Part shown: in pieces, positions 1-64,000 of the stretch | How positions within the stretch are numbered: position 1 is the first letter of the stretch | Layout: each line of letters begins with the position of its first letter | Source of the DNA: an uncultured Actinomycetes bacterium | Lineage (GTDB): Bacteria; Actinomycetota; Thermoleophilia; Solirubrobacterales; Solirubrobacteraceae | Assembly: GCA_963719305.1 (NCBI GenBank) | Contig: CAVRBL010000011.1 | Location: 388,459 to 452,458, forward strand | Length of the DNA: 64,000 nucleotides | Direction: 5' to 3' | The notes under the pieces: generated by a model | The model's input: the letters and a program-made list of their open reading frames with translations, nothing else | Database searches by the model: none | What the model was told of the DNA's origin: nothing | Translations under genes and position numbers: made by a program

Positions 1-861
1 ATCTCGTCCGGGACCGACCGAACAGCGGCGTCAGCGTCGCCGCGCGCAACCAGCTCGTGGATCATCTGGAGCTCATCGCCGAACCCAGCGGCGGTCACGC
101 AGTCGGCGTACCCCGGCGACGATCGCAGCGCAGTCGAGAACATCACCACTTGTCCCTTGATCAGCTCGAGGCCGCTGTCGTCGCGGGTGATGATCGAGGG
201 CGGCACGCAGCCGATCTCGACTTCCTCTGGCGACCTGCCGCCCTTCTCTGCGCCTCGGCGGACGCTCGGGACGACGACGTCGCGGATGTACTGCTCGGAG
301 TAGAAGGCGCCGATCACGCCATCGCCAAGCTCGGCTCCCAGCTCGAGCATCTTCGGACCGGTGGCTGCCACGAAGATCGGGATCCGGCGCGCGCGGTTTG
401 CCGCCCGAAGCTGGAAGCCCTTCACGTGGAATATCGTCGCCCTCGAACGTGACCCCATCGCCGTCGAGGATCCGCCTGAGGATGATTAAGTACTCGCGCA
501 TCGCACGGAGCGGGCGCTCGAACGTCCGACCGTGCCAGTCGGAGACGTACGTGTGCGCCTGAAGGCCGATCCCAAAACGCAGCCGGCCGCCCGACAGCTC
601 GTCGAGCGATGACGCGGTCAGGGCGACGGCTACCGGAGACCGGCTCCAGATGCCGATGATGCTTGGTATGAGCTGGATCTGCTCGGTTGCCACGGCGGCG
701 GCTGCCGTGGGCGTGATCGCATCGCCAAACGTGATCTCGGCAAACCAGGCGCTTCTGAATCCCCTTCGCTCTGCGTCCTGCGAGAGCCGGAGGAGCTCGC
801 TGGGGGCAAGTCCCTTCAGGACGACGCCGATGCCGTTGTCATCCGTGGTCGTGGGGTTCAT
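1..861 (-). CDS. LLM-class flavin-dependent oxidoreductase (runs off left edge; frameshift near 430)
   Basis: AERRGFRSAWFAE, SIIGIWSRSP, LDELSGGRLRFGIG; the next frame continues with PIFVAATGPKMLELGAELGDG. Confidence 0.85.
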
Positions 862-971
862 GACGTGTTTGGATCGACCGCCGACGCTACCGCGCCAGCT
901 CTGGCTCAGCCAGACGGTCCCGCATGAGTTCGATCGTTTCACGTTTGATTAAGGGACCTACGTCAGTTCGA

Positions 972-991
972 TTTGACATTTGATGAAATAT
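972..991. promoter_or_regulatory. Regulon motif copy 1, overlapping a TTGACA -35 element
   Basis: TTTGACATTTGATGAAATAT (rc ATATTTCATCAAATGTCAAA) between the divergent LLM gene and ABC operon. Confidence 0.65.
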
Positions 992-1094
992 CGTCAAGAC
1001 TCGCCCGACGCGAAGATCCCAACGGGCCGGCTGGACCGTAATTGACCAGGGCCAAGCTCGAAGGCGAGAGCGTGTGACACGAGGGAGAGTGGAC

Positions 1095-2324
1095 ATGAGA
1101 CGGTGGCGAATCGTTCTGGCGCTAGCTGCACTGGCCGTTGGCGTGCCCCTGCTGGCCAGTTGCGGGAGCTCCGAGTAGCAGCAGCGGCAGCACCAACAGC
1201 CGTGGCAAAGGGCAAGCCGATCATCATCGGCTCAGCGGTCGATCTGAGCTCGACGATGAAGGCCTTCGACGGCCCGGCCCTGGCGGCCGCCCAGCAAGAG
1301 GTGAAGAAGATCAACGCCCAGGGCGGGGTGGACGGCCACAAGCTCGTGTTCGACGTCGAGAACGACCAGCTCAAGCCGGCGCAGACGCGGTCCGACGCAC
1401 TCGATCTGATCAGCAAGGGCGCCAACATCCTGTGGGTCACCTGCGATGTGGACTTCGCCACGCCATCGACCGAGGTCGGCATCTCGAGCGGCAAGCTGAC
1501 GGTATCGCCGTGCATCAGCACCGATCAGATGGGGCCCAAGCGTTTCGGGAGCGCCGGAAAGCTCGCCTTCACCTTCGGGAGCATCGCCCAGGACGAGGGC
1601 GCGGCGCTGGCCCAGTTCGCGATCAGCAAGGGCTGGAAGACGGCCGATCGTGGTCAGCGACAAGGCGATCGCCTACACGGTTAACGACGGCCAGGCGTTC
1701 GCTCAGCGGTTCACGCAGCTCGGTGGGAAGGTCGTCGGCGCAGTACAGCTTTACCCAGGGCGACCACACGGTCGGCACCGTCGCGAGCAAGGTCGCTTCC
1801 GCGAAGGCCCAAGTGATCGATCTGTCGGAGTTCTGGTCTCCGGCAGGCGACCTGCCGGCGTTCCTGTCCGACGTGCGCAGCGCTGGCGACATGACGCCCA
1901 TCGTCGGCCCGTGGTCGATCGACGGCACCTTCTGGCTCCCGCCGAACCCGAAGATCTCCACCAACATCTGGCACACGAGCTACTCCTCGATCTACGGCGA
2001 CGACCCGAACTCGCAGGTGGAGGCGCTCAAGTCGCAGCTTGCCGCCGAAGGCCAGTCTCCAGCGACGGGCGGGTTCGTGCTCGGGCGCCGCCGCGATCGA
2101 CGGCATCGTGCAGGCGATCAAGCAGGCCGGTGGATCGCTCGATGGAGCGAAACTGGCGAGCATCATGGAGAAATACTCGGGCGTGTCGACGATCTCGGGA
2201 CCGGTGACGTTCACGACGCAGGTCCACGGCGTGATCGGCCGACCGTGGCGGATGATCGAGGTCATGAACGGCAAGCCGCCGTTTCCTGGAGATGCTCAAG
2301 GCATCCAGCCCCGCGGGGCTCTAG
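1095..2324 (+). CDS. Branched-chain amino acid-type (HAAT) ABC substrate-binding lipoprotein (several frameshifts)
   Basis: RBS GAGGGAG, signal peptide MRRWRIVLALAALAVGVPLLASC (lipobox); INAQGGVDGHKL; pieces lie in ORFs 1103, 1650, 1138 and 2039. Confidence 0.8.
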
Positions 2325-2337
2325 CGGCCCAGGGTTG

Positions 2338-3114
2338 GTGAGCGGTGAGGTTTCGTCACCGGGGAGGGCCGAAGGGCTCCTTCGGGCCTCCTCCGTGTCC
2401 CGCGCCTTCGCGGGCGTGCAGGCGCTCGACGACGTAACGTTCGAGCTTACGCGCGACGAGGTCGTTGGCCTCATCGGGCCCAACGGTGCCGGCAAGACCA
2501 CGCTGATCAACCTGGTGTCGGGCTTCGACCGCCCGACGTCCGGGACGATCCAGTTCGACGGCCAGGATGTGACCCGTTGGAGCGCTGTCCGCCGCGCGCA
2601 CGCCGGTCTGGCGCGCACCTTTCAGCATGGCCACCTGTTCCGCGACCTGACCGTGCTCGAGAACGTGGAGCTAGCGGCGCTCGGCATCGGCGCCGGCGTG
2701 CGGGAAGCCCGTCGGCGCGCCGACGAGCTGCTCGAGGCACTCGAACTCCGCCACCGGGCCGACCAGCTTGCGGCGTCGCTTCCGCACGGCGATGAGCGCA
2801 AGGTGGGGGTGGCACGCGCCCTGGCCGGCCGCCCGCGCTACGTGCTGATGGACGAGCCCGCCGCCGGGTTGCCCGAATCGGAGATCGGCTCGCTGCTCGA
2901 CGCGATCCGTTCGGTGCGGGACCGCTTCCAGGCAGGGGTGCTCGTCGTCGACCACAACATGGCGCTGATCATGGAGGTCTCGGACCGCATCCAGGCGCTC
3001 GATCACGGGCGCACGCTTGCCGAGGGGACGCCGAGCGAGATCAGGCAGAACATCGACGTGACCGCGGCCTACCTCGGCGAGAGCGTCGCGAGCGAGGAGC
3101 CAGCCAGTGCCTGA
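2338..3114 (+). CDS. livG: HAAT ABC transporter ATP-binding protein
   Basis: GPNGAGKTT Walker A, GLARTFQ, LPHGDERK, MDEPAAG, VVDHNM. Confidence 0.9.
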   Translation: MSGEVSSPGRAEGLLRASSVSRAFAGVQALDDVTFELTRDEVVGLIGPNGAGKTTLINLVSGFDRPTSGTIQFDGQDVTRWSAVRRAHAGLARTFQHGHLFRDLTVLENVELAALGIGAGVREARRRADELLEALELRHRADQLAASLPHGDERKVGVARALAGRPRYVLMDEPAAGLPESEIGSLLDAIRSVRDRFQAGVLVVDHNMALIMEVSDRIQALDHGRTLAEGTPSEIRQNIDVTAAYLGESVASEEPASA

Positions 3115-3823
3115 GGCGATGCTCGAACTCGACGATCTCGAAGTCCGCTACGGGCCAGTGCGGGCGGTGCGCGGCGTGAGCCTCACCGTCGGCGACGGCG
3201 AGATCGTGGGGTTGGTCGGGCCGAACGGCGCCGGCAAGAGCACCACGCTGTTGACCGTGATGGGAGCGCTCCGTCCCGCCGCCGGAGACATCCGTCTCGA
3301 GCGCAGATCGATCGCCAGATTGGCCCCGGAGCGGATCGTGCGCGCCGGTGTGGCGCTCGTCCCCGAGGGGCGCCACATCTTCGCCGATCTGACCGTGGAG
3401 GAGAACCTGCGCCTCGGGCTCGTCGGTCGTGCGGGCCGCGACGGCACGGATGAGGATCTGGACTGGGTCCACGGGTTGTTCCCGGACGTTCGCGAGTTTC
3501 GTGCCCGGCGAGCCGGCGAGCTATCCGGCGGTCAGCAGCAGCAGCTTGCCATCGCCCGCGCGCTGGTCGCCGGCCCGCGGCTGATCCTGCTCGACGAGCC
3601 CTCGCTCGGCCTCGCGCCGACGCTCGTTCAAACCGTGCTCGGCGCGCTGGCCGAAGTCCGGCGTCGCGGGGTCTCGATCCTGCTCGTCGAGCAGCGCGCG
3701 CAGGTGTGCGTTGGCTTCGCCGACCGCACCTACGTCCTCAACAACGGCGAGATCCGGATGACCCTGACCCCGCGCGATGCGGGCGACACCGATCGCATGG
3801 TGGCGGCCTACTTCGGGTCATGA
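3107..3823 (+). CDS. livF: HAAT ABC transporter ATP-binding protein
   Basis: GPNGAGKST, VPEGRHIF, LSGGQQQ, LDEPSLGLAP, LVEQ. Confidence 0.92.
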   Translation: MPEAMLELDDLEVRYGPVRAVRGVSLTVGDGEIVGLVGPNGAGKSTTLLTVMGALRPAAGDIRLERRSIARLAPERIVRAGVALVPEGRHIFADLTVEENLRLGLVGRAGRDGTDEDLDWVHGLFPDVREFRARRAGELSGGQQQQLAIARALVAGPRLILLDEPSLGLAPTLVQTVLGALAEVRRRGVSILLVEQRAQVCVGFADRTYVLNNGEIRMTLTPRDAGDTDRMVAAYFGS

Positions 3824-4709
3824 ACGCGCTCCAGACGATCATCGACGGTATCGCGCTCGGGGCGATCTACGCGCTCGTGGCGGTCGGGATCGCGCTCGTG
3901 TTCGGGGTCCTGCGCCTGATCAACTTCGCCCACGGTGAGCTGATCACGGCCGGCGCGTACTCGCTCTACCTGACGCGGCACCTGCCGCTGGCGGCGAGCA
4001 TCGTGATCTGCTTCATCACCTGCATCGTGCTGGCGGTGCTGGTCGAGGCGGTCGCGTTCCGGCCGCTGCGCGGTGCGGCGCCGATGACCACGCTGGTCGC
4101 GACCTTCGCGGTCGCGTACGCGCTCGAAGCGGTGTGGCTGGTCGCGTTCAGTCCCCAGGGGAAGGTGGCCGACCTTTTGTCGGTGCTGAACGACACTGCG
4201 ACGCACGGGTCGCTGCACTTGCGCTGGGTGACGATCGTCGAGATCGCGGCCGGCGGCGATCCTGCTCGGCGGCACGGGGCTGATCCTGAACCACACGAAC
4301 ATCGGGCTGCAGATGCGCGCCGCGGCGACCGACTTCCGGGCAGCGCGCCTGCTCGGGGTCAAGGCCAACCAGGTGATCCGGTTCGCGTTCGTGCTCGCCG
4401 GCGTGATGGCAGCCGTCGTGGCGCTGCTGCTCACCGTCCAGGAGCCGCTCGTCTCGCCGACGTTTGGCCTCGACCTCACGGTCCTGGCGCTGGTCGGCGC
4501 CGTGCTCGGCGGGATCGACCGGCTCGTGACCGCGACCGTTAGGCGGCTTTGCGATCGGCTTCATCACCTCGGTGCTCAGTGACGTGCTGCCCACCTCGCA
4601 GAACGTGTTCGTGACCGCGTTCACGTTCCTGATCGTGCTGGTGGCGCTGCTGGTGCGACCGTCGGGCCTGTTCGCGCCGCTCGGCCAGGCGACCGCGGAT
4701 CGGGTATGA
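3820..4709 (+). CDS. livH: HAAT ABC transporter permease (frameshifts near 4255 and 4540)
   Basis: GAIYALVAVGIALVFGVLRLINFAHGE; MRAAATDFRAARLLGV; ATGA overlaps at both ends. Confidence 0.88.
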
Positions 4710-5857
4710 GCGCGATCGCCTCGCTGGCCCGCCGCTCGCAGGGCGTGCGCCTGCGCTCCGTGCCGACGCTGATCGCTCCGGTCGCCCTGATCGTGATCGT
4801 CGGCCTCGTGGGCAGCGCCACGTCGGTTGCCACCCAGCAGAACTTCATCAGCGCGGAGGTGTCGGTGACGATCGTGATCGGCCTCTACATCTTCGTCGGC
4901 AACTCCGGCGTGTTCTCGTTCGGGACGATCAGCTTCACCGCGCTGGGGGCGTTCGCCGCCGGCGAGATGACGATCCCGACGAGCACCAAGCACCTGGTGC
5001 TGCCGGGATTGTGGTCGTTCATCGCCCACCACTCGGTCGGGAACGTGCCCTCGCTGGCCCTCGCCGCTGCGCTCGGAGCTGTGTACGCCTTCCTGGTCGG
5101 CATTCCGCTCGTGCGCCTATCGGGGATCGCCGCAGGGATCGCGACGTTCGCCGTGCTCGCGATCACCTACAACGTCTTCAATTTCTGGACCAAGATCGGG
5201 CCCGGCGCCCAGACGCTGTCGTTGGTGCCGACCACGACCGGCATGTCGCAGGCGACGATCGGCGCTCTCATCGCGGCCGTGGTGGCGTTCGTGTACCAGT
5301 CGAGCCGGCGCGGGCGGCTGCTCCGGGCCTCGCGCGAGGATCCCGCGGCCGCCCAGGCGATCGGCGTCAACATCCGCCGCGAGCGGCTCCTGGCGTTCAC
5401 ACTGTCCGGCGCCGTAGCCGGTTTGGGGGGCGCGCTGCTGGTCCATCAGCTCGGCTCGATCGTCGCCAGCCAGGTGTACATCGACCTGACGTTCCTCACG
5501 CTCGCGATGCTCGTGATCGGCGGGATGCGCAGCCTGTGGGGAGCGACGCTCGGCGCGGTCCTGATCAGCCTGCTCGACTCCTATCTGAGCAAGGCCGAGA
5601 ACGGCATATCGCTTGGGCTGTTCAGTGTCAACCTCCCGTCCGGCACCGCCAACCTGGTGCTGGGCGTGTTGATGGCGCTCATGCTGCTCTTGCGGCCACA
5701 GGGGCTGACCGGCGGGCGGGAGCTCGTCCCGCGCATCCCCGCTTCGATCCGCACGCGGCTCGGTAGGCGCGGCGGAGGCGAGCCGGCGCCGGCGATTGGG
5801 AGCGCGGAGCAGGGCGCGGGGACGGACGAGGACCGTGCGCCGCTCGAACGTCGCTAA
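4706..5857 (+). CDS. livM: HAAT ABC transporter permease
   Basis: GNSGVFSFG, GRLLRASREDPAAAQAIGVN, LVIGGMRSLWGATLGA; many TM segments. Confidence 0.9.
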   Translation: MSAIASLARRSQGVRLRSVPTLIAPVALIVIVGLVGSATSVATQQNFISAEVSVTIVIGLYIFVGNSGVFSFGTISFTALGAFAAGEMTIPTSTKHLVLPGLWSFIAHHSVGNVPSLALAAALGAVYAFLVGIPLVRLSGIAAGIATFAVLAITYNVFNFWTKIGPGAQTLSLVPTTTGMSQATIGALIAAVVAFVYQSSRRGRLLRASREDPAAAQAIGVNIRRERLLAFTLSGAVAGLGGALLVHQLGSIVASQVYIDLTFLTLAMLVIGGMRSLWGATLGAVLISLLDSYLSKAENGISLGLFSVNLPSGTANLVLGVLMALMLLLRPQGLTGGRELVPRIPASIRTRLGRRGGGEPAPAIGSAEQGAGTDEDRAPLERR

Positions 5858-5876
5858 CGACGCCCGGCGTCCGGCG

Positions 5877-6944
5877 GTGCCTACGTTTCAGATCAGCTGC
5901 GTTCAGCTCACGATGGAGCCGGTTCCGTTCATGCTCGAGACCGCGCGCGCACTCGATCGTCATGGCTTTGGCACCTTCTGGCTGGGGGAGGCGTACCCGT
6001 GGTGGCGCAAGCATGCAATGGAAGCCCGTTCCTCGACGGCGCTGTCGATGCTGATCGCGCGCGAAACCCAGCGCATCAAGATCGGCTGGGGCATCATCTC
6101 GCCTTACAGCCGGCACCCGGTGCAGGTGGCGATGGAAGCGCGCGTTATCCAGGAGCTCGCGCCAGAGCGATTCCTGCTCGGGTTCGGGACCTCGAAGATC
6201 TTCCTCAACAACATCGGCCGCTCCGGCGAGCCCCGTGAGGCCAAGCCGCTCGCGCACGCGCGCGACAGCGTGAGCATCGTGCGCGCCGTGCTGGCCGGTG
6301 AGGGCTTCCGCTACGACGGACGGATCTACTCCGCCGACGTGCCCCCGCTGGATCCCCTCGCCGAGGCGCCGCGGGGCACGGTGCCCGTCTATCTGGCCGG
6401 GACCGCGCCGCTGATGCAGCAGCTCGCCGGTGAGATCGCCGACGGCGTGCTGACGCCTTCGATCACCACTCCCGCCTTTGTCCGCTACACGCGCGAGAAC
6501 CTCGTAAAGGGCGCGGCCAAGACCGGACGCGACGCGGACGAGATGGACGTCGGCTGCACGATCGTCGCCTCGATCGACCGCGATCGGGACCGGGGTCGCG
6601 CCGGCGCCAGGGAAATCACCGCCATGTACCTCGCGAACAAGGTGCAGAACATCAAAGGAGCGGCCGACACGCTGCTCGAGCTGGCGGGCATCGACCCGGA
6701 TGAGATCAGACCGATCGCAGACGCGATGGAGCGTGGCGGCCGCGTGGCTGCCGCGGCTGCGATCACCGACGAGCTGTTTGAGCGGGCAAAGCCGATCGCC
6801 GGGACTCCCTCGGACTGCATCGCCGCGATCGAGGAATACCGCGACGCCGGCTGCACCAACGTCATGCTCGAGCTCTGGGGCGACGATCGCCAGGCGCAGA
6901 TCGAGCTGCTCGGCAAAGAGGTGTTGCCGCACTTCAGCGCATGA
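5877..6944 (+). CDS. LLM-class flavin-dependent oxidoreductase
   Basis: GFGTFWLGEAY, IGWGIISPYSRHP, PVYLAGTAP, AGEIADG, KEVLPHF; start codon uncertain. Confidence 0.88.
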   Translation: MPTFQISCVQLTMEPVPFMLETARALDRHGFGTFWLGEAYPWWRKHAMEARSSTALSMLIARETQRIKIGWGIISPYSRHPVQVAMEARVIQELAPERFLLGFGTSKIFLNNIGRSGEPREAKPLAHARDSVSIVRAVLAGEGFRYDGRIYSADVPPLDPLAEAPRGTVPVYLAGTAPLMQQLAGEIADGVLTPSITTPAFVRYTRENLVKGAAKTGRDADEMDVGCTIVASIDRDRDRGRAGAREITAMYLANKVQNIKGAADTLLELAGIDPDEIRPIADAMERGGRVAAAAAITDELFERAKPIAGTPSDCIAAIEEYRDAGCTNVMLELWGDDRQAQIELLGKEVLPHFSA

Positions 6945-9168
6945 GCGAGGCGTTCGTCCTCGGTCCGAGCGCAGGTGACTCCTCAGCGCTCGATCGACCG
7001 CTGAGGCTCGACCCGGTCACCTTCGAGGTGCTCCGTCACAAGCTGGAGGCGGTCAATGAGGAGCAGGCAATCACCCTGAAGGCGGTGTCGGCTTCCCCGA
7101 TCGTCACCGACGCGAGCGATTTCAACAACGGCCTCTATCTGCCGCCGGGGGATATCGTCTCGATGGGCCCCCAGGTCGTCTACCACTCCGGCGCGATGCC
7201 GATCGTGATCGAGCATGTGGTCAGCGAATGTGGCGAGAACCCCGGGATCCGCGAGGACGACATGTTCGTCGTCAACGATCCCTACATGGGCCCGGTGCAC
7301 CATCCCGATGTGGCGCTCGTGGCACCGATCCACCATCTCGGCGAGCTCATCGGGTGGGCCGGGGCGGCGGCGCACGAGGTGGATGTCGGCGGCATGAGCG
7401 CGGGGAGCATCTCGGTCGGCGCGCGCGAGAAGCAGCAGGAGGGGCTGATGTTGCCGCCAACGAAGCTGGTTGACGGCGGGCGACTGCGAGCCGATGTCTG
7501 GCGCTTGATCCTCAACATGACCCGCCAGCCGGAGATGGTGGCGCTCGACCTCAAGGGCTTCATCGCGTCGAACGTGGTGGCGAAGCGACGAGTGCTCGCG
7601 CTGATCGATGAGTACGGCCTCAACACCGTGCGTGGCACGATGAACGAACTGATCCGCTATTCGGAGCGGCGCTTTCGCGAGCGGCTGCTCGAGCTGCCCG
7701 AAGCCGAGGTCCGCTCGCGCGGCTTCGTCGACCATGACGGCCACAGCAATCGCATATACCGCGTCGACGTCCGGGTGCAGAAGCGCGGTGACGTGCTGCG
7801 CTTTGACCTCTCGGACTCCTCGCCGCAGGCACCCGGCTTCATCAACTGCACGGCGAGCACACTGGTCGGCGCCGTCTTCGGCGGTGTGGCGCCGATCCTC
7901 GGGCGCGACATCCCGTGGAATCAGGGACTGCTGAACGCGATCGAGATCGTGGCCCCCGCGGGGCTCGTATGCAACGCGATCCCGCCGGCGCCGACCGGAT
8001 CGGCGACGATCGCGACTGGCTGGGTCGTCGTCAGCACGGTCGTGCACGCGATCTCGAAGCTCCTGTCGCTCTCCGAGGATCACCGCCGCTATGCGCAGGC
8101 CGTCACCAACGGCAGCTTCGACGCGTTGGTGATCGGCGACCACAACCAGTACGGCGAGCGATACGGCACGCAGGTGATGGACGCGCAGCTCGGCGGCGGT
8201 GGCGCCAGTGCGGTAGCGGACGGCATCGACCAGTCGGGAGGCTTCGTCACTCCGAGGCCCGGCATCCCCAACGTCGAGACCAGCGAGATGCACGGCCCGA
8301 TGCTCTACCTCTATCGGTCCTTCCTCCGAGACTCGGGCGGCGACGGGGCTTGGCGCGGCGGTCGCGCGGCTGGGCTTGCGTTCACACCGCATGGCGTTGA
8401 GCGGCTGCGCTGCACGCTGACCACGCAGGGAGTCGAGGTGCCGGTTTCGCCTGGGTTGTTCGGCGGCTGGCCAGGACGATGCAACGAGCACGTCGTAATC
8501 CGCAGCACGACGGCTGCCCGAGATGATGGCTCGGGGCGAGCTCCTGCTTCGAGCTCTCGCCCGCCAGCGGGGCGCTCGAGCTCGCCCCGCTCGGCGGCAG
8601 GGCCGAGCAGCTCCCGGCGAAGGCGGAGCTCGAACTGCGGCCCGGTGACGTCCTCAAGTACAGCTGGTCCGGAGGCGGAGGGTTCGGCGACCCGCTGGAG
8701 CGTCCGCTCGAGCTGGTCGCCGCCGATCTGGAGGCCGGCATCGTCTCTGCCGCGCGCGCCGCACGCGCCTATGGGCTCATCGGCGGAACGGCAGGGGTCC
8801 GGCGGGCGGCAGGCGAGCTACCGGGCGACCAGCTCCGTCGCGCGCGGCGTCGGCGCGTGCCGCCCGCCGGCGCGAGCTCCGCCGAGGCAGCAGGGCAGAT
8901 CCTGCCCTTCGGTCCGCTGATGCGGGTTGCACGAACGGCCGCCGAAGCCCAGGTTGAGTGCCGCTGCGGCTGGCCGCTGGGGTCCGCCGGCGGCAATTGG
9001 AAGCTGGGCGCCGCGCGTGCAGTCCTCACCCCGGCCGAGCTGCCGGACGGCATTCGCCTCCATCGGGACCTCGACCTGGTCAAGCTCTCGTGTCCCGGCT
9101 GCGGCGCCGTGCTGTCGGTCGAGATCTGCGAAAGCGGCTCCGAGCCGATGGCCGACCTGCGGATTTGA
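6941..9168 (+). CDS. hyuB: Hydantoinase B/oxoprolinase subunit with C-terminal acetone-carboxylase-gamma-like Cys4 domain (frameshift ~8515-8550)
   Basis: LDPVTFEVLRH, NDPYMGPVHHPD, AHEVDVGG, DSGGDGAWRGG, GGGGFGDPLER; tail ECRCG...SCPGCG. Confidence 0.88.
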
Positions 9169-9176
9169 TCAAATAT
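9163..9176. promoter_or_regulatory. Regulon motif copy 2 (perfect palindrome ATTTGATCAAAT)
   Basis: Just upstream of the RidA ATG at 9191. Confidence 0.55.
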
Positions 9177-9190
9177 GGTACGGTGCCTCC

Positions 9191-9598
9191 ATGCCTAAGC
9201 GGGGCCTCGGGCTGGTGCGCCACGCCGGCAAGGTCATGGTCTGGGGGAAGGGCGCGGTCGCCGGTGACTTCGTCTTCCTCTCTGGCGCTGAGGCCCGCGC
9301 CGACGACACGGACGTGCCAGTCCAGGGCATCAGGGCGCAGACCGAGCTCGCGCTCAACCGGATCAAGCAGCGGCTCGCGGAGGCCGGGGCGTCTCTGGAG
9401 GACGTGGTCAAGTTCGTCTGGTACCTCACCGACCGGAGCCTGGAGACGGAGTTCTACGAGGCGCGCGACGGCTGGCTCGAGCGCAACTGCAAGGCGCTGC
9501 TGGACGAGCGCTCCTACGGCTCGACTCTCCTGATCGTCGGCCTCGCGCGCGAGGACATGCTGGTCGAGATCGACTGCATCGCGTACGTCGGAGAGTGA
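9191..9598 (+). CDS. RidA/YjgF/UK114 family protein
   Basis: GDFVFLSG, QTELALNRIKQRLAEAGASLEDVVK, STLLIVGLAREDMLVEIDCIA. Confidence 0.88.
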   Translation: MPKRGLGLVRHAGKVMVWGKGAVAGDFVFLSGAEARADDTDVPVQGIRAQTELALNRIKQRLAEAGASLEDVVKFVWYLTDRSLETEFYEARDGWLERNCKALLDERSYGSTLLIVGLAREDMLVEIDCIAYVGE

Positions 9599-9629
9599 CC
9601 CGGCGCAAGCCCCTAGGGACGTAAGAGCC

Positions 9630-11694
9630 ATGGGCTTCACGATCGGGATCGATATCGGCGGCACCTTCACTGACGCTGTCGTGGTCGACGACAGTGGCGC
9701 GCTCAGCTCCTACAAGAGCCCGACCACGCCCCAGGCGCTGCTCGACGGGGTGGTCGCGACGCTGCGCGAGGCCGCCGAGAACGTCGAGCAGCTGCTGGCC
9801 GACGCCGAGCGGATCGGCCACGGGACGACGGCCGCCACCAACGCCTACCTCGAGCGCCGAGGAGCGCGGACCGCGCTGCTCACGACACGCGGCTTCGAGG
9901 ACATCATCTTCCAGCAGCGAATGCTCGGCATGACCGCCGGGCTGTCGCCGAGCGAGCTGACCGACTACTCCTTGCGGCGGGTGCCGGAGCCGCTGTGCCC
10001 GCGCTCGCTGGTGTTCGGTATCCGCGAGCGGATCGACTACCGCGGGGAGCCGATCGGCGCCCTGCGCGAGGAGGACGTCCGCGACGCGGCTCGGGAGCTC
10101 GCCGCGCGCGGGATCGAGGCGGTGGCGATCTCGTTTCTGTGGTCGTTCAAGAACCCGGCGCACGAGCGGCGCGCCGCGGAGATCGTGCGCGACGAGCTGC
10201 CCGGGATCTATGTATCGGTCTCCAGCGAGCTGGTGCCGCGCCTGGGCGAGTACGAGCGCACCGCGACTACGCTGGTCAACGCCTACCTGGGGCCGGTCGT
10301 CTCACGCTACACCGGTGAGCTAGAGCGCCGGCTGGGCACCGCGAACCTGGTACTGCTCGACTCAGGCGGCGGCGTGATGACCGCCTCGGAGGCGGGGAGG
10401 GCGCCCGTGCGGCTGCTGCTGTCTGGGCCTTCGGGCGGCGTGACTGCGTCGCAGTACCTCGGTGAGACGCTCGGGCATCGCAACGTGATCACGTTCGACA
10501 TGGGCGGCACCTCGACCGACGTCGGCCTGATCGTCGACGGAAAGCCGATCCACCGGCTGGAGACGGAGATCGGCAAGTACCACCTGCTGTTGCCGATGGT
10601 CGACGTGAACGCGATCGGGGCCGGTGGTGGCTCCATCGCCCGCGTGGAGGAGGGTGGCTACCTTCGTGTCGGTCCGGAGAGCGCGGGCGCCGTGCCCGGG
10701 CCGGCGTGCTACGGGCGCGGCGGCGGTCATCCCACGGTCACCGACGCCGACCTCGTGCTCGGCGTGCTCGACCCGGAGAACTTCCTCGGCGGCAGGATCA
10801 GGCTCGACGTCGTGGCGGCGCGGGAGGCGATCTCGGTACACGTCGCCGAACCGCTCGGGATCGCCGTGGAGGAGGCCGCCGCCGGGATCAAGCGGATCGT
10901 CGATGGCCGGATGGCGGACCTGTTGCGAACGGTGACGCTCGAGCGCGGCCACGATCCACGGGAGTTCGTCCTGTACGCGTTCGGCGGCGCCGGCCCTGCC
11001 CACTCGCCGTCGTTCGCGTTGGAGCTCGTCCAGGAGATGCTCGTCCCCACCACGCAGTCGGTCCACTCCGCCCTCGGGGCCGCGTCGTCGGACATCGCCC
11101 TGCGAAGCCGAGCTCGCGGTGCCGATGCGGGTATCGCGCGAGCGGCCCGAAGTCGATGAAGCTGAGCTCGAGGCGATCTTCGAGCAGCTCGAGCGCGTTG
11201 CCCGCGAGGCGCTGACGACGCAGCGGGTACCGGCTGAGCGTCAAGAGCTCACACGGGTGGTCGAGGTCCGCTTCGTGCGTCAGACGAAAGCGTTGTCGCT
11301 CGGCTACGGCGGCTCGGTCCAGGCGCTGCTCGCCGACTTCCTGCGCCTCTACGCTGAGCGCTACGGCGCCGAGGCGGTGCCAGAGCTGGCCGGGTTCGAG
11401 CTCGTCACGTTCGTCGTCGAGGCGCGCGGGCGCCTGCGCCGGCCGGTGCTCGCGCGGAATCCCCGGCGCGGCGAGGACCCCTCCCATGCGCGTCGCGGTT
11501 CGCGGCCGGTCTATGACCCCGACTCTGATGGGTTTCTCGACACGCCGATCTACGCCGGCCCCGGCCTCCTGCCGGGCAACCTCGTGCGCGGCCCCGCGGT
11601 GATCGAATACCCGACCACCACGATCGCGCTCGGCTCGGCCAAGTTCGCCCGCGTGGACGAGCTGCTTGGTATCGAGGTCAGGGCGGCGGGCTGA
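9630..11694 (+). CDS. hyuA: Hydantoinase A/oxoprolinase ATP-binding subunit (frameshift ~11105)
   Basis: GIDIGGTFTD, HGTTAATN, EYERTATT, SGPSGG, DMGGTSTD, GAGGGSI, GPACYGRGG; C-terminal GPAVIEYPTTT. Confidence 0.92.
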
Positions 11695-11701
11695 TCAGGG
11701 C

Positions 11702-12466
11702 TCAAGCCCCAAGCATGCTGAAGCCGCCGTCGTACACCAGGAACGCCCCCGTGAGGTGCGCGGAGTCCTCGCTGGCCAGGAACACGACCGGCCCGACGAT
11801 GTCCTCGGGAGCGGGGATGCGGCGCAGCGGCGTGCGCGCCAGGACTTGTTCGCGGCGTCCCGACCGCCAGTCCTCGCGTCCCACCGTGGTCTCCGTCTCG
11901 ATGAACCCGGGGCCGATCGCGTTGACGCGTACTGCCGGCGCGAACGCCGCGGCATAGGACTTCGTCAGGCCGATCACCCCGTACTTGGAAGCGGCATATT
12001 GCGGTGCCCGCGGGCTGCCCGTCACCACCACGTTCGAGCACACGTTGACGATCGTGCCGGCGCCCTGGTCGAGCATCCGACCGCCGATGGAATGGATGAC
12101 GAGCATCGTGCCCTTGATGTCGGTGGCGATCACCCGATCGATCAGCGCCTCGTCGAGCTCGCGCCAAGATTGCTGCTCGGGGGCGGCATCGCCCACGTTG
12201 TTGACCAGGACGTCGACCCGTCCCAGCCCCGCGAACACCTCCACCGCCAGCCGCTGCACGTCCGCCACCCGCGTGATGTCCGCCTGCACCGTGATCGCCC
12301 GGCGCCCGAGCGCGGCAACCTCCTGCGCGACGCGCTCGGCGCCGTCCCGCGAACGATTGAAGTGGACAGCCACATCGGCGCCCTCGCGCGCCAGTCCCAG
12401 CGCCAGTGCGCTGCCGAGCCCGCGCCCGGCGCCGGTGACCAGCGCAGCCTGACCCTCCAGCCTCAC
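11702..12466 (-). CDS. SDR family NAD(P)-dependent oxidoreductase
   Basis: TGAGRGLG, NNVG, YAASK, VRVNAIGPG; GTGA overlap with upstream hyuB. Confidence 0.92.
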   Translation of the reverse strand: MRLEGQAALVTGAGRGLGSALALGLAREGADVAVHFNRSRDGAERVAQEVAALGRRAITVQADITRVADVQRLAVEVFAGLGRVDVLVNNVGDAAPEQQSWRELDEALIDRVIATDIKGTMLVIHSIGGRMLDQGAGTIVNVCSNVVVTGSPRAPQYAASKYGVIGLTKSYAAAFAPAVRVNAIGPGFIETETTVGREDWRSGRREQVLARTPLRRIPAPEDIVGPVVFLASEDSAHLTGAFLVYDGGFSMLGA

Positions 12467-14688
12467 ACCCCCGGCTCCAGCCGGACATCCTCGAGCATTC
12501 CACGCCCTCGCTCGGCGACCTCGGTCCCGTGCCGGCGCCCGCACGCGGGACACAGGTAGTGCACCAGCTCGAGCGCCCGATGCACCACGATGCCGCGCGG
12601 CAACTCCGAGGGGATCGGTCGCCGGATGGCGCAGCCACGACGCCAGTCGCGGTCGGCCCGGCCCAGCGGCTGACCGCATGCGCACCGCACGATCAGCCCG
12701 TGCTCTCCTCGAACCAGGACCAGCGCGAGTCCGATCGTCCCAACGGTCTCCCCGCCTTCGACTGGTCCCGGCTCGGTCGGCGGGTCCGCGCGGCGCAGCC
12801 GCTCACGGCGCAGGGAATCCCGATCCCCCGGCACTCCGTACACCGACCGCGCCCGCTCTTCCGAGACGACGCCCAGCGCCACGTCGCGCACGACCAGCTC
12901 TGGATCGCGGTCCAGCGGGTCTCCATAGCCACCACCGCCCTGCCACGTGTAGACGACGACGTCGCCCGGCTGAAGCTCGAACTCCGGCACCTTGGCCTCG
13001 AGCAGCTCGACCTCGCCTCCGAGACGGTCGAGGTCGAGCGGTGCCAGCACGTCGTCGAGCGTCAGCGGCAGCTCGCCGGCCGCGAGCAGCTCGCGCACGC
13101 GGGTGGCCCGCACTACCAGTTGGCGGTTGCACACGCCCGGCCAGCCCCCGAACTGGCCGAAGGACACCGGCACCTCGACGCCGTGCGCCGTGATCGAGTT
13201 GCGCAGTCGCTCCACGCCATACGGGGTCCAGGCGGTTCCCGCCGCGCGCCCGCCACGGAAGGCGCCGTCGCCGCCTGTGTCTGTGAAGAAGCTGCGGAAC
13301 AGGAACAGCATCGGACCGTGCAGCTCGTTGGTTTCGACGTTGGCGATATGCGGGCGGGGCGCCACCAGCGCGCCTGACTGATCGATCCCGTCGGCGACGG
13401 CGCTCGCGCCCCCTCCGCCGATCTGCGCGTCGATCAGCTGCGTGCCGTACGGCTCGCCGTGCTGGTTGCGGTCGCCGCTGAACAATGCGGCAAAGGTGCC
13501 GTGGGTGATTGCACAGGAGTGGGGTCGCAGCTCCTCTGAGAACGCCAGCAGCTTGGACACGGCGTGGCTGGCCACGCTCATGATTGTCCAGCCCTGCCCG
13601 ATCGTCGCGGCGCCGGTAGCCGCCGGGCGACGGGCGTTGACGATCAGCCCCTTGGGGGCGATCACCTCGAGCGCGCCGAGGATCCCGTGGTTCCAGGGAA
13701 TCCCCGCTCCCAGGATCGGCGCAGCGCCGCCAAAGATCGAGCCGATCAGGGCTCCTTCCGTGCAGTTGATGTAGGTCGCCGCCTGCGGCGCTGAGGCGCG
13801 CATGTCAAAGCACAGCACGTCGCCTCGCTTGTGCAGGCGCACGTCCACGGGATAGACGCGGTTCTCTACGCCGTCGTGGTCGAGGAACCCACGCGTGTGG
13901 AAGGTGCCGTCGGGCAGCGAGCGCAGACGCTCGCGCATCCGCCGCTCCGAGTAGCGGATCAATTCCTCCATCGCCGTCAGGAGCGTGTCGGCGCCGTAGC
14001 GCGCGATCAGCTCCGCCATCCGCTCGCGGGCCACGGAATTCGAGGCGATGAAGCCTCGCAGGTCCAGCCCAACCATCTGCGGCTGGCGCGTCATGTTGAG
14101 GATCAACCTCCAGACGTCACGCTGCAGCACCCCGCGCACGACCAGCTTGATCGGCGGCATCATCAGTCCCTCCTGGTGCTTTTCGCGTGCTCGCGGGGAG
14201 ATCGAACCCACGCTCATGCCGCCCATGTCCACCTGGTGTGCGGCGACCCCGGCCCAGGCGATCAGCCGCCCTTCGTGGTGGATCGGAGCGACCAGCGAGA
14301 CATCCGGATGGTGCACCGCGCCGTAATAGGGGTCGTTGACGACGAACATGTCGCCCTCCCCGATCTCCTCGGTGGGGAACGCCTCCATCACGTGGCGAAG
14401 GACGATCGGCATCGCGCCGGAGTGGAAGACCACCTGCGGGCCCATCGATGCAATCCGTCCATCGGCGGTATAGAGAGCGTTGTTGAAGTCGCTCGCCGCG
14501 GTCACGATCGGCGAGACCGACACGTCCTTGAGCGCGATCGCCTGCTCCTCGTTGACTGCCTCGAGCTTGTGGCGGAGGATCTCGAACGTCGCTGGGTCAA
14601 GCGCCAGCGGCCGCTCCAGTCGCTCCCAGTCCGCCGGGCTCGGCCCGAGCACGTAATCCTCCGCGGGGGCCAGCTGCTGGTCGCTCAC
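12463..14688 (-). CDS. hyuB: Hydantoinase B/oxoprolinase subunit with C-terminal Cys4 domain (paralog of 6941-9168)
   Basis: LDPATFEILRH, NDPYYGAVHHPD, AHQVDMGG, GGGGYGDPLDR; tail RCACG...YLCPACG. Confidence 0.92.
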   Translation of the reverse strand: MSDQQLAPAEDYVLGPSPADWERLERPLALDPATFEILRHKLEAVNEEQAIALKDVSVSPIVTAASDFNNALYTADGRIASMGPQVVFHSGAMPIVLRHVMEAFPTEEIGEGDMFVVNDPYYGAVHHPDVSLVAPIHHEGRLIAWAGVAAHQVDMGGMSVGSISPRAREKHQEGLMMPPIKLVVRGVLQRDVWRLILNMTRQPQMVGLDLRGFIASNSVARERMAELIARYGADTLLTAMEELIRYSERRMRERLRSLPDGTFHTRGFLDHDGVENRVYPVDVRLHKRGDVLCFDMRASAPQAATYINCTEGALIGSIFGGAAPILGAGIPWNHGILGALEVIAPKGLIVNARRPAATGAATIGQGWTIMSVASHAVSKLLAFSEELRPHSCAITHGTFAALFSGDRNQHGEPYGTQLIDAQIGGGGASAVADGIDQSGALVAPRPHIANVETNELHGPMLFLFRSFFTDTGGDGAFRGGRAAGTAWTPYGVERLRNSITAHGVEVPVSFGQFGGWPGVCNRQLVVRATRVRELLAAGELPLTLDDVLAPLDLDRLGGEVELLEAKVPEFELQPGDVVVYTWQGGGGYGDPLDRDPELVVRDVALGVVSEERARSVYGVPGDRDSLRRERLRRADPPTEPGPVEGGETVGTIGLALVLVRGEHGLIVRCACGQPLGRADRDWRRGCAIRRPIPSELPRGIVVHRALELVHYLCPACGRRHGTEVAERGRGMLEDVRLEPGV

Positions 14689-14711
14689 GGGTGATCGATC
14701 CTTCCCGATCA

Positions 14712-14726
14712 TGTATCAAATGTCAA
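14712..14726. promoter_or_regulatory. Regulon motif copy 3
   Basis: TGTATCAAATGTCAA in the 40 bp gap between divergent hyuB and the flavoprotein gene. Confidence 0.7.
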
Positions 14727-14728
14727 TC

Positions 14729-16396
14729 ATGGCGACTGAATATGACGCGATCGTGGTCGGCGGCGGGCACCAGGCGCTCGTCAGCGCGGCGTACTTGGCC
14801 CGCGCGGGCTGGAGCGTCCTGGTGCTCGAACGGGGAGAGCGTCCGGGGGGAGCGGTGCAGAGCGCCGAGATCACCCGGCCGGGATTCGTGCACGACCTGT
14901 TCGCGACCAACATGAACCTGTTCCTCGGCTCGCCGGTGGCGGCCGAGCTCGGGGCTGACCTGGAGCGGCATGGCCTTCGGTATGCCACCTGCGAGCAGCC
15001 GTTCGCAAACGTCTATCCCGAGGGACTGGCGCTGCGCGTCCGTCGGGGCGTGGCCGACACGCTCTCGGAGCTGGGGGGCCACGACCCTCGCGACGCCGAC
15101 GGCTGGCGCGAGCTCGATGCCCTCTACGAGCGCCTTAGTCCCGCGCTGTTCGCGCTATACGGCTCCCGGCTGGACAGCCGTAGCCTGCTCGCGCTGGCCG
15201 TCGGGCAACTTCCGGCGCTGGGTGCGGACGGGGCCTGGGAGCTGGCGCGGCTGTTGGTCTCGTCCACGCGCGAGCTCGCGGAGACGTATCTGCACTCGCC
15301 CGAGGCACACGCCCTGCTGGGCTGTTGGGGGCTGCACCTGGACTTCGGTCCCGATGTGGCCGGCGGTGCGATGTTCCCCTTCCTGGAAGCGTTCACGGAC
15401 ATGCGCACCGGGATCGCGATTGCCCAGGGTGGCGCGTCGGAGCTGATCAAGGCCCTTGCGGCGGTCGCGGCCGAGCACGGCGCCGAGCTTCGAACCAAGT
15501 CGGAGGTCACGCGGGTAACGGTCAATCAAGGCCGGGCCGACGGGGTGGAGCTTGCCTCCGGTGAGCGGATCGGGGCCCGACGGGTTGTGATCGCCGGCGT
15601 CACGCCGCAGGCACTCTACGAGCGGCTGCTGGCCGGCGTTCCGCTTCCCGACGGGTTGCGGCGTGCCGCTCGCCGCTACCGCTATGGCCCCGGCACGTTG
15701 ATGGTTCACCTCGCGCTGTCCGCGCCGCCCCTGTGGCGAGCCGGCGAGGATCTCAACAAGTTCGCCTACATCCACATAGCGCCCTATCTCGACGACCTCG
15801 CCACCACCTATTCGCAGGCATGCGCCGGAGTGCTGCCCGCAGAGCCGATGCTGATCGTGGGCCAGACCTCGGCCGTGGACCCTTCGCGTGCTCCCGTGGG
15901 GGGCGCGGCTCTGTGGGTGCAGGTGCGGGCGCTGCCCGCGCAGATCCGAGGCGATGCAGCGGGGGAGATCGCGGCCGGGACGTGGGACGAGGTGCGGGAC
16001 CGATACGCCGATCGGGTGCTCGCGAAGCTCGAGCGCTACGCGCCGGGGATCGGTGATCTTCTCCTGGACAGAGCGGTGCTCTCCCCGGCTGACCTCGAGC
16101 AGCAAGACCCGAACCTGGTCGGTGGGGACTCGATCACGGGCAGCATGCACCTGCGCCAGAACTTCCTGTTTCGGCAGGTGCCGCCGCTGCGCGACTACGA
16201 GACCGGGGTCGACGGGCTGCTGATGGTGGGGGCGGCGACCTGGCCAGGCGCCGGCGTCAACGCCATCTCCGGTTACAACGTCGCGCGGAAATTGTTGGCG
16301 CCGCCACCCCGGCGCGCAGAGGACGCCAGGCTCGTGCTCAGTGCGGTGCGCGCAGCAGTCGGGCCACTCTTGCGATCCGCCCGTCGCCGGCGATGA
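14729..16396 (+). CDS. Phytoene desaturase-like (COG1233/PYROXD2-type) FAD oxidoreductase
   Basis: YDAIVVGGGH, LERGERPGGAV, PGFVHD, SPADLE..PNLVGGD, GAATWPGAGV. Confidence 0.88.
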   Translation: MATEYDAIVVGGGHQALVSAAYLARAGWSVLVLERGERPGGAVQSAEITRPGFVHDLFATNMNLFLGSPVAAELGADLERHGLRYATCEQPFANVYPEGLALRVRRGVADTLSELGGHDPRDADGWRELDALYERLSPALFALYGSRLDSRSLLALAVGQLPALGADGAWELARLLVSSTRELAETYLHSPEAHALLGCWGLHLDFGPDVAGGAMFPFLEAFTDMRTGIAIAQGGASELIKALAAVAAEHGAELRTKSEVTRVTVNQGRADGVELASGERIGARRVVIAGVTPQALYERLLAGVPLPDGLRRAARRYRYGPGTLMVHLALSAPPLWRAGEDLNKFAYIHIAPYLDDLATTYSQACAGVLPAEPMLIVGQTSAVDPSRAPVGGAALWVQVRALPAQIRGDAAGEIAAGTWDEVRDRYADRVLAKLERYAPGIGDLLLDRAVLSPADLEQQDPNLVGGDSITGSMHLRQNFLFRQVPPLRDYETGVDGLLMVGAATWPGAGVNAISGYNVARKLLAPPPRRAEDARLVLSAVRAAVGPLLRSARRRR

Positions 16397-17960
16397 GCCG
16401 CAGCGCGACGATCCGGCCGGATGCCGCGTTCAGCCCCGGCCCCGGGTATGTGGAAGCGCCGCACTGGTACAGGTGCTCGACCGGGGTCGAGTGGGCGCCG
16501 TAAGCGGGCAGCGGCCGCCAGAGATATGACTGGCCAAGCTCGCAGTCACCCGCATAAATGTCGCCCCGGACCAGGTTCGGATTGCGGCGCTCGAGCTCCA
16601 CCGGCGATAGCGTGACCGCGCTGCCGCGCGCCTGCGGCCAGTTCTCTACGTGGGGCTCCAGCGCGGCCAGCACTCGGTCGCTGAAGGCCGCCACCAGCTC
16701 CTCGCTCCAGCTGCCATCGCCGGTATCGATCTCGCCCCCGGCGTCTCCGCGGGGGGCATACGGCACCTGCTGGAGCTGGATCCACATGATCGCGGCGCCA
16801 TTCGGCGCCCTGCTCGGATCGACCACGGTGGGCTGCCCGACGACGATGGTTGGCTTGGCCGGCAGCAGACCGGCGGCGGCCTGTGCGCAGGCCAGCGAGA
16901 CGCTGCCGAGACCATCGCTCAGATGGACCAGCGGTACGGCATCGAGGCGAGAATCGCGCCAGCGCAAGCGCTCCTTGAGCGCGACGTGGATCTGCGTTCC
17001 GGCCCGGGGGGAGTAGCGAAACCGGGTTCCCTCAGCGGCCGCCTCCTTCGGGACGGCGCCCGATGGGAGCAGGCGTCCATAGAGCTGGGTGGGCGTCGTG
17101 TTCGCGATCACCGCCCGGCGGGCCTGGATCTCCTCGCCGCCAGCCACGACGCCCGTTGCGGTACGTCCGCGGGTGAGGATCCGCTCCACCTCGATCCCGG
17201 TCCTGATCCGCCCACCGTGGTCTTCGATCAGCCGCCCGAACGCCCGCACGAAGTTCTGGGCGCCTCCGCGGACCACGGGAAGCCCCACGGCATGCAGGGA
17301 CCCCGCGATCGCCAGCACCTGAAAGCCACTACCGGCGCTATCAGGCGCGAGGCCCGTGTGCAAGGCCCACGGCGCATACAGGTCGGCGACCTCGCGGCCC
17401 TGAAAGCGGGTCTCGAACCAGCCGCGCGCGGAGGAGACGACATCCGAGGCGAAACTCAGGCTGCGTCGGCGCCCAAGCGAACGCCCCAGCCTCCAGGCGA
17501 GCTTGGCGGCACTGCCGGAGTAGAGCTCGGTGCCCAGCAGCGTCCCTACTGTCTCGATCGTCGCGCCGAAGCGGTCCATCTCGGCCCGGTACGCGGAGCG
17601 GTCAGCTGGATCGAATTCCTGGGCCGTGCGGGCGGCGTCCCGATAGGCGACGGTCGCGGTCCCACCGGGCAGCACGTTCGCCGTCGTCTCGGCGGGGGTC
17701 TCGCAATACTCGAGCCCCCGCGACTCGAGCTCCGGGCCGAGCTCCGCATAGGCAGCGGAGAGCTTGAACAGCGGATGCCAGGCGGAGAAGGTGTCGTGCA
17801 CGAATCCGGGCTCGGTCAGCTCCTCGCTTGCTACCGCTCCGCCCGCCGCTGGGTTGCGCTCTAACACCTCGACGCTCAGCCCAGCGCGCGCGAGATACGC
17901 CGCGGCGACAAGCCCGTTGTGGCCGGAGCCGATCACGACCACATCGCAGACCTCAGCCAT
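16338..17960 (-). CDS. Phytoene desaturase-like (COG1233) FAD oxidoreductase, second paralog
   Basis: DVVVIGSGHNGL, PGFVHD, SPVELERRNPNLVRGD, GASTYPGPG. Confidence 0.88.
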   Translation of the reverse strand: MAEVCDVVVIGSGHNGLVAAAYLARAGLSVEVLERNPAAGGAVASEELTEPGFVHDTFSAWHPLFKLSAAYAELGPELESRGLEYCETPAETTANVLPGGTATVAYRDAARTAQEFDPADRSAYRAEMDRFGATIETVGTLLGTELYSGSAAKLAWRLGRSLGRRRSLSFASDVVSSARGWFETRFQGREVADLYAPWALHTGLAPDSAGSGFQVLAIAGSLHAVGLPVVRGGAQNFVRAFGRLIEDHGGRIRTGIEVERILTRGRTATGVVAGGEEIQARRAVIANTTPTQLYGRLLPSGAVPKEAAAEGTRFRYSPRAGTQIHVALKERLRWRDSRLDAVPLVHLSDGLGSVSLACAQAAAGLLPAKPTIVVGQPTVVDPSRAPNGAAIMWIQLQQVPYAPRGDAGGEIDTGDGSWSEELVAAFSDRVLAALEPHVENWPQARGSAVTLSPVELERRNPNLVRGDIYAGDCELGQSYLWRPLPAYGAHSTPVEHLYQCGASTYPGPGLNAASGRIVALRLIAGDGRIARVARLLRAPH

Positions 17961-18005
17961 CGACCAGACCCTCGCTAGCGGCCATCGCCCGGAGCCTCGC
18001 AACGC

Positions 18006-18021
18006 TTTGATCAAATGTCAA
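18006..18021. promoter_or_regulatory. Regulon motif copy 4 (consensus TTTGATCAAATGTCAA)
   Basis: Upstream of the 17960 start; contains TTGACA on the minus strand. Confidence 0.7.
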
Positions 18022-18083
18022 GTCAGCGCGGGGCGGTGCCCGCATGTGGCGCCACGCACGGTCGGCCAGGGCGCCGGCGCCGG

Positions 18084-19280
18084 TCAAGCCAGCCGCAGCT
18101 GGCGCGGAATCGCGGCGATCGCCGCAAGCGACAGCGCCGCCAATGCCGCGAAACCGATCCGGCCCTCGCCAGGCAGGCTGAACGTCAGCCCCACCAGCGG
18201 CGCGCCGCAGACGATCACCAGGATCGGATAGATGTTCATCGCGCCCACGGCCGCGCCCGCGGCATGCGGGTAGATCCGGGTCGCGCCAACGAGGGTGGCG
18301 CCGAACGGGATGCCCGCAGCCAGACCGGCGAGCGCTGCCCCTGCGACGTCAACCACCCCGCTCAATGAAAGCGCTAGCAGCGCTGTTCCCAGCGCGACAG
18401 CCGCGAAGCTGAACGCGACCGCGCGCCAGACGGCATGAGGCAGCGAACGGGCGAGGATCCCTCCGGCCGGCCTTCCGGCGATGGCAAGGATCAGGAGCAG
18501 CGAACCAATCGCGCCGGCGGTCCCTCGCGAGAGGCCTTCCGTGCGTTCAAGCAGCGTCACCACCCAGTTGCCGAGGATCACGCTGAAGCCAAAGGAGACC
18601 GAGGACATCGCGCCCAACTGCGCGAGCGTGCGATCGGCCAGCAGCGCACGCATCGGCGGCGTCCCGCCGACCGTGGTGCGTCCCGGCGTTGCCGGACAGA
18701 CCGCCACAAATGGGATTGACACCGCCGAGACCACGGCGGCGCTGGCGTACGGTGCCCGCCAGCCGAATGCCCCCACCAGCTGGGGCACGACCGCCAGCGC
18801 GAGCCCGCCGCCGCCCAGCGCGGCACCGCCGTAGATGCCGCCGGCGAGCGCCGCGCCGCGGCCGGCCTCGAACTGCACATAGATCGCTCCGGCAAGGAAT
18901 CCCACTCCCACCCCGAGTCCGGTGAGCCCCCGCAGCGTCAGCGCCAGCAGCGGCGAGGCGGTGGTGAGCAGGAGCAGGTTGCCGACCAGCGAGACGAGCA
19001 GCGTGACGAGCCCCACGCGCTTCGCCCCGTAGCGGTCGATCGCCCGACCGCCGGGGATCATCACCGCCAGCTCGGCGAAGAACAGCACCGTCGTCAGGAG
19101 TCCGATGACCGCGAGGCTGGTCCCGTAGTGGTGCGCCAGCAGCGTCGCCACCGGTCCCGTGTTCGCGATGTTCCAGGAGATCGCCAGGCCGACGACGCTG
19201 CCGCCGATCAGCGAGCCGAGCCCGGACCGCCTCCAGCGGCGCGGCACCCGCTCAACCGGGCTGGTGCCACGAATGCTCAA
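18084..19280 (-). CDS. MFS transporter
   Basis: ~12 hydrophobic segments; motif A GRAIDRYGAKR; FGWRAPY. Confidence 0.88.
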   Translation of the reverse strand: MSIRGTSPVERVPRRWRRSGLGSLIGGSVVGLAISWNIANTGPVATLLAHHYGTSLAVIGLLTTVLFFAELAVMIPGGRAIDRYGAKRVGLVTLLVSLVGNLLLLTTASPLLALTLRGLTGLGVGVGFLAGAIYVQFEAGRGAALAGGIYGGAALGGGGLALAVVPQLVGAFGWRAPYASAAVVSAVSIPFVAVCPATPGRTTVGGTPPMRALLADRTLAQLGAMSSVSFGFSVILGNWVVTLLERTEGLSRGTAGAIGSLLLILAIAGRPAGGILARSLPHAVWRAVAFSFAAVALGTALLALSLSGVVDVAGAALAGLAAGIPFGATLVGATRIYPHAAGAAVGAMNIYPILVIVCGAPLVGLTFSLPGEGRIGFAALAALSLAAIAAIPRQLRLA

Positions 19281-20172
19281 GCCCCTCGATCAAGGCCGCG
19301 ATCGCTTCGTTGAGCGGCGTTGGGACCCCCTGCTCGGAACCGAACCGGACGATCCCGCCGTTGAGGGCGTCGACCTCCGTGGCGCGCTCGGCCAGCACGT
19401 CCTGAAGCATGCTCGCCCGGTGCTCGTAAGCGACCTTGGCGGCATGATCGACCAGTTCGTCGGGATCGGAGTCGAGAGTGATCCCCAGCGAGTCCGCAAC
19501 CGCCTTGCCCTCGTTCACCAGGGCGGTGATCAGGCGTCGGGTTTCGGGAAGCTCGCACAGGCGCCCGTGCGTCAATCGTGTCAGCGCGCCCAGGGGATTG
19601 GTGGCGGCGTTGAAGATCAACTTGGTCCACTGTGCGCCGCGGGCGTCCTCTAGAGCCTTGGTGTTCATCCCTCCCGCGGTGATCGCCTCCGCCAGCCGGC
19701 GGACCTCGTCCATGCTCGCCGGCCGGGACTCGAACGGGCCCAGCCACGTGTCGCCGCGGGTATCCATGTGAACCACCCCGGGCTCCACGACGTGCCCAGC
19801 CGGGAAGGTGGTGCCCCTGATCACCCGCTCCACGTGCTCGGCGATCGTCTCCTCGTTGCCGACGCCGTTCTGGACGGAGGCGACGGCGCCGTCGGCGAAC
19901 GCACGGGCGGCCTGCTCGATCGCGTCGCGGGTGAACATGCTCTTGGTCGCGGTGATCCCGAACTCGCAGGCCGGCAGCTGCGTGGGATCGGTGGTGGCCC
20001 GAACCCGGCCAGTCAGCTCCGCCTCGCCGGTCAGGCGCAGCCCGTTGCGGTTGATCGCCTCGACGTGGGGCTCCACAACGTCGTAGGCCCACACCTCCAC
20101 GTCCTCGACCTGCGCCAGATGGGCGGCGAACAGGCTTCCGACCGCGCCGCAACCGATGACGGCGACCCTCAC
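19252..20172 (-). CDS. panE: Ketopantoate reductase family (2-dehydropantoate 2-reductase-like)
   Basis: VAVIGCGAVG, QNGVG, WTKLIFNAATNP, SMLQDVLAERATEVDALNG. Confidence 0.85.
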   Translation of the reverse strand: MRVAVIGCGAVGSLFAAHLAQVEDVEVWAYDVVEPHVEAINRNGLRLTGEAELTGRVRATTDPTQLPACEFGITATKSMFTRDAIEQAARAFADGAVASVQNGVGNEETIAEHVERVIRGTTFPAGHVVEPGVVHMDTRGDTWLGPFESRPASMDEVRRLAEAITAGGMNTKALEDARGAQWTKLIFNAATNPLGALTRLTHGRLCELPETRRLITALVNEGKAVADSLGITLDSDPDELVDHAAKVAYEHRASMLQDVLAERATEVDALNGGIVRFGSEQGVPTPLNEAIAALIEGLEHSWHQPG

Positions 20173-21182
20173 GACCGCACCTCCGCAACCTGCGTGCGGC
20201 CCAGCCCCCAGGAGGCCTCCTTGCCCTTGATCAGCCGCTGGACCGCGGCGGTGAGCGGAACCTCAACTCCTCGCCTCGCGGCCTCGCGGACGACCGCCCC
20301 AGCGATGAACTCGACCTCGGTCCGACGCCGCGCGAGCACGTCCTCGAGCATCGAAGGGAGATGGGCGTAGTCGCTGCGGTTGGTCTCTCCGCGTGCGACC
20401 GCCAGCAGGTTCATCTCCCAAGGGTCCTCGTGCAGATCGATCTCGCTCGCAGCGGCGACCGCCTTGCCCTCGTCGATCAGCGCACGAACGACCGGGCCGA
20501 GCGCGCCCTCGTCGGCGAACAGCGCGACGTGGGGCAGCTCGGTCAGGGCCGAGACGCCGTTGATCGCCGAGTTGAAGATCAGCTTCGACCACTGCGCGGG
20601 CAACAGGTCCGCGAACGTCTCGGCCCGCAGCCCGGAGGCCTTCAACCGCTCGGCGACCTGCTCGACCGTCGCCATCGAGGTCTGGGTTTGGGCCCACGGC
20701 CCGAGCCAGGTCGCGGTGTCCAGCTCGTACTCGACGTGGGTGTCGGCGTGGCGGGTACCGCTCATGAACGTGACCGAAGAGATCAACGGCCAGCTCCCGT
20801 GGCGGGCGAGCACCTCCTCTGCGCCCAGGCCGTTCTGGATCGTCATCATCGTCGCCTGGGGCGCGAGCCCTTCGAGTCGCGCCGCCACTGACTCCAGGTC
20901 GGTGGCCTTGGTGGCGACGATTCCGAGGTCGAAGTCGGGCAAGCTCGCTCGGGTCACTCGTGGCCCGCAGGCGCGCCACACGGTCGCTTTTGCCGGAGAT
21001 CCGCAGTCCGTCCAGGTTCAGCTGCTCGGCGTGCTCGGCGCGGCGGGTCAGGACCCACACATCGCTCACACGGTCGCGAGATGGCCCGCGAGCAGGCTGC
21101 CGATCGTCCCGCCGCCGATCACGCAGACGCGATCGAGCGCCGGTGCGGCCACCCGGGTCCGCCGGGAAGGTTCAGCGGGCAT
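20169..21182 (-). CDS. panE: Ketopantoate reductase family, second paralog (frameshifts ~21066 and ~20940)
   Basis: VCVIGGGTIG, QNGLG, WSKLIFNSAING, SMLEDVLARRRTEVE. Confidence 0.8.
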
Positions 21183-22354
21183 CGACCAGCGTACGGAACT
21201 CCTCGTCTGAGACGAGGCCGTGCTTGCGGGCGCCCAGTGCCTTGACCTTCGCCAGCAGTTCGGGCCAGTCCTCCTCCGCGCGCTCGAGTCCCAGCTCGGC
21301 GAGCTTGATCCGGATCGAGTCAAGCCCGCTCTTCTTGCCCAGCACGACCCGGCGCGGCGCGCCTACGAGCTCGGAGGAATAGGGCTCGATTGCGGGAGGG
21401 TCGTGGAACTGGCTGGCGACCGCGCCGCTCTCGCGGGTGAACAGCGTCTCTCCGATCAGCGGCTTCCATGGCTCGAGCTCATAGCCGGAGAGGTCTTCGA
21501 TCAGCTGCGAGACCTGGCGCAAGCGGTCGAAGCGGAGGTTCGTAGAAATGCCGTACAGCCCCTCCAGCGCCAGGGCCACTTCACCCAAGCTGGCGTTCCC
21601 CGCACGTTCGCCCATGCCATTGATCGTCCCCTGAACCCAGCGCGCGCCTGCCCGCACCGCTGCGATCGCGGCGGCGGTGGCCAAGCCGAAGTCGTTGTGG
21701 CCGTGCCAGTGGACCGGGGATGTCATTGCCCACCCACCGGAGAGCCTTGCTCACCAGGAATGCCGCGGCCTCGGGATTGACGGCGCCCAGCGTGTCGACG
21801 ATCGCGATTTCCTGGGCTCCAGCCCCCACTGCCTCCTTGTAGACGCGCTCCAGGAACGCGAGGTCGGCTCGTGAGCCGTCGACGCCGAAGTAACAGACGG
21901 TGACGCCGTTGCTCGCGGCGTGCGATACCGCGTTCACGACCCGCCGCACGAGCTCTTCGCGGGAGATCCCATACGCGGCCAGCTTCCCGTCGGAAACCGG
22001 CGACTCGATCACCGCCGCCCGCACGCCGATCTCCAGCAGCGCGTCGACGTCGGCGGGCACTGCCCGCGCGAAACCCCAGATCTCGGCTTGAAGACCGGCG
22101 GCGACGATAGCCCGGAAGGCCTCCGTGTCGTCTTTGGATACCCGGGGGAACCCGGCCTCGATCCGTTCGATTCCAAGCGAGTCGATTGCCCGGGCGATCT
22201 CGAGCTTCTGCTCAGGGTCGAGCGCGACGCCGACGGTCTGCTCGCCGTCGCGAAGCGTCGTGTCGTAGAGCCCGATGCGTTGTGGCGCGTGATCGCCGTC
22301 GTCGAGCGCGTTGCGGTTGAGCTCACCAGTCCAGATGTGTTCCTTGGGGATCAT
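21172..22354 (-). CDS. LeuA/homocitrate-synthase-like DRE-TIM acyltransferase lacking a regulatory domain (frameshift ~21725)
   Basis: YDTTLRDGEQT, IEAGFP, DTLG, HGHNDFG, GMGERAGNA, GKKSG. Confidence 0.85.
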
Positions 22355-23538
22355 CGGCCTCCGCGGGTTCGAAAGTCGTCGGGGTAGCTTCCAAGCTGTT
22401 CGCAGCCGGTTGCGGTGATCAGGAAGTTGTCCTCCACGCGCAGCCCGCCGCCGTCGGGCCAATACAGGCCGGGCTCAATCGCGAGCACCATGCCTTCCAG
22501 TAGCTCGCCGCTCCCTGCCTGGTGGGCGTAGGGCGGCTCGTGCGCGCGGGCGCCGACGCCGTGCGCGATCGGGTGCGACGGCTGACCTGGGTAGCCAAGC
22601 TCGTCTATTCCGGCCCGAACCAGGCGATCGAGCTCGGCCAGACTCGCGCCCGGGCGCAGGTGGTCGATCGCGCGGCGATACACGCCTAGCAGGCCGTCGG
22701 TTAGCTCGTCGTACCGCGGCGTGAGCTCGCCGGGGCAGGCGTTCTTGGTCAGGTCGCTCCAGTAACCGTCCGCGCAGACCCAGATCTCGAGCAGCGTCGG
22801 CTCGTGCTCGCACACGCGCGTATCACTGGTGGCGGTGAATGTGCGGATACTGGGGCCCGACCACACGAGCGTGAACGCGCGCGCCAGCCGCACCTTGCCC
22901 TTGTAGCCGACGCCTTGCGAGTGCACGTGTCCCTCGAACAGCGCGCCGACTTCGCTGGTCTTCATTCCCGGCCGGATGTTCTCGCGAACGTACTCCATTG
23001 CGCTCGCCGCCAGCTCGGCCGCCAGCCGCATCCGCTCGATCTCCTGCTCGGTCTTGACCGCCCGGGCCTGGGCGAGCAGCGGCGAGACGTCTACCACCTC
23101 CTGACAGACGTCCGCGAACCGGTCGAACCACGGCATCGAGAACACCGTCGGCTCGGCGACCATCTGATCGGCCGCCTGGGTGCCCTGGGAGACCTCCAGG
23201 CCCACCCGGCCGGTGAGATCTCGCTCCGCCAGCAATCCTAGGCAGACGTCCTGGGCGCGGTACCACGGCGGCCGTGGGTCATCGGGGTGGTAGCCGTCGA
23301 ACGGTCGCACGTCGTCGGTCCAGCTGGTCTGATGCGCCTCCTCGAGCTGGGGCTCGAGCACGACCAGCACCGGCTCGCCGTGAGCGGGGAACACGAGGGC
23401 GTCGTAGCCTTTCATGCACCAGTAGCCGTCCAGGTACACGAGGTTGTCGGGCGCTCTGGCCACGATCGCGTCCAGCTCCAGCTCGGCCATAAGCGACCTG
23501 ACCCGGTCAAGCTTGTGCTGGTCGCGAGGCCAGCTCAT
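22351..23538 (-). CDS. M24 (Xaa-Pro peptidase/creatinase fold) hydrolase
   Basis: ARAVKTEQEI, GYWSDLTK, AHGVG, HEPP, AIEPG, RVEDN. Confidence 0.85.
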   Translation of the reverse strand: MSWPRDQHKLDRVRSLMAELELDAIVARAPDNLVYLDGYWCMKGYDALVFPAHGEPVLVVLEPQLEEAHQTSWTDDVRPFDGYHPDDPRPPWYRAQDVCLGLLAERDLTGRVGLEVSQGTQAADQMVAEPTVFSMPWFDRFADVCQEVVDVSPLLAQARAVKTEQEIERMRLAAELAASAMEYVRENIRPGMKTSEVGALFEGHVHSQGVGYKGKVRLARAFTLVWSGPSIRTFTATSDTRVCEHEPTLLEIWVCADGYWSDLTKNACPGELTPRYDELTDGLLGVYRRAIDHLRPGASLAELDRLVRAGIDELGYPGQPSHPIAHGVGARAHEPPYAHQAGSGELLEGMVLAIEPGLYWPDGGGLRVEDNFLITATGCEQLGSYPDDFRTRGGR

Positions 23539-23559
23539 CGTCGCACGGCCGGCCCACCT

Positions 23560-24459
23560 CTACCAGCGTTTCAACGGCGGCGCCGGCACTCCGTGTGCGT
23601 CCTCCCAGGAGACCACCGGGTTGCGCAGCACGCCGATTCCCTCGATCTCGCACTCGACCGTGTCGCCGGGTTGCAGGTACCACTTGTGCGCATCGGTGCG
23701 GAAGCCCGCAACGCCGGCAACGGTTCCGAGCGACAGGACGTCGCCCGGGCTGTAGTCGAGCGCCGAGTAGTGGGCAATGACCTGGGGGATCGTCTGCCAC
23801 ATGTTCCCCGACACCGACTGCTGGCGGAGCTCGCGGTTGACCCGCAGCTCCATTCGCAGCTTGTATGGATCCGGGATCTCATCCGGAGTCACGATCCAGG
23901 GCCCCAAGGGGCAGAACGTGTCGATCGCCTTGCAGAACGAGAACACGCCCGAGCGCATCTCGCGCCGCTGGATGTCGCGTGCCGTGATGTCGTTGAAGAT
24001 CAAGTAGCCGCCGATGTAATCGGCCGCCTCCTGCTCGCCGAAATGGCTGCCGGCGCGGTTGATCACCACCGCCAGCTCGAGCTCATAGTCGAGCTCGTTG
24101 GTCAAGTGAGAGGGGTACACGATCGGGTCCTCGGGGCCGATGATCGCGTCGATGTTCTGGAAGAACACGATCCACGGGGCGATCTCGTGCGACCAGTTGA
24201 CGTTCTTTGACTCCTCTTCGTGCTCCCGGTAGTTGCCCGAGGTGTGGAAGAACTTCTTCGGCACGATCGGAGCGCGCAGCCGCACGTCAGCCAGCGCCAG
24301 CCGCTCGCCGCTAGCGCTCCTCGCGACCGTCGCGGGGTCCTCGCCGGACTCGAACAGTCCCCGCATCGACTCGACCCCATCAATCGTGGTCACGTAGCCA
24401 TCCTGTAGCGCCCCGCAACGTGTGCGTCCGTCGGCATCGGTGAAGGTCGCGAGCTTCAC
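23560..24459 (-). CDS. Fumarylacetoacetate hydrolase family protein
   Basis: LDYELELAVVI, NDITARD, KAIDTFCPLGP, PGDVLSLGT, GIGVLRN. Confidence 0.9.
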   Translation of the reverse strand: MKLATFTDADGRTRCGALQDGYVTTIDGVESMRGLFESGEDPATVARSASGERLALADVRLRAPIVPKKFFHTSGNYREHEEESKNVNWSHEIAPWIVFFQNIDAIIGPEDPIVYPSHLTNELDYELELAVVINRAGSHFGEQEAADYIGGYLIFNDITARDIQRREMRSGVFSFCKAIDTFCPLGPWIVTPDEIPDPYKLRMELRVNRELRQQSVSGNMWQTIPQVIAHYSALDYSPGDVLSLGTVAGVAGFRTDAHKWYLQPGDTVECEIEGIGVLRNPVVSWEDAHGVPAPPLKRW

Positions 24460-25715
24460 GCCACGACCCCGCACACCTTGGCCGCCACCAGCGCGTAGAC
24501 CGTCGCGATCCTGACCAGTCCCTCGATGTCCAGGCTCTCGCCTTCCGCTCCCGGCAGTCCGCTTGAGGTGCCGTAGTTGACGGCCTCGATCCCATAGCGC
24601 GTGAGCGCCGAGGCGTCCGAGAACCAGTGCACCACGTCGCGCTCGGGCCGGCGGCCGAACACGCGCTCGTGGCCTGAGTCGATCGCCCTGATCAGCGGAT
24701 GGGCTTCGTCGATCTCGGCGCCGGGGGCGGTCACGAAGATCTCGTACTCGATCCCGAACTCAGGATGCTCGGCGCGGAGCTCGGCGACGAGCCGCGCCAG
24801 CTCTCGCTTGGCGTCTTGCATCGGCATCGTCGGCGGCACGCGCACGTCGAGGAACAGGTCGGTCCGGTTCGGGGTGCGGCTCACTCGCCAAGGATGCCCG
24901 CCCGCGATCGAACCGATGTTGACGACGCCCTGCTTGTCCCGGTAGGACGCACGCTGCTCCCACTCCGGGATCCAGGCGAGCACGCGGTCGATCACGGGCC
25001 GCATGCGCACGATCGAGTTTTGGTCCATACGCCCGGCCGAGAAGGCGGTATGAACGAACGGGCCGCGGGTAGAGATCCGCGCCCACATGGCGCCGTAGTG
25101 CCCGACCACGATCCGCTGCTCGGTGGGCTCGCCGAGGATGCACATGTCAGCGATGCCGCCGTGGGTGACGAGGTGGCGGCTGCCTGCCGCGTAGCCGCGA
25201 TACTCCCGCCCGCGAAACTCCTCGCCCCACTGGGTCTTCTCGATCTCGCCGACGACGCAGGCGAGCATCACATCCCCGTTCAGCCTGAGGCCGGCGTCGC
25301 GAATCGCCCTGACCGCCTCCAAGTAGCAGGCCAGCGCTCCCTTCATATTGGAGATCCCGAGGCCGTAGATCCGCCCGTCCTTGACCGCCGCCATCGGCTG
25401 GAAGCCCGGGATTCCGCGGAGATGGGGTTCACGACCGGAATAGGAGGTATCCATGTGGCCGTTGAACATCAGGGTTGGCCCGCCGCCGGCCCCCTCGAGC
25501 GTCCCGATCACGTTGGGCCGACCATCCTCGACTTCCTGCCAGGCCGTACGCAAGCCGGCGTCCTCGAGCGCCGCCCGCACCGTCTCGGCCATCGCCTGCT
25601 CCGAGCCAGTGGGACTGGGGATGTCGACGTACGCGCACGCGGTGTCGGTCAGCCGGCGCTCGTCGATCCGCGCGACCAGGCGCTCGCTCAGCTGGTCGGT
25701 GGCAGCGAGCGTCAT
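24456..25715 (-). CDS. M20/ArgE-DapE-like metallohydrolase (non-canonical ligands)
   Basis: PSPTGSE, RPNVIG, NGHMDT, GLGISNMKG, GEPT; own ATG overlapping the LLM stop. Confidence 0.8.
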   Translation of the reverse strand: MTLAATDQLSERLVARIDERRLTDTACAYVDIPSPTGSEQAMAETVRAALEDAGLRTAWQEVEDGRPNVIGTLEGAGGGPTLMFNGHMDTSYSGREPHLRGIPGFQPMAAVKDGRIYGLGISNMKGALACYLEAVRAIRDAGLRLNGDVMLACVVGEIEKTQWGEEFRGREYRGYAAGSRHLVTHGGIADMCILGEPTEQRIVVGHYGAMWARISTRGPFVHTAFSAGRMDQNSIVRMRPVIDRVLAWIPEWEQRASYRDKQGVVNIGSIAGGHPWRVSRTPNRTDLFLDVRVPPTMPMQDAKRELARLVAELRAEHPEFGIEYEIFVTAPGAEIDEAHPLIRAIDSGHERVFGRRPERDVVHWFSDASALTRYGIEAVNYGTSSGLPGAEGESLDIEGLVRIATVYALVAAKVCGVVA

Positions 25716-26789
25716 GCCGCGGTGCGTACCTGTTCGCGGAAGTGAGGGAGCACTTCCTGCGGCGAACAGCTCGATCTGCCGCTCCCGCTGATCGCCCCAA
25801 AGCTCGAGCATCACGTGCGTGCAGCCGGCGTCCCGGTACTCCTCGATCGCTTCGATGCAGTCGCTCGGCGTGCCCGCGATGGGCCGCGTCTTGTCGAGGA
25901 CTTCGTCGCTGACGGCGGCCGCCGCCGCAAGCCTCCCGCCGGCCTCCATCGCGTCGGCGATCGGCCGGATCTCTTCCTGGCTGAGCTCGGCCAGCTCGAG
26001 CAGCGTGTCGGCCGAGGCCTGAATGTTCTGAACCTTGTTGGCGAGATACATCCCGGCTATTTCCCGCGCCCCCTGCCGCCCCCTGTCCCGATCCTCGTCG
26101 ATCGACGCCACGACCGTGCAGCCGAGGTCGATCTGATCGGGATCGCGGCCGGTCTTGGCGGCGCCCTGGCGAAGGTTCTCGCGCGCGTAGCGGACGAACG
26201 CGGGCGTGGTGATGCTGGGCGTGAGCAGTCCGTCGGCCTCCTCGCCGGCGTACTGCTGCATCCGCGGTCCGGTTCCCGCCACGTAAATCGGAACGGTCCC
26301 GCGAGGCGTATCCGCGTCCGCCGACAACGGCGGGACGACCGCGGTGAACGCCTTGCCTTGGTAGGAGAATTCGCTCCCCTCGAGCACTCCCCGGACGATC
26401 CGGACCGCGTCGCGGGTTGGGTTCAGCGGCTTGACGGCCTCGGCGCCGATCTCCTTCATGAAGATCCGGCTTGCGCCGAAGCCGAGCCTGAAGCGTCCCG
26501 GCGCGAGCTCCTGGGTGACGCGCGCGTCCATCGCCACCTGAATCGGGTGCCGGGTGAAGGGCGAGATGATCCCCCAGCCGATCGTGAGCCGGTCGGTCTC
26601 GCGCGCGATCAGCGCCGACAGCACGGTCGAGCTGCGGGCCTCCATCTGGTGCTTGCGCCACCACGGGTACGCCTCGGCCAGCCAGATCGTGTCGAACCCG
26701 CGCCGGTCTAGCGCCCGCGCATGGGCGAGGATCTCTTCCAGCGGCTCCATCGTGAGCTGCATCACGCCAATGCGGAGTGGAAGAGGCAC
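25712..26789 (-). CDS. LLM-class flavin-dependent oxidoreductase (close paralog of 5877-6944; frameshift near its 3' end)
   Basis: WLAEAYPWWRKHQMEARSST, IGWGIISPFTRHP; alternate frame ends QEVLPHFREQVRTAA*. Confidence 0.85.
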
Positions 26790-26794
26790 CTCGT

Positions 26795-26808
26795 ATATTT
26801 GATCAGAA
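26795..26808. promoter_or_regulatory. Regulon motif copy 5 (partial)
   Basis: ATATTTGATCAGAA in the 47 bp divergent intergenic gap. Confidence 0.5.
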
Positions 26809-26836
26809 GACTCCGACAGGTGCAAGAATTCCGGAT

Positions 26837-28006
26837 ATGTCGATCGAGCTGACCGGCGAGGTCGAGCGCCGCTACCGGCTGATCAGGGAAGCCGCTGCCC
26901 GCGACGGTCTCGATGCGGTGCTCGTGTGCGCCAGCGAGTACACCGGGTTCGAGGGGGCGATGTTCTACGTGTCGGGGTTTCGCATCCTGCACCGCTACGC
27001 GTACGTGCTGCTGCCGCTGGACGAGCCCCCGACGAACATCTTCCCCGGCGAGGGGCGCTGGGTCGGCGACCACTCGGAGGGATGGGTCGAGGATCGGGTG
27101 TTCGCCGAGACCCCCGGCAAGTGGATCGCGCAGCGGATCCGCGAGCGCGGCTGGAGGATGGTCGGGGTCTACGGCCTGGACCTCGTGATGCCGGTCCGCG
27201 ACTACGTGGAGCTGCCGCCCGAGCGGATCGTGCGCTGGGACCAGGAATTCGATTACGCACGGGCGTGCAAATCAAAGGCGGAACTCGAGTCGGTGCGAGA
27301 GTCGGTAGCGATCAACGAAGCCGGCGTGCTCGCAGTGGCCGACGCGTGGGAGCCCGGCAAGCCCGAATCAGAACTGATGGCCGTGGCCGAGCAGACGTTC
27401 GTCAGCCGTGGCACGCGTCGGCTCACGATGGACATGGTCCTGACGGGCCCCGACGGCGCCGCCCTGCCGGAGATGCGGCTGCCCGACGAGAAGCGGCGGG
27501 TCGCCGCCGGCGACATGCTGATCTACGGGCTCGAGATCGCCGGCCCCGGCGGCCACTGGGTCGAGGTCTCGCGCCCGATCTGCGGCGGCGAGCCGTCGGC
27601 CGAGTCCAAGCGGATGATGGAGGCGTACCGCGAGTACCACGAGATCTGTGCCGCGGAAATGCATTCCGGAGCCTCGTCGCGGGATGTGCATCGAGCGGTC
27701 GCGCGGCCGTTCCTGGAGCGGGGCTGGAAGCTCGGTCACGTCACCGGCCACTCGATCGGGATGACGATGATCGAGCATCCCCGGATCGGCGACGCGTTCG
27801 ACGTCGAGCTGCGGGCGGACATGGTGTGCTCGATGCACCCGCACGTGATCTCCGAGGACGAACGCACATGCCTGTACTTCCAGGACACCTGGCACGTGCA
27901 GGGCGATCGAGCGGTGGCGCTCAGCCGGCTACCGGTCGACTTCCTGGATCCACGCGCGGCGCCGGCAATGGCGGCCGCACTAAATGAGGAGGCTGCATGG
28001 CAGTAG
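26837..28006 (+). CDS. M24 fold hydrolase, creatinase-like (metal ligands substituted)
   Basis: ARACKSKAEL, GHSIG..IEHP; SMHPH and FQDT replace the two Glu ligands. Confidence 0.8.
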   Translation: MSIELTGEVERRYRLIREAAARDGLDAVLVCASEYTGFEGAMFYVSGFRILHRYAYVLLPLDEPPTNIFPGEGRWVGDHSEGWVEDRVFAETPGKWIAQRIRERGWRMVGVYGLDLVMPVRDYVELPPERIVRWDQEFDYARACKSKAELESVRESVAINEAGVLAVADAWEPGKPESELMAVAEQTFVSRGTRRLTMDMVLTGPDGAALPEMRLPDEKRRVAAGDMLIYGLEIAGPGGHWVEVSRPICGGEPSAESKRMMEAYREYHEICAAEMHSGASSRDVHRAVARPFLERGWKLGHVTGHSIGMTMIEHPRIGDAFDVELRADMVCSMHPHVISEDERTCLYFQDTWHVQGDRAVALSRLPVDFLDPRAAPAMAAALNEEAAWQ

Positions 28007-29163
28007 AGCTGAAACAGGAGCTCGGAGCCCGGCGCGAGTCCGTCCCGTTCCGGGTCGTGGATGCCGACGGCAAAGTCACCGAGCTGACGTACTCATCGCC
28101 ACGGCCGGCGGCCGAGCACGACGAGCTCGCGGTGGTTGAGCAGCTGCCGTGGTTCGACCATGGCCAGCCGCTGCACAATTGGATGCTGCACGAGACCGAC
28201 TTCTACGACGAGGTCGAGCAGATCTGGGGCAAGCGATGGGGCGCGGAGGGAATCGGCCGGCTGCGCGAGGTACTCGTCTCGCGGCCGACTGAGAACGAAA
28301 CCCGCCCCGAGTACGCGGCCGAATGGCAGTACTACTACTCGACGGCGGCAGGAAATGCCGACCTCGGCCGCCTCCAGGCCCAATTCGACCAGTACTACGA
28401 GGTGCTCGCCGACAACGGCGTGCGCGTCAACTACGTCGAGCCGCCGGTGCCCGCGATCGGCGCGTACGGCTACCTGAAGAACCTGGTGACGCTGGCCGGT
28501 GGTGGCCTCGTTGTGAAAGGGGGGGCCATCATCCACCGGATGGGGCTCGGCTCCTGGCAGCGCGGGCGCGAGGTGATCTGGTCCAAGACGCTGAGCGCGC
28601 TGGGCGTCCCGATCTACCTCACGATCCACGGCGGCGGCATCGGCGAGCCCGGCGCCGGGCGCTGGCTTGACTCAAAGACGTTCGTGTTCAACGACAGCGT
28701 GGTCGCGAACGAGGAGGGCCTACGCCAGATCGAGTTCATCCTCGGCGGTCTGGGGATCGAGCTGGTCAGAACGCACACCCCAGGTTGGGTGGGAAGCACC
28801 GGCCACGGCAACCTCGGCACCACTCACGCCGACATGTTCCTGATGGTTCCCGATGTCGGTCTCGCAGTGCTCGCGCCGCACCTCGTGGACTACGCGTTTG
28901 TCCGCTACCTGAAACGCCGCGACATCAAGATCATCGAGGTGCCGGTCGAGGAATACTGGGACCTCGCGGTCAACGGGGTGACGCTAGAGCCCGGCAAGGT
29001 GATCTTGAACGCGGGCTCCCCTCAGACCCTCAAGGCGCTCGAGCGCGAGGGAATCGAGGTGATCCAGGTGGACTTCTCCGAGAGCCACAAGTTCGCGATC
29101 GCCGGACTGCATTGCGCGACCCTCGAGCTTGCCCGCGAGCAGCCGGGTCCGGCTCTGCCGTGA
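27997..29163 (+). CDS. Amidinotransferase/arginine deiminase (pentein) superfamily protein
   Basis: GRLREVLVSRP, RGRE, HADM, NGVTLEPGKV, C-terminal GLHCATLEL. Confidence 0.8.
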   Translation: MAVELKQELGARRESVPFRVVDADGKVTELTYSSPRPAAEHDELAVVEQLPWFDHGQPLHNWMLHETDFYDEVEQIWGKRWGAEGIGRLREVLVSRPTENETRPEYAAEWQYYYSTAAGNADLGRLQAQFDQYYEVLADNGVRVNYVEPPVPAIGAYGYLKNLVTLAGGGLVVKGGAIIHRMGLGSWQRGREVIWSKTLSALGVPIYLTIHGGGIGEPGAGRWLDSKTFVFNDSVVANEEGLRQIEFILGGLGIELVRTHTPGWVGSTGHGNLGTTHADMFLMVPDVGLAVLAPHLVDYAFVRYLKRRDIKIIEVPVEEYWDLAVNGVTLEPGKVILNAGSPQTLKALEREGIEVIQVDFSESHKFAIAGLHCATLELAREQPGPALP

Positions 29164-29936
29164 GCCGGCTCGGGCTCGGCGTGGATGACCTCGGCCAGGG
29201 CGAGCCGGCGCTGCTGCTGCTGACGGGTTGGTGCTCTTCTCGCACGCGCTGGGCGCTGACGGCGCCGTTGCTGGCGGCCAAGCGGCGAGTGATCAACTTC
29301 GAGTGGCGCGGGCACGGCGAGTCGACGCCCGCGAGCGAGGATTTCGGCACCGCCGAGATGGTGGAGGACGCCCTCGCCGTGATCGCGGCAACCGAGCCGC
29401 AAACCGTGATCCCGTGCTCGGCTTCTCATTCGGGCTGGGTCGCGATCGAACTGCGGCGCAGGTTGGGAGAGCGCGTGCCGAGGATCGTCCATCTCGACTG
29501 GATGGTGACCGAGCCGTCCGCTGCTTACATGAAGCTGCTCGGGGACCTGCAGTCCGAGCAGGGCTGGCCGGAAGCCCGCGACACACTGTTTGAGATCTGG
29601 CGCGCAGGCGACGAGAGTCCGGAGATCGGCGAGGCCGTCGACGTTATGAGCCGGCAGGACGCAGCAATGTGGATCCGGTCTGGCCGCGAGATCGAGGCTT
29701 CATACCACCGCCACGGGAGTCCCCTGAAGGCGCTCGAGAAGCTCGATCCACCCCCGAGAGTGCTGCACCTCTACGGGCAGCCACCGTCCGCCGATTATCT
29801 CGCCGCACAGGAGCAGTTCGCCGCCCAGCACGACTGGTTCGAAGTCAAGCGGCTGAACGCGCGCACGCACTTCTCGATGCTCGAGGCGCCGCACGATGTG
29901 GCTGCGGCGATCGAAGCCGCCGTGAGCCGTGCCTGA
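29160..29936 (+). CDS. HOD/QDO/AqdC-like cofactor-independent alpha/beta-hydrolase-fold dioxygenase
   Basis: LLLxGWC, WRGHG, SHSGW, DW, LFxxW, WxRSGRxIExxYxRxGSP, HxxxQP, QHxWF and THF are collinear with the HOD sequence as recalled. Confidence 0.8.
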   Translation: MSRLGLGVDDLGQGEPALLLLTGWCSSRTRWALTAPLLAAKRRVINFEWRGHGESTPASEDFGTAEMVEDALAVIAATEPQTVIPCSASHSGWVAIELRRRLGERVPRIVHLDWMVTEPSAAYMKLLGDLQSEQGWPEARDTLFEIWRAGDESPEIGEAVDVMSRQDAAMWIRSGREIEASYHRHGSPLKALEKLDPPPRVLHLYGQPPSADYLAAQEQFAAQHDWFEVKRLNARTHFSMLEAPHDVAAAIEAAVSRA

Positions 29937-30327
29937 CGACTCCGACAGGACACGGCGGGCACGGGGCATCGCGGCATACGCCAGCCAGTTCGGCATCCCC
30001 GAGGAGGAGGTCGAGGCGCACCTCACCTCGCTAGTCGGTCCGCGAATGGCCCGGGAAGCGATCATCGCCCAGGGTGGCGGCGCGTGGGAGGAAGGGGTGC
30101 TGTCGCTGCGCGATCGGAGCCTGATCGTGCTCGCAAGCCTGATCACCCTGGGTGGGGCAGAAGCTCGCCTCCGCGGTCACGTTCGGTGGGCGGTCGAGCA
30201 CGGGGTGACGCCGGCCCAGATCGAAGAGCTTGGGACGCTGCTGGCGATCTATGCCGGCTATGCGCGCGCCTCGACGGCGATGGAGACGATCCGCGAAGCG
30301 CTTGCTGCCATGGAGCAACCGCGGTGA
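29929..30327 (+). CDS. Carboxymuconolactone decarboxylase (CMD/AhpD) family protein
   Basis: LSLRDRSLI, LRGHVRWAVEHGVT, YAGYARA. Confidence 0.85.
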   Translation: MPDDSDRTRRARGIAAYASQFGIPEEEVEAHLTSLVGPRMAREAIIAQGGGAWEEGVLSLRDRSLIVLASLITLGGAEARLRGHVRWAVEHGVTPAQIEELGTLLAIYAGYARASTAMETIREALAAMEQPR

Positions 30328-31526
30328 AGGTGGCGATCGCAGGCGGCGGCGTGGGAGGTCTCACAGCAGCGATCGCACTCGCCCGCAAGGGCATCGAGGC
30401 AGAGGTCTATGAGCAGGCGCCGGCGATCAACGCGATTGGTGCATCGCTTCAACTCGGGCCAAATGCACTGCGCTTGATGGATGAACTTGGGCTGCTGCCC
30501 GCGCTGCGCCGCATCGGCGTGCTTCCGGATGCGGTGGACTTGATTCGCTGGGACGACGGCTCGCTGCTCCTGCATACTCCGATGGGGCCGGAGATGCAGG
30601 ACTACTTTGGCGCGCCGCAACTGGACTTCTTCCGGCCCGACCTCCATCACCTGCTCGCCGACTCCCTGGCTCCGGGGATGCTCCGGTTCGGTGCTCGGGT
30701 CGTCGGGGTGGGCCAGCGGACCGACGGGGTGACGCTATCCCTGGCCGATGGCACCAGCGTCGAGGCGGACGTCGTCATCGCCGCGGATGGAATCCGCTCG
30801 CCGATCCGCCAGCAGCTCTTCGGAGCCGAGGACCCGATCTTCTCCGGGACTGTCGTCTACCGCGGCGTAGCGCCGCGCGAGCGGGTGATCGATCTCCATC
30901 CCGAGCACATCAACTACTACTGGCTCGGTCCCTACCGTCACGGCGTCTCCTACTGGATCTCCGCCGGTGCCCTACTGGCCGTCAACTGCGCCGTACAGCA
31001 TGCCGAGTGGGCCCAGGAGTCGTGGGCCCTAGAGGCTTCAGTCCAGGAAGCACTGCCCTACTTCGAGGGCTGGCACCAGCCGCTGCTCGAGCGGATCCGG
31101 GCCTGCGACATCTTTCTGCGCGGTGCGGTGTTCGTGCGCCAACCCCTCGAGCACTGGGCAGCGGGGCGCGTGGCGCTGCTTGGCGATGCCGCTCACGCGA
31201 TGGAGCCTTTCCAAGCGCAGGGGGCCGCACAGGCGGTCGAGGACGCGTTCGTGTTGGCCGAATGCTTGGCGGCCGCCGGCGACGATCCCGTTTCGGGGCT
31301 CTCCCGCTACGAGCTGATCCGCCGCAAGCGCGCCGAGGAGCTGCAGACCTCCTCGGCCGCCGCCGCCAACGTCTTCTACCTGCCCGACGGCGAGGAGCAG
31401 CGTGACCGGGACGCGGCCTACGGGACGCTGCGCGAGACCCAGCCCTACGGGCCGCGCCAGCGGATCTGGGAATACGACGTCCGGGCGGCGCTTTCGGGCT
31501 CTACGCCGAAGCTGCCCACAACTTGA
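30324..31526 (+). CDS. Group A FAD-dependent monooxygenase (salicylate hydroxylase/NicC-like)
   Basis: IAGGGVGG, ADGIRS, LLGDAAHAMEPFQAQGAAQAVED. Confidence 0.9.
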   Translation: MKVAIAGGGVGGLTAAIALARKGIEAEVYEQAPAINAIGASLQLGPNALRLMDELGLLPALRRIGVLPDAVDLIRWDDGSLLLHTPMGPEMQDYFGAPQLDFFRPDLHHLLADSLAPGMLRFGARVVGVGQRTDGVTLSLADGTSVEADVVIAADGIRSPIRQQLFGAEDPIFSGTVVYRGVAPRERVIDLHPEHINYYWLGPYRHGVSYWISAGALLAVNCAVQHAEWAQESWALEASVQEALPYFEGWHQPLLERIRACDIFLRGAVFVRQPLEHWAAGRVALLGDAAHAMEPFQAQGAAQAVEDAFVLAECLAAAGDDPVSGLSRYELIRRKRAEELQTSSAAAANVFYLPDGEEQRDRDAAYGTLRETQPYGPRQRIWEYDVRAALSGSTPKLPTT

Positions 31527-31541
31527 GGAGGCCGATCGACC

Positions 31542-32455
31542 ATGACCGACCAACCGCCCGCCCCAGTAGTCGCCAGTGCGCCTGAAGAAATCGCCGACGG
31601 CGTCTACGTCATACCGGACCGAGGCGTGCCCCTTGTCCCGAACGTCGGGATCGTGGTCGGCTCGCGGGCCACGCTCGTGGTCGACACCGGCATGGGGCCT
31701 GGCAACGGGGCAAACCGTCCGCAGCCACGCAGAGCAGCTCTCCACAGGGCGCCCGCTGTTTCTGACGATTACACACTTCCACCCGGAGCACGGCTACGGC
31801 GCGCAGGCGTTCGCCGACGGTGCGACGGTGCTGTACAACCGCGGGCAGCTCGAGGAGCTGCGCGCAAAGGGACAGCCATACCTCGAGATGTTCAGGACGT
31901 TCGGCGACTCCGTCGCCGAGCAGCTCGAGGGCGTGTCACTGGTCGAACCGCACCTCACCTACGACGGCGCCGCCGAGCTGATCGTCGGCGGCTCAAGCTG
32001 CGCAAATGCGGACCTGGGGGTTGGCACATACCGGCGCCGACCAGATCGTGTTCCTCCCCGAGCAGCGGATTCTGTTCACCGGCGACCTCGTCGAGAACCG
32101 GTGCTTTGCGATCTTCCCCTGGTTCCCACCGGATGACACCGATGTCGACGGCGACCGCTGGATCGCCGTGCTCGAGCAGCTCGAGCGGCTCGAGCCGGCG
32201 ACCGTCGTGCCGGGGCACGGCGAGGTTGGCGACGCGGGGGTGATCGCGACGGCGCGCGAATACCTGGAGCTGCTCCGCGCCGAGACGCGCCGGCTGGCGG
32301 ACGAGGGCGCCTCGGAGGAGGAGGTCGCAACCCAGCTCGACGAATCGATGCGGGCCCTGCACCAGGATTGGGCCCAGCCCGAGTGGATCGCCTCCGGCGC
32401 CCGCTACTTCTATGCGGCGTACGGGCACGAGCGCGGGGCAGGGGGAAGGCCATAA
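31542..32455 (+). CDS. Metallo-beta-lactamase fold hydrolase (frameshifts ~31710 and ~31995)
   Basis: NVGIVVG..LVVDTG, THFHPEH, AHTGAD, FTGDLV, VPGHG. Confidence 0.82.
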
Positions 32456-32460
32456 CCGGC

Positions 32461-34068
32461 ATGGCGCGTAGCCCGCTGCGGGACATCCCGCCGGGCGAGC
32501 GCACGCTGCCTGCGCTGCTCGAGCGGCAGGGGCGTATCTACGGCGATCGACCCCTGTTTCGCTTCGGGGCGCTCGAGCTCACCTACGGCCAGGTGCGGGA
32601 CCTGGCCGCGCGCGCGGCAGGTGGGCTGCGGGCGGCGGGGGTGGGGCCGGGCGAACGAGTGGCGGCGATGTGCGAGAACGGGCCGGCGCTGTTTGAGCTG
32701 ATCCTCGGCTGCGCCTGGTCGGGCGCGATCGTGGTACCGCTCAACACGGCGGCGAGGGGCGCGCAACTAGAGCACATGCTCCGCAGCTGCGGCGCGCGGT
32801 GGCTGCTGGCCGACGGGCCGCTCATCGAGCGGCTTGAGGATGTCGGCGGTGATGTGGCGCTGGAACAGGTCTGGGCCGACGCGGGACGAACAGCAGTCGC
32901 GGGCCGCTCTGTGTCGCCGCGGCCGGAGCCGGTTGATGGTCTTGCCGCCCATGACGTGGGTCCGGGCGACACAGCGGCGATCCTGTACACGTCGGGCACC
33001 ACCGGTCCCTCCAAGGGAGTGTGCTGCCCGCATGCGCAGTTGTATTGGTGGGGCGTGCTGGTCTCGGAGTCGCTCGCGATCCGCGAGGGCGATGTGCTTT
33101 ACACCTGTCTGCCGCTGTTTCACACCAACGCGCTGACCGCGTTCGTGCAGGCAGTTGTGAGCGGTGCGACGTTTGTGCTGGGCGAGCGTTTCTCCGCCTC
33201 ACGCTTCTGGGCGCGGGTCGGTGAAGCCGATGCCGACGTCACCTACCTGCTCGGCGCGATGGTCAGCATCCTGATGTCGAGGCAGCCGGAGCCGGCGGAC
33301 CGCGCTCACCACGTGCGCGTGGCGCTCGCTCCGGCCACGCCAGCGCGGCTGTTCGGCCCCTTCCGCGAGCGCTTCGGCGTCGAGCTGGTCGAGGGCTACG
33401 GCTCGACCGAGACGAACAACGCGATCGCCGCCCCGGACCCGGGTGCGGGGCGGCCGGGCTACATGGGGCTCGTGCGCGAGGGATTCGCGGCTCGCGTCGT
33501 CGACGAGGACGACGAGCAGGTTCCCGATGGAGAACCTGGCGAGCTGGTGCTGCGCCACGAGGAGCCGTACGCGTTCGCGACGGGCTACTGGGGGATGCCC
33601 GAGCAGACTGTCAGGGCCTGGCGGAACCTCTGGTTTCACACCGGCGATCGCGTCGTGCGCGAGCCCGACGGCTGGTTCCGGTTCATCGACCGGGCCAAGG
33701 ACGCGATTCGCCGCCGCGGAGAGAACATCTCCTCCTGGGAGGTCGAGCAGGCACTACTCGAGCACGAGGCGGTCGAAGCCGCGGCGGTATTCCCGGTCCC
33801 ATCCGAGCTCGGCGAGGACGACGTGATGGCGGCGGTTGTGCTCGAGCCCGGCCGGACGCTCGCTCCCAGCGACCTGATCACGCATTGCGAGCCGCGCCTC
33901 GCGCGCTTCGCGGTCCCCCGGTACCTTGAGTTCGTCGACGAGCTGCCGGTGACCGAGAATGGGAAGGTCCGCAAACAGCTCTTGCGCCAACGCGGGGTTA
34001 CCGAGACGACCTGGGACCGCGAGGCGGCGACCGTCGAGGGTGCCTTCAGCGCTCGTCGAGGCCGATGA
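32461..34068 (+). CDS. ATP-dependent acyl-CoA ligase (CaiC-like)
   Basis: YTSGTTGPSKG, PLFH, GYGSTE, WFHTGD, DRAKDAIRRRGENISS, GKVRK. Confidence 0.9.
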   Translation: MARSPLRDIPPGERTLPALLERQGRIYGDRPLFRFGALELTYGQVRDLAARAAGGLRAAGVGPGERVAAMCENGPALFELILGCAWSGAIVVPLNTAARGAQLEHMLRSCGARWLLADGPLIERLEDVGGDVALEQVWADAGRTAVAGRSVSPRPEPVDGLAAHDVGPGDTAAILYTSGTTGPSKGVCCPHAQLYWWGVLVSESLAIREGDVLYTCLPLFHTNALTAFVQAVVSGATFVLGERFSASRFWARVGEADADVTYLLGAMVSILMSRQPEPADRAHHVRVALAPATPARLFGPFRERFGVELVEGYGSTETNNAIAAPDPGAGRPGYMGLVREGFAARVVDEDDEQVPDGEPGELVLRHEEPYAFATGYWGMPEQTVRAWRNLWFHTGDRVVREPDGWFRFIDRAKDAIRRRGENISSWEVEQALLEHEAVEAAAVFPVPSELGEDDVMAAVVLEPGRTLAPSDLITHCEPRLARFAVPRYLEFVDELPVTENGKVRKQLLRQRGVTETTWDREAATVEGAFSARRGR

Positions 34069-35077
34069 CGACCTTGCCTGCAACGCCTCCCCGCTCAAGC
34101 ATGCGGTGACCGTCCGCGACCTGCTCGAGCGGTAGCACGTCGGCGATCAACGGTTGAAAGTGACCGGCGTTCAGGTGGCGGGCCGCGGCCAGCGCAGCGT
34201 TCATCGTGCCGAGCCGCGAACCGAGGATTCGCACCTGGTTGACGAACATGGCCGTCACGTCCATCGTCACAACGTCGCCGCTGGTCGCGCCCGCGCTGAC
34301 GATCGTGCCGCCGGACGCGCAGATCGCCAGCGACCGCTCCCAAGTGGCCGCAGCCACGTGCTCGAACACGATCGTCGCGCCCTGGCCGTCGGTGTACTCG
34401 AGCACCCGCGCGACCACATCGTCGGTGTAGTGGTCGACGATCAGCTCCGGGTGCAGCGCCTCCAGCGCCCTGCGCTTGGGTTCCCCGCCAGCGCTGGCGA
34501 TCACACGCGCGCCCGCGAGCCGCGCGATCTCGATCGCCGCGCTGCCGAGGCCGCTGGTCCCGGCCCATACGAACACCGTGTCCGCCGGCCCGACGCCCGC
34601 CTTGCCGACCAGCATCTCCCATGCCGTGATGTAGGAGTTTGCAAAGCACGCGACGTGCTCCGCGGGAATCTCGGGGTTGACAGCGATCGCGAGCTCCTGC
34701 GGCACGAGCGCCAGCTCGGCGTAGGCGCCGTGGTAGACGTCGAAGGCGACGCAGTACTGCGAGCGATCGCGCCGGCAAGGCTCGCAGCGCCCGCAGGTGA
34801 TGTATGGGTTGATCGTGATGCGCTGGCCTGGCGCAAACCGTTCGACCCCCGCTCCGACCCCGGCGACGGTCCCACACAGGTCGATCCCGAGGACCGCCGG
34901 CAGCGGCACGCGGTACGCAGGATGGGGGTGTCCCGCGCGCATCCACAGATCGCGGCGGTTGACCGAGGTGGCAGCCACCCTGACCAGTAGCTCGCCGGGT
35001 CCGGGAACGGGGTCCGGCAGCTCCTCGGCGGAAAGCACTTCCGGTCCGCCCAGCTCGTGCATGACGACCGCGCGCAT
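34046..35077 (-). CDS. MDR family NAD(P)H-dependent oxidoreductase (structural Zn site only)
   Basis: GGPEVL, SVNRRD (no catalytic Cys), CGRCEPC..C, GTSGLG, GKVVI. Confidence 0.88.
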   Translation of the reverse strand: MRAVVMHELGGPEVLSAEELPDPVPGPGELLVRVAATSVNRRDLWMRAGHPHPAYRVPLPAVLGIDLCGTVAGVGAGVERFAPGQRITINPYITCGRCEPCRRDRSQYCVAFDVYHGAYAELALVPQELAIAVNPEIPAEHVACFANSYITAWEMLVGKAGVGPADTVFVWAGTSGLGSAAIEIARLAGARVIASAGGEPKRRALEALHPELIVDHYTDDVVARVLEYTDGQGATIVFEHVAAATWERSLAICASGGTIVSAGATSGDVVTMDVTAMFVNQVRILGSRLGTMNAALAAARHLNAGHFQPLIADVLPLEQVADGHRMLERGGVAGKVVIGLDER

Positions 35078-35085
35078 CTAAGCGC

Positions 35086-35199
35086 TCACTCGAGCAGCGC
35101 TGTCGCCTCGATCTCGTTCAGCAGGCCTGGCAGCGCCAGGCTCGTGACGCCGGCCGGCGGGAACAGTTCGGGCGGGTCGATCCGCTCACGGTGGGGCAT
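35086..35199 (-). pseudogene. Internally deleted RidA-family remnant (37 aa)
   Basis: MPHRERIDPPELFPP (RidA-like N-terminus) joined directly to AGVTSLALPGLLNEIEATALLE (RidA-like C-terminal strand). Confidence 0.6.
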
Positions 35200-35244
35200 G
35201 TCCGGGGTTGCCGTAGATCGCGACGGCTGCGAGAGTTTCATATC

Positions 35245-35262
35245 TTTGATCACAGGTCAAAT
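35245..35262. promoter_or_regulatory. Regulon motif copy 6
   Basis: TTTGATCACAGGTCAAAT (14/16 match to consensus) in a divergent intergenic region. Confidence 0.65.
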
Positions 35263-35322
35263 ATGCTGCGACGAGGACGGCGGTGACCGCGGCCGCGCTG
35301 GCCGGGAGACGAGGAGGACGAG

Positions 35323-36120
35323 GTGAGAAACGTGTACGAGGCAAGCCATAGCGCGGTTGAGCTTGGGCACGGCCCGCTTGCGTTCGCCCGCGCGGGCCGG
35401 GGGCCGGCGGTCGTGCTACTGCATCAGACGCCCCGTTCTTGCGACGAGTACCGCGACGTGTTGCCGCTTCTGGCCGCCGGTGGCTTTCAGGCGCTCGCGT
35501 TCGATACGCCCGGCTTCGGAGATTCCTCGCCGCTCCCCGGCGAGCCCAGTATCGAGCGGTGGGCGGAGGCGATTCACGCCGGGATCGACGCGCTATCGCT
35601 TGCGCCAGCTGCGGTGGTCGGCCATCACACGGGCGGGGTGATCGCTGTCGAGCTGGCGTTCCGGCGCCCGAAGGACGTGAGCGCCCTGGTGCTCAGCTCG
35701 ACGCCGCTAACCAAGGCCGAGCAGTCGGTCGCCCCAGGGGTATCGACTGTTGATGTGGGCGAGGACCCCGACAGCCTTCGCTGCTCGCGTGCAGGCTTCT
35801 ATCCCGAAGGCCGGCCGGAGCTGCTCGACCGCTATGTGATGGACGCGATGCGCGCCGGTCCGCTCGCGCAAAAGGGCCATCGCGTCGTGGCCTCGTACGG
35901 AATGGACGGCAAGCTCGCGCCGTTGACGATGCCGGTGCTGCTGATTGGAGCGGACGAAGACCCATACGCCTACCCGGACCTCGAGCCCATGGCGCGAGCG
36001 CTTCCGCACGCAGAACGAATCGTGATCAGGGGCGGGATGGTGGCGCTGCCCGATGGCTGGCCGAGCGAGTTCGCGGGTGCCGTGGCGGGATTTCTGGAGC
36101 GGGCGTGGACTTCGCGTTAG
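35323..36120 (+). CDS. Alpha/beta fold hydrolase with GHHTG elbow
   Basis: RBS GAGGAGG; LLHQTP, DTPGFGDS, VVGHHTGG. Confidence 0.85.
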   Translation: MRNVYEASHSAVELGHGPLAFARAGRGPAVVLLHQTPRSCDEYRDVLPLLAAGGFQALAFDTPGFGDSSPLPGEPSIERWAEAIHAGIDALSLAPAAVVGHHTGGVIAVELAFRRPKDVSALVLSSTPLTKAEQSVAPGVSTVDVGEDPDSLRCSRAGFYPEGRPELLDRYVMDAMRAGPLAQKGHRVVASYGMDGKLAPLTMPVLLIGADEDPYAYPDLEPMARALPHAERIVIRGGMVALPDGWPSEFAGAVAGFLERAWTSR

Positions 36121-36122
36121 GA
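36040..36122 (+). repeat. Direct repeat copy A (3' end of the hydrolase gene)
   Basis: 47 bp identical to 43700-43746, then near-identical through GGACTTCGCGTTAGGA. Confidence 0.9.
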
Positions 36123-36138
36123 ACCTGAGCCCAAGCCG

Positions 36139-38178
36139 ATGGCGCGGCTGGGCATCGACATCGGCGGCACGTTCGTGGACTTGGTCCTGGCCACGACGGA
36201 TGACGGCTTGGTCTTCGAGAAGGTGCTCGCCGAGCCCGCGAACGTTCTGGGATCAATTACCCGCGGCGTCGAGCAACTGCTGAAGCGCGCCGACGTCGAT
36301 GGATCCGAGGTTGTCGAGGTTCTGCATGCGACGACGCGGGGATCGAACATCGTCCTCGAGCGCGCCGGGCCGACAACGGCGTTAGTGGTGACGCGCGGCT
36401 TCAGGGACGTGCTTCAGATTCAGCGTGCCCTGCGCTGGAGCATGTACGACGTACAGCTCGATAAGCCTGAGCCGCTTGTGCCTCGTTCGCTCGCGTTTGA
36501 GGTAGGCGAACGGATGCTTGCCGACGGGTCAGTGCACGTCGCGCTCGACGAGGACGAGGTACGCGCCATCGCCGCGCAGATCCGCGCTGCCGGAGTCGAG
36601 GCGGTGGCGGTGACGTTCCTGCACTCGTACGCCAATCTTGCGCACGAGCGAGCCGCGGCCGCGGTGCTCAAGGCTGAGTTGCCTGACGTGCCGATCACGA
36701 TCTCGAGCGACGTGTCGCTTCAGGCGAGGGAGTACGAGCGCGCGAACACCGCGGTGGTGAATGTATACGTATCCACCGCGATCGCCGAATATATGGCTCT
36801 GCTCGGCGAGTCGCTGGAGGGGGTCGGCGTATCGGCGCCGATCTGGGTCATGCAGTCGAGCGGCGGGCTCGCGTCCGTGCGCGACGCGATTGAGCGGCCG
36901 GTGCGCGTCATTGAATCTGGTCCGGCTGCCAGCGTGGTCGGCGCGGCCGCTTTCGGCAAGGCGGCTGGCAGCGACAATGTCATCTCCTTCGACATGGGCG
37001 GCACGACCGCCAAGGTCGCGGTGGTGAGCATGGGCATCCCTGCGATGACCACGTACTTCGAGCTCCAGCGCGTCGGCAGCCGGCGGGGAAGCGGCCTCGC
37101 CGTTGACATACCCGCGCTCGATCTCGTCGAGGTGGGGACAGGCGGCGGGAGCATTGCCGAGGTGCGCGAGGGCACGCTCCGCGTCGGGCCGCGTAGCGCG
37201 GGCGCTGACCCCGGCCCTGCGTGCTACGGCCGCGGTGCCACCGCGCCGACCGTCACCGACGCGAACCTCCTGCTCGGGTATTACGACCCAGAAATCTTCG
37301 CCGGTGGCCTCGTCCTTGATCTGGCTGCTGCCAAGGCCGCCATCAACCGTCTTGCGGACCAGCTCGGCGTCGAGCCGATCGAAGCCGCTTGGGGCATCCA
37401 CGACGTCGCGACGACCGATATGGAGCATGCCATCCGGCTTGTGTCGATCAATCGCGGGTTCGACCCGCGGGATCACGCGCTCGTCTGTACAGGCGGCGCG
37501 GCACCGGCACACGGGTCGCGTCTCGCGCACGCGCTCGGATGCAAACGCGCGATGATCCCGCTTGCCGCCAGCGGTGGATCCGCTCGCGGCCTGCTTGAGG
37601 CCGCGGCCTCGACCGAGGTGACGAGGACCGCGCTAGTCAGGCTAGACGGCGTGGAGTCGGCAGCGAGTTGCTCAGAGACGATCAGCGAGATGCTGCAGGA
37701 GGCAGAGCGCAGCTGGTCTGGAGCCGGCACCGAGAGCATCGTGCGGTTGACACTCGGCATGCGCTACGTCGGTCAGGGCCACGAGTTGCTGGTGCCGATC
37801 GAGCCCGACTTGCGGGACCCGGCCGGACTCGCGGAGCGCTTTCACCAGCGTTACGAGCGTGTGTACGGCTATCGCGATGATCAGCCCGTGGAAGTCGCCA
37901 CGTGGCAGGTTTCACTGGTGCGCCGGGCTCCTGCGCCCGTCGGAAGCTTTGCGGAGTACAGAGCGGCGGACTCGGTTCGAGCCTCTCGGCGCTCTGCTTA
38001 CTTTCCCGAGACCGGGATGATCGAGGTCGACGTGCATCCCAGGGCATTGCTGCACGAGGGTGACGCGGTCGAGGGTCCATGCTTGGTGGCGGAGCCGACC
38101 ACGACGACGGTCGTGCTGCCAGGCGACCGGGCCGAGGTTGTCGCCGATCTGTCCCTCCTGATCCACATCGCGCAGTGA
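36139..38178 (+). CDS. hyuA: Hydantoinase A/oxoprolinase ATP-binding subunit
   Basis: GIDIGGTFVD, EYERANT, ESGPAA, DMGGTT, GPACYGRG, MRYVGQGHE. Confidence 0.92.
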   Translation: MARLGIDIGGTFVDLVLATTDDGLVFEKVLAEPANVLGSITRGVEQLLKRADVDGSEVVEVLHATTRGSNIVLERAGPTTALVVTRGFRDVLQIQRALRWSMYDVQLDKPEPLVPRSLAFEVGERMLADGSVHVALDEDEVRAIAAQIRAAGVEAVAVTFLHSYANLAHERAAAAVLKAELPDVPITISSDVSLQAREYERANTAVVNVYVSTAIAEYMALLGESLEGVGVSAPIWVMQSSGGLASVRDAIERPVRVIESGPAASVVGAAAFGKAAGSDNVISFDMGGTTAKVAVVSMGIPAMTTYFELQRVGSRRGSGLAVDIPALDLVEVGTGGGSIAEVREGTLRVGPRSAGADPGPACYGRGATAPTVTDANLLLGYYDPEIFAGGLVLDLAAAKAAINRLADQLGVEPIEAAWGIHDVATTDMEHAIRLVSINRGFDPRDHALVCTGGAAPAHGSRLAHALGCKRAMIPLAASGGSARGLLEAAASTEVTRTALVRLDGVESAASCSETISEMLQEAERSWSGAGTESIVRLTLGMRYVGQGHELLVPIEPDLRDPAGLAERFHQRYERVYGYRDDQPVEVATWQVSLVRRAPAPVGSFAEYRAADSVRASRRSAYFPETGMIEVDVHPRALLHEGDAVEGPCLVAEPTTTTVVLPGDRAEVVADLSLLIHIAQ

Positions 38179-39847
38179 CGCATCCACTCGACATAGCGGT
38201 CATCTGGGGACGGCTCGCCGCGATCGCCGAAGAGATGGCCGAGGCGCAGCAACGCACCGCCTACTCAGACCAGGTGAGGGAAGGCGGCGACTACTCGACC
38301 GCGATCTTCGACGCATCCGGCCGCATGCTGGCGCAGGCGAACCGGAGCCCCGCGCACCTGGGAGCGATGCCGGCGGCGGTGCGGAACATACTGACCGTAT
38401 ATCCCGCAGACGCGCTCCGGCCGCGCGACATCGTCGTGATGAACGATCCCTACATGGGCTCTGGACACCTACCGGATATGTTCGCCATGAGCCCCTCGTT
38501 CGTCGGTGATCGGCTCGTCGGTTTCGTCGTCAGCTGCGTGCATCTGACAGACGTCGGAGGGCCGGCTCCCGGTAGCCAGGCGGTGGTGGGCGTGACCGAG
38601 CTGGTTCAGGAAGGGCTCCGGTTCCTTCCCACCCTGCTCTACCGGCGCGGTGAGCCAGTTCGCGAGATCATCCAGCTGATCGCCGCGAACGTACGCGTTC
38701 CCGAGGCGGTCCTCGGCGATATCCGCGCGCAACGGGCCGCGCTTCACGTTGGCGCCCTGAGGCTGGCCGAGGTCCACGCACAGCGGGGATCAGATCTCGT
38801 CGAGGCCGTCGGCGAAGAGATCCTTGAGCGGTCGGAGCAGGCGGTGAGGTCAGAGCTGAGGACGATCCCAAACGGAAAGGTGCACTTCGTCGACCACATC
38901 GACGACTATGGCCCGGGCGACGCCGCCAATCCGCATCGAGGTGACGATCACGGTCGACGACGATGAAATCCTCTTCGACTTCACGCGGGACCGATCCCCA
39001 GACGCCGTCGTCGCTGAACTGCACCCTCTCCTACGTCGAGGCGTACTGCTACTGGTCCACGAAGGCGATCACGACGCGGGATGAGATACCGCAGAATGAG
39101 GGCCAGTTGCGCCCGGTGAAGGTAATCGCAGAGCCCGGGTCGTTCTTCAATCCGCTCCCGCCGGCCGCGCTCGGCGGCCGAGCACTTGATGAACCAGCGG
39201 ATCGTGGAGCTCATCTTCGGCGCTCTGGCGCAGGCAGTCCCGGAGCGGGTCTGCGCGGCCAGCGGGCAATGGCTGAACCCTATCTTCGGGGGTGTCGATC
39301 CCAGGACGGGCAAGCCCTTCATCTTCTACGACTACGTCATGGGTGGAGTCGGTGCGCGGATGCACAAGGACGGCATCGATGCCATGTCGCCCGTCGTCTC
39401 GGTCGAAAATATCCCGGTCGAGGCGCAGGAGGCCCGCAATCCGATTATCGTCGAGCGCCTGGAGCTCATTCCTGACTCTGGCGGCGCAGGCCGATTCCGC
39501 GGTGGCCTCAGCGTGCGCAAGGACGTGCGGATTCTCGGCACCGACGTTGTTCTCTCGAACCTGACCGATCGTCAGGTGTTCAGCGCCATACGGACTCGAC
39601 GGGGGCAGCCCCGGGTCGCTGGGCGAGACAGTCATGAATCCAGGAACGCCGGCGGAGCGCAGGCTCCATTCCAAGGATCTAGTTGATGTCGCTCAGGGTG
39701 ACGTCATCAGCTTCCGCTGCTCGGGCAGCGGTGGCATCGGATCACCGGTGGAACGCTCACGCGAGAAGGTTCTGACGCGATGTGCGCGAAGGACTCGTCA
39801 CGGCCGACGCCGCGAGGACGATATACGAGCTGAAGGTCACCGATTGA
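38175..39847 (+). CDS. hyuB: Hydantoinase B/oxoprolinase subunit (several frameshifts)
   Basis: RTAYS..VREGGDYS, NDPYMGSGHLPD, HLTDVGG, QEGL, DSGGAGRFRGG, GSGGIGSP. Confidence 0.88.
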
Positions 39848-39864
39848 CATCCCATCCGCGCAAC

Positions 39865-41377
39865 ATGGGGTTCCTGCGGCCTCCGCTCCCGGAGGACCTC
39901 CTGCGCGCTGCCGAGCGCGAGCATCTCGATCTGTCGCTCGAGGAGTCCGAGGAGCTTGCGCCTTTCGCCGCCGATTTCGTGCGGGCGTTCGACGACGTGG
40001 AGGAGCTGCCGGACGTGCAGGTACCAGTGCGCTATCCGCGCACACCGGCGTACGCGTCCCTCTCCCCAGGACGATCCGGTGAACGCGTTCGTTCGGGTTC
40101 TCGAAATCCAGGGTGCCTCTAGCGGACCGCTCGCCGGTCGTCGGATCGGCATCAAGGACAACATCGCCGTGGCCGGGGTCCCAATCACGAATGGATCGCG
40201 AACCCTCTCGTACACGCCGCTTCAGGACGCGGTCGTCGTCGAGCGTATTCTCGACGCGGGCGGGTTCATCGCCGGCAAGCTCAACCTCGACGACTTCTCG
40301 GCTGCCGGATTCGGCGACACCAGCGTGTTCGGGCCGCCACGCAATCCGATCGATCCTGCGCGCTCCGCTGGGGGATCCTCTTCGGGCTCGAGCGCGGCCG
40401 TCGCCGCCGGCCTAGTCGACATGGCGCTGGGGGTGGACCAGGGAGGGAGCGTCCGGATGCCGGCTGCGGCCTGCGGGCTCGTCGGGCTGAAGCCGACGCA
40501 CGGACTCGTGCCCTCCTTCGGCCTGACGCACATGGACCACACGCTGGACTGCATCGGGCCGATCGCGCGCACAGTGGAGGAGGTCGCCTTGTTGCTGTCG
40601 GTGATTGCTGGGCCGGACTGGCGTGACGCCCAATGGACCCGTGACATCGAGCTCGACGACTACGTCGCGGCAATGGAAGATGGCGTCAATGGGTTGCGCG
40701 TTGGGGTGGTGAGTGAGTCGATGGACTCGGAGCTGTGTCAACCGGCTGTGCTCGCAGGCGCGGAGGCGACCGCCGGTGCGCTCAGACGCGCGGGCGCTGA
40801 GGTCGAAGAGGTCAGCATACCTCTGTGGACGTCGGGCTTTGCCATCTGGGTCGGCGTACTGGTGGCGACGTGGGCGCCGATGCTCCGGAGCTACTCGGTG
40901 GGATTCGGCCACTTCGGCCTGATCGAGGTCGAGCGCGTTCACGCCAGCTCGATCGTGCGCCACAACCAGGGCCACTTGCTGCCATCGACCATCAAGCTCG
41001 TGCTGCTCGTCAATGGCTATCTCGAGGAGCGCTACAACGGGGTCCCGCTCGCCCGCGCCCACAACCAGCGTCTGGCCTTGCGCAGCGTCGCTCGACAATG
41101 CGCTGGAGCGGTTCGACATCCTTCTCGCGCCGACGGTGACCCGGGTTGCGGTGCCGCTGCCGGAGGGTCGGCTGACGCCGGTCCAGAGCGATGAGCCGGA
41201 TCGTCTCAGAGACCCGGCTCACCTCTGTCACGAACGTGACTGGCCACCCGCGCTGGCGGTGCCCAGCGGCCGGGATCAGGATGAATGCCGACGTCAGTAC
41301 AGTTGATTGGCGGGCGGTGGGACGACCGTCGGGTATTAGCGGCGGGCGCAGCGATGGAGGCGGAGCATCTGGCTTGA
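39865..41377 (+). CDS. Amidase signature family enzyme (frameshifted)
   Basis: IKDNIAVAG, GKLN, GGSSSGS, GVDQGGSVRMPA, GLKPT. Confidence 0.88.
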
Positions 41378-41379
41378 CG

Positions 41380-42382
41380 ATGCACGTCGGCCTGAATCTC
41401 AACAATCGTGAGGCGCTGATTGCGCCGGATTACGACGTGACCCGGCTGCTGGCGCTCGCTGAGCGGGCCGAGGAACTGGGACTCGATTCCGTCTGGGTGG
41501 GCGACAGCCTGGTGGCGCGGCCCCGATATGAGCCGCTGGCGCTGATCGGGCGCGCTGGCGCAACGGACGACGAGGGTGCGCGTAGGAACCGCCTGCCTGG
41601 TCACCACGCTGCGTCACCCGGTGCAGCTCGCGCATGCCTGGTCGACGCTGGACGTGCTCTCGCGAGGGCGGACGGTACTCGGTGCCTGCGCCGGAAACAT
41701 CGCCGAGGAAGGGGTGAAGAAGGAGTTCGAGTTGATGGGAATCGATCCGCGTCGGCGAATGCGCGTGTTCGAGGAAGGGCTGAGGGTTTCCGCGCACGCT
41801 TAATGACCGACGGGCGCGTGACGTTTGCCGGCGAGCATTTCAGTTGGACAACATCGCCTTCTACACGGGCATGGAGCCCGAGCCCCTCCTTCCCGAGCAG
41901 AGGCCTCCTCCGATCTGGGTCGTCGCGAACCCTTCGATCGGCGCCTCCGGCGAGCGGCGGGGCTCACGAGCCGCCGCGCGGGTGGCTGAACTCGGCGACG
42001 GTTGGATGACCTGCTGCCGAGCGTCGCACCCGGAAGAGGTGGAGAACTTCCTCGACTGACCTCTCAACGCTGCGTCGGCCTCGACGGGTTCGACGTCGCC
42101 TATCAGGTGACGATCACGCTCGGAGCGACCAAGCAGGATGCACTGGCGGAGCAACGCCGATACATCGACGCCTACTACCCGGGCTTCCGCGACGCGGTGG
42201 CGCTCGCGGACTGGGGCCCGGCTGGCGCGCCCGACGAGGTTGCGGCGTGGATCCGCCGCTTCTCCAATGCCGGCGTGACCGCGTTCATCTGCCGATTCGC
42301 CTCGCTCGACCAGTTCGGTCAGCTCGAACTGTTTGGTAAGCACGTCGTCCCCGGCCTGCGGACGGAAACGCCGAGGTGCTGA
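41380..42382 (+). CDS. LLM-class flavin-dependent oxidoreductase (several frameshifts)
   Basis: AEELGLDSVWVGDS, LRHPVQLA..TLDVLSRGR, PPIWV, AELGDGW. Confidence 0.82.
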
Positions 42383-42464
42383 GGCTCAGGTCCGAGACCG
42401 CCGGCCGGCTGCGCGTGGGAAAGATGCGCTACGCGGACGCAGAAGCCGACTCGCAGAGTTCGCA

Positions 42465-43645
42465 ATGTGCGTGATCGTCGGCGCTGGGGTCGGTGGACTC
42501 AGCGCTGCAATTGCGCTGGCACGCAAGCGTGTGAGTGTCAAGGTGCTTGAGCGCGTGCCGGTCCTGACGACGGTGGGGGCGTCGCTTGCGCTTGATCCAA
42601 ATGCGATGCGGGTGCTTAGAGAGCTTGGTTTGATGGATCCGTTGCGGCGCGTTGGTGTCAGGGTCGATGCTGTCGAGCATCTGCGTTGGGACACTGGCGC
42701 CATCCTGTTTCGCACGCCTCTTGGCCTCGGAGCGGAGGAGCATTTTGGGGCACCGGCACTTGACTTCCTGCGCTCCGATCTTCAGCGGGCGCTTGTCGAG
42801 GCACTTCCCTCAGGCGCACTCATGCTTGGGGCCGAGGTGGCAAGGGTCGAGCAGGATGCCGGGGGCGTCGATGTGACGCTCGCAAGTGGGCGCGGTATGC
42901 GGGCGGACGTGGTGGTCGCTGCGGATGGCGTCAACTCGCGGATCCGGCAGCAACTGATCGGGGACCATGACACGCCGGTCTTCTCTGGCACGGTTGTTTA
43001 TCGCGGGCTCGCACCCCGAAAAGGCGCGGCCGGGATAGATCCGGACGCGGTGCATCGCTATTGGGTGGGGCCTTCATCGGCATTGCGTGGTGTACTGGAT
43101 TTCAGCCGGAGAATTGATGGCCGTCAACGTCGCGATCAAGCATCCGCATGAGTCCCATCTGTCGGCGGCGAACGAGGCGGACCCACAAGAGGTGCTGGGG
43201 TACCTTGACGGCTGGGACGCTCAACTTCTGAAGCGTTTCAGGTGTTGCGCTGTGATACGTCGCAACAGTGTCTTTGTACGCACGACCTCTGGACAAGTGG
43301 TCGTTCGGCCGGATTCTCCTGCTGGGTGACGCGGCGCACGCTATGGAACCGTTCGAAGCGCAGGGTGCTGCGCAAGCAGTTGAGGATGCATATGCCTTGG
43401 CCGAGTGCCTCGGCGGTGTGGGCCGAGATGACGTCGAGACCGCACTAGAGCGCTACCAGCAGGTCCGGATCGCCAGGGCGAACGAGGTGCAGCGGTCCTC
43501 GAGCGATGCGGCAGAAATGTTCTATCTGCCCGATGGTCCGGCGCAGCGCGTGCGAGACGCGGATTTCGCGACGCTACAGCGGCGACAACCGTGGGGCCGT
43601 CGCCAGCGGATCTGGGAGTATGACGTCCGGTCAGCGGTGAGCTGA
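42465..43645 (+). CDS. FAD-dependent monooxygenase, paralog of 30324-31526 (frameshifted; start uncertain)
   Basis: IVGAGVGG, ADGVNS, FSGTVVYRG, GDAAHAMEPFEAQG, RQRIWEYDVR. Confidence 0.85.
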
Positions 43646-43699
43646 CACGTTGAGCAAGGCAAACGCGGCGACGTGCGGACCGCTCGTCGAGGGGGACAC

Positions 43700-43776
43700 G
43701 TGGCGCTGCCCGATGGCTGGCCGAGCGAGTTCGCGGGTGCCGTGGCCGGATTGCCGGAGCGGACTTCGCGTTAGGA
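43700..43776 (+). repeat. Direct repeat copy B (intergenic duplicate of the hydrolase 3' end)
   Basis: Matches 36040-36122 with a few substitutions and a 6 bp deletion. Confidence 0.9.
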
Positions 43777-43811
43777 CCGCGTGAAGGCGCGATCATGGGC
43801 TTAGCTCGCGC

Positions 43812-43855
43812 TTGCATCGGTGGGGAGCCCGCTTTTATAATGTATCAAATGTCAA
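43812..43855 (+). promoter_or_regulatory. Sigma70-type promoter with regulon motif copy 7 overlapping the -10 and the predicted start site
   Basis: TTGCAT-N18-TATAAT (43812-43841) overlapping TGTATCAAATGTCAA (43841-43855). Confidence 0.7.
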
Positions 43856-43928
43856 CTTTACGTCGGGGTGACGCTGCGGCGTGGCTCCGAGCCCGTCCGC
43901 GCTGCGGTCGCAGGCCTGGAGGGAGAGC

Positions 43929-45017
43929 ATGAGCGTCAGCCGTTGGTCGTATATGTCCCTCACTGCGTGCGCGCTCGCGGTAGCGCTCACGGCGTGCGGG
44001 AGCAGCAGCAAGAGCAGCAGCTCTGGTAGCACGTCCTCGAACTCATCGGCATCTAGCGCGGTTCCGTTCTCGAGCATCGAGCAGACGGTTCCGCAGGGCT
44101 ATCCGCAGCCCAAGCCGAAGAAGCTCGTTGTCGCCTACATGAACCCGGAAGGATCCAGCAACGAGTTTCTGACGATCCTCGGAAAGTCGATGCGCCTCGA
44201 GGTCCAGAAGCTGGGCGGCACGTACATCGAGAAAGATGCTGAAGGTGACGTCAACGCCCAGGTCAGCGAGCTCGATCAGCTCATCGCCCAGCACGTGAAC
44301 GGCATCGTGGTGTTTCCGCTCGATCCTAAGTCGGTCGGGCCCGATGTTGCCCGCGCCCGCAAGGCGGGCATTCACCTAATCACGATCGACTACAACTTCG
44401 CGAGTACCACGCCTGGCGGTGGCTACGAGAGCCAGGTCTGGCAGCGTCGCGACGAGTCCGCCTACAAGACCGCAAGCGAGATGGCGAAGCTGGCTGGCCG
44501 AGGGGCGAAGCTCGCCACGATCGACCTTGTGATCAAAGTGCCGTCGATCGTATTCACCGTCACCCGCGATACGTATTGGGCCCAGAAGTTCGGCTTGAAC
44601 GTGGCCGGCAACGCCTCCAACCCGTCGGATGACATTGCCGGCGGCGAGAAAGCGATGACCCAACTGCTCGGTAAGTTCCCAGGGCTGAAGGGCGTGATGG
44701 GCTATAACGATCCCTCGGTGATCGGGGCCTACTCCGCGGCTCGCAGCCAGGGAATCACGAACCTCTTCCTGGCGGGCGAAAACGGCGGCAGCGATGCTCT
44801 CGGAGCCATCAAGGCCGGTCGCGAGACGTTCTCGATCAAGCTCGACGCTCCGAGCATGGGCAAGGACTTCGCCTGGGGGTTGTACGACCTTTCGGAAGGG
44901 ACCAAGGTTCCGCCCACCGTCAAGGCCGGCCCGCCGGTGCTCGTTGACAAGAGCAACGTCGGCTCGACCCTAACCTGGGAGCAGCAGCTGAAGCAGGAGT
45001 ATCCGGGCAGCAGCTGA
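43929..45017 (+). CDS. Sugar (RbsB-type) ABC substrate-binding lipoprotein
   Basis: RBS GGAGG, lipobox LTAC, Ser-rich linker, QVSELDQLI..VNGIVVFP, GYND. Confidence 0.88.
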   Translation: MSVSRWSYMSLTACALAVALTACGSSSKSSSSGSTSSNSSASSAVPFSSIEQTVPQGYPQPKPKKLVVAYMNPEGSSNEFLTILGKSMRLEVQKLGGTYIEKDAEGDVNAQVSELDQLIAQHVNGIVVFPLDPKSVGPDVARARKAGIHLITIDYNFASTTPGGGYESQVWQRRDESAYKTASEMAKLAGRGAKLATIDLVIKVPSIVFTVTRDTYWAQKFGLNVAGNASNPSDDIAGGEKAMTQLLGKFPGLKGVMGYNDPSVIGAYSAARSQGITNLFLAGENGGSDALGAIKAGRETFSIKLDAPSMGKDFAWGLYDLSEGTKVPPTVKAGPPVLVDKSNVGSTLTWEQQLKQEYPGSS

Positions 45018-45097
45018 GCGCCACCACCCGAAGATGGTCGAGTCACCCCTGTTCGTCACTGGGACCACCGGCTGGGACAACCAGATGTGGATCGAGA

Positions 45098-46510
45098 GTG
45101 CCGTCGACAGCGTTCAGGCCGCGCTGGCCCGCTGACCTCGCGGAACCGTCGGCGACGCGCTGGCTGTCGATGCTGGCCGCCGGCGAGCTGTCGGCGCGCG
45201 AACTCGCGGAGCACTACCTGAAGCGGATCGACGACGTCGACGGGCGCCTGCACGCCGTCGTCGCGTGTAACCGCGACCGCGTGCTCGCGGCCGCCGACGA
45301 GGCGGACCGCCTGCGGCACGGAGGAGATACCCGGCCGCTGCTCGGCCTTCCGGTCACGATCAAGGATTCGATCGAAGTTGAGGGGCTGCCATGCACCGGC
45401 GGCTCACTGGCACGAGCCGACTACCTGGTCCCTGCCGACGCAACCGCGGTCGCACGACTGCGCGCAGCCGGGGCCATCGTGCTAGCGAAGACGAACGTCC
45501 CTGAGTACAGCTCAGCCTATGAGACCGACAACCTGGTGTGCGGTCGCACCGATCACCCACTCGATTCGGGACGTACGCCCGGCGGCTCAAGCGGTGGCGA
45601 AGCGGCGCTTGCGGCCGCCGATGCGACCCCGCTGGGGATCGGCACCGATGGCGGGGGCTCGCTGAGGGTTCCTGCCCATTACTGCGGGGTGATGGGGCTG
45701 CGGCCGACCGTCGGCCGGGTACCGGACACCGGCACCTGGCCGAGCACCCGCGCCAGCGGCTACATGGACCTGTTCTGCGTGGGGCCGATCGCACGCTTCA
45801 GCGAGGACATCGCGCTCGTGCTGCCGATGATCAGCGGCCCCGATGGCATTGACCCATACGCGGTGCCCGCGCCGCTGCACGACCCGCGTGAGGTGACGCT
45901 CGCCGGGCTGAAGGTCGGGATCTTCGCCGACGACCCGCGCCTCAGCGTCAGCTCCGGTACGCTGGCGGCGCTGGGACGGGCCTCGGATGCGCTGGCCGAC
46001 GCCGGCGCCGAGGTGCGCGAGTTGTCCGCCCCATGGGAGGAGGATCCGACCGCGCTGTTCCTTGCATGCGTGGCGGCAGACGGCGGTGCCCAGCCGCGTG
46101 CCGATCTCCGCGAGGCCGCTGGTCGCCTCCACCCGCTGATGGCCGGCCTGCTCGAGGCGGTCGCCGACCGTGCCCTCGATGCCGCGGAATGGTTTGCGGT
46201 GCAGGCGCGAGTGTTCAGGCTCCGAGCCGCGGTGCGAGCGCTGACCCGCGAAGTGGACCTGCTCTTGTGCCCCGTCGTGGCCGGTCCCGCCCCGCGCCAC
46301 GGCGAGCCGCCCGGCGGTCTCCCGGTCGAAAGCTACGGCGAATTCCGTGCCTTCGATTACGTGCACCTCCTCGCGCTCGGGGGCCTGCCCGCGGCCAGCG
46401 TCCCGGTGGGCCGTGAGGACGGACTGCCGATCGGGGTCCAGGTCGCGGCAGCGCCGTTTCGCGAGGACATCGTGCTAGCAGCCGCTGCCGTCTTGGAGGC
46501 GGCGCAATGA
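45098..46510 (+). CDS. Amidase signature family enzyme
   Basis: GLPVTIKD, KTNVPE, TPGGSSGG, GTDGGGSLRVPA. Confidence 0.9.
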   Translation: MPSTAFRPRWPADLAEPSATRWLSMLAAGELSARELAEHYLKRIDDVDGRLHAVVACNRDRVLAAADEADRLRHGGDTRPLLGLPVTIKDSIEVEGLPCTGGSLARADYLVPADATAVARLRAAGAIVLAKTNVPEYSSAYETDNLVCGRTDHPLDSGRTPGGSSGGEAALAAADATPLGIGTDGGGSLRVPAHYCGVMGLRPTVGRVPDTGTWPSTRASGYMDLFCVGPIARFSEDIALVLPMISGPDGIDPYAVPAPLHDPREVTLAGLKVGIFADDPRLSVSSGTLAALGRASDALADAGAEVRELSAPWEEDPTALFLACVAADGGAQPRADLREAAGRLHPLMAGLLEAVADRALDAAEWFAVQARVFRLRAAVRALTREVDLLLCPVVAGPAPRHGEPPGGLPVESYGEFRAFDYVHLLALGGLPAASVPVGREDGLPIGVQVAAAPFREDIVLAAAAVLEAAQ

Positions 46511-48000
46511 GCGAGGTGCTGCTCCGCGCCGCCGGCGCGCACAAGCGCTACGGCGGAGTTCACGCGCTACGCGGCGTGGACTTCGACCTGCGCACGGGCG
46601 AGATCCACGGGCTCGTGGGTGAGAACGGATCGGGTAAGTCGACCCTACTGCGGATCCTCTCGGGCCAGCTCGCGCCGGACAGCGGCCGGGTTATGTTGCA
46701 CGGCCAGCCGGTGCGCTTCGGCGATGCCGCCCAGGCGATGCAGGCGGGGATCGCCACCGTCACCCAGGAGACCACGCTCGTCACGCACCTGTCCGTGGCA
46801 GAGAACATCTTCCTGGGGCCACGTAAGGAGCGGCGCTGGTTCGGGATCGACTGGCGGCGTACACGCGCCCGCGCCCGCTCGATCCTCGACCGGCTCGGTC
46901 TCGACCTGGACCCAGACGATGAGGTCGGACGGCTCCGCCCAGACCAGCAGCAGATGGTGGAGATCGCCCGGGCGCTGTCGATGGACGCCCGCGTCGTAAT
47001 TCTCGATGAGCCGACCAGCTCGCTGTCGGACGACGAGGTCAGGGCGCTGTTCGACGCGGTGCGGGCGCTGCGTGGCCACGGGGTGGCGGTTGCGTTCGTT
47101 TCCCACCGGATCGGCGAGGTATTCGATCTTGTCGACCGGGTGACTGTCCTCCGCGACGGCCGTGTCGTCGGCGGCGGGCGGATCGAGGACTACGATGGCG
47201 ATGGACTAGTGGCGCTGATGGTCGGCCGGGCGCTCGAGCAACTCGACCTCGGCGGGGGCGGGCACGTGAGCGCCAACCCGGTGCTCCGGGTTCGCGGCTT
47301 CACGGTTCCCGGTCGCGTCGGCGGCGTCGACATCGACGTCGAGCAGGGCGAGATCGTCGGTCTGGCCGGATTGATCGGCGCTGGGCGCAGCGCGGTGCTC
47401 GCCGGGCTGTTCGGCGTAGAGCCGCGAGTCGGAGGGACAATCGAGATCAACGGGCGGCGCGTGGTCTGCCGCGATCCGATCGCCGCGATGCGCCACGGAC
47501 TCGGCTACGTGCCGGCTGAGCGTAAGACGCTCGGACTCGTCCAGGACATGTCGGTCCGCGAGAACCTGCTGATGGCGCACACGGCGCGGGGGTGGCGACT
47601 GCGGCGTCCGAACGCACGGCGCGAGCAAGAGCTGGTCGACAACGCGGTCAAGGACTTCGGAATCGTTGTCGACTCGCCCGCGGCCCCGGTCGGCCGGCTC
47701 AGCGGTGGGAACCAGCAGAAGGTGGTACTGGCGAAGTGGCTGGCGATCAAGCCCAAGGTGCTGCTCCTGGATGAGCCCACCCGCGGGGTCGACGTCGGGA
47801 CCAAGGCCGGGATCTACAAGCTGCTCACCGAGATCAAGGAGGCAGGCGTGGGAATGTTGATCAGTTCATCGGAGACGCCGGAGCTGATGCTCCTCTGCGA
47901 CCGCATCGTCGTGATGTACCGTGGCCGCATCGCCGCGTCGCTGCCGCGCGACGAGGCCACCGAGGCGCGCATAGCGCACTACGCGATCGGATCGACATGA
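46507..48000 (+). CDS. Sugar ABC transporter ATP-binding protein (RbsA-type, two domains)
   Basis: GENGSGKST, LDEPT, SH, LSGGNQQK, DEPTRGVDVG, ISSE. Confidence 0.92.
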   Translation: MSEVLLRAAGAHKRYGGVHALRGVDFDLRTGEIHGLVGENGSGKSTLLRILSGQLAPDSGRVMLHGQPVRFGDAAQAMQAGIATVTQETTLVTHLSVAENIFLGPRKERRWFGIDWRRTRARARSILDRLGLDLDPDDEVGRLRPDQQQMVEIARALSMDARVVILDEPTSSLSDDEVRALFDAVRALRGHGVAVAFVSHRIGEVFDLVDRVTVLRDGRVVGGGRIEDYDGDGLVALMVGRALEQLDLGGGGHVSANPVLRVRGFTVPGRVGGVDIDVEQGEIVGLAGLIGAGRSAVLAGLFGVEPRVGGTIEINGRRVVCRDPIAAMRHGLGYVPAERKTLGLVQDMSVRENLLMAHTARGWRLRRPNARREQELVDNAVKDFGIVVDSPAAPVGRLSGGNQQKVVLAKWLAIKPKVLLLDEPTRGVDVGTKAGIYKLLTEIKEAGVGMLISSSETPELMLLCDRIVVMYRGRIAASLPRDEATEARIAHYAIGST

Positions 48001-49067
48001 GAAGCGTTCCGAGCACCACTGAGATCGCGGGCAGGGCACGCCTGAGATTAGGTCGCGAGCTGGTCGGCAGCCACGCCGTACGTGCCGGCCGAGTCGCCTT
48101 CCGCCAGCGCTTTCTCGCCGTGCTGGCCCTGCTGATCGCCGTGTTCGTGTACTTCTCACTGTCGCAGTCACGGTTCTTCACATCCGCCGACATCGACGCG
48201 CTCCTGACGAGCGCTTCGGTGCTGTGGATGGTCTCGATCGGGCTCACGTTCGTGATGCTGACCGGCGGGTTCGACCTCTCGCTCGGCTCGCTACTGGCAC
48301 TGTGCGGGATCGCCCTCGGCAAGCTGATGGTAAGCAGCGGCCTGCCCTTCGGATACGCGATTCCAGTCACGCTTGCATTCGGGCTGGCGCTCGGGGGGTT
48401 GGTCAACGGGGTGCTGATCGGCCGACTCGGCCTCCCGTTCCTGGTCGTCACGCTCGGAACCCTGACGCTGTACGGTGGACTAGTCGACCTCTGGTCGAAG
48501 AGCTTCACCACCGAGCTGACCTCGCCGGCGCTGACCGCGCTCGCTTTCAACCACGCGCTTGGGATCCCGATCCCGGCGTGGATCATGCTCGGAGTTTTCT
48601 TGATCGCTCTCTATATGCAGCGAAGTACGTACTTCGGGCGCGACGTATACGCGGTGGGCGGCAGCGCGGAAGCGGCTCGACTGTCCGGGGTGCGCGTCGC
48701 GCGCACACTGATCGCGGTCTATGCGATCGCCGGCCTGCTGACGGCGCTGGCGGGGGTCCTGCAGGATGCCCGGATCGGAGCCGCGAGCCCGCAGGTCGGC
48801 GGCACCATCATCTTTCAGGCCGCTGCGGCCGTGCTTCTCGGCGGGACCAGCTTTGCGGGCGGGATCGGCGGGGTCGGAGGAACGGCGATCGGCGTCCTGT
48901 TCCTGGCCACGCTCCAGCAGGGCCTGTCCGTCTCAGGCGTCCAGGACTACTGGCAACAGATCATCACTGGAGTCATCCTCGTCGTCGTCGTATTGCTCGA
49001 CCGGATCCAGCGCGGCGGCCTTGCGAGCATCGGGATCCGCCGCGGCTGGCAACGGCTCAGCCCCTGA
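47997..49067 (+). CDS. Sugar ABC transporter permease (RbsC-type)
   Basis: GLTFVMLTGGFDLSLG, FGRDVYAVGGS..AARLSGV, AVLLGGTS. Confidence 0.92.
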   Translation: MRSVPSTTEIAGRARLRLGRELVGSHAVRAGRVAFRQRFLAVLALLIAVFVYFSLSQSRFFTSADIDALLTSASVLWMVSIGLTFVMLTGGFDLSLGSLLALCGIALGKLMVSSGLPFGYAIPVTLAFGLALGGLVNGVLIGRLGLPFLVVTLGTLTLYGGLVDLWSKSFTTELTSPALTALAFNHALGIPIPAWIMLGVFLIALYMQRSTYFGRDVYAVGGSAEAARLSGVRVARTLIAVYAIAGLLTALAGVLQDARIGAASPQVGGTIIFQAAAAVLLGGTSFAGGIGGVGGTAIGVLFLATLQQGLSVSGVQDYWQQIITGVILVVVVLLDRIQRGGLASIGIRRGWQRLSP

Positions 49068-49095
49068 ACCGGCCGACTCACCCGAGCGCGCCGCC

Positions 49096-49866
49096 TCAGG
49101 CGACGGCGCCTAGAAACTCCGCGACGCAGCGGTCCGACGGCTTTGCGAACGCGCCCTTGCGGCTCGCCGATGGCGATCCCAACTGCGCCAGCTGTACCGC
49201 TGCCTCCCCATGCTTCGCGAGCACGGCAACCGGGTTCAGAACGGCAGCCCCGTCCACTTCGAGCCCCGGTCGACGCGACAGGACCAGAGCGGGCAGTCCA
49301 CCGGCGGGGATCAGAACCTCGGCGCCGCACTCCAGCAGCGGCTGTGCGGCACGCTGGAACTGTTCGACCACGTGCGCGAAGGTTTGCTCATCAGCGCACG
49401 CGTTTACGTAATCGGCGACGCCTAGCTTCGCCATCGCGGTGACGCCGACCACCCGCTCGGTGAGGCCGTAGAGGGCGATTTGCTGGCGGTGCCAGGGGAC
49501 GAAGATCGGATCGATTGTGACCAGCCCGATGCGCTGGCCAAGCGTGCAGCCGTGCAACATGCTGGTCTCACCGAGGCCGAGGACCGGGATCCCAACCGCT
49601 GCGCGCGCTTCGTGCAGGCCGCTGTCCTGAAAGTGCCCAAGCAGAAAAGCGTCGTAGCCCTGCTGCTCGGCGTCGATCGCGTTGGCGATCGCGCGCATTG
49701 CGCAGCGGGCCTCCGTCAGGCGGTGAAGCTCGCGATCCGGCGGCTTGATGCCGACGATCTCGTACTGCACCTCGGGTCCCGCGCACATGCGCAGCTCTGC
49801 GTCGAGTAGCTCGAAGTAGTCCTGGTGCTGCTCGGGGTCGATGAAGCTCTGCCAGCGGATCCGCAC
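49096..49866 (-). CDS. Asp/Glu/hydantoin racemase family protein (catalytic Cys absent)
   Basis: AEQQGYDAF..GHFQDSGLHEARAAVGIPVLGLGE; GAEVLIPAGG. Confidence 0.78.
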   Translation of the reverse strand: MRIRWQSFIDPEQHQDYFELLDAELRMCAGPEVQYEIVGIKPPDRELHRLTEARCAMRAIANAIDAEQQGYDAFLLGHFQDSGLHEARAAVGIPVLGLGETSMLHGCTLGQRIGLVTIDPIFVPWHRQQIALYGLTERVVGVTAMAKLGVADYVNACADEQTFAHVVEQFQRAAQPLLECGAEVLIPAGGLPALVLSRRPGLEVDGAAVLNPVAVLAKHGEAAVQLAQLGSPSASRKGAFAKPSDRCVAEFLGAVA

Positions 49867-49885
49867 TGTCTCCTCCTCTTGTCGC

Positions 49886-50173
49886 TTACGGTGCGCGGTG
49901 CGCCCCGATTCGTCCTTCGTGATCGGTCTCCAGGGCTACGCACACGCCGGGATCGATGCCGTTCTGAAGCGCTGCGATCACGATCGGGCCGGCGTCGAGC
50001 CTTATCGAGCCAAGCCGCTGCACGGCTCCCCCGGGCGCGGTCACCTCCTCCACGGTTCCGGGCCCCGCGGGGATGCGGCCAAAGGCGCGGCCACCGCACC
50101 GCGGACAGCGTAAGCGCTCCGGGAACCAGCACGTGCCGCAGTCCTTGCACTGCTGGATCTCGAGGTCGCTCAC
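49886..50173 (-). CDS. Zn-ribbon OB-fold (DUF35) protein
   Basis: QQCKDCG..FPER..CPRCG, GTV; translationally coupled to the thiolase. Confidence 0.85.
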   Translation of the reverse strand: MSDLEIQQCKDCGTCWFPERLRCPRCGGRAFGRIPAGPGTVEEVTAPGGAVQRLGSIRLDAGPIVIAALQNGIDPGVCVALETDHEGRIGAHRAP

Positions 50174-51300
50174 TGGCCTTCCAGGATTGCGGCTCCGGCG
50201 CAAGCGCCATAGCGGTAGCAGACCATCCCGTAGCCGGTGACGAGCGCGAGCCGCGCGTCTGGCACCTGCCGGGCGCCAGCCTCGCCGCGCAACTGGAGCA
50301 CAGCCTCGACGATCCCGTGCAGCCCGCCGGCTGCGCCCGCCTGGCCCGCTGACAACTGGCCGCCCGAGGTGTTGACCGGCAACTTCCGGGAGGCGATCCG
50401 GCCGTGGATGAGACGTTTGATGTCGCCGTCGGGCGCGTAGCCCAGATCTGCGAGCTGGATCAGGACCATCACCGGGTAGTCGTCGTAGACCATCGCCGCG
50501 TCGATCTCACGCGGTGAGACCCCGGCCCGGCTCCAGAGCGCTCGTGCCACCCCAGCAAGTCCCGTCTGCAGCCCGTCGCCCTGCTGGTCGTCGTAGTTGA
50601 AGCTGAGCTCGAGTGCGCGGATACGGACCCCGCTGCCCGACTCGCGCACGATTAGCGCATCGGCACCGCTCACGACCGGGACGCAGTCATAGACGCAGAG
50701 CGGGTCGGCAACCATCCGGCCCTTCAGGTAGGCGTTCAGGTCCAGCGGCTCGCGGTAGGCGGCGCCGGGGTTCCCGGCGGCCCACTGCCGCTGCGCGATC
50801 GCGACTGCACCGTAGTCGGCCCGGTCCAATCCGTGCCTGCTCGCGTGGCGCTGGGACAGCATCGCGAATAGCGAATTCGGCCCACCGAACTCGAGCGGTG
50901 CCAGATGGTCCCGAGTGGCGGAGTTGTAGTTGTTGACCAGCGTCGTGAATTGGGCACGTGGGAGATGGTCGCCGGCCAGGATCAGGATCGCGCTGGCGTC
51001 ACCGCTCTCAATCGCACGCCGGGCATGCTGCAGCATGTTGATGCCACTGGCTCCGCCGGTGGTGTCCTCCATCAGCCACCGCAGGTGAAGCCCGAGCCGG
51101 AACGCAACATCGATCGCGTGGTCGGGCGCGAGCGTGAAGGAGGAGACGGCCAGGCCGTCGAGCTCGCTGGGCTTCAGGTTCGAGCTGTGGAGCGCGCGTT
51201 CGGCGGCGTCCGCGAGCAACGCGGGCGTCGTGGTGGCCGGCGGCGGGTGGCGCATGTATGGCGACTCGCCGTAACCGACGATGCGCGCGGCGGGGCTCAC
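50170..51300 (-). CDS. SCP-x/Ltp2-type thiolase-superfamily protein
   Basis: IVGYGE, GGASG, DCVPVVSGA, YDDYP, VNTSGGQLS, EAVLQLRGEAG.RQV. Confidence 0.85.
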   Translation of the reverse strand: MSPAARIVGYGESPYMRHPPPATTTPALLADAAERALHSSNLKPSELDGLAVSSFTLAPDHAIDVAFRLGLHLRWLMEDTTGGASGINMLQHARRAIESGDASAILILAGDHLPRAQFTTLVNNYNSATRDHLAPLEFGGPNSLFAMLSQRHASRHGLDRADYGAVAIAQRQWAAGNPGAAYREPLDLNAYLKGRMVADPLCVYDCVPVVSGADALIVRESGSGVRIRALELSFNYDDQQGDGLQTGLAGVARALWSRAGVSPREIDAAMVYDDYPVMVLIQLADLGYAPDGDIKRLIHGRIASRKLPVNTSGGQLSAGQAGAAGGLHGIVEAVLQLRGEAGARQVPDARLALVTGYGMVCYRYGACAGAAILEGQ

Positions 51301-52428
51301 TCCGGCCTGCCCGGCCGCGAGGGAGGTGCACTTCGATAACTCACCGGCGTCTCCGAGAGCTCGATCGGGTTCCGGATCAGGTGCACACGATCGCCGTCAC
51401 GGGGAATCCCGACCACCGGATCGAGTCCTAGCCGGCTGGCGAGTGCGACCGCCTCGGCGATGTCGTTGACGACGCCAGCTGGCACGCGTGCTCGCTCCAG
51501 CTGCTCGAGCCACTCATGGGCCGGACGCTGCGTCAGCTGCCGCTCGAGCAGCTTGCGCAAGGTTTCCCTGTGCTCGACCCGATGCGCATTGGTATCGAAG
51601 CGTTGATCTTGCGCCAGATCGGCCGCGTCGATCGCTTCACACAACGCTGCGAACTGGCGCTCGTTTCCGACCGCGAGCACGATCGGACGGTCCGCGGTGC
51701 GGTACAGCTCGTATGGGCAGATGCTCGGGTGGGCGTTGCCCATTCTGTTTGGGACTACCCCCGCGGCCGTGTACGCAGAGCCCTGGTTGACGAGTGACCC
51801 GAGCAGAGCCGCGAGCAGGGTCACCTCGACTCGTTGCCCTCGGCCGGTTCGCTCGCGGTGACGCAGCGCGGCGAGGATCCCGGTGCTCGCGAACAGACCG
51901 GCAAGCACGTCGACCAGCGCCACGCCCACCTTTTGGGGCTCGCCGTCGGCGGAGCCGGTGATGCTCATCAGTCCGCCCAGCGCCTGAACGAGCAGGTCGT
52001 ACCCCGGCAGCGCGGCGCCCTTGCCACGGCCGAACCCGGTGATCGAGCAGTAGATCAGGCCCGGGCTGTGAGCACTGACCTCGTCGTAACCGAGCCCGAG
52101 ATCGTCAAGTAGCCCAGGCCTGAAGTTCTCGACCAGCACGTCGGCTGTTGTCGCGAGCTCCTTCGTGCGGGCGAGGTCGATCGGGTCCTTCAGGTCAATC
52201 GCGATGCTGTGCTTGTTGCGGTTGAGCGCTTCGAAGTAGGTGGCCTCGCCGTTCGTGTCGTAGGGAGGCCCCCAGGAGCGGGTCTCGTCGCCCGTTCCAG
52301 GGCGCTCGACCTTGATGATCTCGGCGCCGAGGTCGGCGAGCATCATCGTCGCGAACGGACCGGCCAGCACCCGGGAGAAATCGAGCACGCTGAATGCCCT
52401 GCAGGGGACCGGGGTTGTCAGAGCCCAT
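51297..52428 (-). CDS. Family III CoA transferase (CaiB/BaiF); frameshift near the start
   Basis: GPLQGI-VLDFSRVLAGP, DLGAEIIKVE, NRNK, ENFRPG, GYDLL. Confidence 0.9.
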
Positions 52429-52562
52429 TGTTCCTCCGCTGGCCCTTTTTGTTGGAGCGCTCACCGCGTATCCTGCAAAGGCTAGATCTTCGAATTTCTC
52501 AGATCAAGGAGCTGTGGAGATGGAGTCGTGGGCGGCGCATTGACTGGGATTGGCGCGTTGAG

Positions 52563-53243
52563 ATGACCGCCGTAGCCGTGGGACCTCAGACGACGCCCGA
52601 GCACGCGCTGGAGGGGCTCCGCCGCGCCATCATCGAGCGTCAGCTTCGTCCCGGTCAGCGGATCGCCCAGGAGCAGTTCGCCGGCACACTCGGAATCAGC
52701 ATCGCGCCCGTTCGCGAGGCGTTGCGGGTACTCGAGCAAGAGGGCCAGGTCGTCTACCGACCTCGGCGAGGTTACTTCGTGCGTGAGCTGCGGATCGAGG
52801 ACCTAGAGGAGATCTACGAGCTCCGGCGGCTGCTTGAGGAGCGGGCGGCGCGATTGTCGCTGCCCGCGCTGGACGAAGACTCGCTCGGCGCGATTCTGGC
52901 TGCCGCGCGCGCCTGCATGCGGGCCGCTTCACGTGGCGAGGTCGCGGTCCAGCTCGCGGCAAACCGCCGCTTTCACTTTGCCATCCTCGACGCCTGCGGT
53001 CAGCCCCACACGATCCGGATGATCCGCATGCTGTGGGATTCGACCGAGGCCTACAGGGCGATGTATTACAACTCGGCTGCCGAGCGGCGGCGCGCTAATG
53101 CCGCTCACAAACGCATCGTACGCAGCATCGAGCAACGAGATCCTGACGCGCTTGTCGCGGAGCTCGACGCCCACCGCGAGCGCGCGCTCGTCGTGCTGCG
53201 GAGCATTCTGTCGTTCGCTCCGGCTTCGCCATTGCAACGATGA
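52563..53243 (+). CDS. GntR (FadR/FCD) transcriptional regulator
   Basis: LRPGQRI, LGISIAPVREAL, ELRRLLE, NRRFH, HKRIV. Confidence 0.9.
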   Translation: MTAVAVGPQTTPEHALEGLRRAIIERQLRPGQRIAQEQFAGTLGISIAPVREALRVLEQEGQVVYRPRRGYFVRELRIEDLEEIYELRRLLEERAARLSLPALDEDSLGAILAAARACMRAASRGEVAVQLAANRRFHFAILDACGQPHTIRMIRMLWDSTEAYRAMYYNSAAERRRANAAHKRIVRSIEQRDPDALVAELDAHRERALVVLRSILSFAPASPLQR

Positions 53244-53815
53244 CCCAGCCACTGATAGTGGGTCTCGGCGGGACTTTGCGGCGCAGGTCCGTTACCGAGC
53301 AGGTGCTGACCTACTGTCTTGACGCGGGCGGAAATCGCGGCGCTCGGACGCGAGCATTCACGGCTCGTGAGCTCCGCCTACCGATGTACACGCCGCAGCG
53401 ACAGCGACGCAGCGTCCGAGTTATCGCCTGGCTCGACGCTCTGCGCGCGGCGGACGGTCTCGTCATCGTCTCTCCCGGCTACCACGGCGGTGTCTCAGGC
53501 CTGATCAAGAACGCACTCGACTACGCCGAGGACCTGAGGGATGACGAGCGTCCCTACCTGGACGGGCGTGCAGTCGGCTGCGTGACCTGCGCCGCCGGAT
53601 GGCAAGCGACGATCACGACGCTCGTGGCGCTTCGCTCCATCGTGCATGCCCTGCGCGCTTGGCCCACACCACTAGGTGTCGCGCTCAACTCAGAACTCCA
53701 ACTGTCAGCGGAAGGAGTGAGCGATCCTGCGGTGCGCTCGCAGCTCGACCTCCTGGCGGGCCAAGTCGTGGACTTTGCGACCCAGCATCACGGCGCGAGA
53801 GGCGGGCGGAGCTAG
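53240..53815 (+). CDS. NAD(P)H-dependent FMN reductase (SsuE-like)
   Basis: GLGGTLR, SPGYHGGVSGLIKNALD. Confidence 0.9.
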   Translation: MTQPLIVGLGGTLRRRSVTEQVLTYCLDAGGNRGARTRAFTARELRLPMYTPQRQRRSVRVIAWLDALRAADGLVIVSPGYHGGVSGLIKNALDYAEDLRDDERPYLDGRAVGCVTCAAGWQATITTLVALRSIVHALRAWPTPLGVALNSELQLSAEGVSDPAVRSQLDLLAGQVVDFATQHHGARGGRS

Positions 53816-53896
53816 ACGCTATGGCCGTGACGGCCGGAGCGTCGGCGCCGACGTCAGTCGGTCGAGGACGAGCTTGAAAAACGGAAGCGTGTCGAG

Positions 53897-55057
53897 TCAG
53901 ATCGCTGCGTCGATCACGTGAAGGCCCCGGTCGGGAACCGTCGACAAGACCTCGTGACCGTCTTCGGTGACGAGGACCATCTCGTCTGGGTTCACGAGGC
54001 CGTCCTCGCTGTAGAACTTTGGCTCCACGGTCAGCGTCATACCCGCGCTCAGGACTGTCGAGTCGGCCCCGCTCAGCGATGGCGGCTCTCCTTGCTCCAA
54101 GCCGATGCCGTGTCCGATGCGCTTGGCCGGATGATCGGAGTAGTTGCGCAGCCCGCCGGCCTCGATTCGTTCAACGGCGATTTCGAACAGCTTGGCTACG
54201 CGGACGCCGGGTCGAATCGCGTCCAGCATTGCGTCCTGGATCTCGAGCGCGATCCGGTGCTCCTCGGATTGGCGCGGACTTGGTTCGCCGAACACCGCCC
54301 GCCGCGTGAAGTCGGTGGGGTAGCCCCCGAACGTTCCACCGCCGTCCAGGTAGAGCACGTCTCCTGACTGGAACGCGCCGTGCTCGCCGGTCGCTCCTCG
54401 CGCGAACCCGGCGAACATCATCGGTCCGCCAAGCTCGTCGTAGCCGAGGGCGATCATCTTGGCGATGTCTCGAGCGGTGTGTCCGATCTTCAGTTCGCCT
54501 AGGACCCTCTTCCAGGCGCGGCCGGAGAGCTCGCACGCTCGGCGCATCTGTTCGACCTCCCACTCGCTTTTGATCATCCGGCAACCCCATGCCACGGCGC
54601 CGCCGTCGACAAAGCGAGCCTCGGGCAGATCGCGCTTCAGCCGCTCGTGGTCAGCGACAGGCACTCCAAGCTTCGTCCACTCCCCGAGCTCGATTCCGAT
54701 CGTCGCACGCTGAGCGTTGCGCTCGCGCAGGACGTCCACGATGCCCCAGTCGGTCGGACGGGCCGAATCGAACGGGAACTCGGTGTAGAACCGTTTGTCC
54801 TCAACCCAGCTCGGGAACGGCAGTCCGTCGAGCTCGTTGAACATCTTCTGAACCCACATCGTTATGAGCGCGGGCGCTCCGTCCAGAGGCAGCACGAAGA
54901 TCGACGGGCGTCCGGCATGACCGGGCGCGCGGTGGCCAGTGAAGTACTGGTAGTGCATCGGATCGGTGACAAGGAGAACCTCGATCCCCCGGTCGGCCAT
55001 GAGCTCGCGCGCGCGCCGGACCCGCCATTCGTATTCCTGCTCGGGAACCCCCGGCAT
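53897..55057 (-). CDS. M24 family (Xaa-Pro peptidase-like) hydrolase
   Basis: RMIKSEWE, LDGG..GGYPTDFTR, GHGIG, EPP, VEPK. Confidence 0.85.
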   Translation of the reverse strand: MPGVPEQEYEWRVRRARELMADRGIEVLLVTDPMHYQYFTGHRAPGHAGRPSIFVLPLDGAPALITMWVQKMFNELDGLPFPSWVEDKRFYTEFPFDSARPTDWGIVDVLRERNAQRATIGIELGEWTKLGVPVADHERLKRDLPEARFVDGGAVAWGCRMIKSEWEVEQMRRACELSGRAWKRVLGELKIGHTARDIAKMIALGYDELGGPMMFAGFARGATGEHGAFQSGDVLYLDGGGTFGGYPTDFTRRAVFGEPSPRQSEEHRIALEIQDAMLDAIRPGVRVAKLFEIAVERIEAGGLRNYSDHPAKRIGHGIGLEQGEPPSLSGADSTVLSAGMTLTVEPKFYSEDGLVNPDEMVLVTEDGHEVLSTVPDRGLHVIDAAI

Positions 55058-56073
55058 CAGTGCACCGCTCCCGCGTGACGCAGGTCGGCCACGAGCGGAA
55101 GAACGCGTTCGCCAAATGCGCTTAGAATCGCGAAGTAGCGGCGGTACTGTTCGTCGTGAGACAAGCCCTTGATCGAGGGGAAATCGAGCACCAGCTCGTC
55201 GAAGCCGAGCTGGGCGATCGCCCGCACGCCGTCCTCCGAGCGATCGGCGTCGCCAATGACAATCAGCTCCTCGATCAGTGACTGCGGAATCGAGTCGGGA
55301 TCGTCCATCCAGCTCAGCGCCCGTTCCTCGTCCAGGCCCATCTGCTTGCGCGCGTTCGGACTCACTCGGTAGACGAGGCGGGCAGCCAATCGCCTCAGCA
55401 GTTCGGCGTCGGGCTCGGGATCCTCGACCGTCCAGAAGCGTTGGTAGGCCACCAGGGTGAGATCCTCCCGCGATCGTCCCGCGTTCGCGAGACCGCGCTC
55501 GACATTCTGCAGGGCCCGTTGGTTGTATTCGGCGTTGGCTACGGGGAAGATCAACCCGTCCGCCACCTCGGCGATCGCGGTCTGGAGCTTCGGTGCCTCG
55601 CCTGCCGCAAAGATCGGGATCTTCTTTCCCGTGGCCGCCGACAACGGCACGCCGCGCAGCGTGAAGATCTCGCCCTCGTAGTTTGCCGCGCCGCCCCGCA
55701 GCAGCTCGTGCACTGCCTCCACGGCTTCCCGGACATGCGCGATCGGCCTTGACTGACGCATCCCCAGCGGGTGCAGTGCGTGGGTGCTGGAGCAGCCGAT
55801 CGCCAAGCGCATGCGACCGTCGGAAAGCTCGTCGACCGTGGCGGCCATGCTCGCCATGATGATCGGGTGCATCAGGTATACCGAAGCCACCGCCAGCCCC
55901 AGCTGCACCGTACGCGTCTCCCGCGCGAACACGCCGAGCATGGAGAACGGCTCGCGCTTGAACGGGTTGCCTTCCGCCCAGACCGTGTCGAATCCGAGTC
56001 GCTCGGCGGTGCGAACATACTCGAGCTGCTGCTCGACTGACCAGTCGTTTTCGATCCGCACTCCAATCTTCAT
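55057..56073 (-). CDS. LLM-class oxidoreductase (Mer-like)
   Basis: AERLGFDTVW, HPIIMA..ATVDELSDGR, IPIFAAG..PK, AEVADG. Confidence 0.88.
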   Translation of the reverse strand: MKIGVRIENDWSVEQQLEYVRTAERLGFDTVWAEGNPFKREPFSMLGVFARETRTVQLGLAVASVYLMHPIIMASMAATVDELSDGRMRLAIGCSSTHALHPLGMRQSRPIAHVREAVEAVHELLRGGAANYEGEIFTLRGVPLSAATGKKIPIFAAGEAPKLQTAIAEVADGLIFPVANAEYNQRALQNVERGLANAGRSREDLTLVAYQRFWTVEDPEPDAELLRRLAARLVYRVSPNARKQMGLDEERALSWMDDPDSIPQSLIEELIVIGDADRSEDGVRAIAQLGFDELVLDFPSIKGLSHDEQYRRYFAILSAFGERVLPLVADLRHAGAVH

Positions 56074-56092
56074 TTCCTCTCCTTCCGGCGCC

Positions 56093-57343
56093 TCACGCGA
56101 CAAATAGCTCGGAGCTGAGCGGAGTGATCCGCTCCGGGCCGTCGGCGCGGACCACGTAGGTGTCCTCGTAGTTGAAACACGCCTCGCCCGGAACAAAGAG
56201 CCCGGGTTCGATATTCACCACCATGTTCTCCTCGAGCACCGTGTCGTCCCATGCAGCCAGGAACGGCGGCTCGTTCTTGCTGATTCCGACACCGTGGCCG
56301 GCAAGCGCGGCGGTGTGCTCGAAGCCCAGCCGCTCGGCTTCACGCTCCTTGATCTCCCATAGCTGCCGTGCCTCGACTCCCGGACGCAAATTGTCCTCGA
56401 GGGTCTTCGCCACCTTCATGCAGGCTTCGTACGTCGCGCGTTGCCGGGCGTTGGGCGGACCGATGACCGCGTTTCGGGCGATGTCGGACTCATAGCCCCC
56501 GAGCGACGCGCCGCTGTCGACGACGACCATGTCGCCGCGCTTGAACCGGTAGCCGGTCACATAGAACGGGCGCGGCCCGAATGAGTGGATGATCGCAAGC
56601 TGGCAGTGCTCCGGATCGGCGACCTCAGCACCAAGGCTGCCTGCGCGGCTGATCTTCGCCGCCAGCAAATCTGCCTCCTGAGCGCCCTCTTCCAAAAGGT
56701 CTAATGCGGCAGCAAGACCCTCGCAGTTGACCTCGGCGACACGTCGAAGGCCTTCGATGTCGTAATCGGTCTTCACACGAGTGATGTCCCAGAGCAACGA
56801 CGGCGTATCCACGAGCAGGGCGCCGGCGGTTGCCTGTTCGACGACCTGGTAAACCGCCCGCGGCGTGTATGGCATCCAGCGCCCGCCTCGACCGCCGTGG
56901 CCAAATCCGATCCGCCGGGTCTTGAGCCCAAGCTCGACTACCCAGTCGCGCAGCGCCGGAATTACCAGGTCGTGCCGCTCGCCTTCCGGTTGGTTCCAGA
57001 TATCGATGCAGCGAATGTCTTTGACCGAGGTGAAGGTTTTGGCGCGCTCGATGACCATCGGCCACGTGATGAACAGCGTCGGCTCACCTTCGAGCGGAAT
57101 GGCGAGCCACGTCTCGCTGGCCCAGAGCGGCGCGACGTCGACATAGTTCGCGAGGTATCGAGCCCACTCGTATCCCCCGACCTCGTTGCCCGCGGAGTAG
57201 ACGAGGAGCGCGTCGAGCTCGAGCCGCTCCATCTCGCCGCGGCAACGCCTCATCCGTTCTCCGGCGACCTCCGTGGGCAACGGATCGATCGTGCCGCCAC
57301 CCATCTTCTCCGCGAGCTCGGCGCTGGTGAGCGGGAGCGCCAC
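56093..57343 (-). CDS. M24 family (Xaa-Pro peptidase-like) hydrolase
   Basis: TRVKT, VDSG..GGYESDIAR, GHGVG, EPP, IEPG, YEDT. Confidence 0.87.
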   Translation of the reverse strand: MALPLTSAELAEKMGGGTIDPLPTEVAGERMRRCRGEMERLELDALLVYSAGNEVGGYEWARYLANYVDVAPLWASETWLAIPLEGEPTLFITWPMVIERAKTFTSVKDIRCIDIWNQPEGERHDLVIPALRDWVVELGLKTRRIGFGHGGRGGRWMPYTPRAVYQVVEQATAGALLVDTPSLLWDITRVKTDYDIEGLRRVAEVNCEGLAAALDLLEEGAQEADLLAAKISRAGSLGAEVADPEHCQLAIIHSFGPRPFYVTGYRFKRGDMVVVDSGASLGGYESDIARNAVIGPPNARQRATYEACMKVAKTLEDNLRPGVEARQLWEIKEREAERLGFEHTAALAGHGVGISKNEPPFLAAWDDTVLEENMVVNIEPGLFVPGEACFNYEDTYVVRADGPERITPLSSELFVA

Positions 57344-58030
57344 CTACACCTCACCGCCTGCTTGTTCGATCGCCTCAGCGGCGACCCGTCGGCTGGTCTC
57401 GTTGTGCAGGCGCAGCGCCGACTGGAGCCCGGCCAGATCGCGACGCTCGTAGGCGGCGACGATTGCGGCGTGCTCTTCGGTCACGTCGCGGAGCCACGGA
57501 CCGCCGCTGCCGCGCAGGATCCGCTCCATCAGCAGGTTGACGCTCAGCCGCCGGAAGATGTCGGTCGCAAGCGGATTGCGGGCGAGGTCGATTTGGAAAG
57601 CGTGGAACGCCTGGTTGGCACGATGCCATATCGCAGGATCCATCGACGTCGCGTCAGTCCCTGCCGGCGGAAAGGTGGCGAGCATCAGCTGGTTCAGCCG
57701 CTCCAAGTCCTCGTCGGTAACCCGCCTGATGGTCCGCTCGGCGACCATCAGCTCCAGTGGCAGGCGCACGTCGTAGGCGTCGTGCATCACCTTCGTCGTG
57801 ATCGGGGTGACGAAGTACCCCTTACGCGGCTGTACCGAGACGAGGCCCTCCGAGACGAGGCGGGTGAGCGCGTGGTGGACCGGGCTGCGCGAGACCCCCA
57901 GAGATGCCGCGACCCCTTGCAGGCTCAGCTGGTCGCGCGGTCGAACGCTGCCGCTGGCGAGGCTCGAGCGCAGCAGAGCGTAGACCTGATCATTCAGGTC
58001 CATTCGGGGGAGCGTGATGCGCGCTTCCAC
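57344..58030 (-). CDS. GntR (FadR/FCD) transcriptional regulator (start 58030 or 58003)
   Basis: QVYALLR, LGVSRSPVHHAL..LVSEGLV, NQAFH, EEHAAI. Confidence 0.9.
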   Translation of the reverse strand: MEARITLPRMDLNDQVYALLRSSLASGSVRPRDQLSLQGVAASLGVSRSPVHHALTRLVSEGLVSVQPRKGYFVTPITTKVMHDAYDVRLPLELMVAERTIRRVTDEDLERLNQLMLATFPPAGTDATSMDPAIWHRANQAFHAFQIDLARNPLATDIFRRLSVNLLMERILRGSGGPWLRDVTEEHAAIVAAYERRDLAGLQSALRLHNETSRRVAAEAIEQAGGEV

Positions 58031-58036
58031 GGTTGA

Positions 58037-58051
58037 GATATGTAACATGTC
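58037..58051. promoter_or_regulatory. Candidate GntR operator, palindrome GATATGTAACATGTC
   Basis: 6 of 7 pairs; between divergent GntR and amidohydrolase; recurs at 59400. Confidence 0.6.
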
Positions 58052-58062
58052 AGAGGGCGTTT

Positions 58063-59373
58063 ATGCAAGCGAGCGATACCACGGCCGCAGGGGCGGACGG
58101 GAGCTTCCTTCTCGCCGGAGGGCGACTCATCGACGGGATCGCGGACGAGCCCCGTGAGGATGTCGACGTGCTCGTTCGCGACGGGAGGATCGTGGCGCTC
58201 CCGTCCTCGGGCGCGGACAGGGCTGACGGCGCGACGGTGATCGACCTCCGAGGGGCGACGGTCCTACCGGGTCTGATCGATGCGCACGTCCACCTCGTCG
58301 GATGGAGGAGCGTTGACCAGGCGCGCTTTATCGCGGAGCCGCGGGAGCTGCGCACGATCCGAGCGGCCGCTGATCTGCGTGTTCTGCTGGAGCATGGCTT
58401 CACCACGGTGCGGGACATGGGGAGCGCCGACGGGATACACCTCCGGCAGGCGGTGGCTGAGGGAACGCTCGTCGGCCCGCGGATCCTCTCGGCCTACAAG
58501 ATGATCTGCCAGACCGGTGGCAACGGCGACATGATGGCCACGGTGCCGCCCGAGCGCCTTCACGAGCTCGGCTGGCTGGCTACGCTGGCAGACGGCGTTG
58601 ACGAGTGTCGGCGCGTGGCACGCCGGATGCTGCGCGCGGGAGCCGACTTCATCAAGATCTGCACCAGCGGAGGCGGGGCATCCGAACGCGGTGGTGCTTT
58701 GGAAGTGCAGTTCACGCTTCCGGAGGTCGAGGCCATGGCGCTCGAGGCACACCGAGCGGGGGTCAAGGTCGCCGCCCACGCCCACAACCTTGAGTCGATC
58801 CATCTCGCACTGGACGGAGGCGCGGACACGATCGAGCATGGCTCCGACATCGACGTCGAGTGTGCTCGCCGGATGGCCGACGAGGGCATACCGCTCGTCG
58901 CCACCATCGTCAACATCAAGGCTTTCGCGGAGCAAGGGGAGGCGCTCGGGGTCGCGCCGCCGATCGTCGAAAAGGCGCGTGAGAGCCTGCGCCGGAAGGG
59001 CGAGAGCATGATGCTCGCGTTCGAACAGGGAGTGACCATCGTGCACGGCGCGGACACCGGCGGCGCACCTCCCGCGATCCACGGGATCAACGCTGGGAAC
59101 CTCACCCAGTTCGTGCTGGCAGGCATGCGTCCGATGGACGCCATTCTCGGCGCTACGCGGAACGCAGCCCAGGCGCTCGGTCTCGAGGACCAGATCGGGA
59201 CGGTCGAGGTTGGAAAGGTGGCCGATCTCCTGGTGGTCAACGGCGATCCCCTCCATGACATCGCAATCCTCGAGCAGCCGGAGCGGCTGCTGATGGTGAT
59301 AAAGGATGGCCAGGTCGTGGTCGACCGGGGCGAAGCGCATCTCGAGGCCCTGCGAAACGCGCTCTACGCCTGA
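58063..59373 (+). CDS. Metal-dependent amidohydrolase (TIM-barrel, prolidase/ochratoxinase-like subgroup)
   Basis: PGLIDAHVH, GFTTVRD, FIKICTSGG, AAHAH, IEHG, GAD, GKVADL. Confidence 0.9.
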   Translation: MQASDTTAAGADGSFLLAGGRLIDGIADEPREDVDVLVRDGRIVALPSSGADRADGATVIDLRGATVLPGLIDAHVHLVGWRSVDQARFIAEPRELRTIRAAADLRVLLEHGFTTVRDMGSADGIHLRQAVAEGTLVGPRILSAYKMICQTGGNGDMMATVPPERLHELGWLATLADGVDECRRVARRMLRAGADFIKICTSGGGASERGGALEVQFTLPEVEAMALEAHRAGVKVAAHAHNLESIHLALDGGADTIEHGSDIDVECARRMADEGIPLVATIVNIKAFAEQGEALGVAPPIVEKARESLRRKGESMMLAFEQGVTIVHGADTGGAPPAIHGINAGNLTQFVLAGMRPMDAILGATRNAAQALGLEDQIGTVEVGKVADLLVVNGDPLHDIAILEQPERLLMVIKDGQVVVDRGEAHLEALRNALYA

Positions 59374-59399
59374 GACAGGCCGTGAAACTCCTGGAGCCT

Positions 59400-59421
59400 G
59401 ATATGTCACATGTTACATGTC
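59400..59421. promoter_or_regulatory. Tandem overlapping candidate GntR operators
   Basis: GATATGTCACATGTTACATGTC, followed by RBS-like AGAAGGAG. Confidence 0.55.
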
Positions 59422-59590
59422 CAGAAGGAGTGGTGCTCAAACCTGCCCGACCATCACGTGTTCCGCCCTGACGGTCTCGACGGCGGCGAGGCTGGAAGCC
59501 CTGGGGAGATCGTTCCAACCCGACATGACCCTGCTGATAGACCGGCGTCAGGGGCGAACCCGCCTCGGGCCGTGATGTAATTCCGCTTAG

Positions 59591-60484
59591 ATGCTCGACC
59601 AGAGGCGTCTGCGCACGCTCTGTGAGGTGGGCCGGCTCGGGTCGTTCTCACAGGCCGCCGTCACGCTCTCCTATACCCACTCGGCCGTCTCGCAGCAGAT
59701 CGCGTCACTCGAGCACGACCTTGGCGCCGCCCTCGTGATCCGCGGTCCGCGTGGCGCTCGCCTGACGGATGCAGGAAGGTTGCTCGTGGACCGCTGCACC
59801 GACATCTTCCGCCAACTGGAGCGGGCCGAGGCCGACGCGCGCATCCTGGCTGGGGTTCAACACGAGCAGCTGCGGGTCGTCGCCTTCACGAGCGTGGCAG
59901 CGTCGATCCTGCCTGTCGCGGTGTCCGACTTCCGGCACGCCTATCCCCACGTAAGACTGAACCTCGTCGATGGTGACCCGCTCACCGCCATGGACCGGAT
60001 CAGGGCGGGGGAGGCCGACCTCGCGATCGTGCTTAGCGACAGCAATCTGCAGATCGTGCAACACGACGAGCAGGTGGTGACACTGTTGAACGAGCCGATG
60101 CACCTAGTCCTGGCGAAGACTCACCGGCTCGCGCACCGCCGGACGGTGAGGCTGGCTGAACTCGCTGACGACGACTGGATTTCGAACCACGCGCCCACGT
60201 ACCACCGCTTCCTCCAAGCCGTCTGCCAGCGCGCCGGCTTCGATCCGAGCGTCACGGTTGAGACCGACGATCTGGACACCGCGCTGAAGCTGATCGCTTC
60301 GGGCGTCGGCATCGCGCTGTTGCCGCGCCTCGCCCTCGGAAACGCGACCGGCGTAGCGATCTGCCGCATCACGCCGCGGCTCGAGCGTCAGGTCGGCGCT
60401 GTGCTCTCGCCGGATGCCTCCGGCAACCCTGTTGCGCGCGCGTTTGTCGAGGCGCTCCGTCGCTCTAGCGCGACCGTCCCATAG
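59591..60484 (+). CDS. LysR family transcriptional regulator
   Basis: LDQRRLR..GSFSQAA..LSYTHSAVSQQIASLE; LTDAG. Confidence 0.93.
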   Translation: MLDQRRLRTLCEVGRLGSFSQAAVTLSYTHSAVSQQIASLEHDLGAALVIRGPRGARLTDAGRLLVDRCTDIFRQLERAEADARILAGVQHEQLRVVAFTSVAASILPVAVSDFRHAYPHVRLNLVDGDPLTAMDRIRAGEADLAIVLSDSNLQIVQHDEQVVTLLNEPMHLVLAKTHRLAHRRTVRLAELADDDWISNHAPTYHRFLQAVCQRAGFDPSVTVETDDLDTALKLIASGVGIALLPRLALGNATGVAICRITPRLERQVGAVLSPDASGNPVARAFVEALRRSSATVP

Positions 60485-60529
60485 TCGAGGCTGGCTCCAG
60501 CGACGCCGCCCAGCACCACTCGGCCCTGA

Positions 60530-60573
60530 TGTAAGCCCTGCTTACACCTGTGGTGCTGTAAGCCTTGCTTGAC
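60530..60573. promoter_or_regulatory. Paired LysR T-N11-A boxes upstream of hyuA
   Basis: TGTAAGCCCTGCTTACA (perfect inverted repeat) and TGTAAGCCTTGCTTGAC 27 bp later, the second overlapping TTGACC. Confidence 0.65.
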
Positions 60574-60685
60574 CACTCGGCAGCGTCTGCGATATTCACG
60601 CACGCCTTGTCGCCGATCTCGACATCCACAACCGAGACCCGGAAGCCCACGAGATGCGTGCGTCCGGCGTAGGCCTGGGATCGAC

Positions 60686-62813
60686 ATGAGCTACCGCGTC
60701 GCTATCGACATCGGTGGAACGTTCACTGATTGCGTAGTCATCGACGACGGCGGCGCTCGTAGCGTCGCGAAGAGCCTGACCACGCATGAGGACCCGATCC
60801 GAGGAGTTATCGCCGCAGCCACAATGAACGCGAACCAGCGCGGTCTCGAGCTTGCGACGCTTCTGGAGGAAACAGCCTCGTTCGTCCACGGCACCACCGT
60901 CGCTACAAACGCGGTTTTGACCAGGACCGGAGCGAAGACTGCTCTGATCATTACCAAAGGCCATGAGGACACGCTGCCGATCGGCAAGGTTCAGTCGCAC
61001 ATAGCGGGTCTGTCGGAGCGCGAGATCGTCCACCTGTCCCGGCTCGACAAGCCGGTCCCCATCGTCCCGCGTGAGCTGATCCGAGGGGTAACCGAGCGGG
61101 TCGATCGTGACGGTGAGGTGATCGTGCCGCTGGACCTATCCGAGGCGCGGGCGGTGGTCGACGACCTCAGCGCCGCCGGCGTCGAGGCCATCGCGGTCTG
61201 CTTCCTGTGGTCCATCTCGAACGCGTGTCACGAGCAGACAATGAGGCGGGTGATCGAACAAGCCGCGCCCGAAGTGCTCGTTGCATGCTCACATGAGATC
61301 GCTCCGGTGCTGGGCGAGTACGAGCGCGCGGTGGCCACGGTCCTGAACGTGTACGTTGGCCCACAGGTCACGCGCTACCTTGAGCGGCTGGAGCGACGAC
61401 TGCAGCGCGAGGGGCTGCGGGTGCCGCTGCTCGTCATGCAGTCCAACGGGGGGCTGTCCTCCGCCCGCGAAGCAAGCCGCGTCCCGTTGTTGACACTCGA
61501 CTCCGGACCCACCGCGGGGATCCTCGGCTGCCAGCACCTCGCGCCGATCTACGGTGAGCGGGATGTGATCTGCACCGACGTCGGAGGCACCTCGTTCGAC
61601 GTCGGTCTGATCCTCGGAGGCGCGCCGCAGTTCGAGTCCGAACCGGTCGTCGCCCAGCACCGGTTCCGGCTGTCGAAGGTATCGGTCCGCTCGATTGGCG
61701 CCGGCGGCGGGAGCATCGGCTGGGTCGACGAAGGCGGGCTGCTCCGCGTCGGTCCGCAGAGCGCGGGATCGCGTCCCGGTCCAGCGTGCTACGGGCTCGG
61801 CGGGCAGTTTCCGACCGTCACCGATGCGGACCTGGCGCTCGGATATCTCGACCCCGAGTTCTTCGTCCGGGGCCAAATGCGCCTCGACCGCGATCAGTCA
61901 ATGGCCGTTCTCAAGCCACTCGGCGCGGAGCTCGACATGCAGCCCGAGGAGGTGGCGCTCGGCATCTTCCGGATTACCAACGCTCAGATGGGGGATCTGA
62001 TCCGCCGGACGACGATCGAGCGCGGGCATGATCCTCGCCAGTGCGTGCTCGTCGCGTACGGCGGGGCAGCGGCCACCCATGCCGCCTTTTACGGAACCGA
62101 TATCGCCGCCAAGACGATCGTCATCCCGCCGGGCTCGACCGCTTTCTCCGCGCTGGGCATGCTGACGTGCGACATCGTCCACGTCGCCGAGGCCTCGAAG
62201 GTGGCCCGGTCACCGTTCGATGTCGAAACGCGTGTCAGCCGTCGAGCGCGAGTGGCGGCGGCTTGAAGCAGCGGTGCTCGCCCAGTTCGAACGCGAGGGC
62301 GTCCGCGCCGATGCTGTCGAGACGGAGTGGACCGCGCGCACGCGCTACCACCGGCAGGCACACACGGTCGACGTCCGGGCGGACCCAGGTCAGGTTTCCA
62401 CCTCCTCGCTGATGGACCTCCAGCTGGCGTTCGAACGACGCTACCGCGAGATCTACGGCGAGCGCGCGGTCGTACCCGACGGACGGATCGAGTTGGTCAT
62501 GTTGAGGGTGGTCGGATCGCGCCGGCTCGATTCGCCCGTGTTCAGCAGGCGCATCTCGTCGGAACGAGGATCGGACCGGGCGCACAAGGGAACTCGCCGT
62601 GCGTACTTCGACGGCGACGGCTTCATCGACGTTGACGTGTTCAACGGCGAGGCGCTCGGCCCGGGCAACCCGATCGCCGGGCCGGCGATCATCGACCGCG
62701 TGGGCGACACCGTGGTGGTTCCGCCGGGCGTCCGTGCCGAGGTCGACGCGTTCACCTCGCTCACGCTGCACGTTGACAGCCCAGTTCCAGCCGAGCTCGC
62801 TCCGTGGGTCTGA
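60686..62813 (+). CDS. hyuA: Hydantoinase A/oxoprolinase ATP-binding subunit (frameshift ~62230)
   Basis: AIDIGGTFTD, HGTTVATN, EYER, SGPTAG, DVGGTSFD, GAGGGSI, GPAII. Confidence 0.92.
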
Positions 62814-64000
62814 AGGTGGATCCCGTCACCTTCGAGGTGATCCGCCATCGTCTGTGGGCGATCAACGACGAGCAGGGGATGATCGCGGCACGGCTGTCGG
62901 GCTCACCTGTGGTGTACGAAGCCCTCGACATGAACTCGGGGCTGTTGACAGCCAATGGCGAGCAACTGTTCACAGGCGTCTACATCCTCACCCACGCCGC
63001 CGATCTGCAGATCTTCGTTGAGCACGTTCTGGCGCAGTGGCCCTATGAAGACATTCGCGAAGGTGACATGTTCTTCACCAACGATCCCGCTGCGGGCGCC
63101 ATTCACGCCAACGACGGGATCCTCGCCACGCCGATCTTCTGGGAAGGACAGATCGCGTCTTGGGCGGCGATCGTCATGCACGACCCCGACGTCGGGAGTC
63201 CGGTCCCCGGCAGCTTTGTCGTGGGCGCCGCCGATCGCTTTGGAGAGGCTCCCCTGTTTCCGCCGCTGAAGCTGGTCGAGCGGTTTCGCGTCCGAGAGGA
63301 CATCGCGGGCGCGATCAGACGAAACCACCGAACGCCTGAGCAGACCGAATTCCAGGTGCGCGCCAGGATCGCGGCGCTGGAGGTCACACATCAGCGCATC
63401 CACGGGCTGATCCGCGAATACGGCATCGATGTCTTCATGGCCATTCAGGAGGAGATCCTCTCGTACGTGGAGCGCGTCGTTCGCCGCCGGCTCGTGGACA
63501 TACCCGATGGGTCCTGGTGCGACGAGGTCTACATCGATCACGACGGCAACAACAACGTGCTGTACCCCATCCGGTGTCGGCTGATTAAGGCCGGTGGCTC
63601 GCTCGTGGCGGACTTCACGGGCACGGCGGAGCAGGCGCCGGGCTCGATCAACTGTGCGCGCAGTGGACTTGAGGGCGGCCTCTATGCCATGTTCCTGATC
63701 TTCCTGTGCCACGACCTCCCGTGGGCGGCCGGAGCCGCCCGCCGGGTCATCGACATCATCTCCGAGGAGGGTACGGTCAACAACGCGATCGGCGCGGCTG
63801 CTACCAGCATGGCTTCGATCATGGGCTGCCTCGGAACCGTTCAGGTGGCGCATGCCGTGTTCGCGAAGATGCTCCTGTCCGCCAGATCGGCCGCGCTGCG
63901 CTCGGAGGCGCACGCGCCGTGGGTCCCGTTCATAAACGCCAGCGTGCTCGCCGGGACCGATCACGAGGGGCAGCGGTTCGTCTACCCGATGCTCGAGGAC
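62804..64000 (+). CDS. hyuB: Hydantoinase B/oxoprolinase subunit (runs off right edge)
   Basis: VDPVTFEVIRHRLWAINDE, NDP..GAIHAND, MHDPDVG; frame appears open to the window end. Confidence 0.88.
   Translation, partial: MGLKVDPVTFEVIRHRLWAINDEQGMIAARLSGSPVVYEALDMNSGLLTANGEQLFTGVYILTHAADLQIFVEHVLAQWPYEDIREGDMFFTNDPAAGAIHANDGILATPIFWEGQIASWAAIVMHDPDVGSPVPGSFVVGAADRFGEAPLFPPLKLVERFRVREDIAGAIRRNHRTPEQTEFQVRARIAALEVTHQRIHGLIREYGIDVFMAIQEEILSYVERVVRRRLVDIPDGSWCDEVYIDHDGNNNVLYPIRCRLIKAGGSLVADFTGTAEQAPGSINCARSGLEGGLYAMFLIFLCHDLPWAAGAARRVIDIISEEGTVNNAIGAAATSMASIMGCLGTVQVAHAVFAKMLLSARSAALRSEAHAPWVPFINASVLAGTDHEGQRFVYPMLED

Follow-up and report, generated by a model that had tools for sequence, protein, structure and literature searches.

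Results

Gene content of the island

The window (the whole stretch of 64,000 nucleotides analysed; negative positions lie to its left) comes from an uncultured soil actinobacterium and overlaps an island of about 60-63 kb with approximately 50 genes of the nutrient-breakdown type, including the operon of the regulator described below (Table 1). HydA and HydB were caprolactamase-like in NCBIfam, at scores below the cut-off, and none of the ten key proteins submitted to NCBIfam naming reached an equivalog cut-off. Several families recur in shuffled order near the regulator in other genomes: Cox-like molybdenum hydroxylase, caprolactamase-like hydantoinases and luciferase-like monooxygenases, together with CrtI-like flavoproteins, M24 hydrolases and Liv transporters. 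That these families recur beside the regulator in dozens of genomes supports the proposal of the earlier note, made from the letters of the window, that the operons serve one pathway or substrate family. In many genomes the families are accompanied by tryptophan dioxygenase and kynureninase, neither of which was found in the 86.5%-complete assembly of the source genome (G000). A block of 7.66 kb that ends just before site S11 is flanked by a 63-nt direct repeat.

Table 1. Transcription units, predicted operator sites and candidate regulator gene (window coordinates)
Feature	Position	Strand	Description
Candidate regulator	-2377..-1634	-	FCD-type GntR gene (L001:9623-10366)
Genes	1103..8920	+	Liv-type ABC transporter (binding protein, permeases, two ATPases), luciferase-like monooxygenase, hydantoinase B
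Genes	9191..14712		convergent units RidA-HydA (+ strand) and HydB-SDR (- strand)
Genes	14729..17960		two CrtI/amine-oxidase-like FAD proteins, one site each
Genes	18084..26765	-	LLM-M20 fusion, FAH-family hydrolase, M24 (creatinase-like), HMGL-like (split), two PanE-like reductases, MFS transporter
Genes	26837..34068	+	M24b, pentein (ADI-like), alpha/beta hydrolase, CMD, FAD monooxygenase, MBL (split), AMP-ligase
Genes	34046..49067		Zn-ADH (- strand); hydrolase-HydA-HydB(split)-amidase-LLM/FAD-MO fragments (+); Peripla_BP_4-amidase-ABC transporter (+)
S5	976..991	+	ACATTTGATGAAATAT; 22.0 bits, rank 4 genome-wide (congener-only matrix); -35 TTGACA just before, at 973-978; divergent region, split luciferase-like monooxygenase (- strand, 73-942) / Liv-type ABC transporter operon (+ strand)
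S6	9161..9176		GGATTTGATCAAATAT; upstream of RidA-HydA (9191-11694); 24.9 bits, rank 2
S7	14708..14723	-	half-site and -35; TTGACATTTGATACATGAT on - strand, TTGACA at 14721-14726; divergent region, HydB-SDR (- strand) / CrtI-like flavoprotein a (+ strand, ATG 14729)
S8	18003..18018	-	TTGACATTTGATCAAAGCG on - strand; upstream of CrtI-like flavoprotein b (17960-16338); 20.6 bits, rank 7
S9	26795..26810		ATATTTGATCAGAAGA; weaker site, 19.1 bits, rank 9; divergent region, LLM-M20...MFS operon (- strand, 26765-18084) / M24b-pentein-hydrolase...AMP-ligase operon (+ strand, 26837-34068)
S10	35242..35257	-	TTGACCTGTGATCAAAGATATG on - strand; 18.1 bits, rank 11; divergent region, Zn-ADH (- strand) / hydrolase-HydA-HydB-amidase operon (+ strand)
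S11	43837..43852	-	half-site and TTGACA; TTGACATTTGATACATTAT on - strand; overlaps TATAAT (43833-43838) of the + strand promoter, read by inspection, of the Peripla_BP_4-amidase-ABC operon (43881-49067)

A palindromic box is confined to the island

The promoter regions of the island share a short palindrome with the core TTTGATCAAA, which is almost absent from the rest of the genome. Seven variants of a 16-mer had been listed earlier in the window, and all seven exist: five match the 16-mer with at most three mismatches (973-988 on the - strand, 14711, 18006, 35245 and 43840; 0.03 matches were expected from shuffles), and those at 9163 and 26795 match the palindromic core only (ATTTGATCAAAT and ATTTGATCAGAA). 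The series had to be amended in two respects, as the members at 14712 and 43841 (S7 and S11) each have one good half-site plus TTGACA, and the series runs on to the left of the window. In the 4.15-Mb genome, the exact 12-mer TTGACATTTGAT was found five times, always between positions -324 and 43855, TTTGATCAAA twice, both in the island (9164 and 18006), and ATTTGATCAAAT once, inside S6, whereas TTGACA by itself occurs 594 times. Because the 12-mer and the core are confined to the island region, a generic -35 context does not explain the box; an equal frequency of the motif in unrelated promoters genome-wide was what the earlier note had named as refuting its reading.

A symmetric weight matrix was made solely from sites of the congeners and then run on G000. 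Its top seven matches, and nine of the top 11, lay inside approximately 50 kb of the island. With a seed matrix, a site of 29.3 bits that had not been among the seeds appeared at -2440, and the next match in the genome reached 17.9. S7 scored 33.1 bits with the seed matrix and below 13 bits with the symmetric one. Altogether, 11 sites were predicted (-14073, -11535, -2437, -331, 976, 9161, 14708, 18003, 26795, 35242 and 43837), the first four of which lie left of the window, and all 11 are intergenic. Between about -14 kb and +49 kb, every transcription unit has a site at its 5' end, and each of the four divergent promoter regions in the span first described has one, as had been claimed. The likeness between sites stops at the box and the flanks are unrelated. 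S7 and S11 are identical at 18 of 19 bases. The 89 sites collected from homologous loci (see below) gave the 16-bp predicted operator palindrome AnWTTTGATCAAAWnT, with TGATCA as the core and GATC invariant. A CRP/GlxR-type site, considered for the TGTGA in S10, was rejected since the consensus is TTTGATCAAA and not TGTGA-N6-TCACA, and an RNA element was rejected since the box is palindromic and is found in either orientation with respect to the genes that follow.

The box overlaps core promoter elements

At about half of the sites, the left arm of the palindrome abuts a -35 hexamer, TTGACn, while at others the palindrome overlaps the -10 box or the transcription start. A strict sigma-70 consensus scan found no promoter in the five G000 regions scanned (S3, S5, S7, S8 and S11), where the -10 elements agree with the consensus at A2 and T6 alone. 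After these negative scans, the promoter assignment was based on a position-specific statistic of the hexamer nAnnnT over 75 distinct sites. This hexamer followed TTGACnnnTGAT at spacers of 16, 17 and 18 in 18, 26 and 20 cases, respectively, and at spacers of 14, 15, 19 and 20 in 0, 2, 0 and 0 cases; thus, 64 of the 75 sites have it 16-18 after TTGAC. TTGAC is a genuine -35 box and the palindrome fills the -35/-10 spacer, a position that points to repression by promoter occlusion. The overlap with core promoter elements that had earlier been read as a sign of a repressor operator was supported, both in the adjoining TTGAC and in the -10 TATAAT at S11. The TTGACA of S11 faces away from any gene.

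An FCD-type GntR gene lies just left of the window

A search for a regulator gene immediately left of the window, proposed in the earlier note, yielded a GntR gene at a distance of 1.6-2.4 kb (Table 1). It is the second gene of an LLM-GntR operon, so the site at -331 heads the transcription unit of the regulator itself, and the site at -2437 lies between the GntR gene and coxM. The predicted protein has a GntR winged helix-turn-helix at residues 20-82 (Pfam PF00392, E = 4.8e-15) and an FCD ligand domain at residues 92-216 (PF07729, E = 1.6e-20), and by this domain composition (wHTH + FCD) it belongs to the FadR subfamily of the GntR superfamily. No equivalog cut-off of NCBIfam was reached by the protein, which showed weak similarity, below the cut-off, to CsiR, PhnR, NanR, PdhR and LldR. 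Its recognition helix reads MSPMPIRE. Residues E101, H148, H192 and H214 are invariant in both homologue alignments, and we take this acidic residue and the three His to be a possible metal/ligand site of the FCD domain. Identity to the congener homologues is 79% in the DNA-binding domain and 50% in the FCD domain, which fits a common operator with a shifted ligand.

Box and regulator co-occur across genomes

Homologues of the regulator were found in eight congeners and at 80 other MAG loci, mostly of Solirubrobacterales, and the same box stands on the promoters of these homologues or of neighbouring genes. The congener homologues are 57-63% identical to the candidate, and all eight have TTGACTTTTGATCATTGAT approximately 36 bp before the start codon and at least two further sites within 15 kb. 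The 80 homologue loci contain 89 sites of at least 17.5 bits, that is, 1.34 per 20 kb versus 0.0098 per 20 kb in G000 outside the island, a co-occurrence that is partly due to construction because the loci were picked through the regulator. Most of these sites (75/89) are at most 350 bp upstream of a labelled gene start (CoxM 25, GntR 17), and about half have no adjacent TTGAC. At 24 of the 80 loci there was no site of at least 17.5 bits; some of these have diverged variants and others have the regulator inside an operon. The orthologous RidA-proximal site at homologue locus L041, the counterpart of S6, scored 26.1 bits. Across dozens of genomes, the palindromic core is kept amid intergenic DNA that has diverged.

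The unselected tests of co-occurrence are the presence/absence comparisons in the genus and the family, with the caveat that related genomes do not count as independent. All nine genus members with a homologue have two or more copies of TTGATCAAAT, which is absent from 10 of the 16 without one. In the family-wide draw it was present in 4/4 genomes with a homologue versus 30/146 without, and the two highest counts belonged to G000 and G108, the latter being the sampled genome with the best-scoring regulator homologue (66% identity). Motif and regulator thus co-occur in the genus, family and homologue-locus comparisons alike. When the island of G000 was compared with the regulator neighbourhood in five congeners, the regulator and a LivF-like ATPase were the only matches; the congeners have 0-2 exact 12-mers each. 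A rewiring into two separate regulons was rejected because the wider sample mixes both gene sets in many genomes, and an expansion of the regulon in G000 was rejected because the number of sites per 20 kb is similar at the loci of close orthologues.

Discussion

The box is probably the operator of a pathway-specific FadR-subfamily GntR repressor, the one encoded 1.6-2.4 kb left of the window. Points that speak against this assignment are an operator core unlike that of the subfamily (see below), the negative sigma-70 scans, the single good half-sites of S7 and S11 with the TTGACA of S11 facing away from genes, and the 24 homologue loci without a site of at least 17.5 bits. As judged from sequence, the candidate GntR would bind the box, act by repression rather than activation and respond to an effector. 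A regulator dimer on the palindrome would block RNA polymerase, since the palindrome fills the -35/-10 spacer or covers the -10 box or start site, where a bound dimer would exclude the enzyme. With 11 sites, each heading a transcription unit, about 50 genes over approximately 63 kb would be under one repressor, and the inclusion of its own operon would make it autoregulated. The FCD domain would bind a small molecule, probably a carboxylate that serves the island pathway as intermediate or substrate, and the resulting release of the repressor from the DNA would co-induce all units.

It is unlikely that the box is a real operator of another factor, such as the two FCD-GntRs or the LysR at 52.5-60.5 kb of the window or an unlinked regulator. 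The assignment to the left-hand GntR is based on position and co-occurrence, and these three other regulators are encoded at most 20 kb rightward of the last site, but there is no site of at least 13 bits near their genes (for the two GntR genes the earlier note had said as much), they are 24-32% identical to the candidate and their recognition-helix sequences differ. Moreover, the box tracks the homologues of the left-hand regulator into loci of other gene content, where it stands on their own promoters. Even less probable is that the left-hand GntR binds the box as an activator or dual regulator at some promoters. Some FadR-family proteins do activate certain promoters, the box has no adjoining TTGAC at S6, at S9 and at about half of the sites in homologue loci, and the geometry of S11 is unlike that of the others. 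Nevertheless, the palindrome lies within the spacer wherever a -35 box is present, and at S11 it covers the -10 box and the start site, both being classic positions for repression. That the box is a non-regulatory repeat spread by duplication or a mobile element, or a strong promoter context, is very improbable: the same 12-mer is present in five copies, S7 and S11 are nearly identical and a direct repeat surrounds the block before S11, yet the flanks are unrelated, the core is conserved amid diverged intergenic DNA, TTGACA is common where the box is island-specific, and no transposase is found near the island sites.

Beyond the assignment of the box to the left-hand GntR, we propose only tentatively that the approximately 50 genes could form one conserved pathway of uncultured Solirubrobacterales and related Actinomycetota, which may degrade tryptophan-derived or other N-heterocyclic carboxylates under a single effector, through a GntR of an undescribed TGATCA-core operator type. 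Its parts would be a Cox-like molybdenum hydroxylase, ATP-dependent caprolactamase-like ring-openers, an LLM-M20 fusion enzyme, CrtI-like flavoproteins and a HOD-like hydrolase-fold enzyme. The box provides a sequence-level definition of a large putative regulon in soil actinobacteria that are abundant but almost uncultured. About 50 genes without an assigned specific function are joined by it in one proposed co-regulated unit, whose substrate the ligand of the regulator would reveal, and an opaque gene island that recurs in dozens of MAGs becomes accessible to experiment. The proposed mechanism is that of a textbook local repressor, an ordinary type of switch, in a large and well-conserved example on an uncharacterised pathway.

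A literature search returned nothing relevant on TTGATCAA with GntR or on kynureninase with a GntR-family operator. Among solved structures, the one nearest in sequence is PDB 7xp0/7xp1 ('Probable transcriptional regulator'), a distant relative that aligns with the candidate in full length over wHTH and FCD (E = 7.6e-22). Bacterial kynurenine-pathway genes are controlled by KynR, a regulator of the Lrp/AsnC type; in congeners, as in many further MAGs, promoters with the box lie beside the genes for tryptophan 2,3-dioxygenase and kynureninase, but the regulator here is a GntR/FCD protein. The nearest parallel is offered by FadR-subfamily (FCD) repressors, such as E. coli FadR, PdhR, LldR and the VanR group, which likewise combine a GntR wHTH with an FCD domain and have a palindromic operator on the core promoters of adjacent catabolic genes and of their own operon. 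The operator core of this subfamily is t.GT.N.AC.a (GT-N-AC type), whereas the core here is TTTGATCAAA/TGATCA, a difference that bears on the type of operator and not on the family membership of the protein. Compared with these repressors, the predicted regulon, with 11 sites and about 50 genes, is unusually large.

Distribution of the palindromic site

The earlier note had listed seven AT-rich sites in the window (G000:C11:388459-452458; the assembly is 4.15 Mb, 68% G+C, 12 contigs, and 86.5% complete). Its 16-mer, allowing up to three mismatches, gave five window matches (973-988 on the minus strand, 14711, 18006, 35245, and 43840) against 0.03 expected from shuffles, and the two others, 9163 and 26795, were recovered by the palindromic core, the sole part that matches there. 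Four window sites share the exact 12-mer ATCAAATGTCAA. Genome-wide, TTGACATTTGAT occurred five times, always within window −324 to 43855 (negative positions lie left of the window start), TTTGATCAAA twice (9164 and 18006), and ATTTGATCAAAT once (9163), versus 594 copies of plain TTGACA; as these elements are so few and so confined, the motif is not equally common in unrelated promoters.

A seed matrix from six strong sites, scanned against the whole genome, revealed one extra site, as good as the seeds, at window −2440 (29.3 bits; next genome match 17.9). Another matrix, symmetric and 16 bp long, drew exclusively on sites of congeners (sampled genomes of the same genus), with zero sequence from the source genome. 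Its seven top genome-wide matches were the four sites left of the window, S5, S6, and S8, while S9 ranked 9th and S10 11th. S7 and S11, identical at 18 of 19 bases, consist of TTGACATTTGAT followed by ACAT(G/T)AT and so combine a single good half-site with the hexamer; the TTGACA of S11 points in a gene-less direction. Each of the 11 sites falls between genes, at the 5′-end of a transcription unit, and no divergent region in the span lacks a site, in agreement with the placement described earlier. The regulon span proposed there, 972-43855, held for the in-window sites, but its limit to 43 kb did not, four more sites lying to the left.

The site upstream of OsmC is composite, TGATTTGATCAAGAGTACAAGATCAAAT, in which a full palindrome is followed at about 10 bp by a third half-site, and may bind two dimers; this arrangement (GATTTGATCAACACTACAAAATCAAA) was kept in 5/5 congeners examined. 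Terminator-like hairpins adjoin S5 and S11, and the latter would terminate the upstream plus-strand operon immediately before the promoter at S11.

Coordinates of the sites, the regulator gene, and associated features
Feature	Window position	Locus position	Strand
Site upstream of OsmC	−14073	L024:7927-7942	
Composite site upstream of OsmC	−14073..−14040	L024:7927-7960	
Left-hand site	−11535	L001:465-480	
Site between regulator and coxM	−2437	L001:9563-9578	
Site at regulator operon	−331	L001:11669-11684	
S5	976		
S6	9161		
S7	14708		
S8	18003		
S9	26795		
S10	35242		
S11	43837		
GntR/FCD regulator gene	−2377..−1634	L001:9623-10366	−
Hairpin at S5	992-1010		−
Hairpin at S11	43819-43833		+
LLM-M20 fusion gene	24456-26765		−
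Hydrolase gene	35323-36120		
63-nt repeat, first copy	36040-36102		
63-nt repeat, second copy	43700-43762		
Split genes	73-942/−225..425; 9630-11694; 21172-22462; 31542-32455; 38079-39686; 41191-43645		
Two FCD-type GntR genes and a LysR gene	52563-53243; 57344-58048; 59591-60484		
Congener regulator promoter		L003:1450-1488 (same place in L004-L010)	

The linked regulator

The earlier note had suggested looking for a regulator gene just left of the window, and a GntR/FCD gene (FCD, ligand domain) was found there in a box-headed operon; no other unit with a box encodes a regulator. The operon has site −331 at its head, and site −2437 falls between the stop codon of the regulator gene and coxM. 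Pfam scans found no regulator genes between window 1 and 49 kb, and two FCD-GntR genes and a LysR gene at 52.5-60.5 kb had no sites in the matrix scan, which bears out the earlier remark that the in-window GntR genes lack the motif. These right-hand genes sit among CoA-transferase, thiolase-like, and FMN-reductase genes. The closest solved structure to the left-hand regulator was 7xp0 (E = 7.6e-22).

Homologues at 57-63% identity were present in 8/24 sampled congeners; compared with these, the DNA-binding domain is 79% identical, the FCD domain only 50%. All eight carry TTGACTTTTGATCATTGAT about 36 nt before the regulator start codon, arranged as TTGACT-16-GATACT-8-ATG. The start codon thus follows GATACT by 8 nt with no Shine-Dalgarno, and the promoter looks leaderless and autoregulated; HydB (hydantoinase B) of the source genome, with GTG about 39 nt after the TTGACA at S7, may be similarly leaderless. 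Further TTGATCAA sites within 15 kb numbered at least one in 5/5 congener neighbourhoods examined and at least two in 4/5, heading AKR-OCD-PALP-tryptophan dioxygenase, OsmC-bicupin-Liv transporter, class-V aminotransferase, and kynureninase.

In the genus sample, TTGATCAAAT occurred at least twice in 9/9 genomes with the homologue and was absent from 10/16 without. An even draw of 150 family genomes (51 genera; threshold E = 1e-60 or better) held the homologue in only four, all with the 10-mer, versus 30 of the 146 others; the highest counts were seven in G108, which has the best-scoring homologue in the sample (66% identity), and six in the source genome. Since related genomes are not independent, both tests are indications, not probabilities.

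A scan of species-representative genomes yielded 80 loci with homologues (55-84% identity), almost all from soil MAGs labelled Solirubrobacterales, Solirubrobacteraceae, Thermoleophilia, or Acidimicrobiales. At 17.5 bits or more, the congener matrix found 89 sites in their 1.33 Mb (1.34 per 20 kb, over 56/80 loci), against two in 4.09 Mb of the source genome outside the island. Their consensus is AnWTTTGATCAAAWnT, and 75/89 have a recognisable gene start no more than 350 bp downstream: CoxM (25), the regulator's own gene (17), LLM-M20 (10), aminotransferase (8), OsmC (7), kynureninase (6), LLM1 (5), and CrtI-a (5).

Promoter geometry and mode of action

TTGAC preceded the TGATCA core in 45/89 sites, with an offset of 3 nt in 39 and of 5 nt in six, and this variation marks it as a separate element. 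When 75 distinct sites were aligned on TTGAC, nAnnnT stood at spacer 16, 17, and 18 in 18, 26, and 20 cases and at 14, 15, 19, and 20 in 0, 2, 0, and 0; positions 24-30 form an A/T-rich block, G+C-rich again beyond. From this pattern, TTGAC is the predicted −35, its spacer occupied by the palindrome. At S11 the palindrome, by inspection, overlaps TATAAT and the likely start site. As a caveat to this reading, a strict scan called no promoter at the five source-genome site regions covered because the −10 hexamers match at A2 and T6 only; its consensus is E. coli-type and probably unsuited to this phylum.

A palindrome in the spacer is the geometry that a repressor excluding RNA polymerase would need, and a ligand of the FCD domain would release it, judging from the family; activation could nevertheless operate at some sites. 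It is unlikely that another regulator binds the box, which accompanies the left-hand GntR/FCD homologues and is present on the promoters of these homologues themselves. Repeat or mobile DNA is excluded: site flanks are unrelated, the core alone is kept while intergenic DNA diverges, and no transposase is present.

Gene content of the island

Pfam scans, with NCBIfam for naming, identified a catabolic island. Its left-hand part, outside the window, comprises OsmC, a metallo-beta-lactamase-fold (MBL) protein, an SDR, a luciferase-like monooxygenase (LLM), an unknown protein, a BVMO, a Cox-like molybdenum hydroxylase (M, S, and L subunits plus CoxG), and the LLM-GntR/FCD operon. The window encodes transporters (Liv-type ABC, MFS, and a second ABC), oxidoreductases (several LLMs, SDRs, two CrtI/amine-oxidase-like flavoproteins, two PanE-like reductases, and FAD monooxygenases), hydrolases (three hydantoinase/oxoprolinase A/B sets, two creatinase-like M24, an FAH-family hydrolase, alpha/beta hydrolases, and amidases), RidA, an HMGL-like enzyme, an LLM-M20 fusion, a pentein, and an AMP-ligase. 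All NCBIfam similarities were sub-threshold (e.g., caprolactamase subunits, aerobic CODH group 5), too weak to name the chemistry.

The 769-aa LLM-M20 protein joins a luciferase-like (F420/FMN) oxidoreductase to an M20 (ArgE/DapE-type) deacylase domain; many homologue loci keep the two parts adjacent, and a box frequently stands immediately upstream of the gene. Many genes are split between frames (LLM, HydA C-terminal domain, HMGL-like, MBL, HydB in three pieces, and LLM plus FAD-monooxygenase fragments), by either indel errors of long-read MAG assembly or real decay; at L028, an orthologue locus used as a check, the HydA pieces form a single frame. Two copies of a 63-nt direct repeat, 95% identical and corresponding to the 3′-end of the hydrolase gene, bracket a 7.66-kb block of HydA, split HydB, an amidase, and LLM and FAD-monooxygenase fragments, with S11 after the second copy. 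This looks like an insertion or duplication separating the hydrolase gene from the S11 promoter.

Close orthologues (72-84% identity) mostly show the order HydA-HydB-SDR / site, LLM-PBP-Liv-GntR / site, coxMSL-coxG, and the coxM site is often the same 16-mer as in the source genome. The island families and a tryptophan 2,3-dioxygenase (TDO)/kynureninase set co-occur around the regulator, combined and ordered in many ways, and such co-occurrence supports one putative functional unit over a chance neighbourhood, as well as the earlier proposal of one pathway or substrate family. TDO, kynureninase, ornithine-cyclodeaminase-like, PLP-enzyme, aldo-keto reductase, OsmC, and bicupin genes share box-marked neighbourhoods with Cox/LLM/M24 genes in many MAGs (congener loci L014-L023; L027-L105); neither TDO nor kynureninase was seen in the source assembly.

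Comparison with known regulons

A literature search found no description of a TGATCA operator core with GntR. Judged by its sequence, the regulator is a FadR-subfamily GntR protein with a predicted local, autoregulated regulon, a well-known kind. Although alike in kind, this regulon is set apart from known FadR-subfamily examples by its predicted TGATCA operator core, by an extent of 11 sites and about 50 genes, by its occurrence in dozens of uncultured Actinomycetota, and by the uncharacterised pathway that it putatively controls.

Follow-up and report, generated by a model that had tools for sequence, protein, structure and literature searches.

The eight-gene operon described here combines a LeuA-like protein and two PanE-like reductases with a set of hydrolases, which raises the question of what such a combination is for. 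It lies on the minus strand at 18084–26789 of the window, a 64,000-nucleotide stretch of DNA from an uncultured Actinomycetes bacterium.

Operon and assembly

Pfam and NCBIfam searches confirmed the gene identities and gene order given in the initial annotation. The operon encodes an LLM oxidoreductase, Mer-like and probably F420-dependent (25712–26789), an ArgE/DapE-type M20 amidohydrolase (24456–25715), a FAH-family hydrolase/decarboxylase (23560–24459), M24a with a creatinase/prolidase fold (22351–23538), a DRE-TIM metalloenzyme of ~393 amino acids built on the LeuA/homocitrate synthase scaffold (21172–22354), the ApbA-family dehydrogenases PanE-A (20169–21182) and PanE-B (19252–20172), and an accessory MFS transporter outside the conserved core (18084–19247). 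Its description as mostly translationally coupled holds, because the junctions comprise five overlaps (four of 4 nt and one of 11 nt) and two short gaps of 4 and 21 nt. A scan for sigma-70 promoters and terminators gave no match. The best matches of the LLM protein are Mer proteins, with a score below the cut-off; the genome contains a CofG/FbiC match and a PF01933 match, which bear on F420 synthesis by the host. The first ligand of the M24a metal site is changed from Asp to Glu and the others are kept.

As had been noted, leuBCD and panBC are absent from the operon, and they are present elsewhere in the genome. A full-length leuA with a regulatory domain, cimA, leuB/leuC, panB, panC and a third panE-like gene were found there, and the operon thus does not hold the genome's only leuA and panE orthologues. 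With the canonical genes elsewhere, leucine or pantothenate synthesis is ruled out, as the initial annotation had argued.

As assembled, LLM and M20 form a single 789-residue open reading frame, which had been overlooked. The fusion is due to an extra base near 25759; a genuine fusion was ruled out because the homologues are separate genes and removal of this one base makes the two genes overlap at ATGA. Likewise overlooked were an extra base near 21716 that splits the DRE-TIM gene and two frameshifts in PanE-A, near 21070 and 20938; PanE-B is intact. All four are surplus bases within homopolymer or dinucleotide runs and, judged from this sequence context, are probably assembly errors. A separate question is whether this copy is instead a decaying pseudo-operon with real frameshifts, which is unlikely. 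Four frameshifts in 8.7 kb, the split binding-protein and permease genes of the importer described below, intact rpoC and gyrA in the same genome, and the failure to find the island among 40 sampled relatives would fit decay. However, besides the position of the extra bases in such runs, no nonsense substitution was seen, the two halves of the split DRE-TIM gene have dN/dS values of 0.155 and 0.059 relative to a 93%-identical intact homologue, leuC is likewise split in this genome, and the operators are intact. A genome-wide frameshift detector gave 26–45 events per 100 kb at control loci, above the genome value of ~18, and was uninformative; it carries no weight here.

A conserved, probably GntR-controlled island

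The system reaches well past the operon, which forms the central part of a larger island. The island also includes a Mo-hydroxylase, a GntR regulator, an ABC importer, a CrtI-like gene, a second M24 and a common operator, and spans window coordinates from about -6.3 kb to +28 kb. Extra island genes of related loci are also found in this genome, immediately left of the operon. A CrtI/CrtO-like FAD oxidoreductase (16338–17960, minus strand) has its own operator copy upstream, and M24b (26837–28006, plus strand) is a second, diverged M24 whose metal site is altered. A Liv-type ABC importer with a binding protein, two ATPases and two permeases (1046–5857, plus strand) is frameshifted and orthologous to the importer of related islands. 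A paralogue of the operon's LLM (5796–6944, plus strand) is 66% identical to the orthologue at locus L012. The candidate GntR operator, TTGACATTTGATCAA, is located upstream of the CrtI-like gene (18007–18021, minus strand) and recurs before the ABC binding-protein gene (973–987, plus strand); the site is also written TTGACAtnTGATCAA. A half-site, TGATCAAAT, lies directly upstream of the LLM start (26796–26807, minus strand) and is conserved in L011, L012, L014, L020, L029, L033 and L039. With an operator matrix built from the sites of other genomes only, the five best matches in 4.15 Mb all fall within or beside the island, and the window contains 5 matches where 0.2 were expected.

A family-pattern search identified relatives of the DRE-TIM family in at least 553 stretches of GTDB genomes. 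The closest 80 of these, mostly from Gaiellaceae, were searched for each gene by tblastn with reference proteins. The block is present at 80/80 of these top loci. The individual counts are M24a 75, FAH 68, M20 62, LLM 61, CrtI-like 60, binding protein 49, PanE-A 47, PanE-B 40, M24b 29, MFS 4 and CoA ligase 2. Among the 42 loci with full 10-kb flanks, the arrangement is not due to chance, since LLM, M20 and M24a occur in all 42 and FAH in 40; the other genes follow with CrtI-like 35, binding protein 33, CoxL 32, PanE-A 29, GntR 27, PanE-B 25 and MFS 1. A plasmid search for relatives yielded none that is close, the best being ~40%.

The island, widespread in soil actinobacteria, is very likely a catabolic, GntR-controlled system for an imported nitrogen compound, and the substrate is probably an N-heterocycle or a cyclic amide. 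Of the two functions initially suggested, the lower pathway for a 2-oxoacid from ring opening fits the evidence. Making a hydroxy acid for export is disfavored: only 4/80 loci have the MFS gene, and conservation instead extends to the ABC importer, GntR and the Mo-hydroxylase. To our knowledge, and in a literature search, no Mo-hydroxylase-initiated N-heterocycle pathway includes a LeuA-like enzyme together with PanE paralogues, M24 and M20. Nicotinate, picolinate, oxidative pyrimidine, reductive urate and riboflavin/lumichrome catabolism (PMC12746152) share with the route proposed for the island hydroxylation, ring redox steps, amide hydrolysis, a final C–C cleavage and the pairing of importer and regulator. 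The riboflavin pathway itself does not match the island.

Active site of the DRE-TIM protein

The DRE-TIM protein resembles the Claisen-condensation metallolyases LeuA, CimA, homocitrate synthase/NifV and MAM synthase (PDB 6KTQ, 6E1J and 3RMJ) in its TIM barrel with a helical subdomain, its RDGxQ and DT motifs, its HxH metal site and its predicted homodimer, and is 32–33% identical to 6KTQ and 6E1J. Fold and Atlas searches with its model matched the synthase family only, and databases name its relatives isopropylmalate, homocitrate or citramalate synthases. In MAM synthase, catalysis hinges on His388, with Tyr399 and Glu227 in support, and the H388A/D/E/Q and Y399S substitutions abolish activity (PMC11532901). 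In an alignment to 6E1J and 6KTQ and in counts over 195 family members, the catalytic His of the ESGxH motif is absent from 195/195, the sequence being of the RESGAVASQF type, the position of the stacking Tyr/Phe (Tyr399) is Ile or Val in 194/195, and that of the β5 Glu (Glu227) is Val in 195/195. The metal and 2-oxoacid site is kept, with Arg35, Asp36, Gln39, Thr188 and His219 in all 195 members and His217 in 194. Unlike the synthases, the island protein has an invariant Glu on β4 (Glu117), lacks a regulatory domain and stands in a catabolic context. Positions 124, 127, 307 and 341, conserved in His-bearing relatives, are jointly lost.

Because the His-Tyr-Glu set for enolization is missing in all 195 members, the premise that this protein condenses acetyl-CoA is probably wrong, and the active site does not support the label of a Claisen-condensing enzyme. 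Only the loss of His is decisive, since Met occupies the Glu227 site in the LeuA of this genome and Phe the Tyr site in its CimA; all six aligned reference synthases retain the His. The protein could still be an acetyl-CoA Claisen synthase that employs another base, His317 or Glu117, to make a 2-substituted malate for the catabolic route or for export. His317 is invariant, lies five residues beyond the lost site and might substitute for it. Gln39 and Arg35 are retained, and so are the synthase-conserved basic residues R97, R162, R250, K340 and K371, so that CoA may still bind; in both fold and sequence, the nearest matches belong to homocitrate, MAM and IPM synthases. The synthase-like homodimer model scored 0.87 against a best control of 0.00, above a mark reached by 20/30 solved pairs and 1/23 single chains, with runs agreeing in at least 96% of contacts at pLDDT of at least 90. 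This pass is probably due to likeness to solved dimers, and in the monomer model pLDDT is below 50 over residues 294–343. Nonetheless, a synthase is distinctly improbable in light of the MAM synthase substitutions, the His kept in the 6/6 references, the rarity of the MFS gene, and the absence of a conserved isomerase or β-decarboxylating dehydrogenase to take up a malate product. In addition, the protein scores under every NCBIfam synthase cut-off (best 339 versus 517, TIGR02090 324 versus 485, NifV 300 versus 463).

HMG-CoA lyase chemistry depends on an Arg/Asp/metal site and dispenses with the synthase His-Tyr-Glu set, and an acyl-CoA retro-Claisen lyase of that kind would be compatible with the retained basic residues and Gln39. 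This assignment is more doubtful still: conservation does not extend to any CoA ligase or transferase, on the tree the protein stands apart from the two HMG-CoA-lyase-like proteins of this genome, whose GCP motif it lacks, and the enzymes that recur beside it produce or consume free 2-oxoacids. Metal-bound enolate chemistry and catabolic C–C cleavage, as proposed here, would be shared with HMG-CoA lyase and with the DRE-TIM aldolases DmpG, BphI and HsaF, but identity to these enzymes is ~20% and the score falls below the DmpG/BphI cut-off (76 versus 286 bits). The island protein has Gln where the DmpG-type aldolases have a His. An acylating aldehyde dehydrogenase was not seen among its recurring neighbors.

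A quick tree search with few reference enzymes places the family among 61 His-less rows that form one clade (SH-aLRT 98). The β4 Glu occurs in 44/66 His-less rows versus 0/51 His-bearing rows, a coupling that reflects essentially one clade rather than independent events.

The PanE pair and the proposed route

PanE-A and PanE-B are 39% identical paralogues that pass TIGR00745 (224 for PanE-B and 172 for the PanE-A fragment, cut-off 141). All 73 PanE sequences retain K72, N98, K176, N180, N184 and S244, and 72 of them retain E256; the catalytic pair K176/N98 and the carboxylate site N184/S244 that mark a true PanE are thus complete. Asn194 and Asn241 of ketopantoate reductase bind the 4-OH group (PMC10127515), and both are His in 73/73 sequences (PanE-A 41/41, PanE-B 32/32). 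These pockets and the additional enzymes speak against pantothenate as the island substrate. From their cofactor motifs, PanE-A looks NADP-type (Arg31) and PanE-B NAD-type (an aromatic-Asp pair at the end of β2). Other ApbA/PanE D-2-hydroxyacid dehydrogenases, such as "PanE" of L. lactis and Enterococcus and P. aeruginosa KPR2 (bioRxiv 10.1101/2024.01.05.573888), likewise use the PanE fold on 2-oxoacids other than ketopantoate, and NAD-dependent members exist. They differ from the island proteins, which form a conserved pair of enzymes with His194/His241, opposite cofactor signatures and a catabolic setting.

Two paralogues with the same His/His pocket and opposite cofactor signatures might serve a redox-neutral stereo-inversion, in which the DRE-TIM protein only enolizes a 3-substituted 2-oxoacid, as a C3 epimerase or tautomerase, between NAD+ oxidation by PanE-B and NADPH reduction by PanE-A. 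A LarA-type racemase gene adjoins one distant His-less member, in keeping with such a function. It is nevertheless very improbable, as distant modules carry one dehydrogenase only and, in related loci, ABC genes often stand between PanE-A/PanE-B and the DRE-TIM gene.

The reading that we favor, by a little over an even chance, is catabolism of an imported nitrogen compound by way of a D-2-hydroxy/2-oxoacid that the DRE-TIM protein cleaves without CoA. The compound would be taken up by the Liv-type ABC system and its ring activated by the Mo-hydroxylase CoxMSL/G, the F420-type LLM and the CrtI-like flavoenzyme, after which M24a, M24b and M20 would hydrolyze C–N bonds. PanE-B would oxidize the resulting open-chain D-2-hydroxy acid, which would be polar or anionic near C4, to the 2-oxoacid, and PanE-A would act on this 2-oxo/2-hydroxy pair or on a close relative of it. 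The DRE-TIM protein would then hold the 2-oxoacid on its metal for a C3–C4 cleavage, by retro-aldol reaction or β-decarboxylation, in which Glu117 may protonate the enolate or bind the side chain. FAH would finish or precede this step.

Distant relatives and wider meaning

More tentatively, and at slightly less than even confidence, the broad His-less, β4-Glu clade may be an unrecognized DRE-TIM class that arose from Claisen synthases and catalyzes CoA-free cleavage of free 2-oxoacids, with D-2-hydroxyacid dehydrogenases (PanE or 2-Hacid fold) or aminotransferases as interchangeable partners. In this locus it would carry out the last step of a new pathway, dependent on F420 and Mo, by which Thermoleophilia and Acidimicrobiia that are abundant in soil but uncultured degrade a nitrogen compound. 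A literature search found no characterized pathway of this kind and no characterized His-less member. Since this LeuA-like enzyme has lost the residues of the synthase reaction and probably cuts carbon chains, hundreds of genes labeled isopropylmalate/homocitrate synthase may be mislabeled. If they encode lyases, predictions of leucine, lysine and coenzyme B pathways are inflated in many uncultured lineages, and a synthase-to-lyase switch tied to few residues is added to the DRE-TIM superfamily. The island is also a lead to the diet of Gaiellaceae/Solirubrobacterales in soil and to their use of F420. Thanks to the His/His PanE pair, the operator and the small TRAP modules, these ideas can be tested with few purified proteins.

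Among distant His-less members, importer and GntR genes are frequent neighbors, together with a gene for PanE or for a D-2-hydroxyacid dehydrogenase; such pairings with interchangeable enzymes that form 2-oxoacids favor the CoA-free reading. One (L115) has PanE, with the canonical Asn pair, TRAP and GntR neighbors, and the DRE-TIM protein of this minimal module could be a pantoate-degrading ketopantoate aldolase. Three loci combine a D-2-hydroxyacid dehydrogenase with TRAP and GntR. Another member is accompanied by an NCS2 permease, two AORs, M24, a D-2-hydroxyacid dehydrogenase and an isochorismatase, and an aminotransferase neighbor was also seen. Two cases speak against this reading: one His-less member is without catabolic neighbors, and one lies close to aconitase-family genes.

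Gene order of the operon and its conserved island

The minus-strand gene order of the initial annotation (18084-26789) was borne out by ORF listing and family scans: LLM (a luciferase-like, Mer-like oxidoreductase), M20, FAH, M24a, DRE-TIM (the LeuA-type protein), the ApbA/PanE-family paralogues PanE-A and PanE-B, and MFS. Three places are broken in the sequence as given. LLM and M20 read as a single 789-aa frame, the DRE-TIM gene is broken in two near 21716, and the PanE-A frame is shifted near 21070 and near 20938. Comparison with the intact reference locus L012 identified the breaks as net insertions of 1 or 2 bases each, located in a homopolymer or GT repeat. Both DRE-TIM halves are under purifying selection (dN/dS of 0.155 and 0.059 relative to a 93%-identical intact homologue), and leuC elsewhere in the genome is likewise split. 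Assembly error is the likelier cause. Recent decay of this operon copy may be the cause instead, because the rpoC and gyrA frames of the same genome are unbroken and a genome-wide frameshift detector failed its control and was discarded as evidence.

The DRE-TIM family comprises more than 100 homologues of 70-93% identity, the closest labelled Solirubrobacteraceae or Solirubrobacterales, labels on which the placement of the host is based, and a GTDB scan yielded 553 relatives. The best 80 of the 553 loci belong to Gaiellaceae, Solirubrobacterales and Acidimicrobiia, plus a small number of bins carrying Acidobacteria or Proteobacteria labels, which may be misbinned. Neighbours of at least 40% identity in these best 80 loci are M24a (75), FAH (68), M20 (62), LLM (61), CrtI-like (60), Liv-type binding protein (49), PanE-A (47), CoxL (43), PanE-B (40), IolE-like TIM (39), CoxG (39), GntR (37), M24b (29), a second LLM (26), MFS (4) and CoA ligase (2); LLM, M20 and M24a occur in all 42 loci with full flanks. 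In the present genome the ABC importer spans 1046-5857; immediately outside the left edge of the window are the second LLM, GntR, CoxMSL and CoxG. The distribution is patchy, with the island found in 3 of 300 other genomes of the phylum and not found in 40 sampled relatives. The island is real and conserved, and the joint occurrence of importer, regulator, hydroxylase and amide hydrolases indicates catabolism. The literature searched contained no characterised pathway matching it; new here are the remodelling seen across the DRE-TIM clade, the PanE pair with its His/His pocket, the swapping of partner enzymes and the candidate operator, all described below.

Other genes adjoin the island. A divergent operon at 26837-34068 (+) encodes M24b, a pentein, an alpha/beta hydrolase, a CMD-like protein, an FAD monooxygenase, a metallo-beta-lactamase fold and a CoA ligase; M24b alone belongs to the conserved island, the other genes occurring in 0-4 of the 80 loci. 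Two convergent CrtI/CrtO-like paralogues, 40% identical (14711-16396 (+) and 16338-17960 (-)), overlap by ~59 nt at their 3' ends. In 13 of the 80 loci (L023, L026, L027 and 10 other Gaiellaceae loci, at about 7800-8800) an inserted GDP-mannose-dehydratase-like gene separates FAH from M24a. In a few loci, tryptophan-2,3-dioxygenase-like, styrene/indole-monooxygenase-like and class V aminotransferase genes adjoin the island (L034:3936-4655, L034:14260-15579, L048:4083-5669 and L059:37-1365), which hints weakly at indole- or tryptophan-derived substrates.

Active site and dimer model of the DRE-TIM protein

DRE-TIM is nearest in sequence and fold to the homocitrate, MAM and IPM synthases. In MAM synthase the key catalytic residue His388 stacks on Tyr399, which is bonded to Glu227, and the H388A, Y399S and E227A mutants are all inactive (PMC11532901). 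Alignment with 6E1J places the His388 equivalent in the ESGIH motif. Throughout the 195 aligned family members this motif reads ESGAVA, with no His, the Tyr399 site is Ile or Val, the Glu227 site is Val, the metal and 2-oxoacid ligands are retained, and every member carries a new Glu, Glu117, on beta-4. Since the genome's own LeuA has no Glu at the Glu227 site and its CimA has Phe at the Tyr site, the loss of His is the decisive change. In addition, DRE-TIM scores under all curated synthase cut-offs. The Claisen-condensing activity first proposed for it is probably wrong, and a synthase using a substitute base is considered unlikely. Positions 124, 127, 307 and 341 are lost together; CoA may still be bound, because R97, R162, R250, K340 and K371 are retained. 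An acyl-CoA lyase is judged quite improbable.

The homodimer model scored 0.87 against 0.00 for the best control; 20 of 30 solved pairs attained the mark, as did 1 of 23 single chains. Runs shared 96% or more of their contacts, and pLDDT was 90 or higher. The modelled interface, which includes residues 311-312, 320-325, 38-46, 123-127 and 189-194, is as expected for a synthase-like swapped dimer, and the model probably passed through its likeness to solved dimers.

A profile search across 1.8 billion representatives and a quick tree placed the family in a 61-row clade without the catalytic His (SH-aLRT 98), nested among synthases. Among the His-less rows 44 of 66 carry the beta-4 Glu, compared with 0 of 51 His-bearing rows; the groups were defined by the His itself, and this coupling reflects one clade rather than recurrent events.

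PanE pair, clade neighbourhoods and proposed route

The operon was held not to serve leucine or pantothenate synthesis, and this stands: outside it the genome has leuA (a 538-residue frame including the regulatory domain), cimA, leuB, leuC, panB, panC, two HMG-CoA-lyase-like genes and a third, divergent panE-like gene. The genome's LeuA (L001:766-2382) has Met (FSPMD) where the beta-5 Glu is conserved, as do several other His-bearing representatives. The third panE-like gene (L009:760-1875) lacks N180, N184, N194 and N241, so the genome may be without a canonical ketopantoate reductase, for which IlvC could stand in.

PanE-A and PanE-B form distinct orthologue groups (63% and 66% identity within, 39% between) and both retain the catalytic set. 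Asn194 and Asn241 of E. coli PanE bind the 4-hydroxyl (PMC10127515); both are His in 73 of 73 PanE-A and PanE-B sequences. PanE-A is NADP-type, with Arg31 kept in 41 of 41, and PanE-B, with an aromatic residue followed by Asp in 32 of 32, is classed as NAD-type under established Rossmann-fold rules. Enzymes are known that use the PanE fold on 2-oxoacids other than ketopantoate (bioRxiv 10.1101/2024.01.05.573888). For this pair we infer that the substrate is not ketopantoate but a compound bearing a polar or anionic group close to C4. That DRE-TIM is a C3 epimerase working between these two dehydrogenases is the least probable of the alternatives.

The commonest partner of His-less members is an enzyme interconverting a hydroxy or amino acid with the free 2-oxoacid. 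In a 34%-identity subclade the order is GntR, DRE-TIM, either PanE with the canonical Asn pair (L115) or D-2-hydroxyacid dehydrogenase (L117, L119, L122), then TRAP; the next gene in L120 encodes an aminotransferase. An Anaerolineae sister family (47% identity) is accompanied by an NCS2 permease, two aldehyde:ferredoxin oxidoreductases, M24, D-2-hydroxyacid dehydrogenase and isochorismatase, functional stand-ins for the island's importer, Cox, M24, PanE and M20; the permease weakly points to a pyrimidine-, purine- or pyridine-like substrate. Other His-less members adjoin creatininase; a TAXI transporter and GntR; M24, amidohydrolase and Liv importer; enolase-family enzymes and LLM; or M29, LarA-like and IlvD-like genes. 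Two members match this pattern less closely: one lies near aconitase-family genes, and the genes around the other are unrelated.

On balance, a route is somewhat favoured whose steps past the gene inventory we infer: the substrate would be taken up, its ring activated by Mo- and F420-dependent enzymes, its C-N bonds hydrolysed, a D-2-hydroxy acid oxidised in an NAD-linked step, and C3-C4 cut by DRE-TIM without CoA.

The minimal module of L115 (913-8872, on a 32% GC contig), a candidate for pantoate catabolism, comprises GntR, His-less DRE-TIM, canonical-pocket PanE and TRAP, followed by a glycyl-radical enzyme, with a repeated element of ~60 bp between PanE and TRAP. In another actinobacterium (L110:18606-19832, G202) a lone family member, 55% identical, adjoins a class V aminotransferase and the operon is absent.

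Candidate GntR operator

A 15-bp imperfect palindrome, TTGACAtnTGATCAA, lies upstream of GntR in 24 of 35 loci. When a matrix derived only from the sites of other genomes was run on the whole present genome, the top five sites were all in or beside the island, among them the sites in front of the binding protein, the second LLM, CoxM and the CrtI-like gene. The window holds 5 matches where 0.2 would be expected, and there is a conserved half-site ahead of the LLM start. The first bases of the motif are the -35 consensus, and part of the signal may therefore come from the promoter. Further copies precede a hydantoinase-B-like gene (14712-14726 (-)) and a zinc ADH-like gene (35246-35260 (-)), and another is close to an ABC sugar-type block (43841-43855 (-)); the candidate regulon may extend beyond the conserved core. 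A perfect palindrome, TTTGATCAAA, is located at 9164-9173, directly ahead of a RidA-like gene.

Follow-up and report, generated by a model that had tools for sequence, protein, structure and literature searches.

HOD, QDO and AqdC are metal- and cofactor-free enzymes that cleave 3-hydroxy-4-quinolones with release of CO, and these substrates are made by AqdB/PqsH-type monooxygenases. HOD is encoded by meqE on pAL1 of Arthrobacter and QDO originates from Pseudomonas putida 33/1. The HOD-type gene of pAL1 is linked to that of an FAD monooxygenase, a molybdenum hydroxylase lies beside the two in the quinaldine cluster, and the pathway involves the activation of anthranilate by a CoA ligase. In the aqdABC operons, which specify AqdC in Mycobacteroides abscessus and AqdC1 in Rhodococcus erythropolis BG43, the dioxygenase is accompanied by a hydrolase and an FAD monooxygenase. 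The hydrolase partner of both the aqd and meq clusters is an alpha/beta-hydrolase amidase. The H251/D126 dyad of HOD acts as the general base in catalysis (PMC3961685). In this family the backbone of Trp36, part of a G-W loop, binds the ring NH, and the nucleophile elbow carries Ser or Ala. In AqdC the elbow residue is Ala, and a tunnel for the alkyl chain lies distally (PMC7894191).

The window, meaning the whole stretch of 64,000 nucleotides analysed here, contains an operon that shares the hydrolase, FAD monooxygenase and dioxygenase logic of aqdABC, and that includes a CMD protein, a pentein and a CoA ligase, all of which are missing from the aqd cluster. We think it fairly probable that this operon encodes an N-heteroaromatic catabolic route whose committed step is the cofactor-free, CO-releasing 2,4-dioxygenolytic cleavage carried out by a HOD-like protein. 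The linkage to a flavin hydroxylase and to hydrolases suggests an undescribed route of N-heterocycle breakdown. The genes are the following.

18084..26825, minus strand: divergent conserved operon (luciferase-like monooxygenase fused to M20, FAA hydrolase, M24, HMGL-like, two ApbA reductases; Pfam)
26838..28006, plus strand: metallohydrolase of the M24 type (creatinase/prolidase-like), opening the operon (Pfam Peptidase_M24 1.6e-22)
27997..29163, plus strand: NnhA-like cysteine hydrolase of the pentein (guanidino-group-modifying) superfamily
29160 (GTG)..29936, plus strand: alpha/beta-hydrolase-fold protein of the HOD/QDO/AqdC family, predicted cofactor-free 2,4-dioxygenase
29929..30327, plus strand: CMD-family protein, PcaC-like, without CxxC motif, probable decarboxylase
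30324 (GTG)..31526, plus strand: group A FAD-dependent monooxygenase (FMO) of the TrlE/NicC/3HB6H type
31543..32455, plus strand: metallo-beta-lactamase-fold (MBL) hydrolase, in three frames
32461..34068, plus strand: ATP-dependent acyl/aryl-CoA ligase
34046..35077, minus strand: Zn-dependent alcohol dehydrogenase (ADH), convergent with the CoA ligase, conserved neighbour (Pfam ADH_N and ADH_zinc_N)

A previous sequence-only reading had placed the seven genes at 26838–34068 correctly and had described the HOD-like gene as translationally coupled to its neighbours, as the overlaps bear out: 10 nt between M24 and pentein, 4 between pentein and HOD-like gene, 8 between HOD-like gene and CMD, and 4 between CMD and FMO. 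The MBL gene starts 16 nt past the FMO, with a GGAGG, and its stop is separated from the CoA ligase by 5 nt. The gene content listed in that reading stands with two amendments: the operon begins with an M24 gene, and frameshifts interrupt the MBL gene at two runs of G, near 31705 (GGGG) and near 32015 (GGGGG). A tblastn search with the MBL protein of a related locus, L036, recovered three collinear pieces, in frame 2 (71% identity), frame 3 (65%) and frame 1 (77%), and the two frameshifts are probably assembly errors; a doubly frameshifted gene nonetheless counts against the pathway proposed here.

The protein encoded at 29160–29936 is a true member of the HOD/AqdC family. A phmmer search of the PDB returned AqdC and HOD at 1e-44 (156 bits each) and QDO at 2e-41, the next alpha/beta-hydrolase following at 3e-6. 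The AlphaFold (AF2) model has a pLDDT of 96.9, and the first 19 Foldseek matches are all AqdC, HOD or QDO (TM 0.89–0.94, rmsd 1.5–1.9), after which the matches fall to 1e-13. AqdC is the best counterpart in both sequence and structure (TM 0.92–0.94); HOD and QDO share the alpha/beta-hydrolase fold with helical cap (TM 0.91–0.93), but are 33–37% identical and belong to another clade. The homology to HOD that had been recognized by eye along the protein is thus confirmed, and the protein does not group with ordinary Ser hydrolases.

Like HOD and QDO, the HOD-like protein displays a His/Asp dyad, the Trp36 loop, a Ser elbow and the cap-domain cage. The dyad consists of H237 (H251 in HOD) in a THF motif and D113 (D126) in LDW; in the alignments neither residue varies within the near clade. 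Equally retained are W24 (W36) in a GW pair at 23–24, S89 (S101) at the elbow in SASHS, H90 (H102), W147 (W160), W171 (W185) and F238 (F252), in agreement with the sequence-only reading, which had listed all of these except the Phe. Substitutions affect S26 (H38), R28 (H40), A88 (H100), S91 (G103) and Y123 (F136). When the 19 ligand-contact residues of HOD (PMC10548524) are considered, 15 are identical and the changes are H38S, H100A, G103S and F136Y. The whole cap-domain cage of HOD (L140, L143, L156, W160, M177, W185, S188, G189, I192) is preserved, as are the O2-path residues P132, L140, G189 and I192. The loss of His38, replaced by Ser in GWCSS, and of His100, replaced by Ala in SASHS, had been noted exactly, but its interpretation as a remodelled pocket was overstated: the two positions vary within the characterized branch, AqdC1 (a PQS dioxygenase according to its record annotation) having Gly38 and Ala100, and therefore their replacement is no sign of remodelling. 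Judging from these residues, the retained benzo-ring cage speaks for a bicyclic substrate similar to a quinolone, and the polar changes S26, S91 and Y123, together with an Arg28 that is found across the clade, suggest that this substrate may bear a polar or anionic substituent.

The HOD-like gene belongs, on the evidence of the trees, to an unstudied branch of the HOD family from uncultured soil actinobacteria. It falls in a clade of 37 rows (61 in a larger tree) with an SH-aLRT of 99 and a UFboot of 84, and HOD, AqdC1 and the database representatives closest to mycobacterial AqdC (P0178, AqdC-like at 1e-98) and to QDO (P0174) lie outside it. In these trees the protein does not group with the characterized HOD, QDO and AqdC enzymes; its clade is a sister within the same superfamily branch. 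The UFboot of 84, with the bootstrap unsettled, weighs against the favoured interpretation. The signature of the clade is Arg at position 40 and Ala or Ser at 103 (HOD numbering). Across the wider clade Ala or Gly frequently takes the elbow position whereas most rows keep His251, which indicates that the clade can do without a Ser nucleophile; Asp126 is likewise present in most rows, with Ser, Asn or Glu in several.

The flavin monooxygenase (Pfam FAD_binding_3, 1.1e-27) finds its best PDB matches in TrlE (9.8e-74), NicC (6e-62) and the decarboxylative vanillate 1-hydroxylase (4.5e-59). R180, H206 and Y210 correspond to R185, H213 and Y217 of TrlE, so that the Arg/His/Tyr active-site set of TrlE is conserved. 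The closest relatives are the ipso-decarboxylative hydroxylases TrlE, NicC and the vanillate and 4-hydroxybenzoate 1-hydroxylases (E 1e-73 to 1e-53), which act in another pathway context. These nearest solved relatives use hydroxy-aromatic carboxylates, several of them with decarboxylation. The enzyme is of another subgroup than the monooxygenases of pAL1 (28% identity) and the aqd operon (27% to AqdB1), and its not being of the AqdB/PqsH type is a point against the preferred explanation. A divergent FMO in L004 is 72% identical. The CoA ligase scores 796 bits against NCBIfam PRK06155 (cut-off 722), and feruloyl-, benzoate-, oxalate- and anthranilate-CoA ligases are among its relatives in the PDB (1e-57 to 1e-48).

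From family membership, fold, retained catalytic and contact residues and gene linkage we infer a series of reactions, their order and the type of substrate. The TrlE/NicC-type FMO would hydroxylate a 4-oxo N-heterocycle next to the ring carbonyl; the substrate probably bears a carboxylate and the reaction may be an ipso-decarboxylative hydroxylation. The H237/D113 dyad of the HOD-like protein would then deprotonate the 3-OH, with the ring NH held by the backbone carbonyl of Trp24; at the oxyanion-hole site facing Ser89, O2 would add across C2/C4, and collapse of the endoperoxide would yield CO and an N-acyl-amino(aryl)carboxylate. The putative deacylating enzyme is the MBL protein, part of the conserved core, or possibly the NnhA-like pentein in Solirubrobacterales. 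The CMD protein would subsequently remove a carboxyl group and the ligase would convert the remaining acid into a CoA thioester.

The alternative that survives best, albeit an unlikely one, regards the protein as an ordinary 3-hydroxy-4(1H)-quinolone 2,4-dioxygenase of known range (3-hydroxy-4-quinolone and its 2-methyl and 2-alkyl derivatives, e.g. PQS), engaged in quinoline/quinaldine catabolism or in the quenching of quinolone signals, with no new substrate class. The 15 identical contacts with the entire cage, the altered residues 38 and 100 that AqdC1 also shows and a downstream CoA ligase that could serve to activate anthranilate, as in the pAL1 pathway, all speak in its favour. So does the presence of an XDH-type molybdenum hydroxylase in two Gaiellaceae loci, an arrangement of the same build as the pAL1 quinaldine cluster: 2Fe-2S and FAD subunits and a molybdopterin-domain ORF are located just upstream of the HOD-like and FMO genes in L031, and a molybdopterin large subunit occupies this place in L039. 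However, the clade includes neither HOD nor AqdC1 nor the representatives closest to mycobacterial AqdC and QDO, and has its own Arg40 and Ala/Ser103; the FMO is TrlE/NicC-like with carboxylate-binding residues rather than AqdB-like; and the hydrolase partner is an MBL protein where the aqd and meq clusters have an amidase. Moreover, the CMD protein is a conserved partner with no known role in the established pathways. It is therefore plausible, as proposed by the sequence-only reading, that the substrate is neither quinaldine nor PQS, given the distinct clade and the TrlE/NicC-like FMO; the reading as a whole holds for family and pathway logic, and fails for the pocket.

It is improbable that the protein is instead a lactonase, esterase or amidase using a Ser-His-Asp triad, paired with CMD in the manner of PcaD and PcaC to act on the FMO product, with no O2-dependent cleavage. 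Ser89, His237 and Asp113 are all present, and the full triad retained in the subclade of the HOD-like protein would allow hydrolytic activity, which counts against the favoured pathway; yet these three residues also occur in HOD, a dioxygenase (PMC3961685), and the elbow is Ala, as in AqdC, or Gly in many clade members. The bifunctional PcaDC model is the best NCBIfam match of both the HOD-like and CMD genes and the recurrent adjacency of the two (11 of 24 loci) formally mirrors PcaD/PcaC, but with 50.5 and about 48 bits both stay below the cut-off of 390, whereas HOD and AqdC score 156 bits. The HOD-like protein is also below the NCBIfam PcaD cut-off (34.7 versus 255.85 bits), and no intradiol dioxygenase or cycloisomerase that could feed a lactonase is found among the annotated neighbours. 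The CMD protein itself (Pfam CMD 7.4e-14; NCBIfam PcaC 1.5e-12) stays under the curated PcaC cut-off (47.7 versus 155.7 bits) and its translation contains no Cys.

The CO-releasing dioxygenase pathway draws further support from gene linkage, assessed in 24 Thermoleophilia MAG loci that carry a related HOD-like gene. The steadiest partner is the FMO, an orthologue of which (55–77% identity) is located at most 10 kb away in 15 loci and in three different arrangements, followed by CMD (11 loci) and by MBL (7 loci, at least 60% identity). MBL, FMO and HOD-like genes are contiguous in the distant relatives L033, L035 and L036, and L026 reproduces the gene order of the window. The hydroxylate, cleave, deacylate and CoA-activate scheme put forward earlier fits this pattern. 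The molybdenum hydroxylase genes of L031 and L039, in parallel to a known pathway, also count in favour of this scheme. Pentein orthologues (83–87% identity) directly 5' of the HOD-like gene and a CoA ligase orthologue 3' of it each occur in 9 loci, and an ADH orthologue (74–78%), usually right after the ligase, in 8; all three are confined to Solirubrobacterales and, as a point against the proposed route, may be part of a second, merged pathway. Less probable still than a hydrolase is an incidental linkage of separate modules, M24 with pentein (amidine/guanidine-type), FMO/HOD-like/MBL/CMD (aromatic) and ligase with ADH, so that the seven genes would not form one pathway: the lack of pentein, ligase and ADH in Gaiellaceae and other distant loci, the variable position and orientation of the FMO and a window rich throughout in hydrolases, hydantoinases and monooxygenases would agree with it, but genes one to five, with their start/stop overlaps of 4–10 nt, look co-translated, the order pentein-HOD-CMD-ligase recurs as an invariable block in Solirubrobacterales loci, and the linkage of the FMO/HOD/MBL/CMD core survives rearrangement across families.

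The nearest solved relative of the pentein is the 2-nitroimidazole nitrohydrolase NnhA (PDB 9AZG; E 1.2e-25 over 340 residues, 48–387). This full-length homology extends to an EPGA motif and to C373, H277, D279 and E217, which align with the catalytic C357, H260, D262 and E197 of NnhA (residue roles from PMC11659421); by contrast, C352 of NnhA is replaced by Ile and the gene context differs. The kinship is distant, with an E-value far weaker than within the family, and does not imply nitrohydrolase activity; the protein is one of the 'uncharacterised proteins around NnhA' (PMC11659421). M24 orthologues (53–59% identity) are situated upstream of the pentein in L020, L027 and L028, and orthologues of the divergent operon (74–86%) adjoin the HOD-like gene in 9 of the 24 loci, all of them Solirubrobacterales.

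The window has a G+C content of approximately 68% and is located on contig 11 of a 12-contig MAG of 4.15 Mb, the completeness of which is 86.5%. The stretch between 26838 and 34068 is occupied by seven genes, all oriented in the same direction:

26838-28006, + strand: M24/creatinase-like hydrolase
27997-29163, + strand: pentein
29160-29936, + strand: HOD-like alpha/beta-hydrolase, with a GTG start within the pentein stop
29929-30327, + strand: CMD protein
30324-31526, + strand: group A FAD monooxygenase (FMO), with a GTGA overlap with the CMD gene
31543-32455, + strand: metallo-beta-lactamase (MBL)-fold hydrolase
32461-34068, + strand: acyl/aryl-CoA ligase

Successive overlaps of 10, 4, 8 and 4 nt among the first five genes confirm the translational coupling that a sequence-only reading had claimed for this operon. 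A Zn-dependent ADH gene is convergent with the CoA ligase gene. Divergent from the M24 gene is a second operon, encoding a luciferase-like monooxygenase (LLM) fused to M20, an FAA hydrolase, an M24 protein, an HMGL-like protein and two ApbA reductases. The LLM and the M20 peptidase share a single 789-aa frame (24456-26825, - strand). The same fusion is found at another locus with a HOD-like homologue (L004, 771 aa), and three further loci (L003, L005 and L006) harbour two genes with a 4-nt overlap; the single frame represents either a genuine fusion that recurs or an indel where the two genes meet.

The central protein of the operon is a HOD/AqdC relative, as the sequence-only reading had described it. 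In a search of all PDB sequences it aligns over almost its full length with AqdC (1e-44), HOD (1e-44) and QDO (2e-41), the next alpha/beta-hydrolase appearing at 3e-6. An AlphaFold model computed with 35 homologues has a mean pLDDT of 96.9, and the first 19 ranks retrieved with it by Foldseek are all AqdC, HOD or QDO chains (TM 0.89-0.94, rmsd 1.5-1.9 Å), followed by ordinary esterases and KAI2/D14 proteins at E ~1e-13. In an alignment with HOD from the Arthrobacter plasmid pAL1 and AqdC1 from the Rhodococcus erythropolis plasmid pRLCBG43, the residues W36, S101, H102, D126, W160, W185 and H251 (HOD numbering), catalytic residues included, are kept.

An exhaustive, profile-free search covering 1.84 billion representatives returned 69 clusters at E < 1e-30 and 265 at E < 1e-10, clusters being defined at 50% identity; the family is therefore small. 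A 75-row tree places the window protein within a 15-row subclade (SH-aLRT 99) of a 61-row clade (SH-aLRT 99) that contains neither HOD nor AqdC1. A 50-row tree reproduces this split: the 37 rows on the non-HOD side, which are what pruning left of the 61-row clade, group together with UFboot 84 and SH-aLRT 99, the bootstrap being not fully settled. An AqdC-like representative (P0178, 1e-98 to 6RA2) and one whose best PDB match is QDO (P0174) both lie on the HOD side. As HOD, AqdC1 and these two representatives are all outside, every characterised type is excluded from the window protein's clade, to which the majority of the full-length tree representatives belong. Pantoea and Rahnella plasmid homologues are also members. 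These enterobacterial proteins share 37-40% identity and have Ala at the elbow; one is encoded on Rahnella aquatilis plasmid CP042359.1 (L010, 7959-8747) and further ones on Pantoea agglomerans megaplasmids. The context on these plasmids differs, the HOD-like gene being adjoined by those for an ABM monooxygenase, a PNPOx-family protein and an SDR.

The sequence-only reading had argued for a remodelled pocket from the replacement of His38 and His100. Both replacements are present, Ser and Ala occupying these positions, yet the remodelling is much less than claimed. Fifteen of the 19 ligand-contacting residues listed for HOD (PMC10548524) are identical in the window protein; the cap-domain contacts are all kept except F136, which is Tyr, and the other changes are H38S, H100A and G103S. 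AqdC1, annotated as a PQS dioxygenase in its record, has Gly38 and Ala100, and among the HOD-side representatives in the site table position 38 is H, G, A, E or Q and position 100 is H, A, Q, F, T or C. Since both positions vary inside the HOD-side branch, loss of the two histidines is not diagnostic, and the earlier interpretation stands in outline without its key argument. Better arguments are the separate clade, a signature of Arg40 with Ala or Ser at position 103, and a different conserved partner set. Arg at position 40 is clade-wide in the window lineage, most of the HOD side having His, and position 103 is Ala or Ser, the HOD side having Gly. Identity of the benzo-ring cage with that of HOD speaks for a bicyclic substrate resembling a quinolone, and the polar substitutions together with Arg28 (position 40 in HOD) suggest a polar or anionic substituent. 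Action on a classical HQD substrate is considered unlikely.

The window protein retains the elbow Ser, and it might be imagined as a hydrolase paired with the CMD protein. Across the clade Ala or Gly is common at the elbow, yet most rows retain His251, and most retain Asp126, several having Ser, Asn or Glu instead; this pattern argues against a serine-hydrolase function for the whole clade, and the hydrolase alternative is distinctly improbable. Oxygenation does not require the elbow Ser, and mycobacterial AqdC has Ala in its place (PMC3961685, PMC7894191).

More than 900 database proteins match the HOD-like protein at E < 1e-10. The nearest 120 (65-76% identity) derive nearly all from soil metagenomes, the named ones being Solirubrobacteraceae. 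A scan of one genome per species with an alignment of the near clade found 24 loci, all in MAGs of Solirubrobacterales, Gaiellaceae or unclassified Actinomycetota. Searching these loci with the window's proteins, within 10 kb, recovered orthologues of the FMO in 15 of the 24 (55-77% identity), of the CMD protein in 11, of the pentein, of the CoA ligase and of the divergent LLM/M20/FAAH/M24 operon in 9 each, and of the ADH in 8. An orthologue of the MBL protein (at least 60% identity) is present at 7 loci. The gene order of the window recurs at L026. The FMO gene is upstream and divergent at L024, L025 and L032, the order is MBL-FMO-HOD with CMD on the opposite strand at L033, L035 and L036, and the HOD-like gene is followed by the FMO gene at L031 and possibly L039. 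That the association persists through such rearrangement, and across families, is good evidence for FMO, HOD-like, MBL and CMD proteins acting together, and an incidental clustering of the genes is very unlikely. In Solirubrobacterales the pentein, ligase and ADH have been added to this set.

At L031 (Gaiellaceae) a Mo hydroxylase of the XDH/CO-dehydrogenase family (6363-9960), comprising a 2Fe-2S subunit, a FAD subunit and an ORF with a molybdopterin domain, lies directly upstream of the HOD-like gene, and at L039, in another Gaiellaceae MAG, a molybdopterin large subunit (7462-9207) is in the same position. The quinaldine cluster of pAL1 is arranged likewise, with quinaldine 4-oxidase beside FMO and HOD, a resemblance that points to an N-heteroaromatic substrate. 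In the source genome a Mo hydroxylase is not counted as a cluster member: the nearest, an XDH-family molybdopterin large subunit at 383334-384074 of contig 11, is ~34 kb from the HOD-like gene and outside the window, ~4.4 kb before its start.

The FMO is only 27-28% identical to the AqdB/pAL1 type, and its assignment as an AqdB/PqsH-type quinolone 3-monooxygenase was rejected. Among solved structures it is closest to TrlE (9.8e-74), NicC (6e-62) and the decarboxylative 1-hydroxylases of vanillate and 4-hydroxybenzoate. TrlE R185, H213 and Y217 are retained as R180, H206 and Y210; as this Arg and this Tyr of TrlE bind the carboxylate of its substrate (PMC11110157), the FMO substrate would also carry a carboxylate, and by analogy ipso-decarboxylative hydroxylation is possible. 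The closest solved relative of the pentein is the 2-nitroimidazole nitrohydrolase NnhA (1.2e-25, full length), whose catalytic C357, H260, D262 and E197 are all conserved; NnhA has been assigned to a group of uncharacterised penteins separate from ADI and DDAH (PMC11659421, also the source of the residue roles). The CMD protein contains no Cys and is therefore not an AhpD-type peroxidase; it weakly resembles PcaC. For both the HOD-like gene and its CMD neighbour (29160-30327) the best NCBIfam family is bifunctional PcaDC, at ~50 bits each and far under the cut-off, which may be a remnant of a descent of the dioxygenase lineage from a lactonase/decarboxylase pair. The ligase scores above the PRK06155 cut-off, with near-equal similarity to feruloyl-, benzoate-, oxalate- and anthranilate-CoA ligases.

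From the observed family, fold, residues and linkage we infer, as more likely than not, a scheme that probably involves a non-classical substrate. The FMO would produce a 3-hydroxy-4-oxo N-heterocycle, which the H237/D113 dyad would deprotonate, O2 adding at C2/C4 in front of Ser89. CO would be expelled to leave an N-acyl amino acid, whose amide would be hydrolysed by the MBL protein or, as an alternative candidate in Solirubrobacterales, by the pentein; the CMD protein would then decarboxylate and the ligase activate the remaining acid. More tentatively, the FMO, HOD-like, MBL and CMD proteins might constitute a new CO-releasing route for a carboxylated 4-oxo N-heterocycle, with Arg28-set anion binding and a pentein step. 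Candidate substrates include kynurenate, a 4-quinolone-3-carboxylate and a 4-pyridone carboxylate. The FMO would form the 3-hydroxy-4-oxo intermediate, possibly via ipso-decarboxylation, the clade-specific Arg28/Ser26/Ser91/Tyr123 set would bind the anionic substituent, the NnhA-like pentein of Solirubrobacterales would hydrolytically remove a heterocycle substituent, and the route would be common among uncultured Thermoleophilia of soil. A search of the literature on kynurenate and related routes that use a HOD-like enzyme returned nothing relevant.

To our knowledge, studies of cofactor-free dioxygenases with the alpha/beta-hydrolase fold are limited to three or four enzymes, all acting on 2-H, 2-methyl or 2-alkyl 3-hydroxy-4-quinolones. 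They are a model for O2 activation by a hydrolase scaffold without metal or cofactor, and candidates for anti-virulence use through PQS quenching. Natural sequence variation around the O2 site would be available from a separate, populous clade, whose partner set is conserved but different, whose substrate is probably new, and which would mark a CO-producing soil pathway in abundant uncultured actinobacteria. The operon also gives context to uncharacterised NnhA-like penteins. Were the tentative route for a carboxylated substrate, with its pentein step, correct, cofactor-free dioxygenation would extend beyond 2-H/2-alkyl quinolones and NnhA-like penteins would gain a second function.

The MBL ORF starting at 31543 ends in an out-of-frame, Arg-rich tail. 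In a tblastn search the intact MBL protein of L036 (7839-8744) aligns collinearly in three segments, which lie in frames 2, 3 and 1 (71%, 65% and 77% identity), with no internal stops and with shifts at GGGG (~31705) and GGGGG (~32015). Identity of 65-77% in all three pieces and the position of both shifts in G-runs make a decayed pseudogene unlikely. Many relatives come from long-contig MFD MAGs, so that homopolymer assembly errors are the likeliest cause of the frameshifts. The HMGL-like gene (21178-22354, - strand) has one frameshift near 21716, each half being 84% identical to the intact 393-aa orthologue of L004, which fits assembly indel errors in the source MAG. Downstream of an intact hydantoinase A gene (36139-38178), hydantoinase B (HyuB; 38079-39475, + strand) is broken into two or more ORFs (38079-38966 and 38963-39475), probably by another frameshift.
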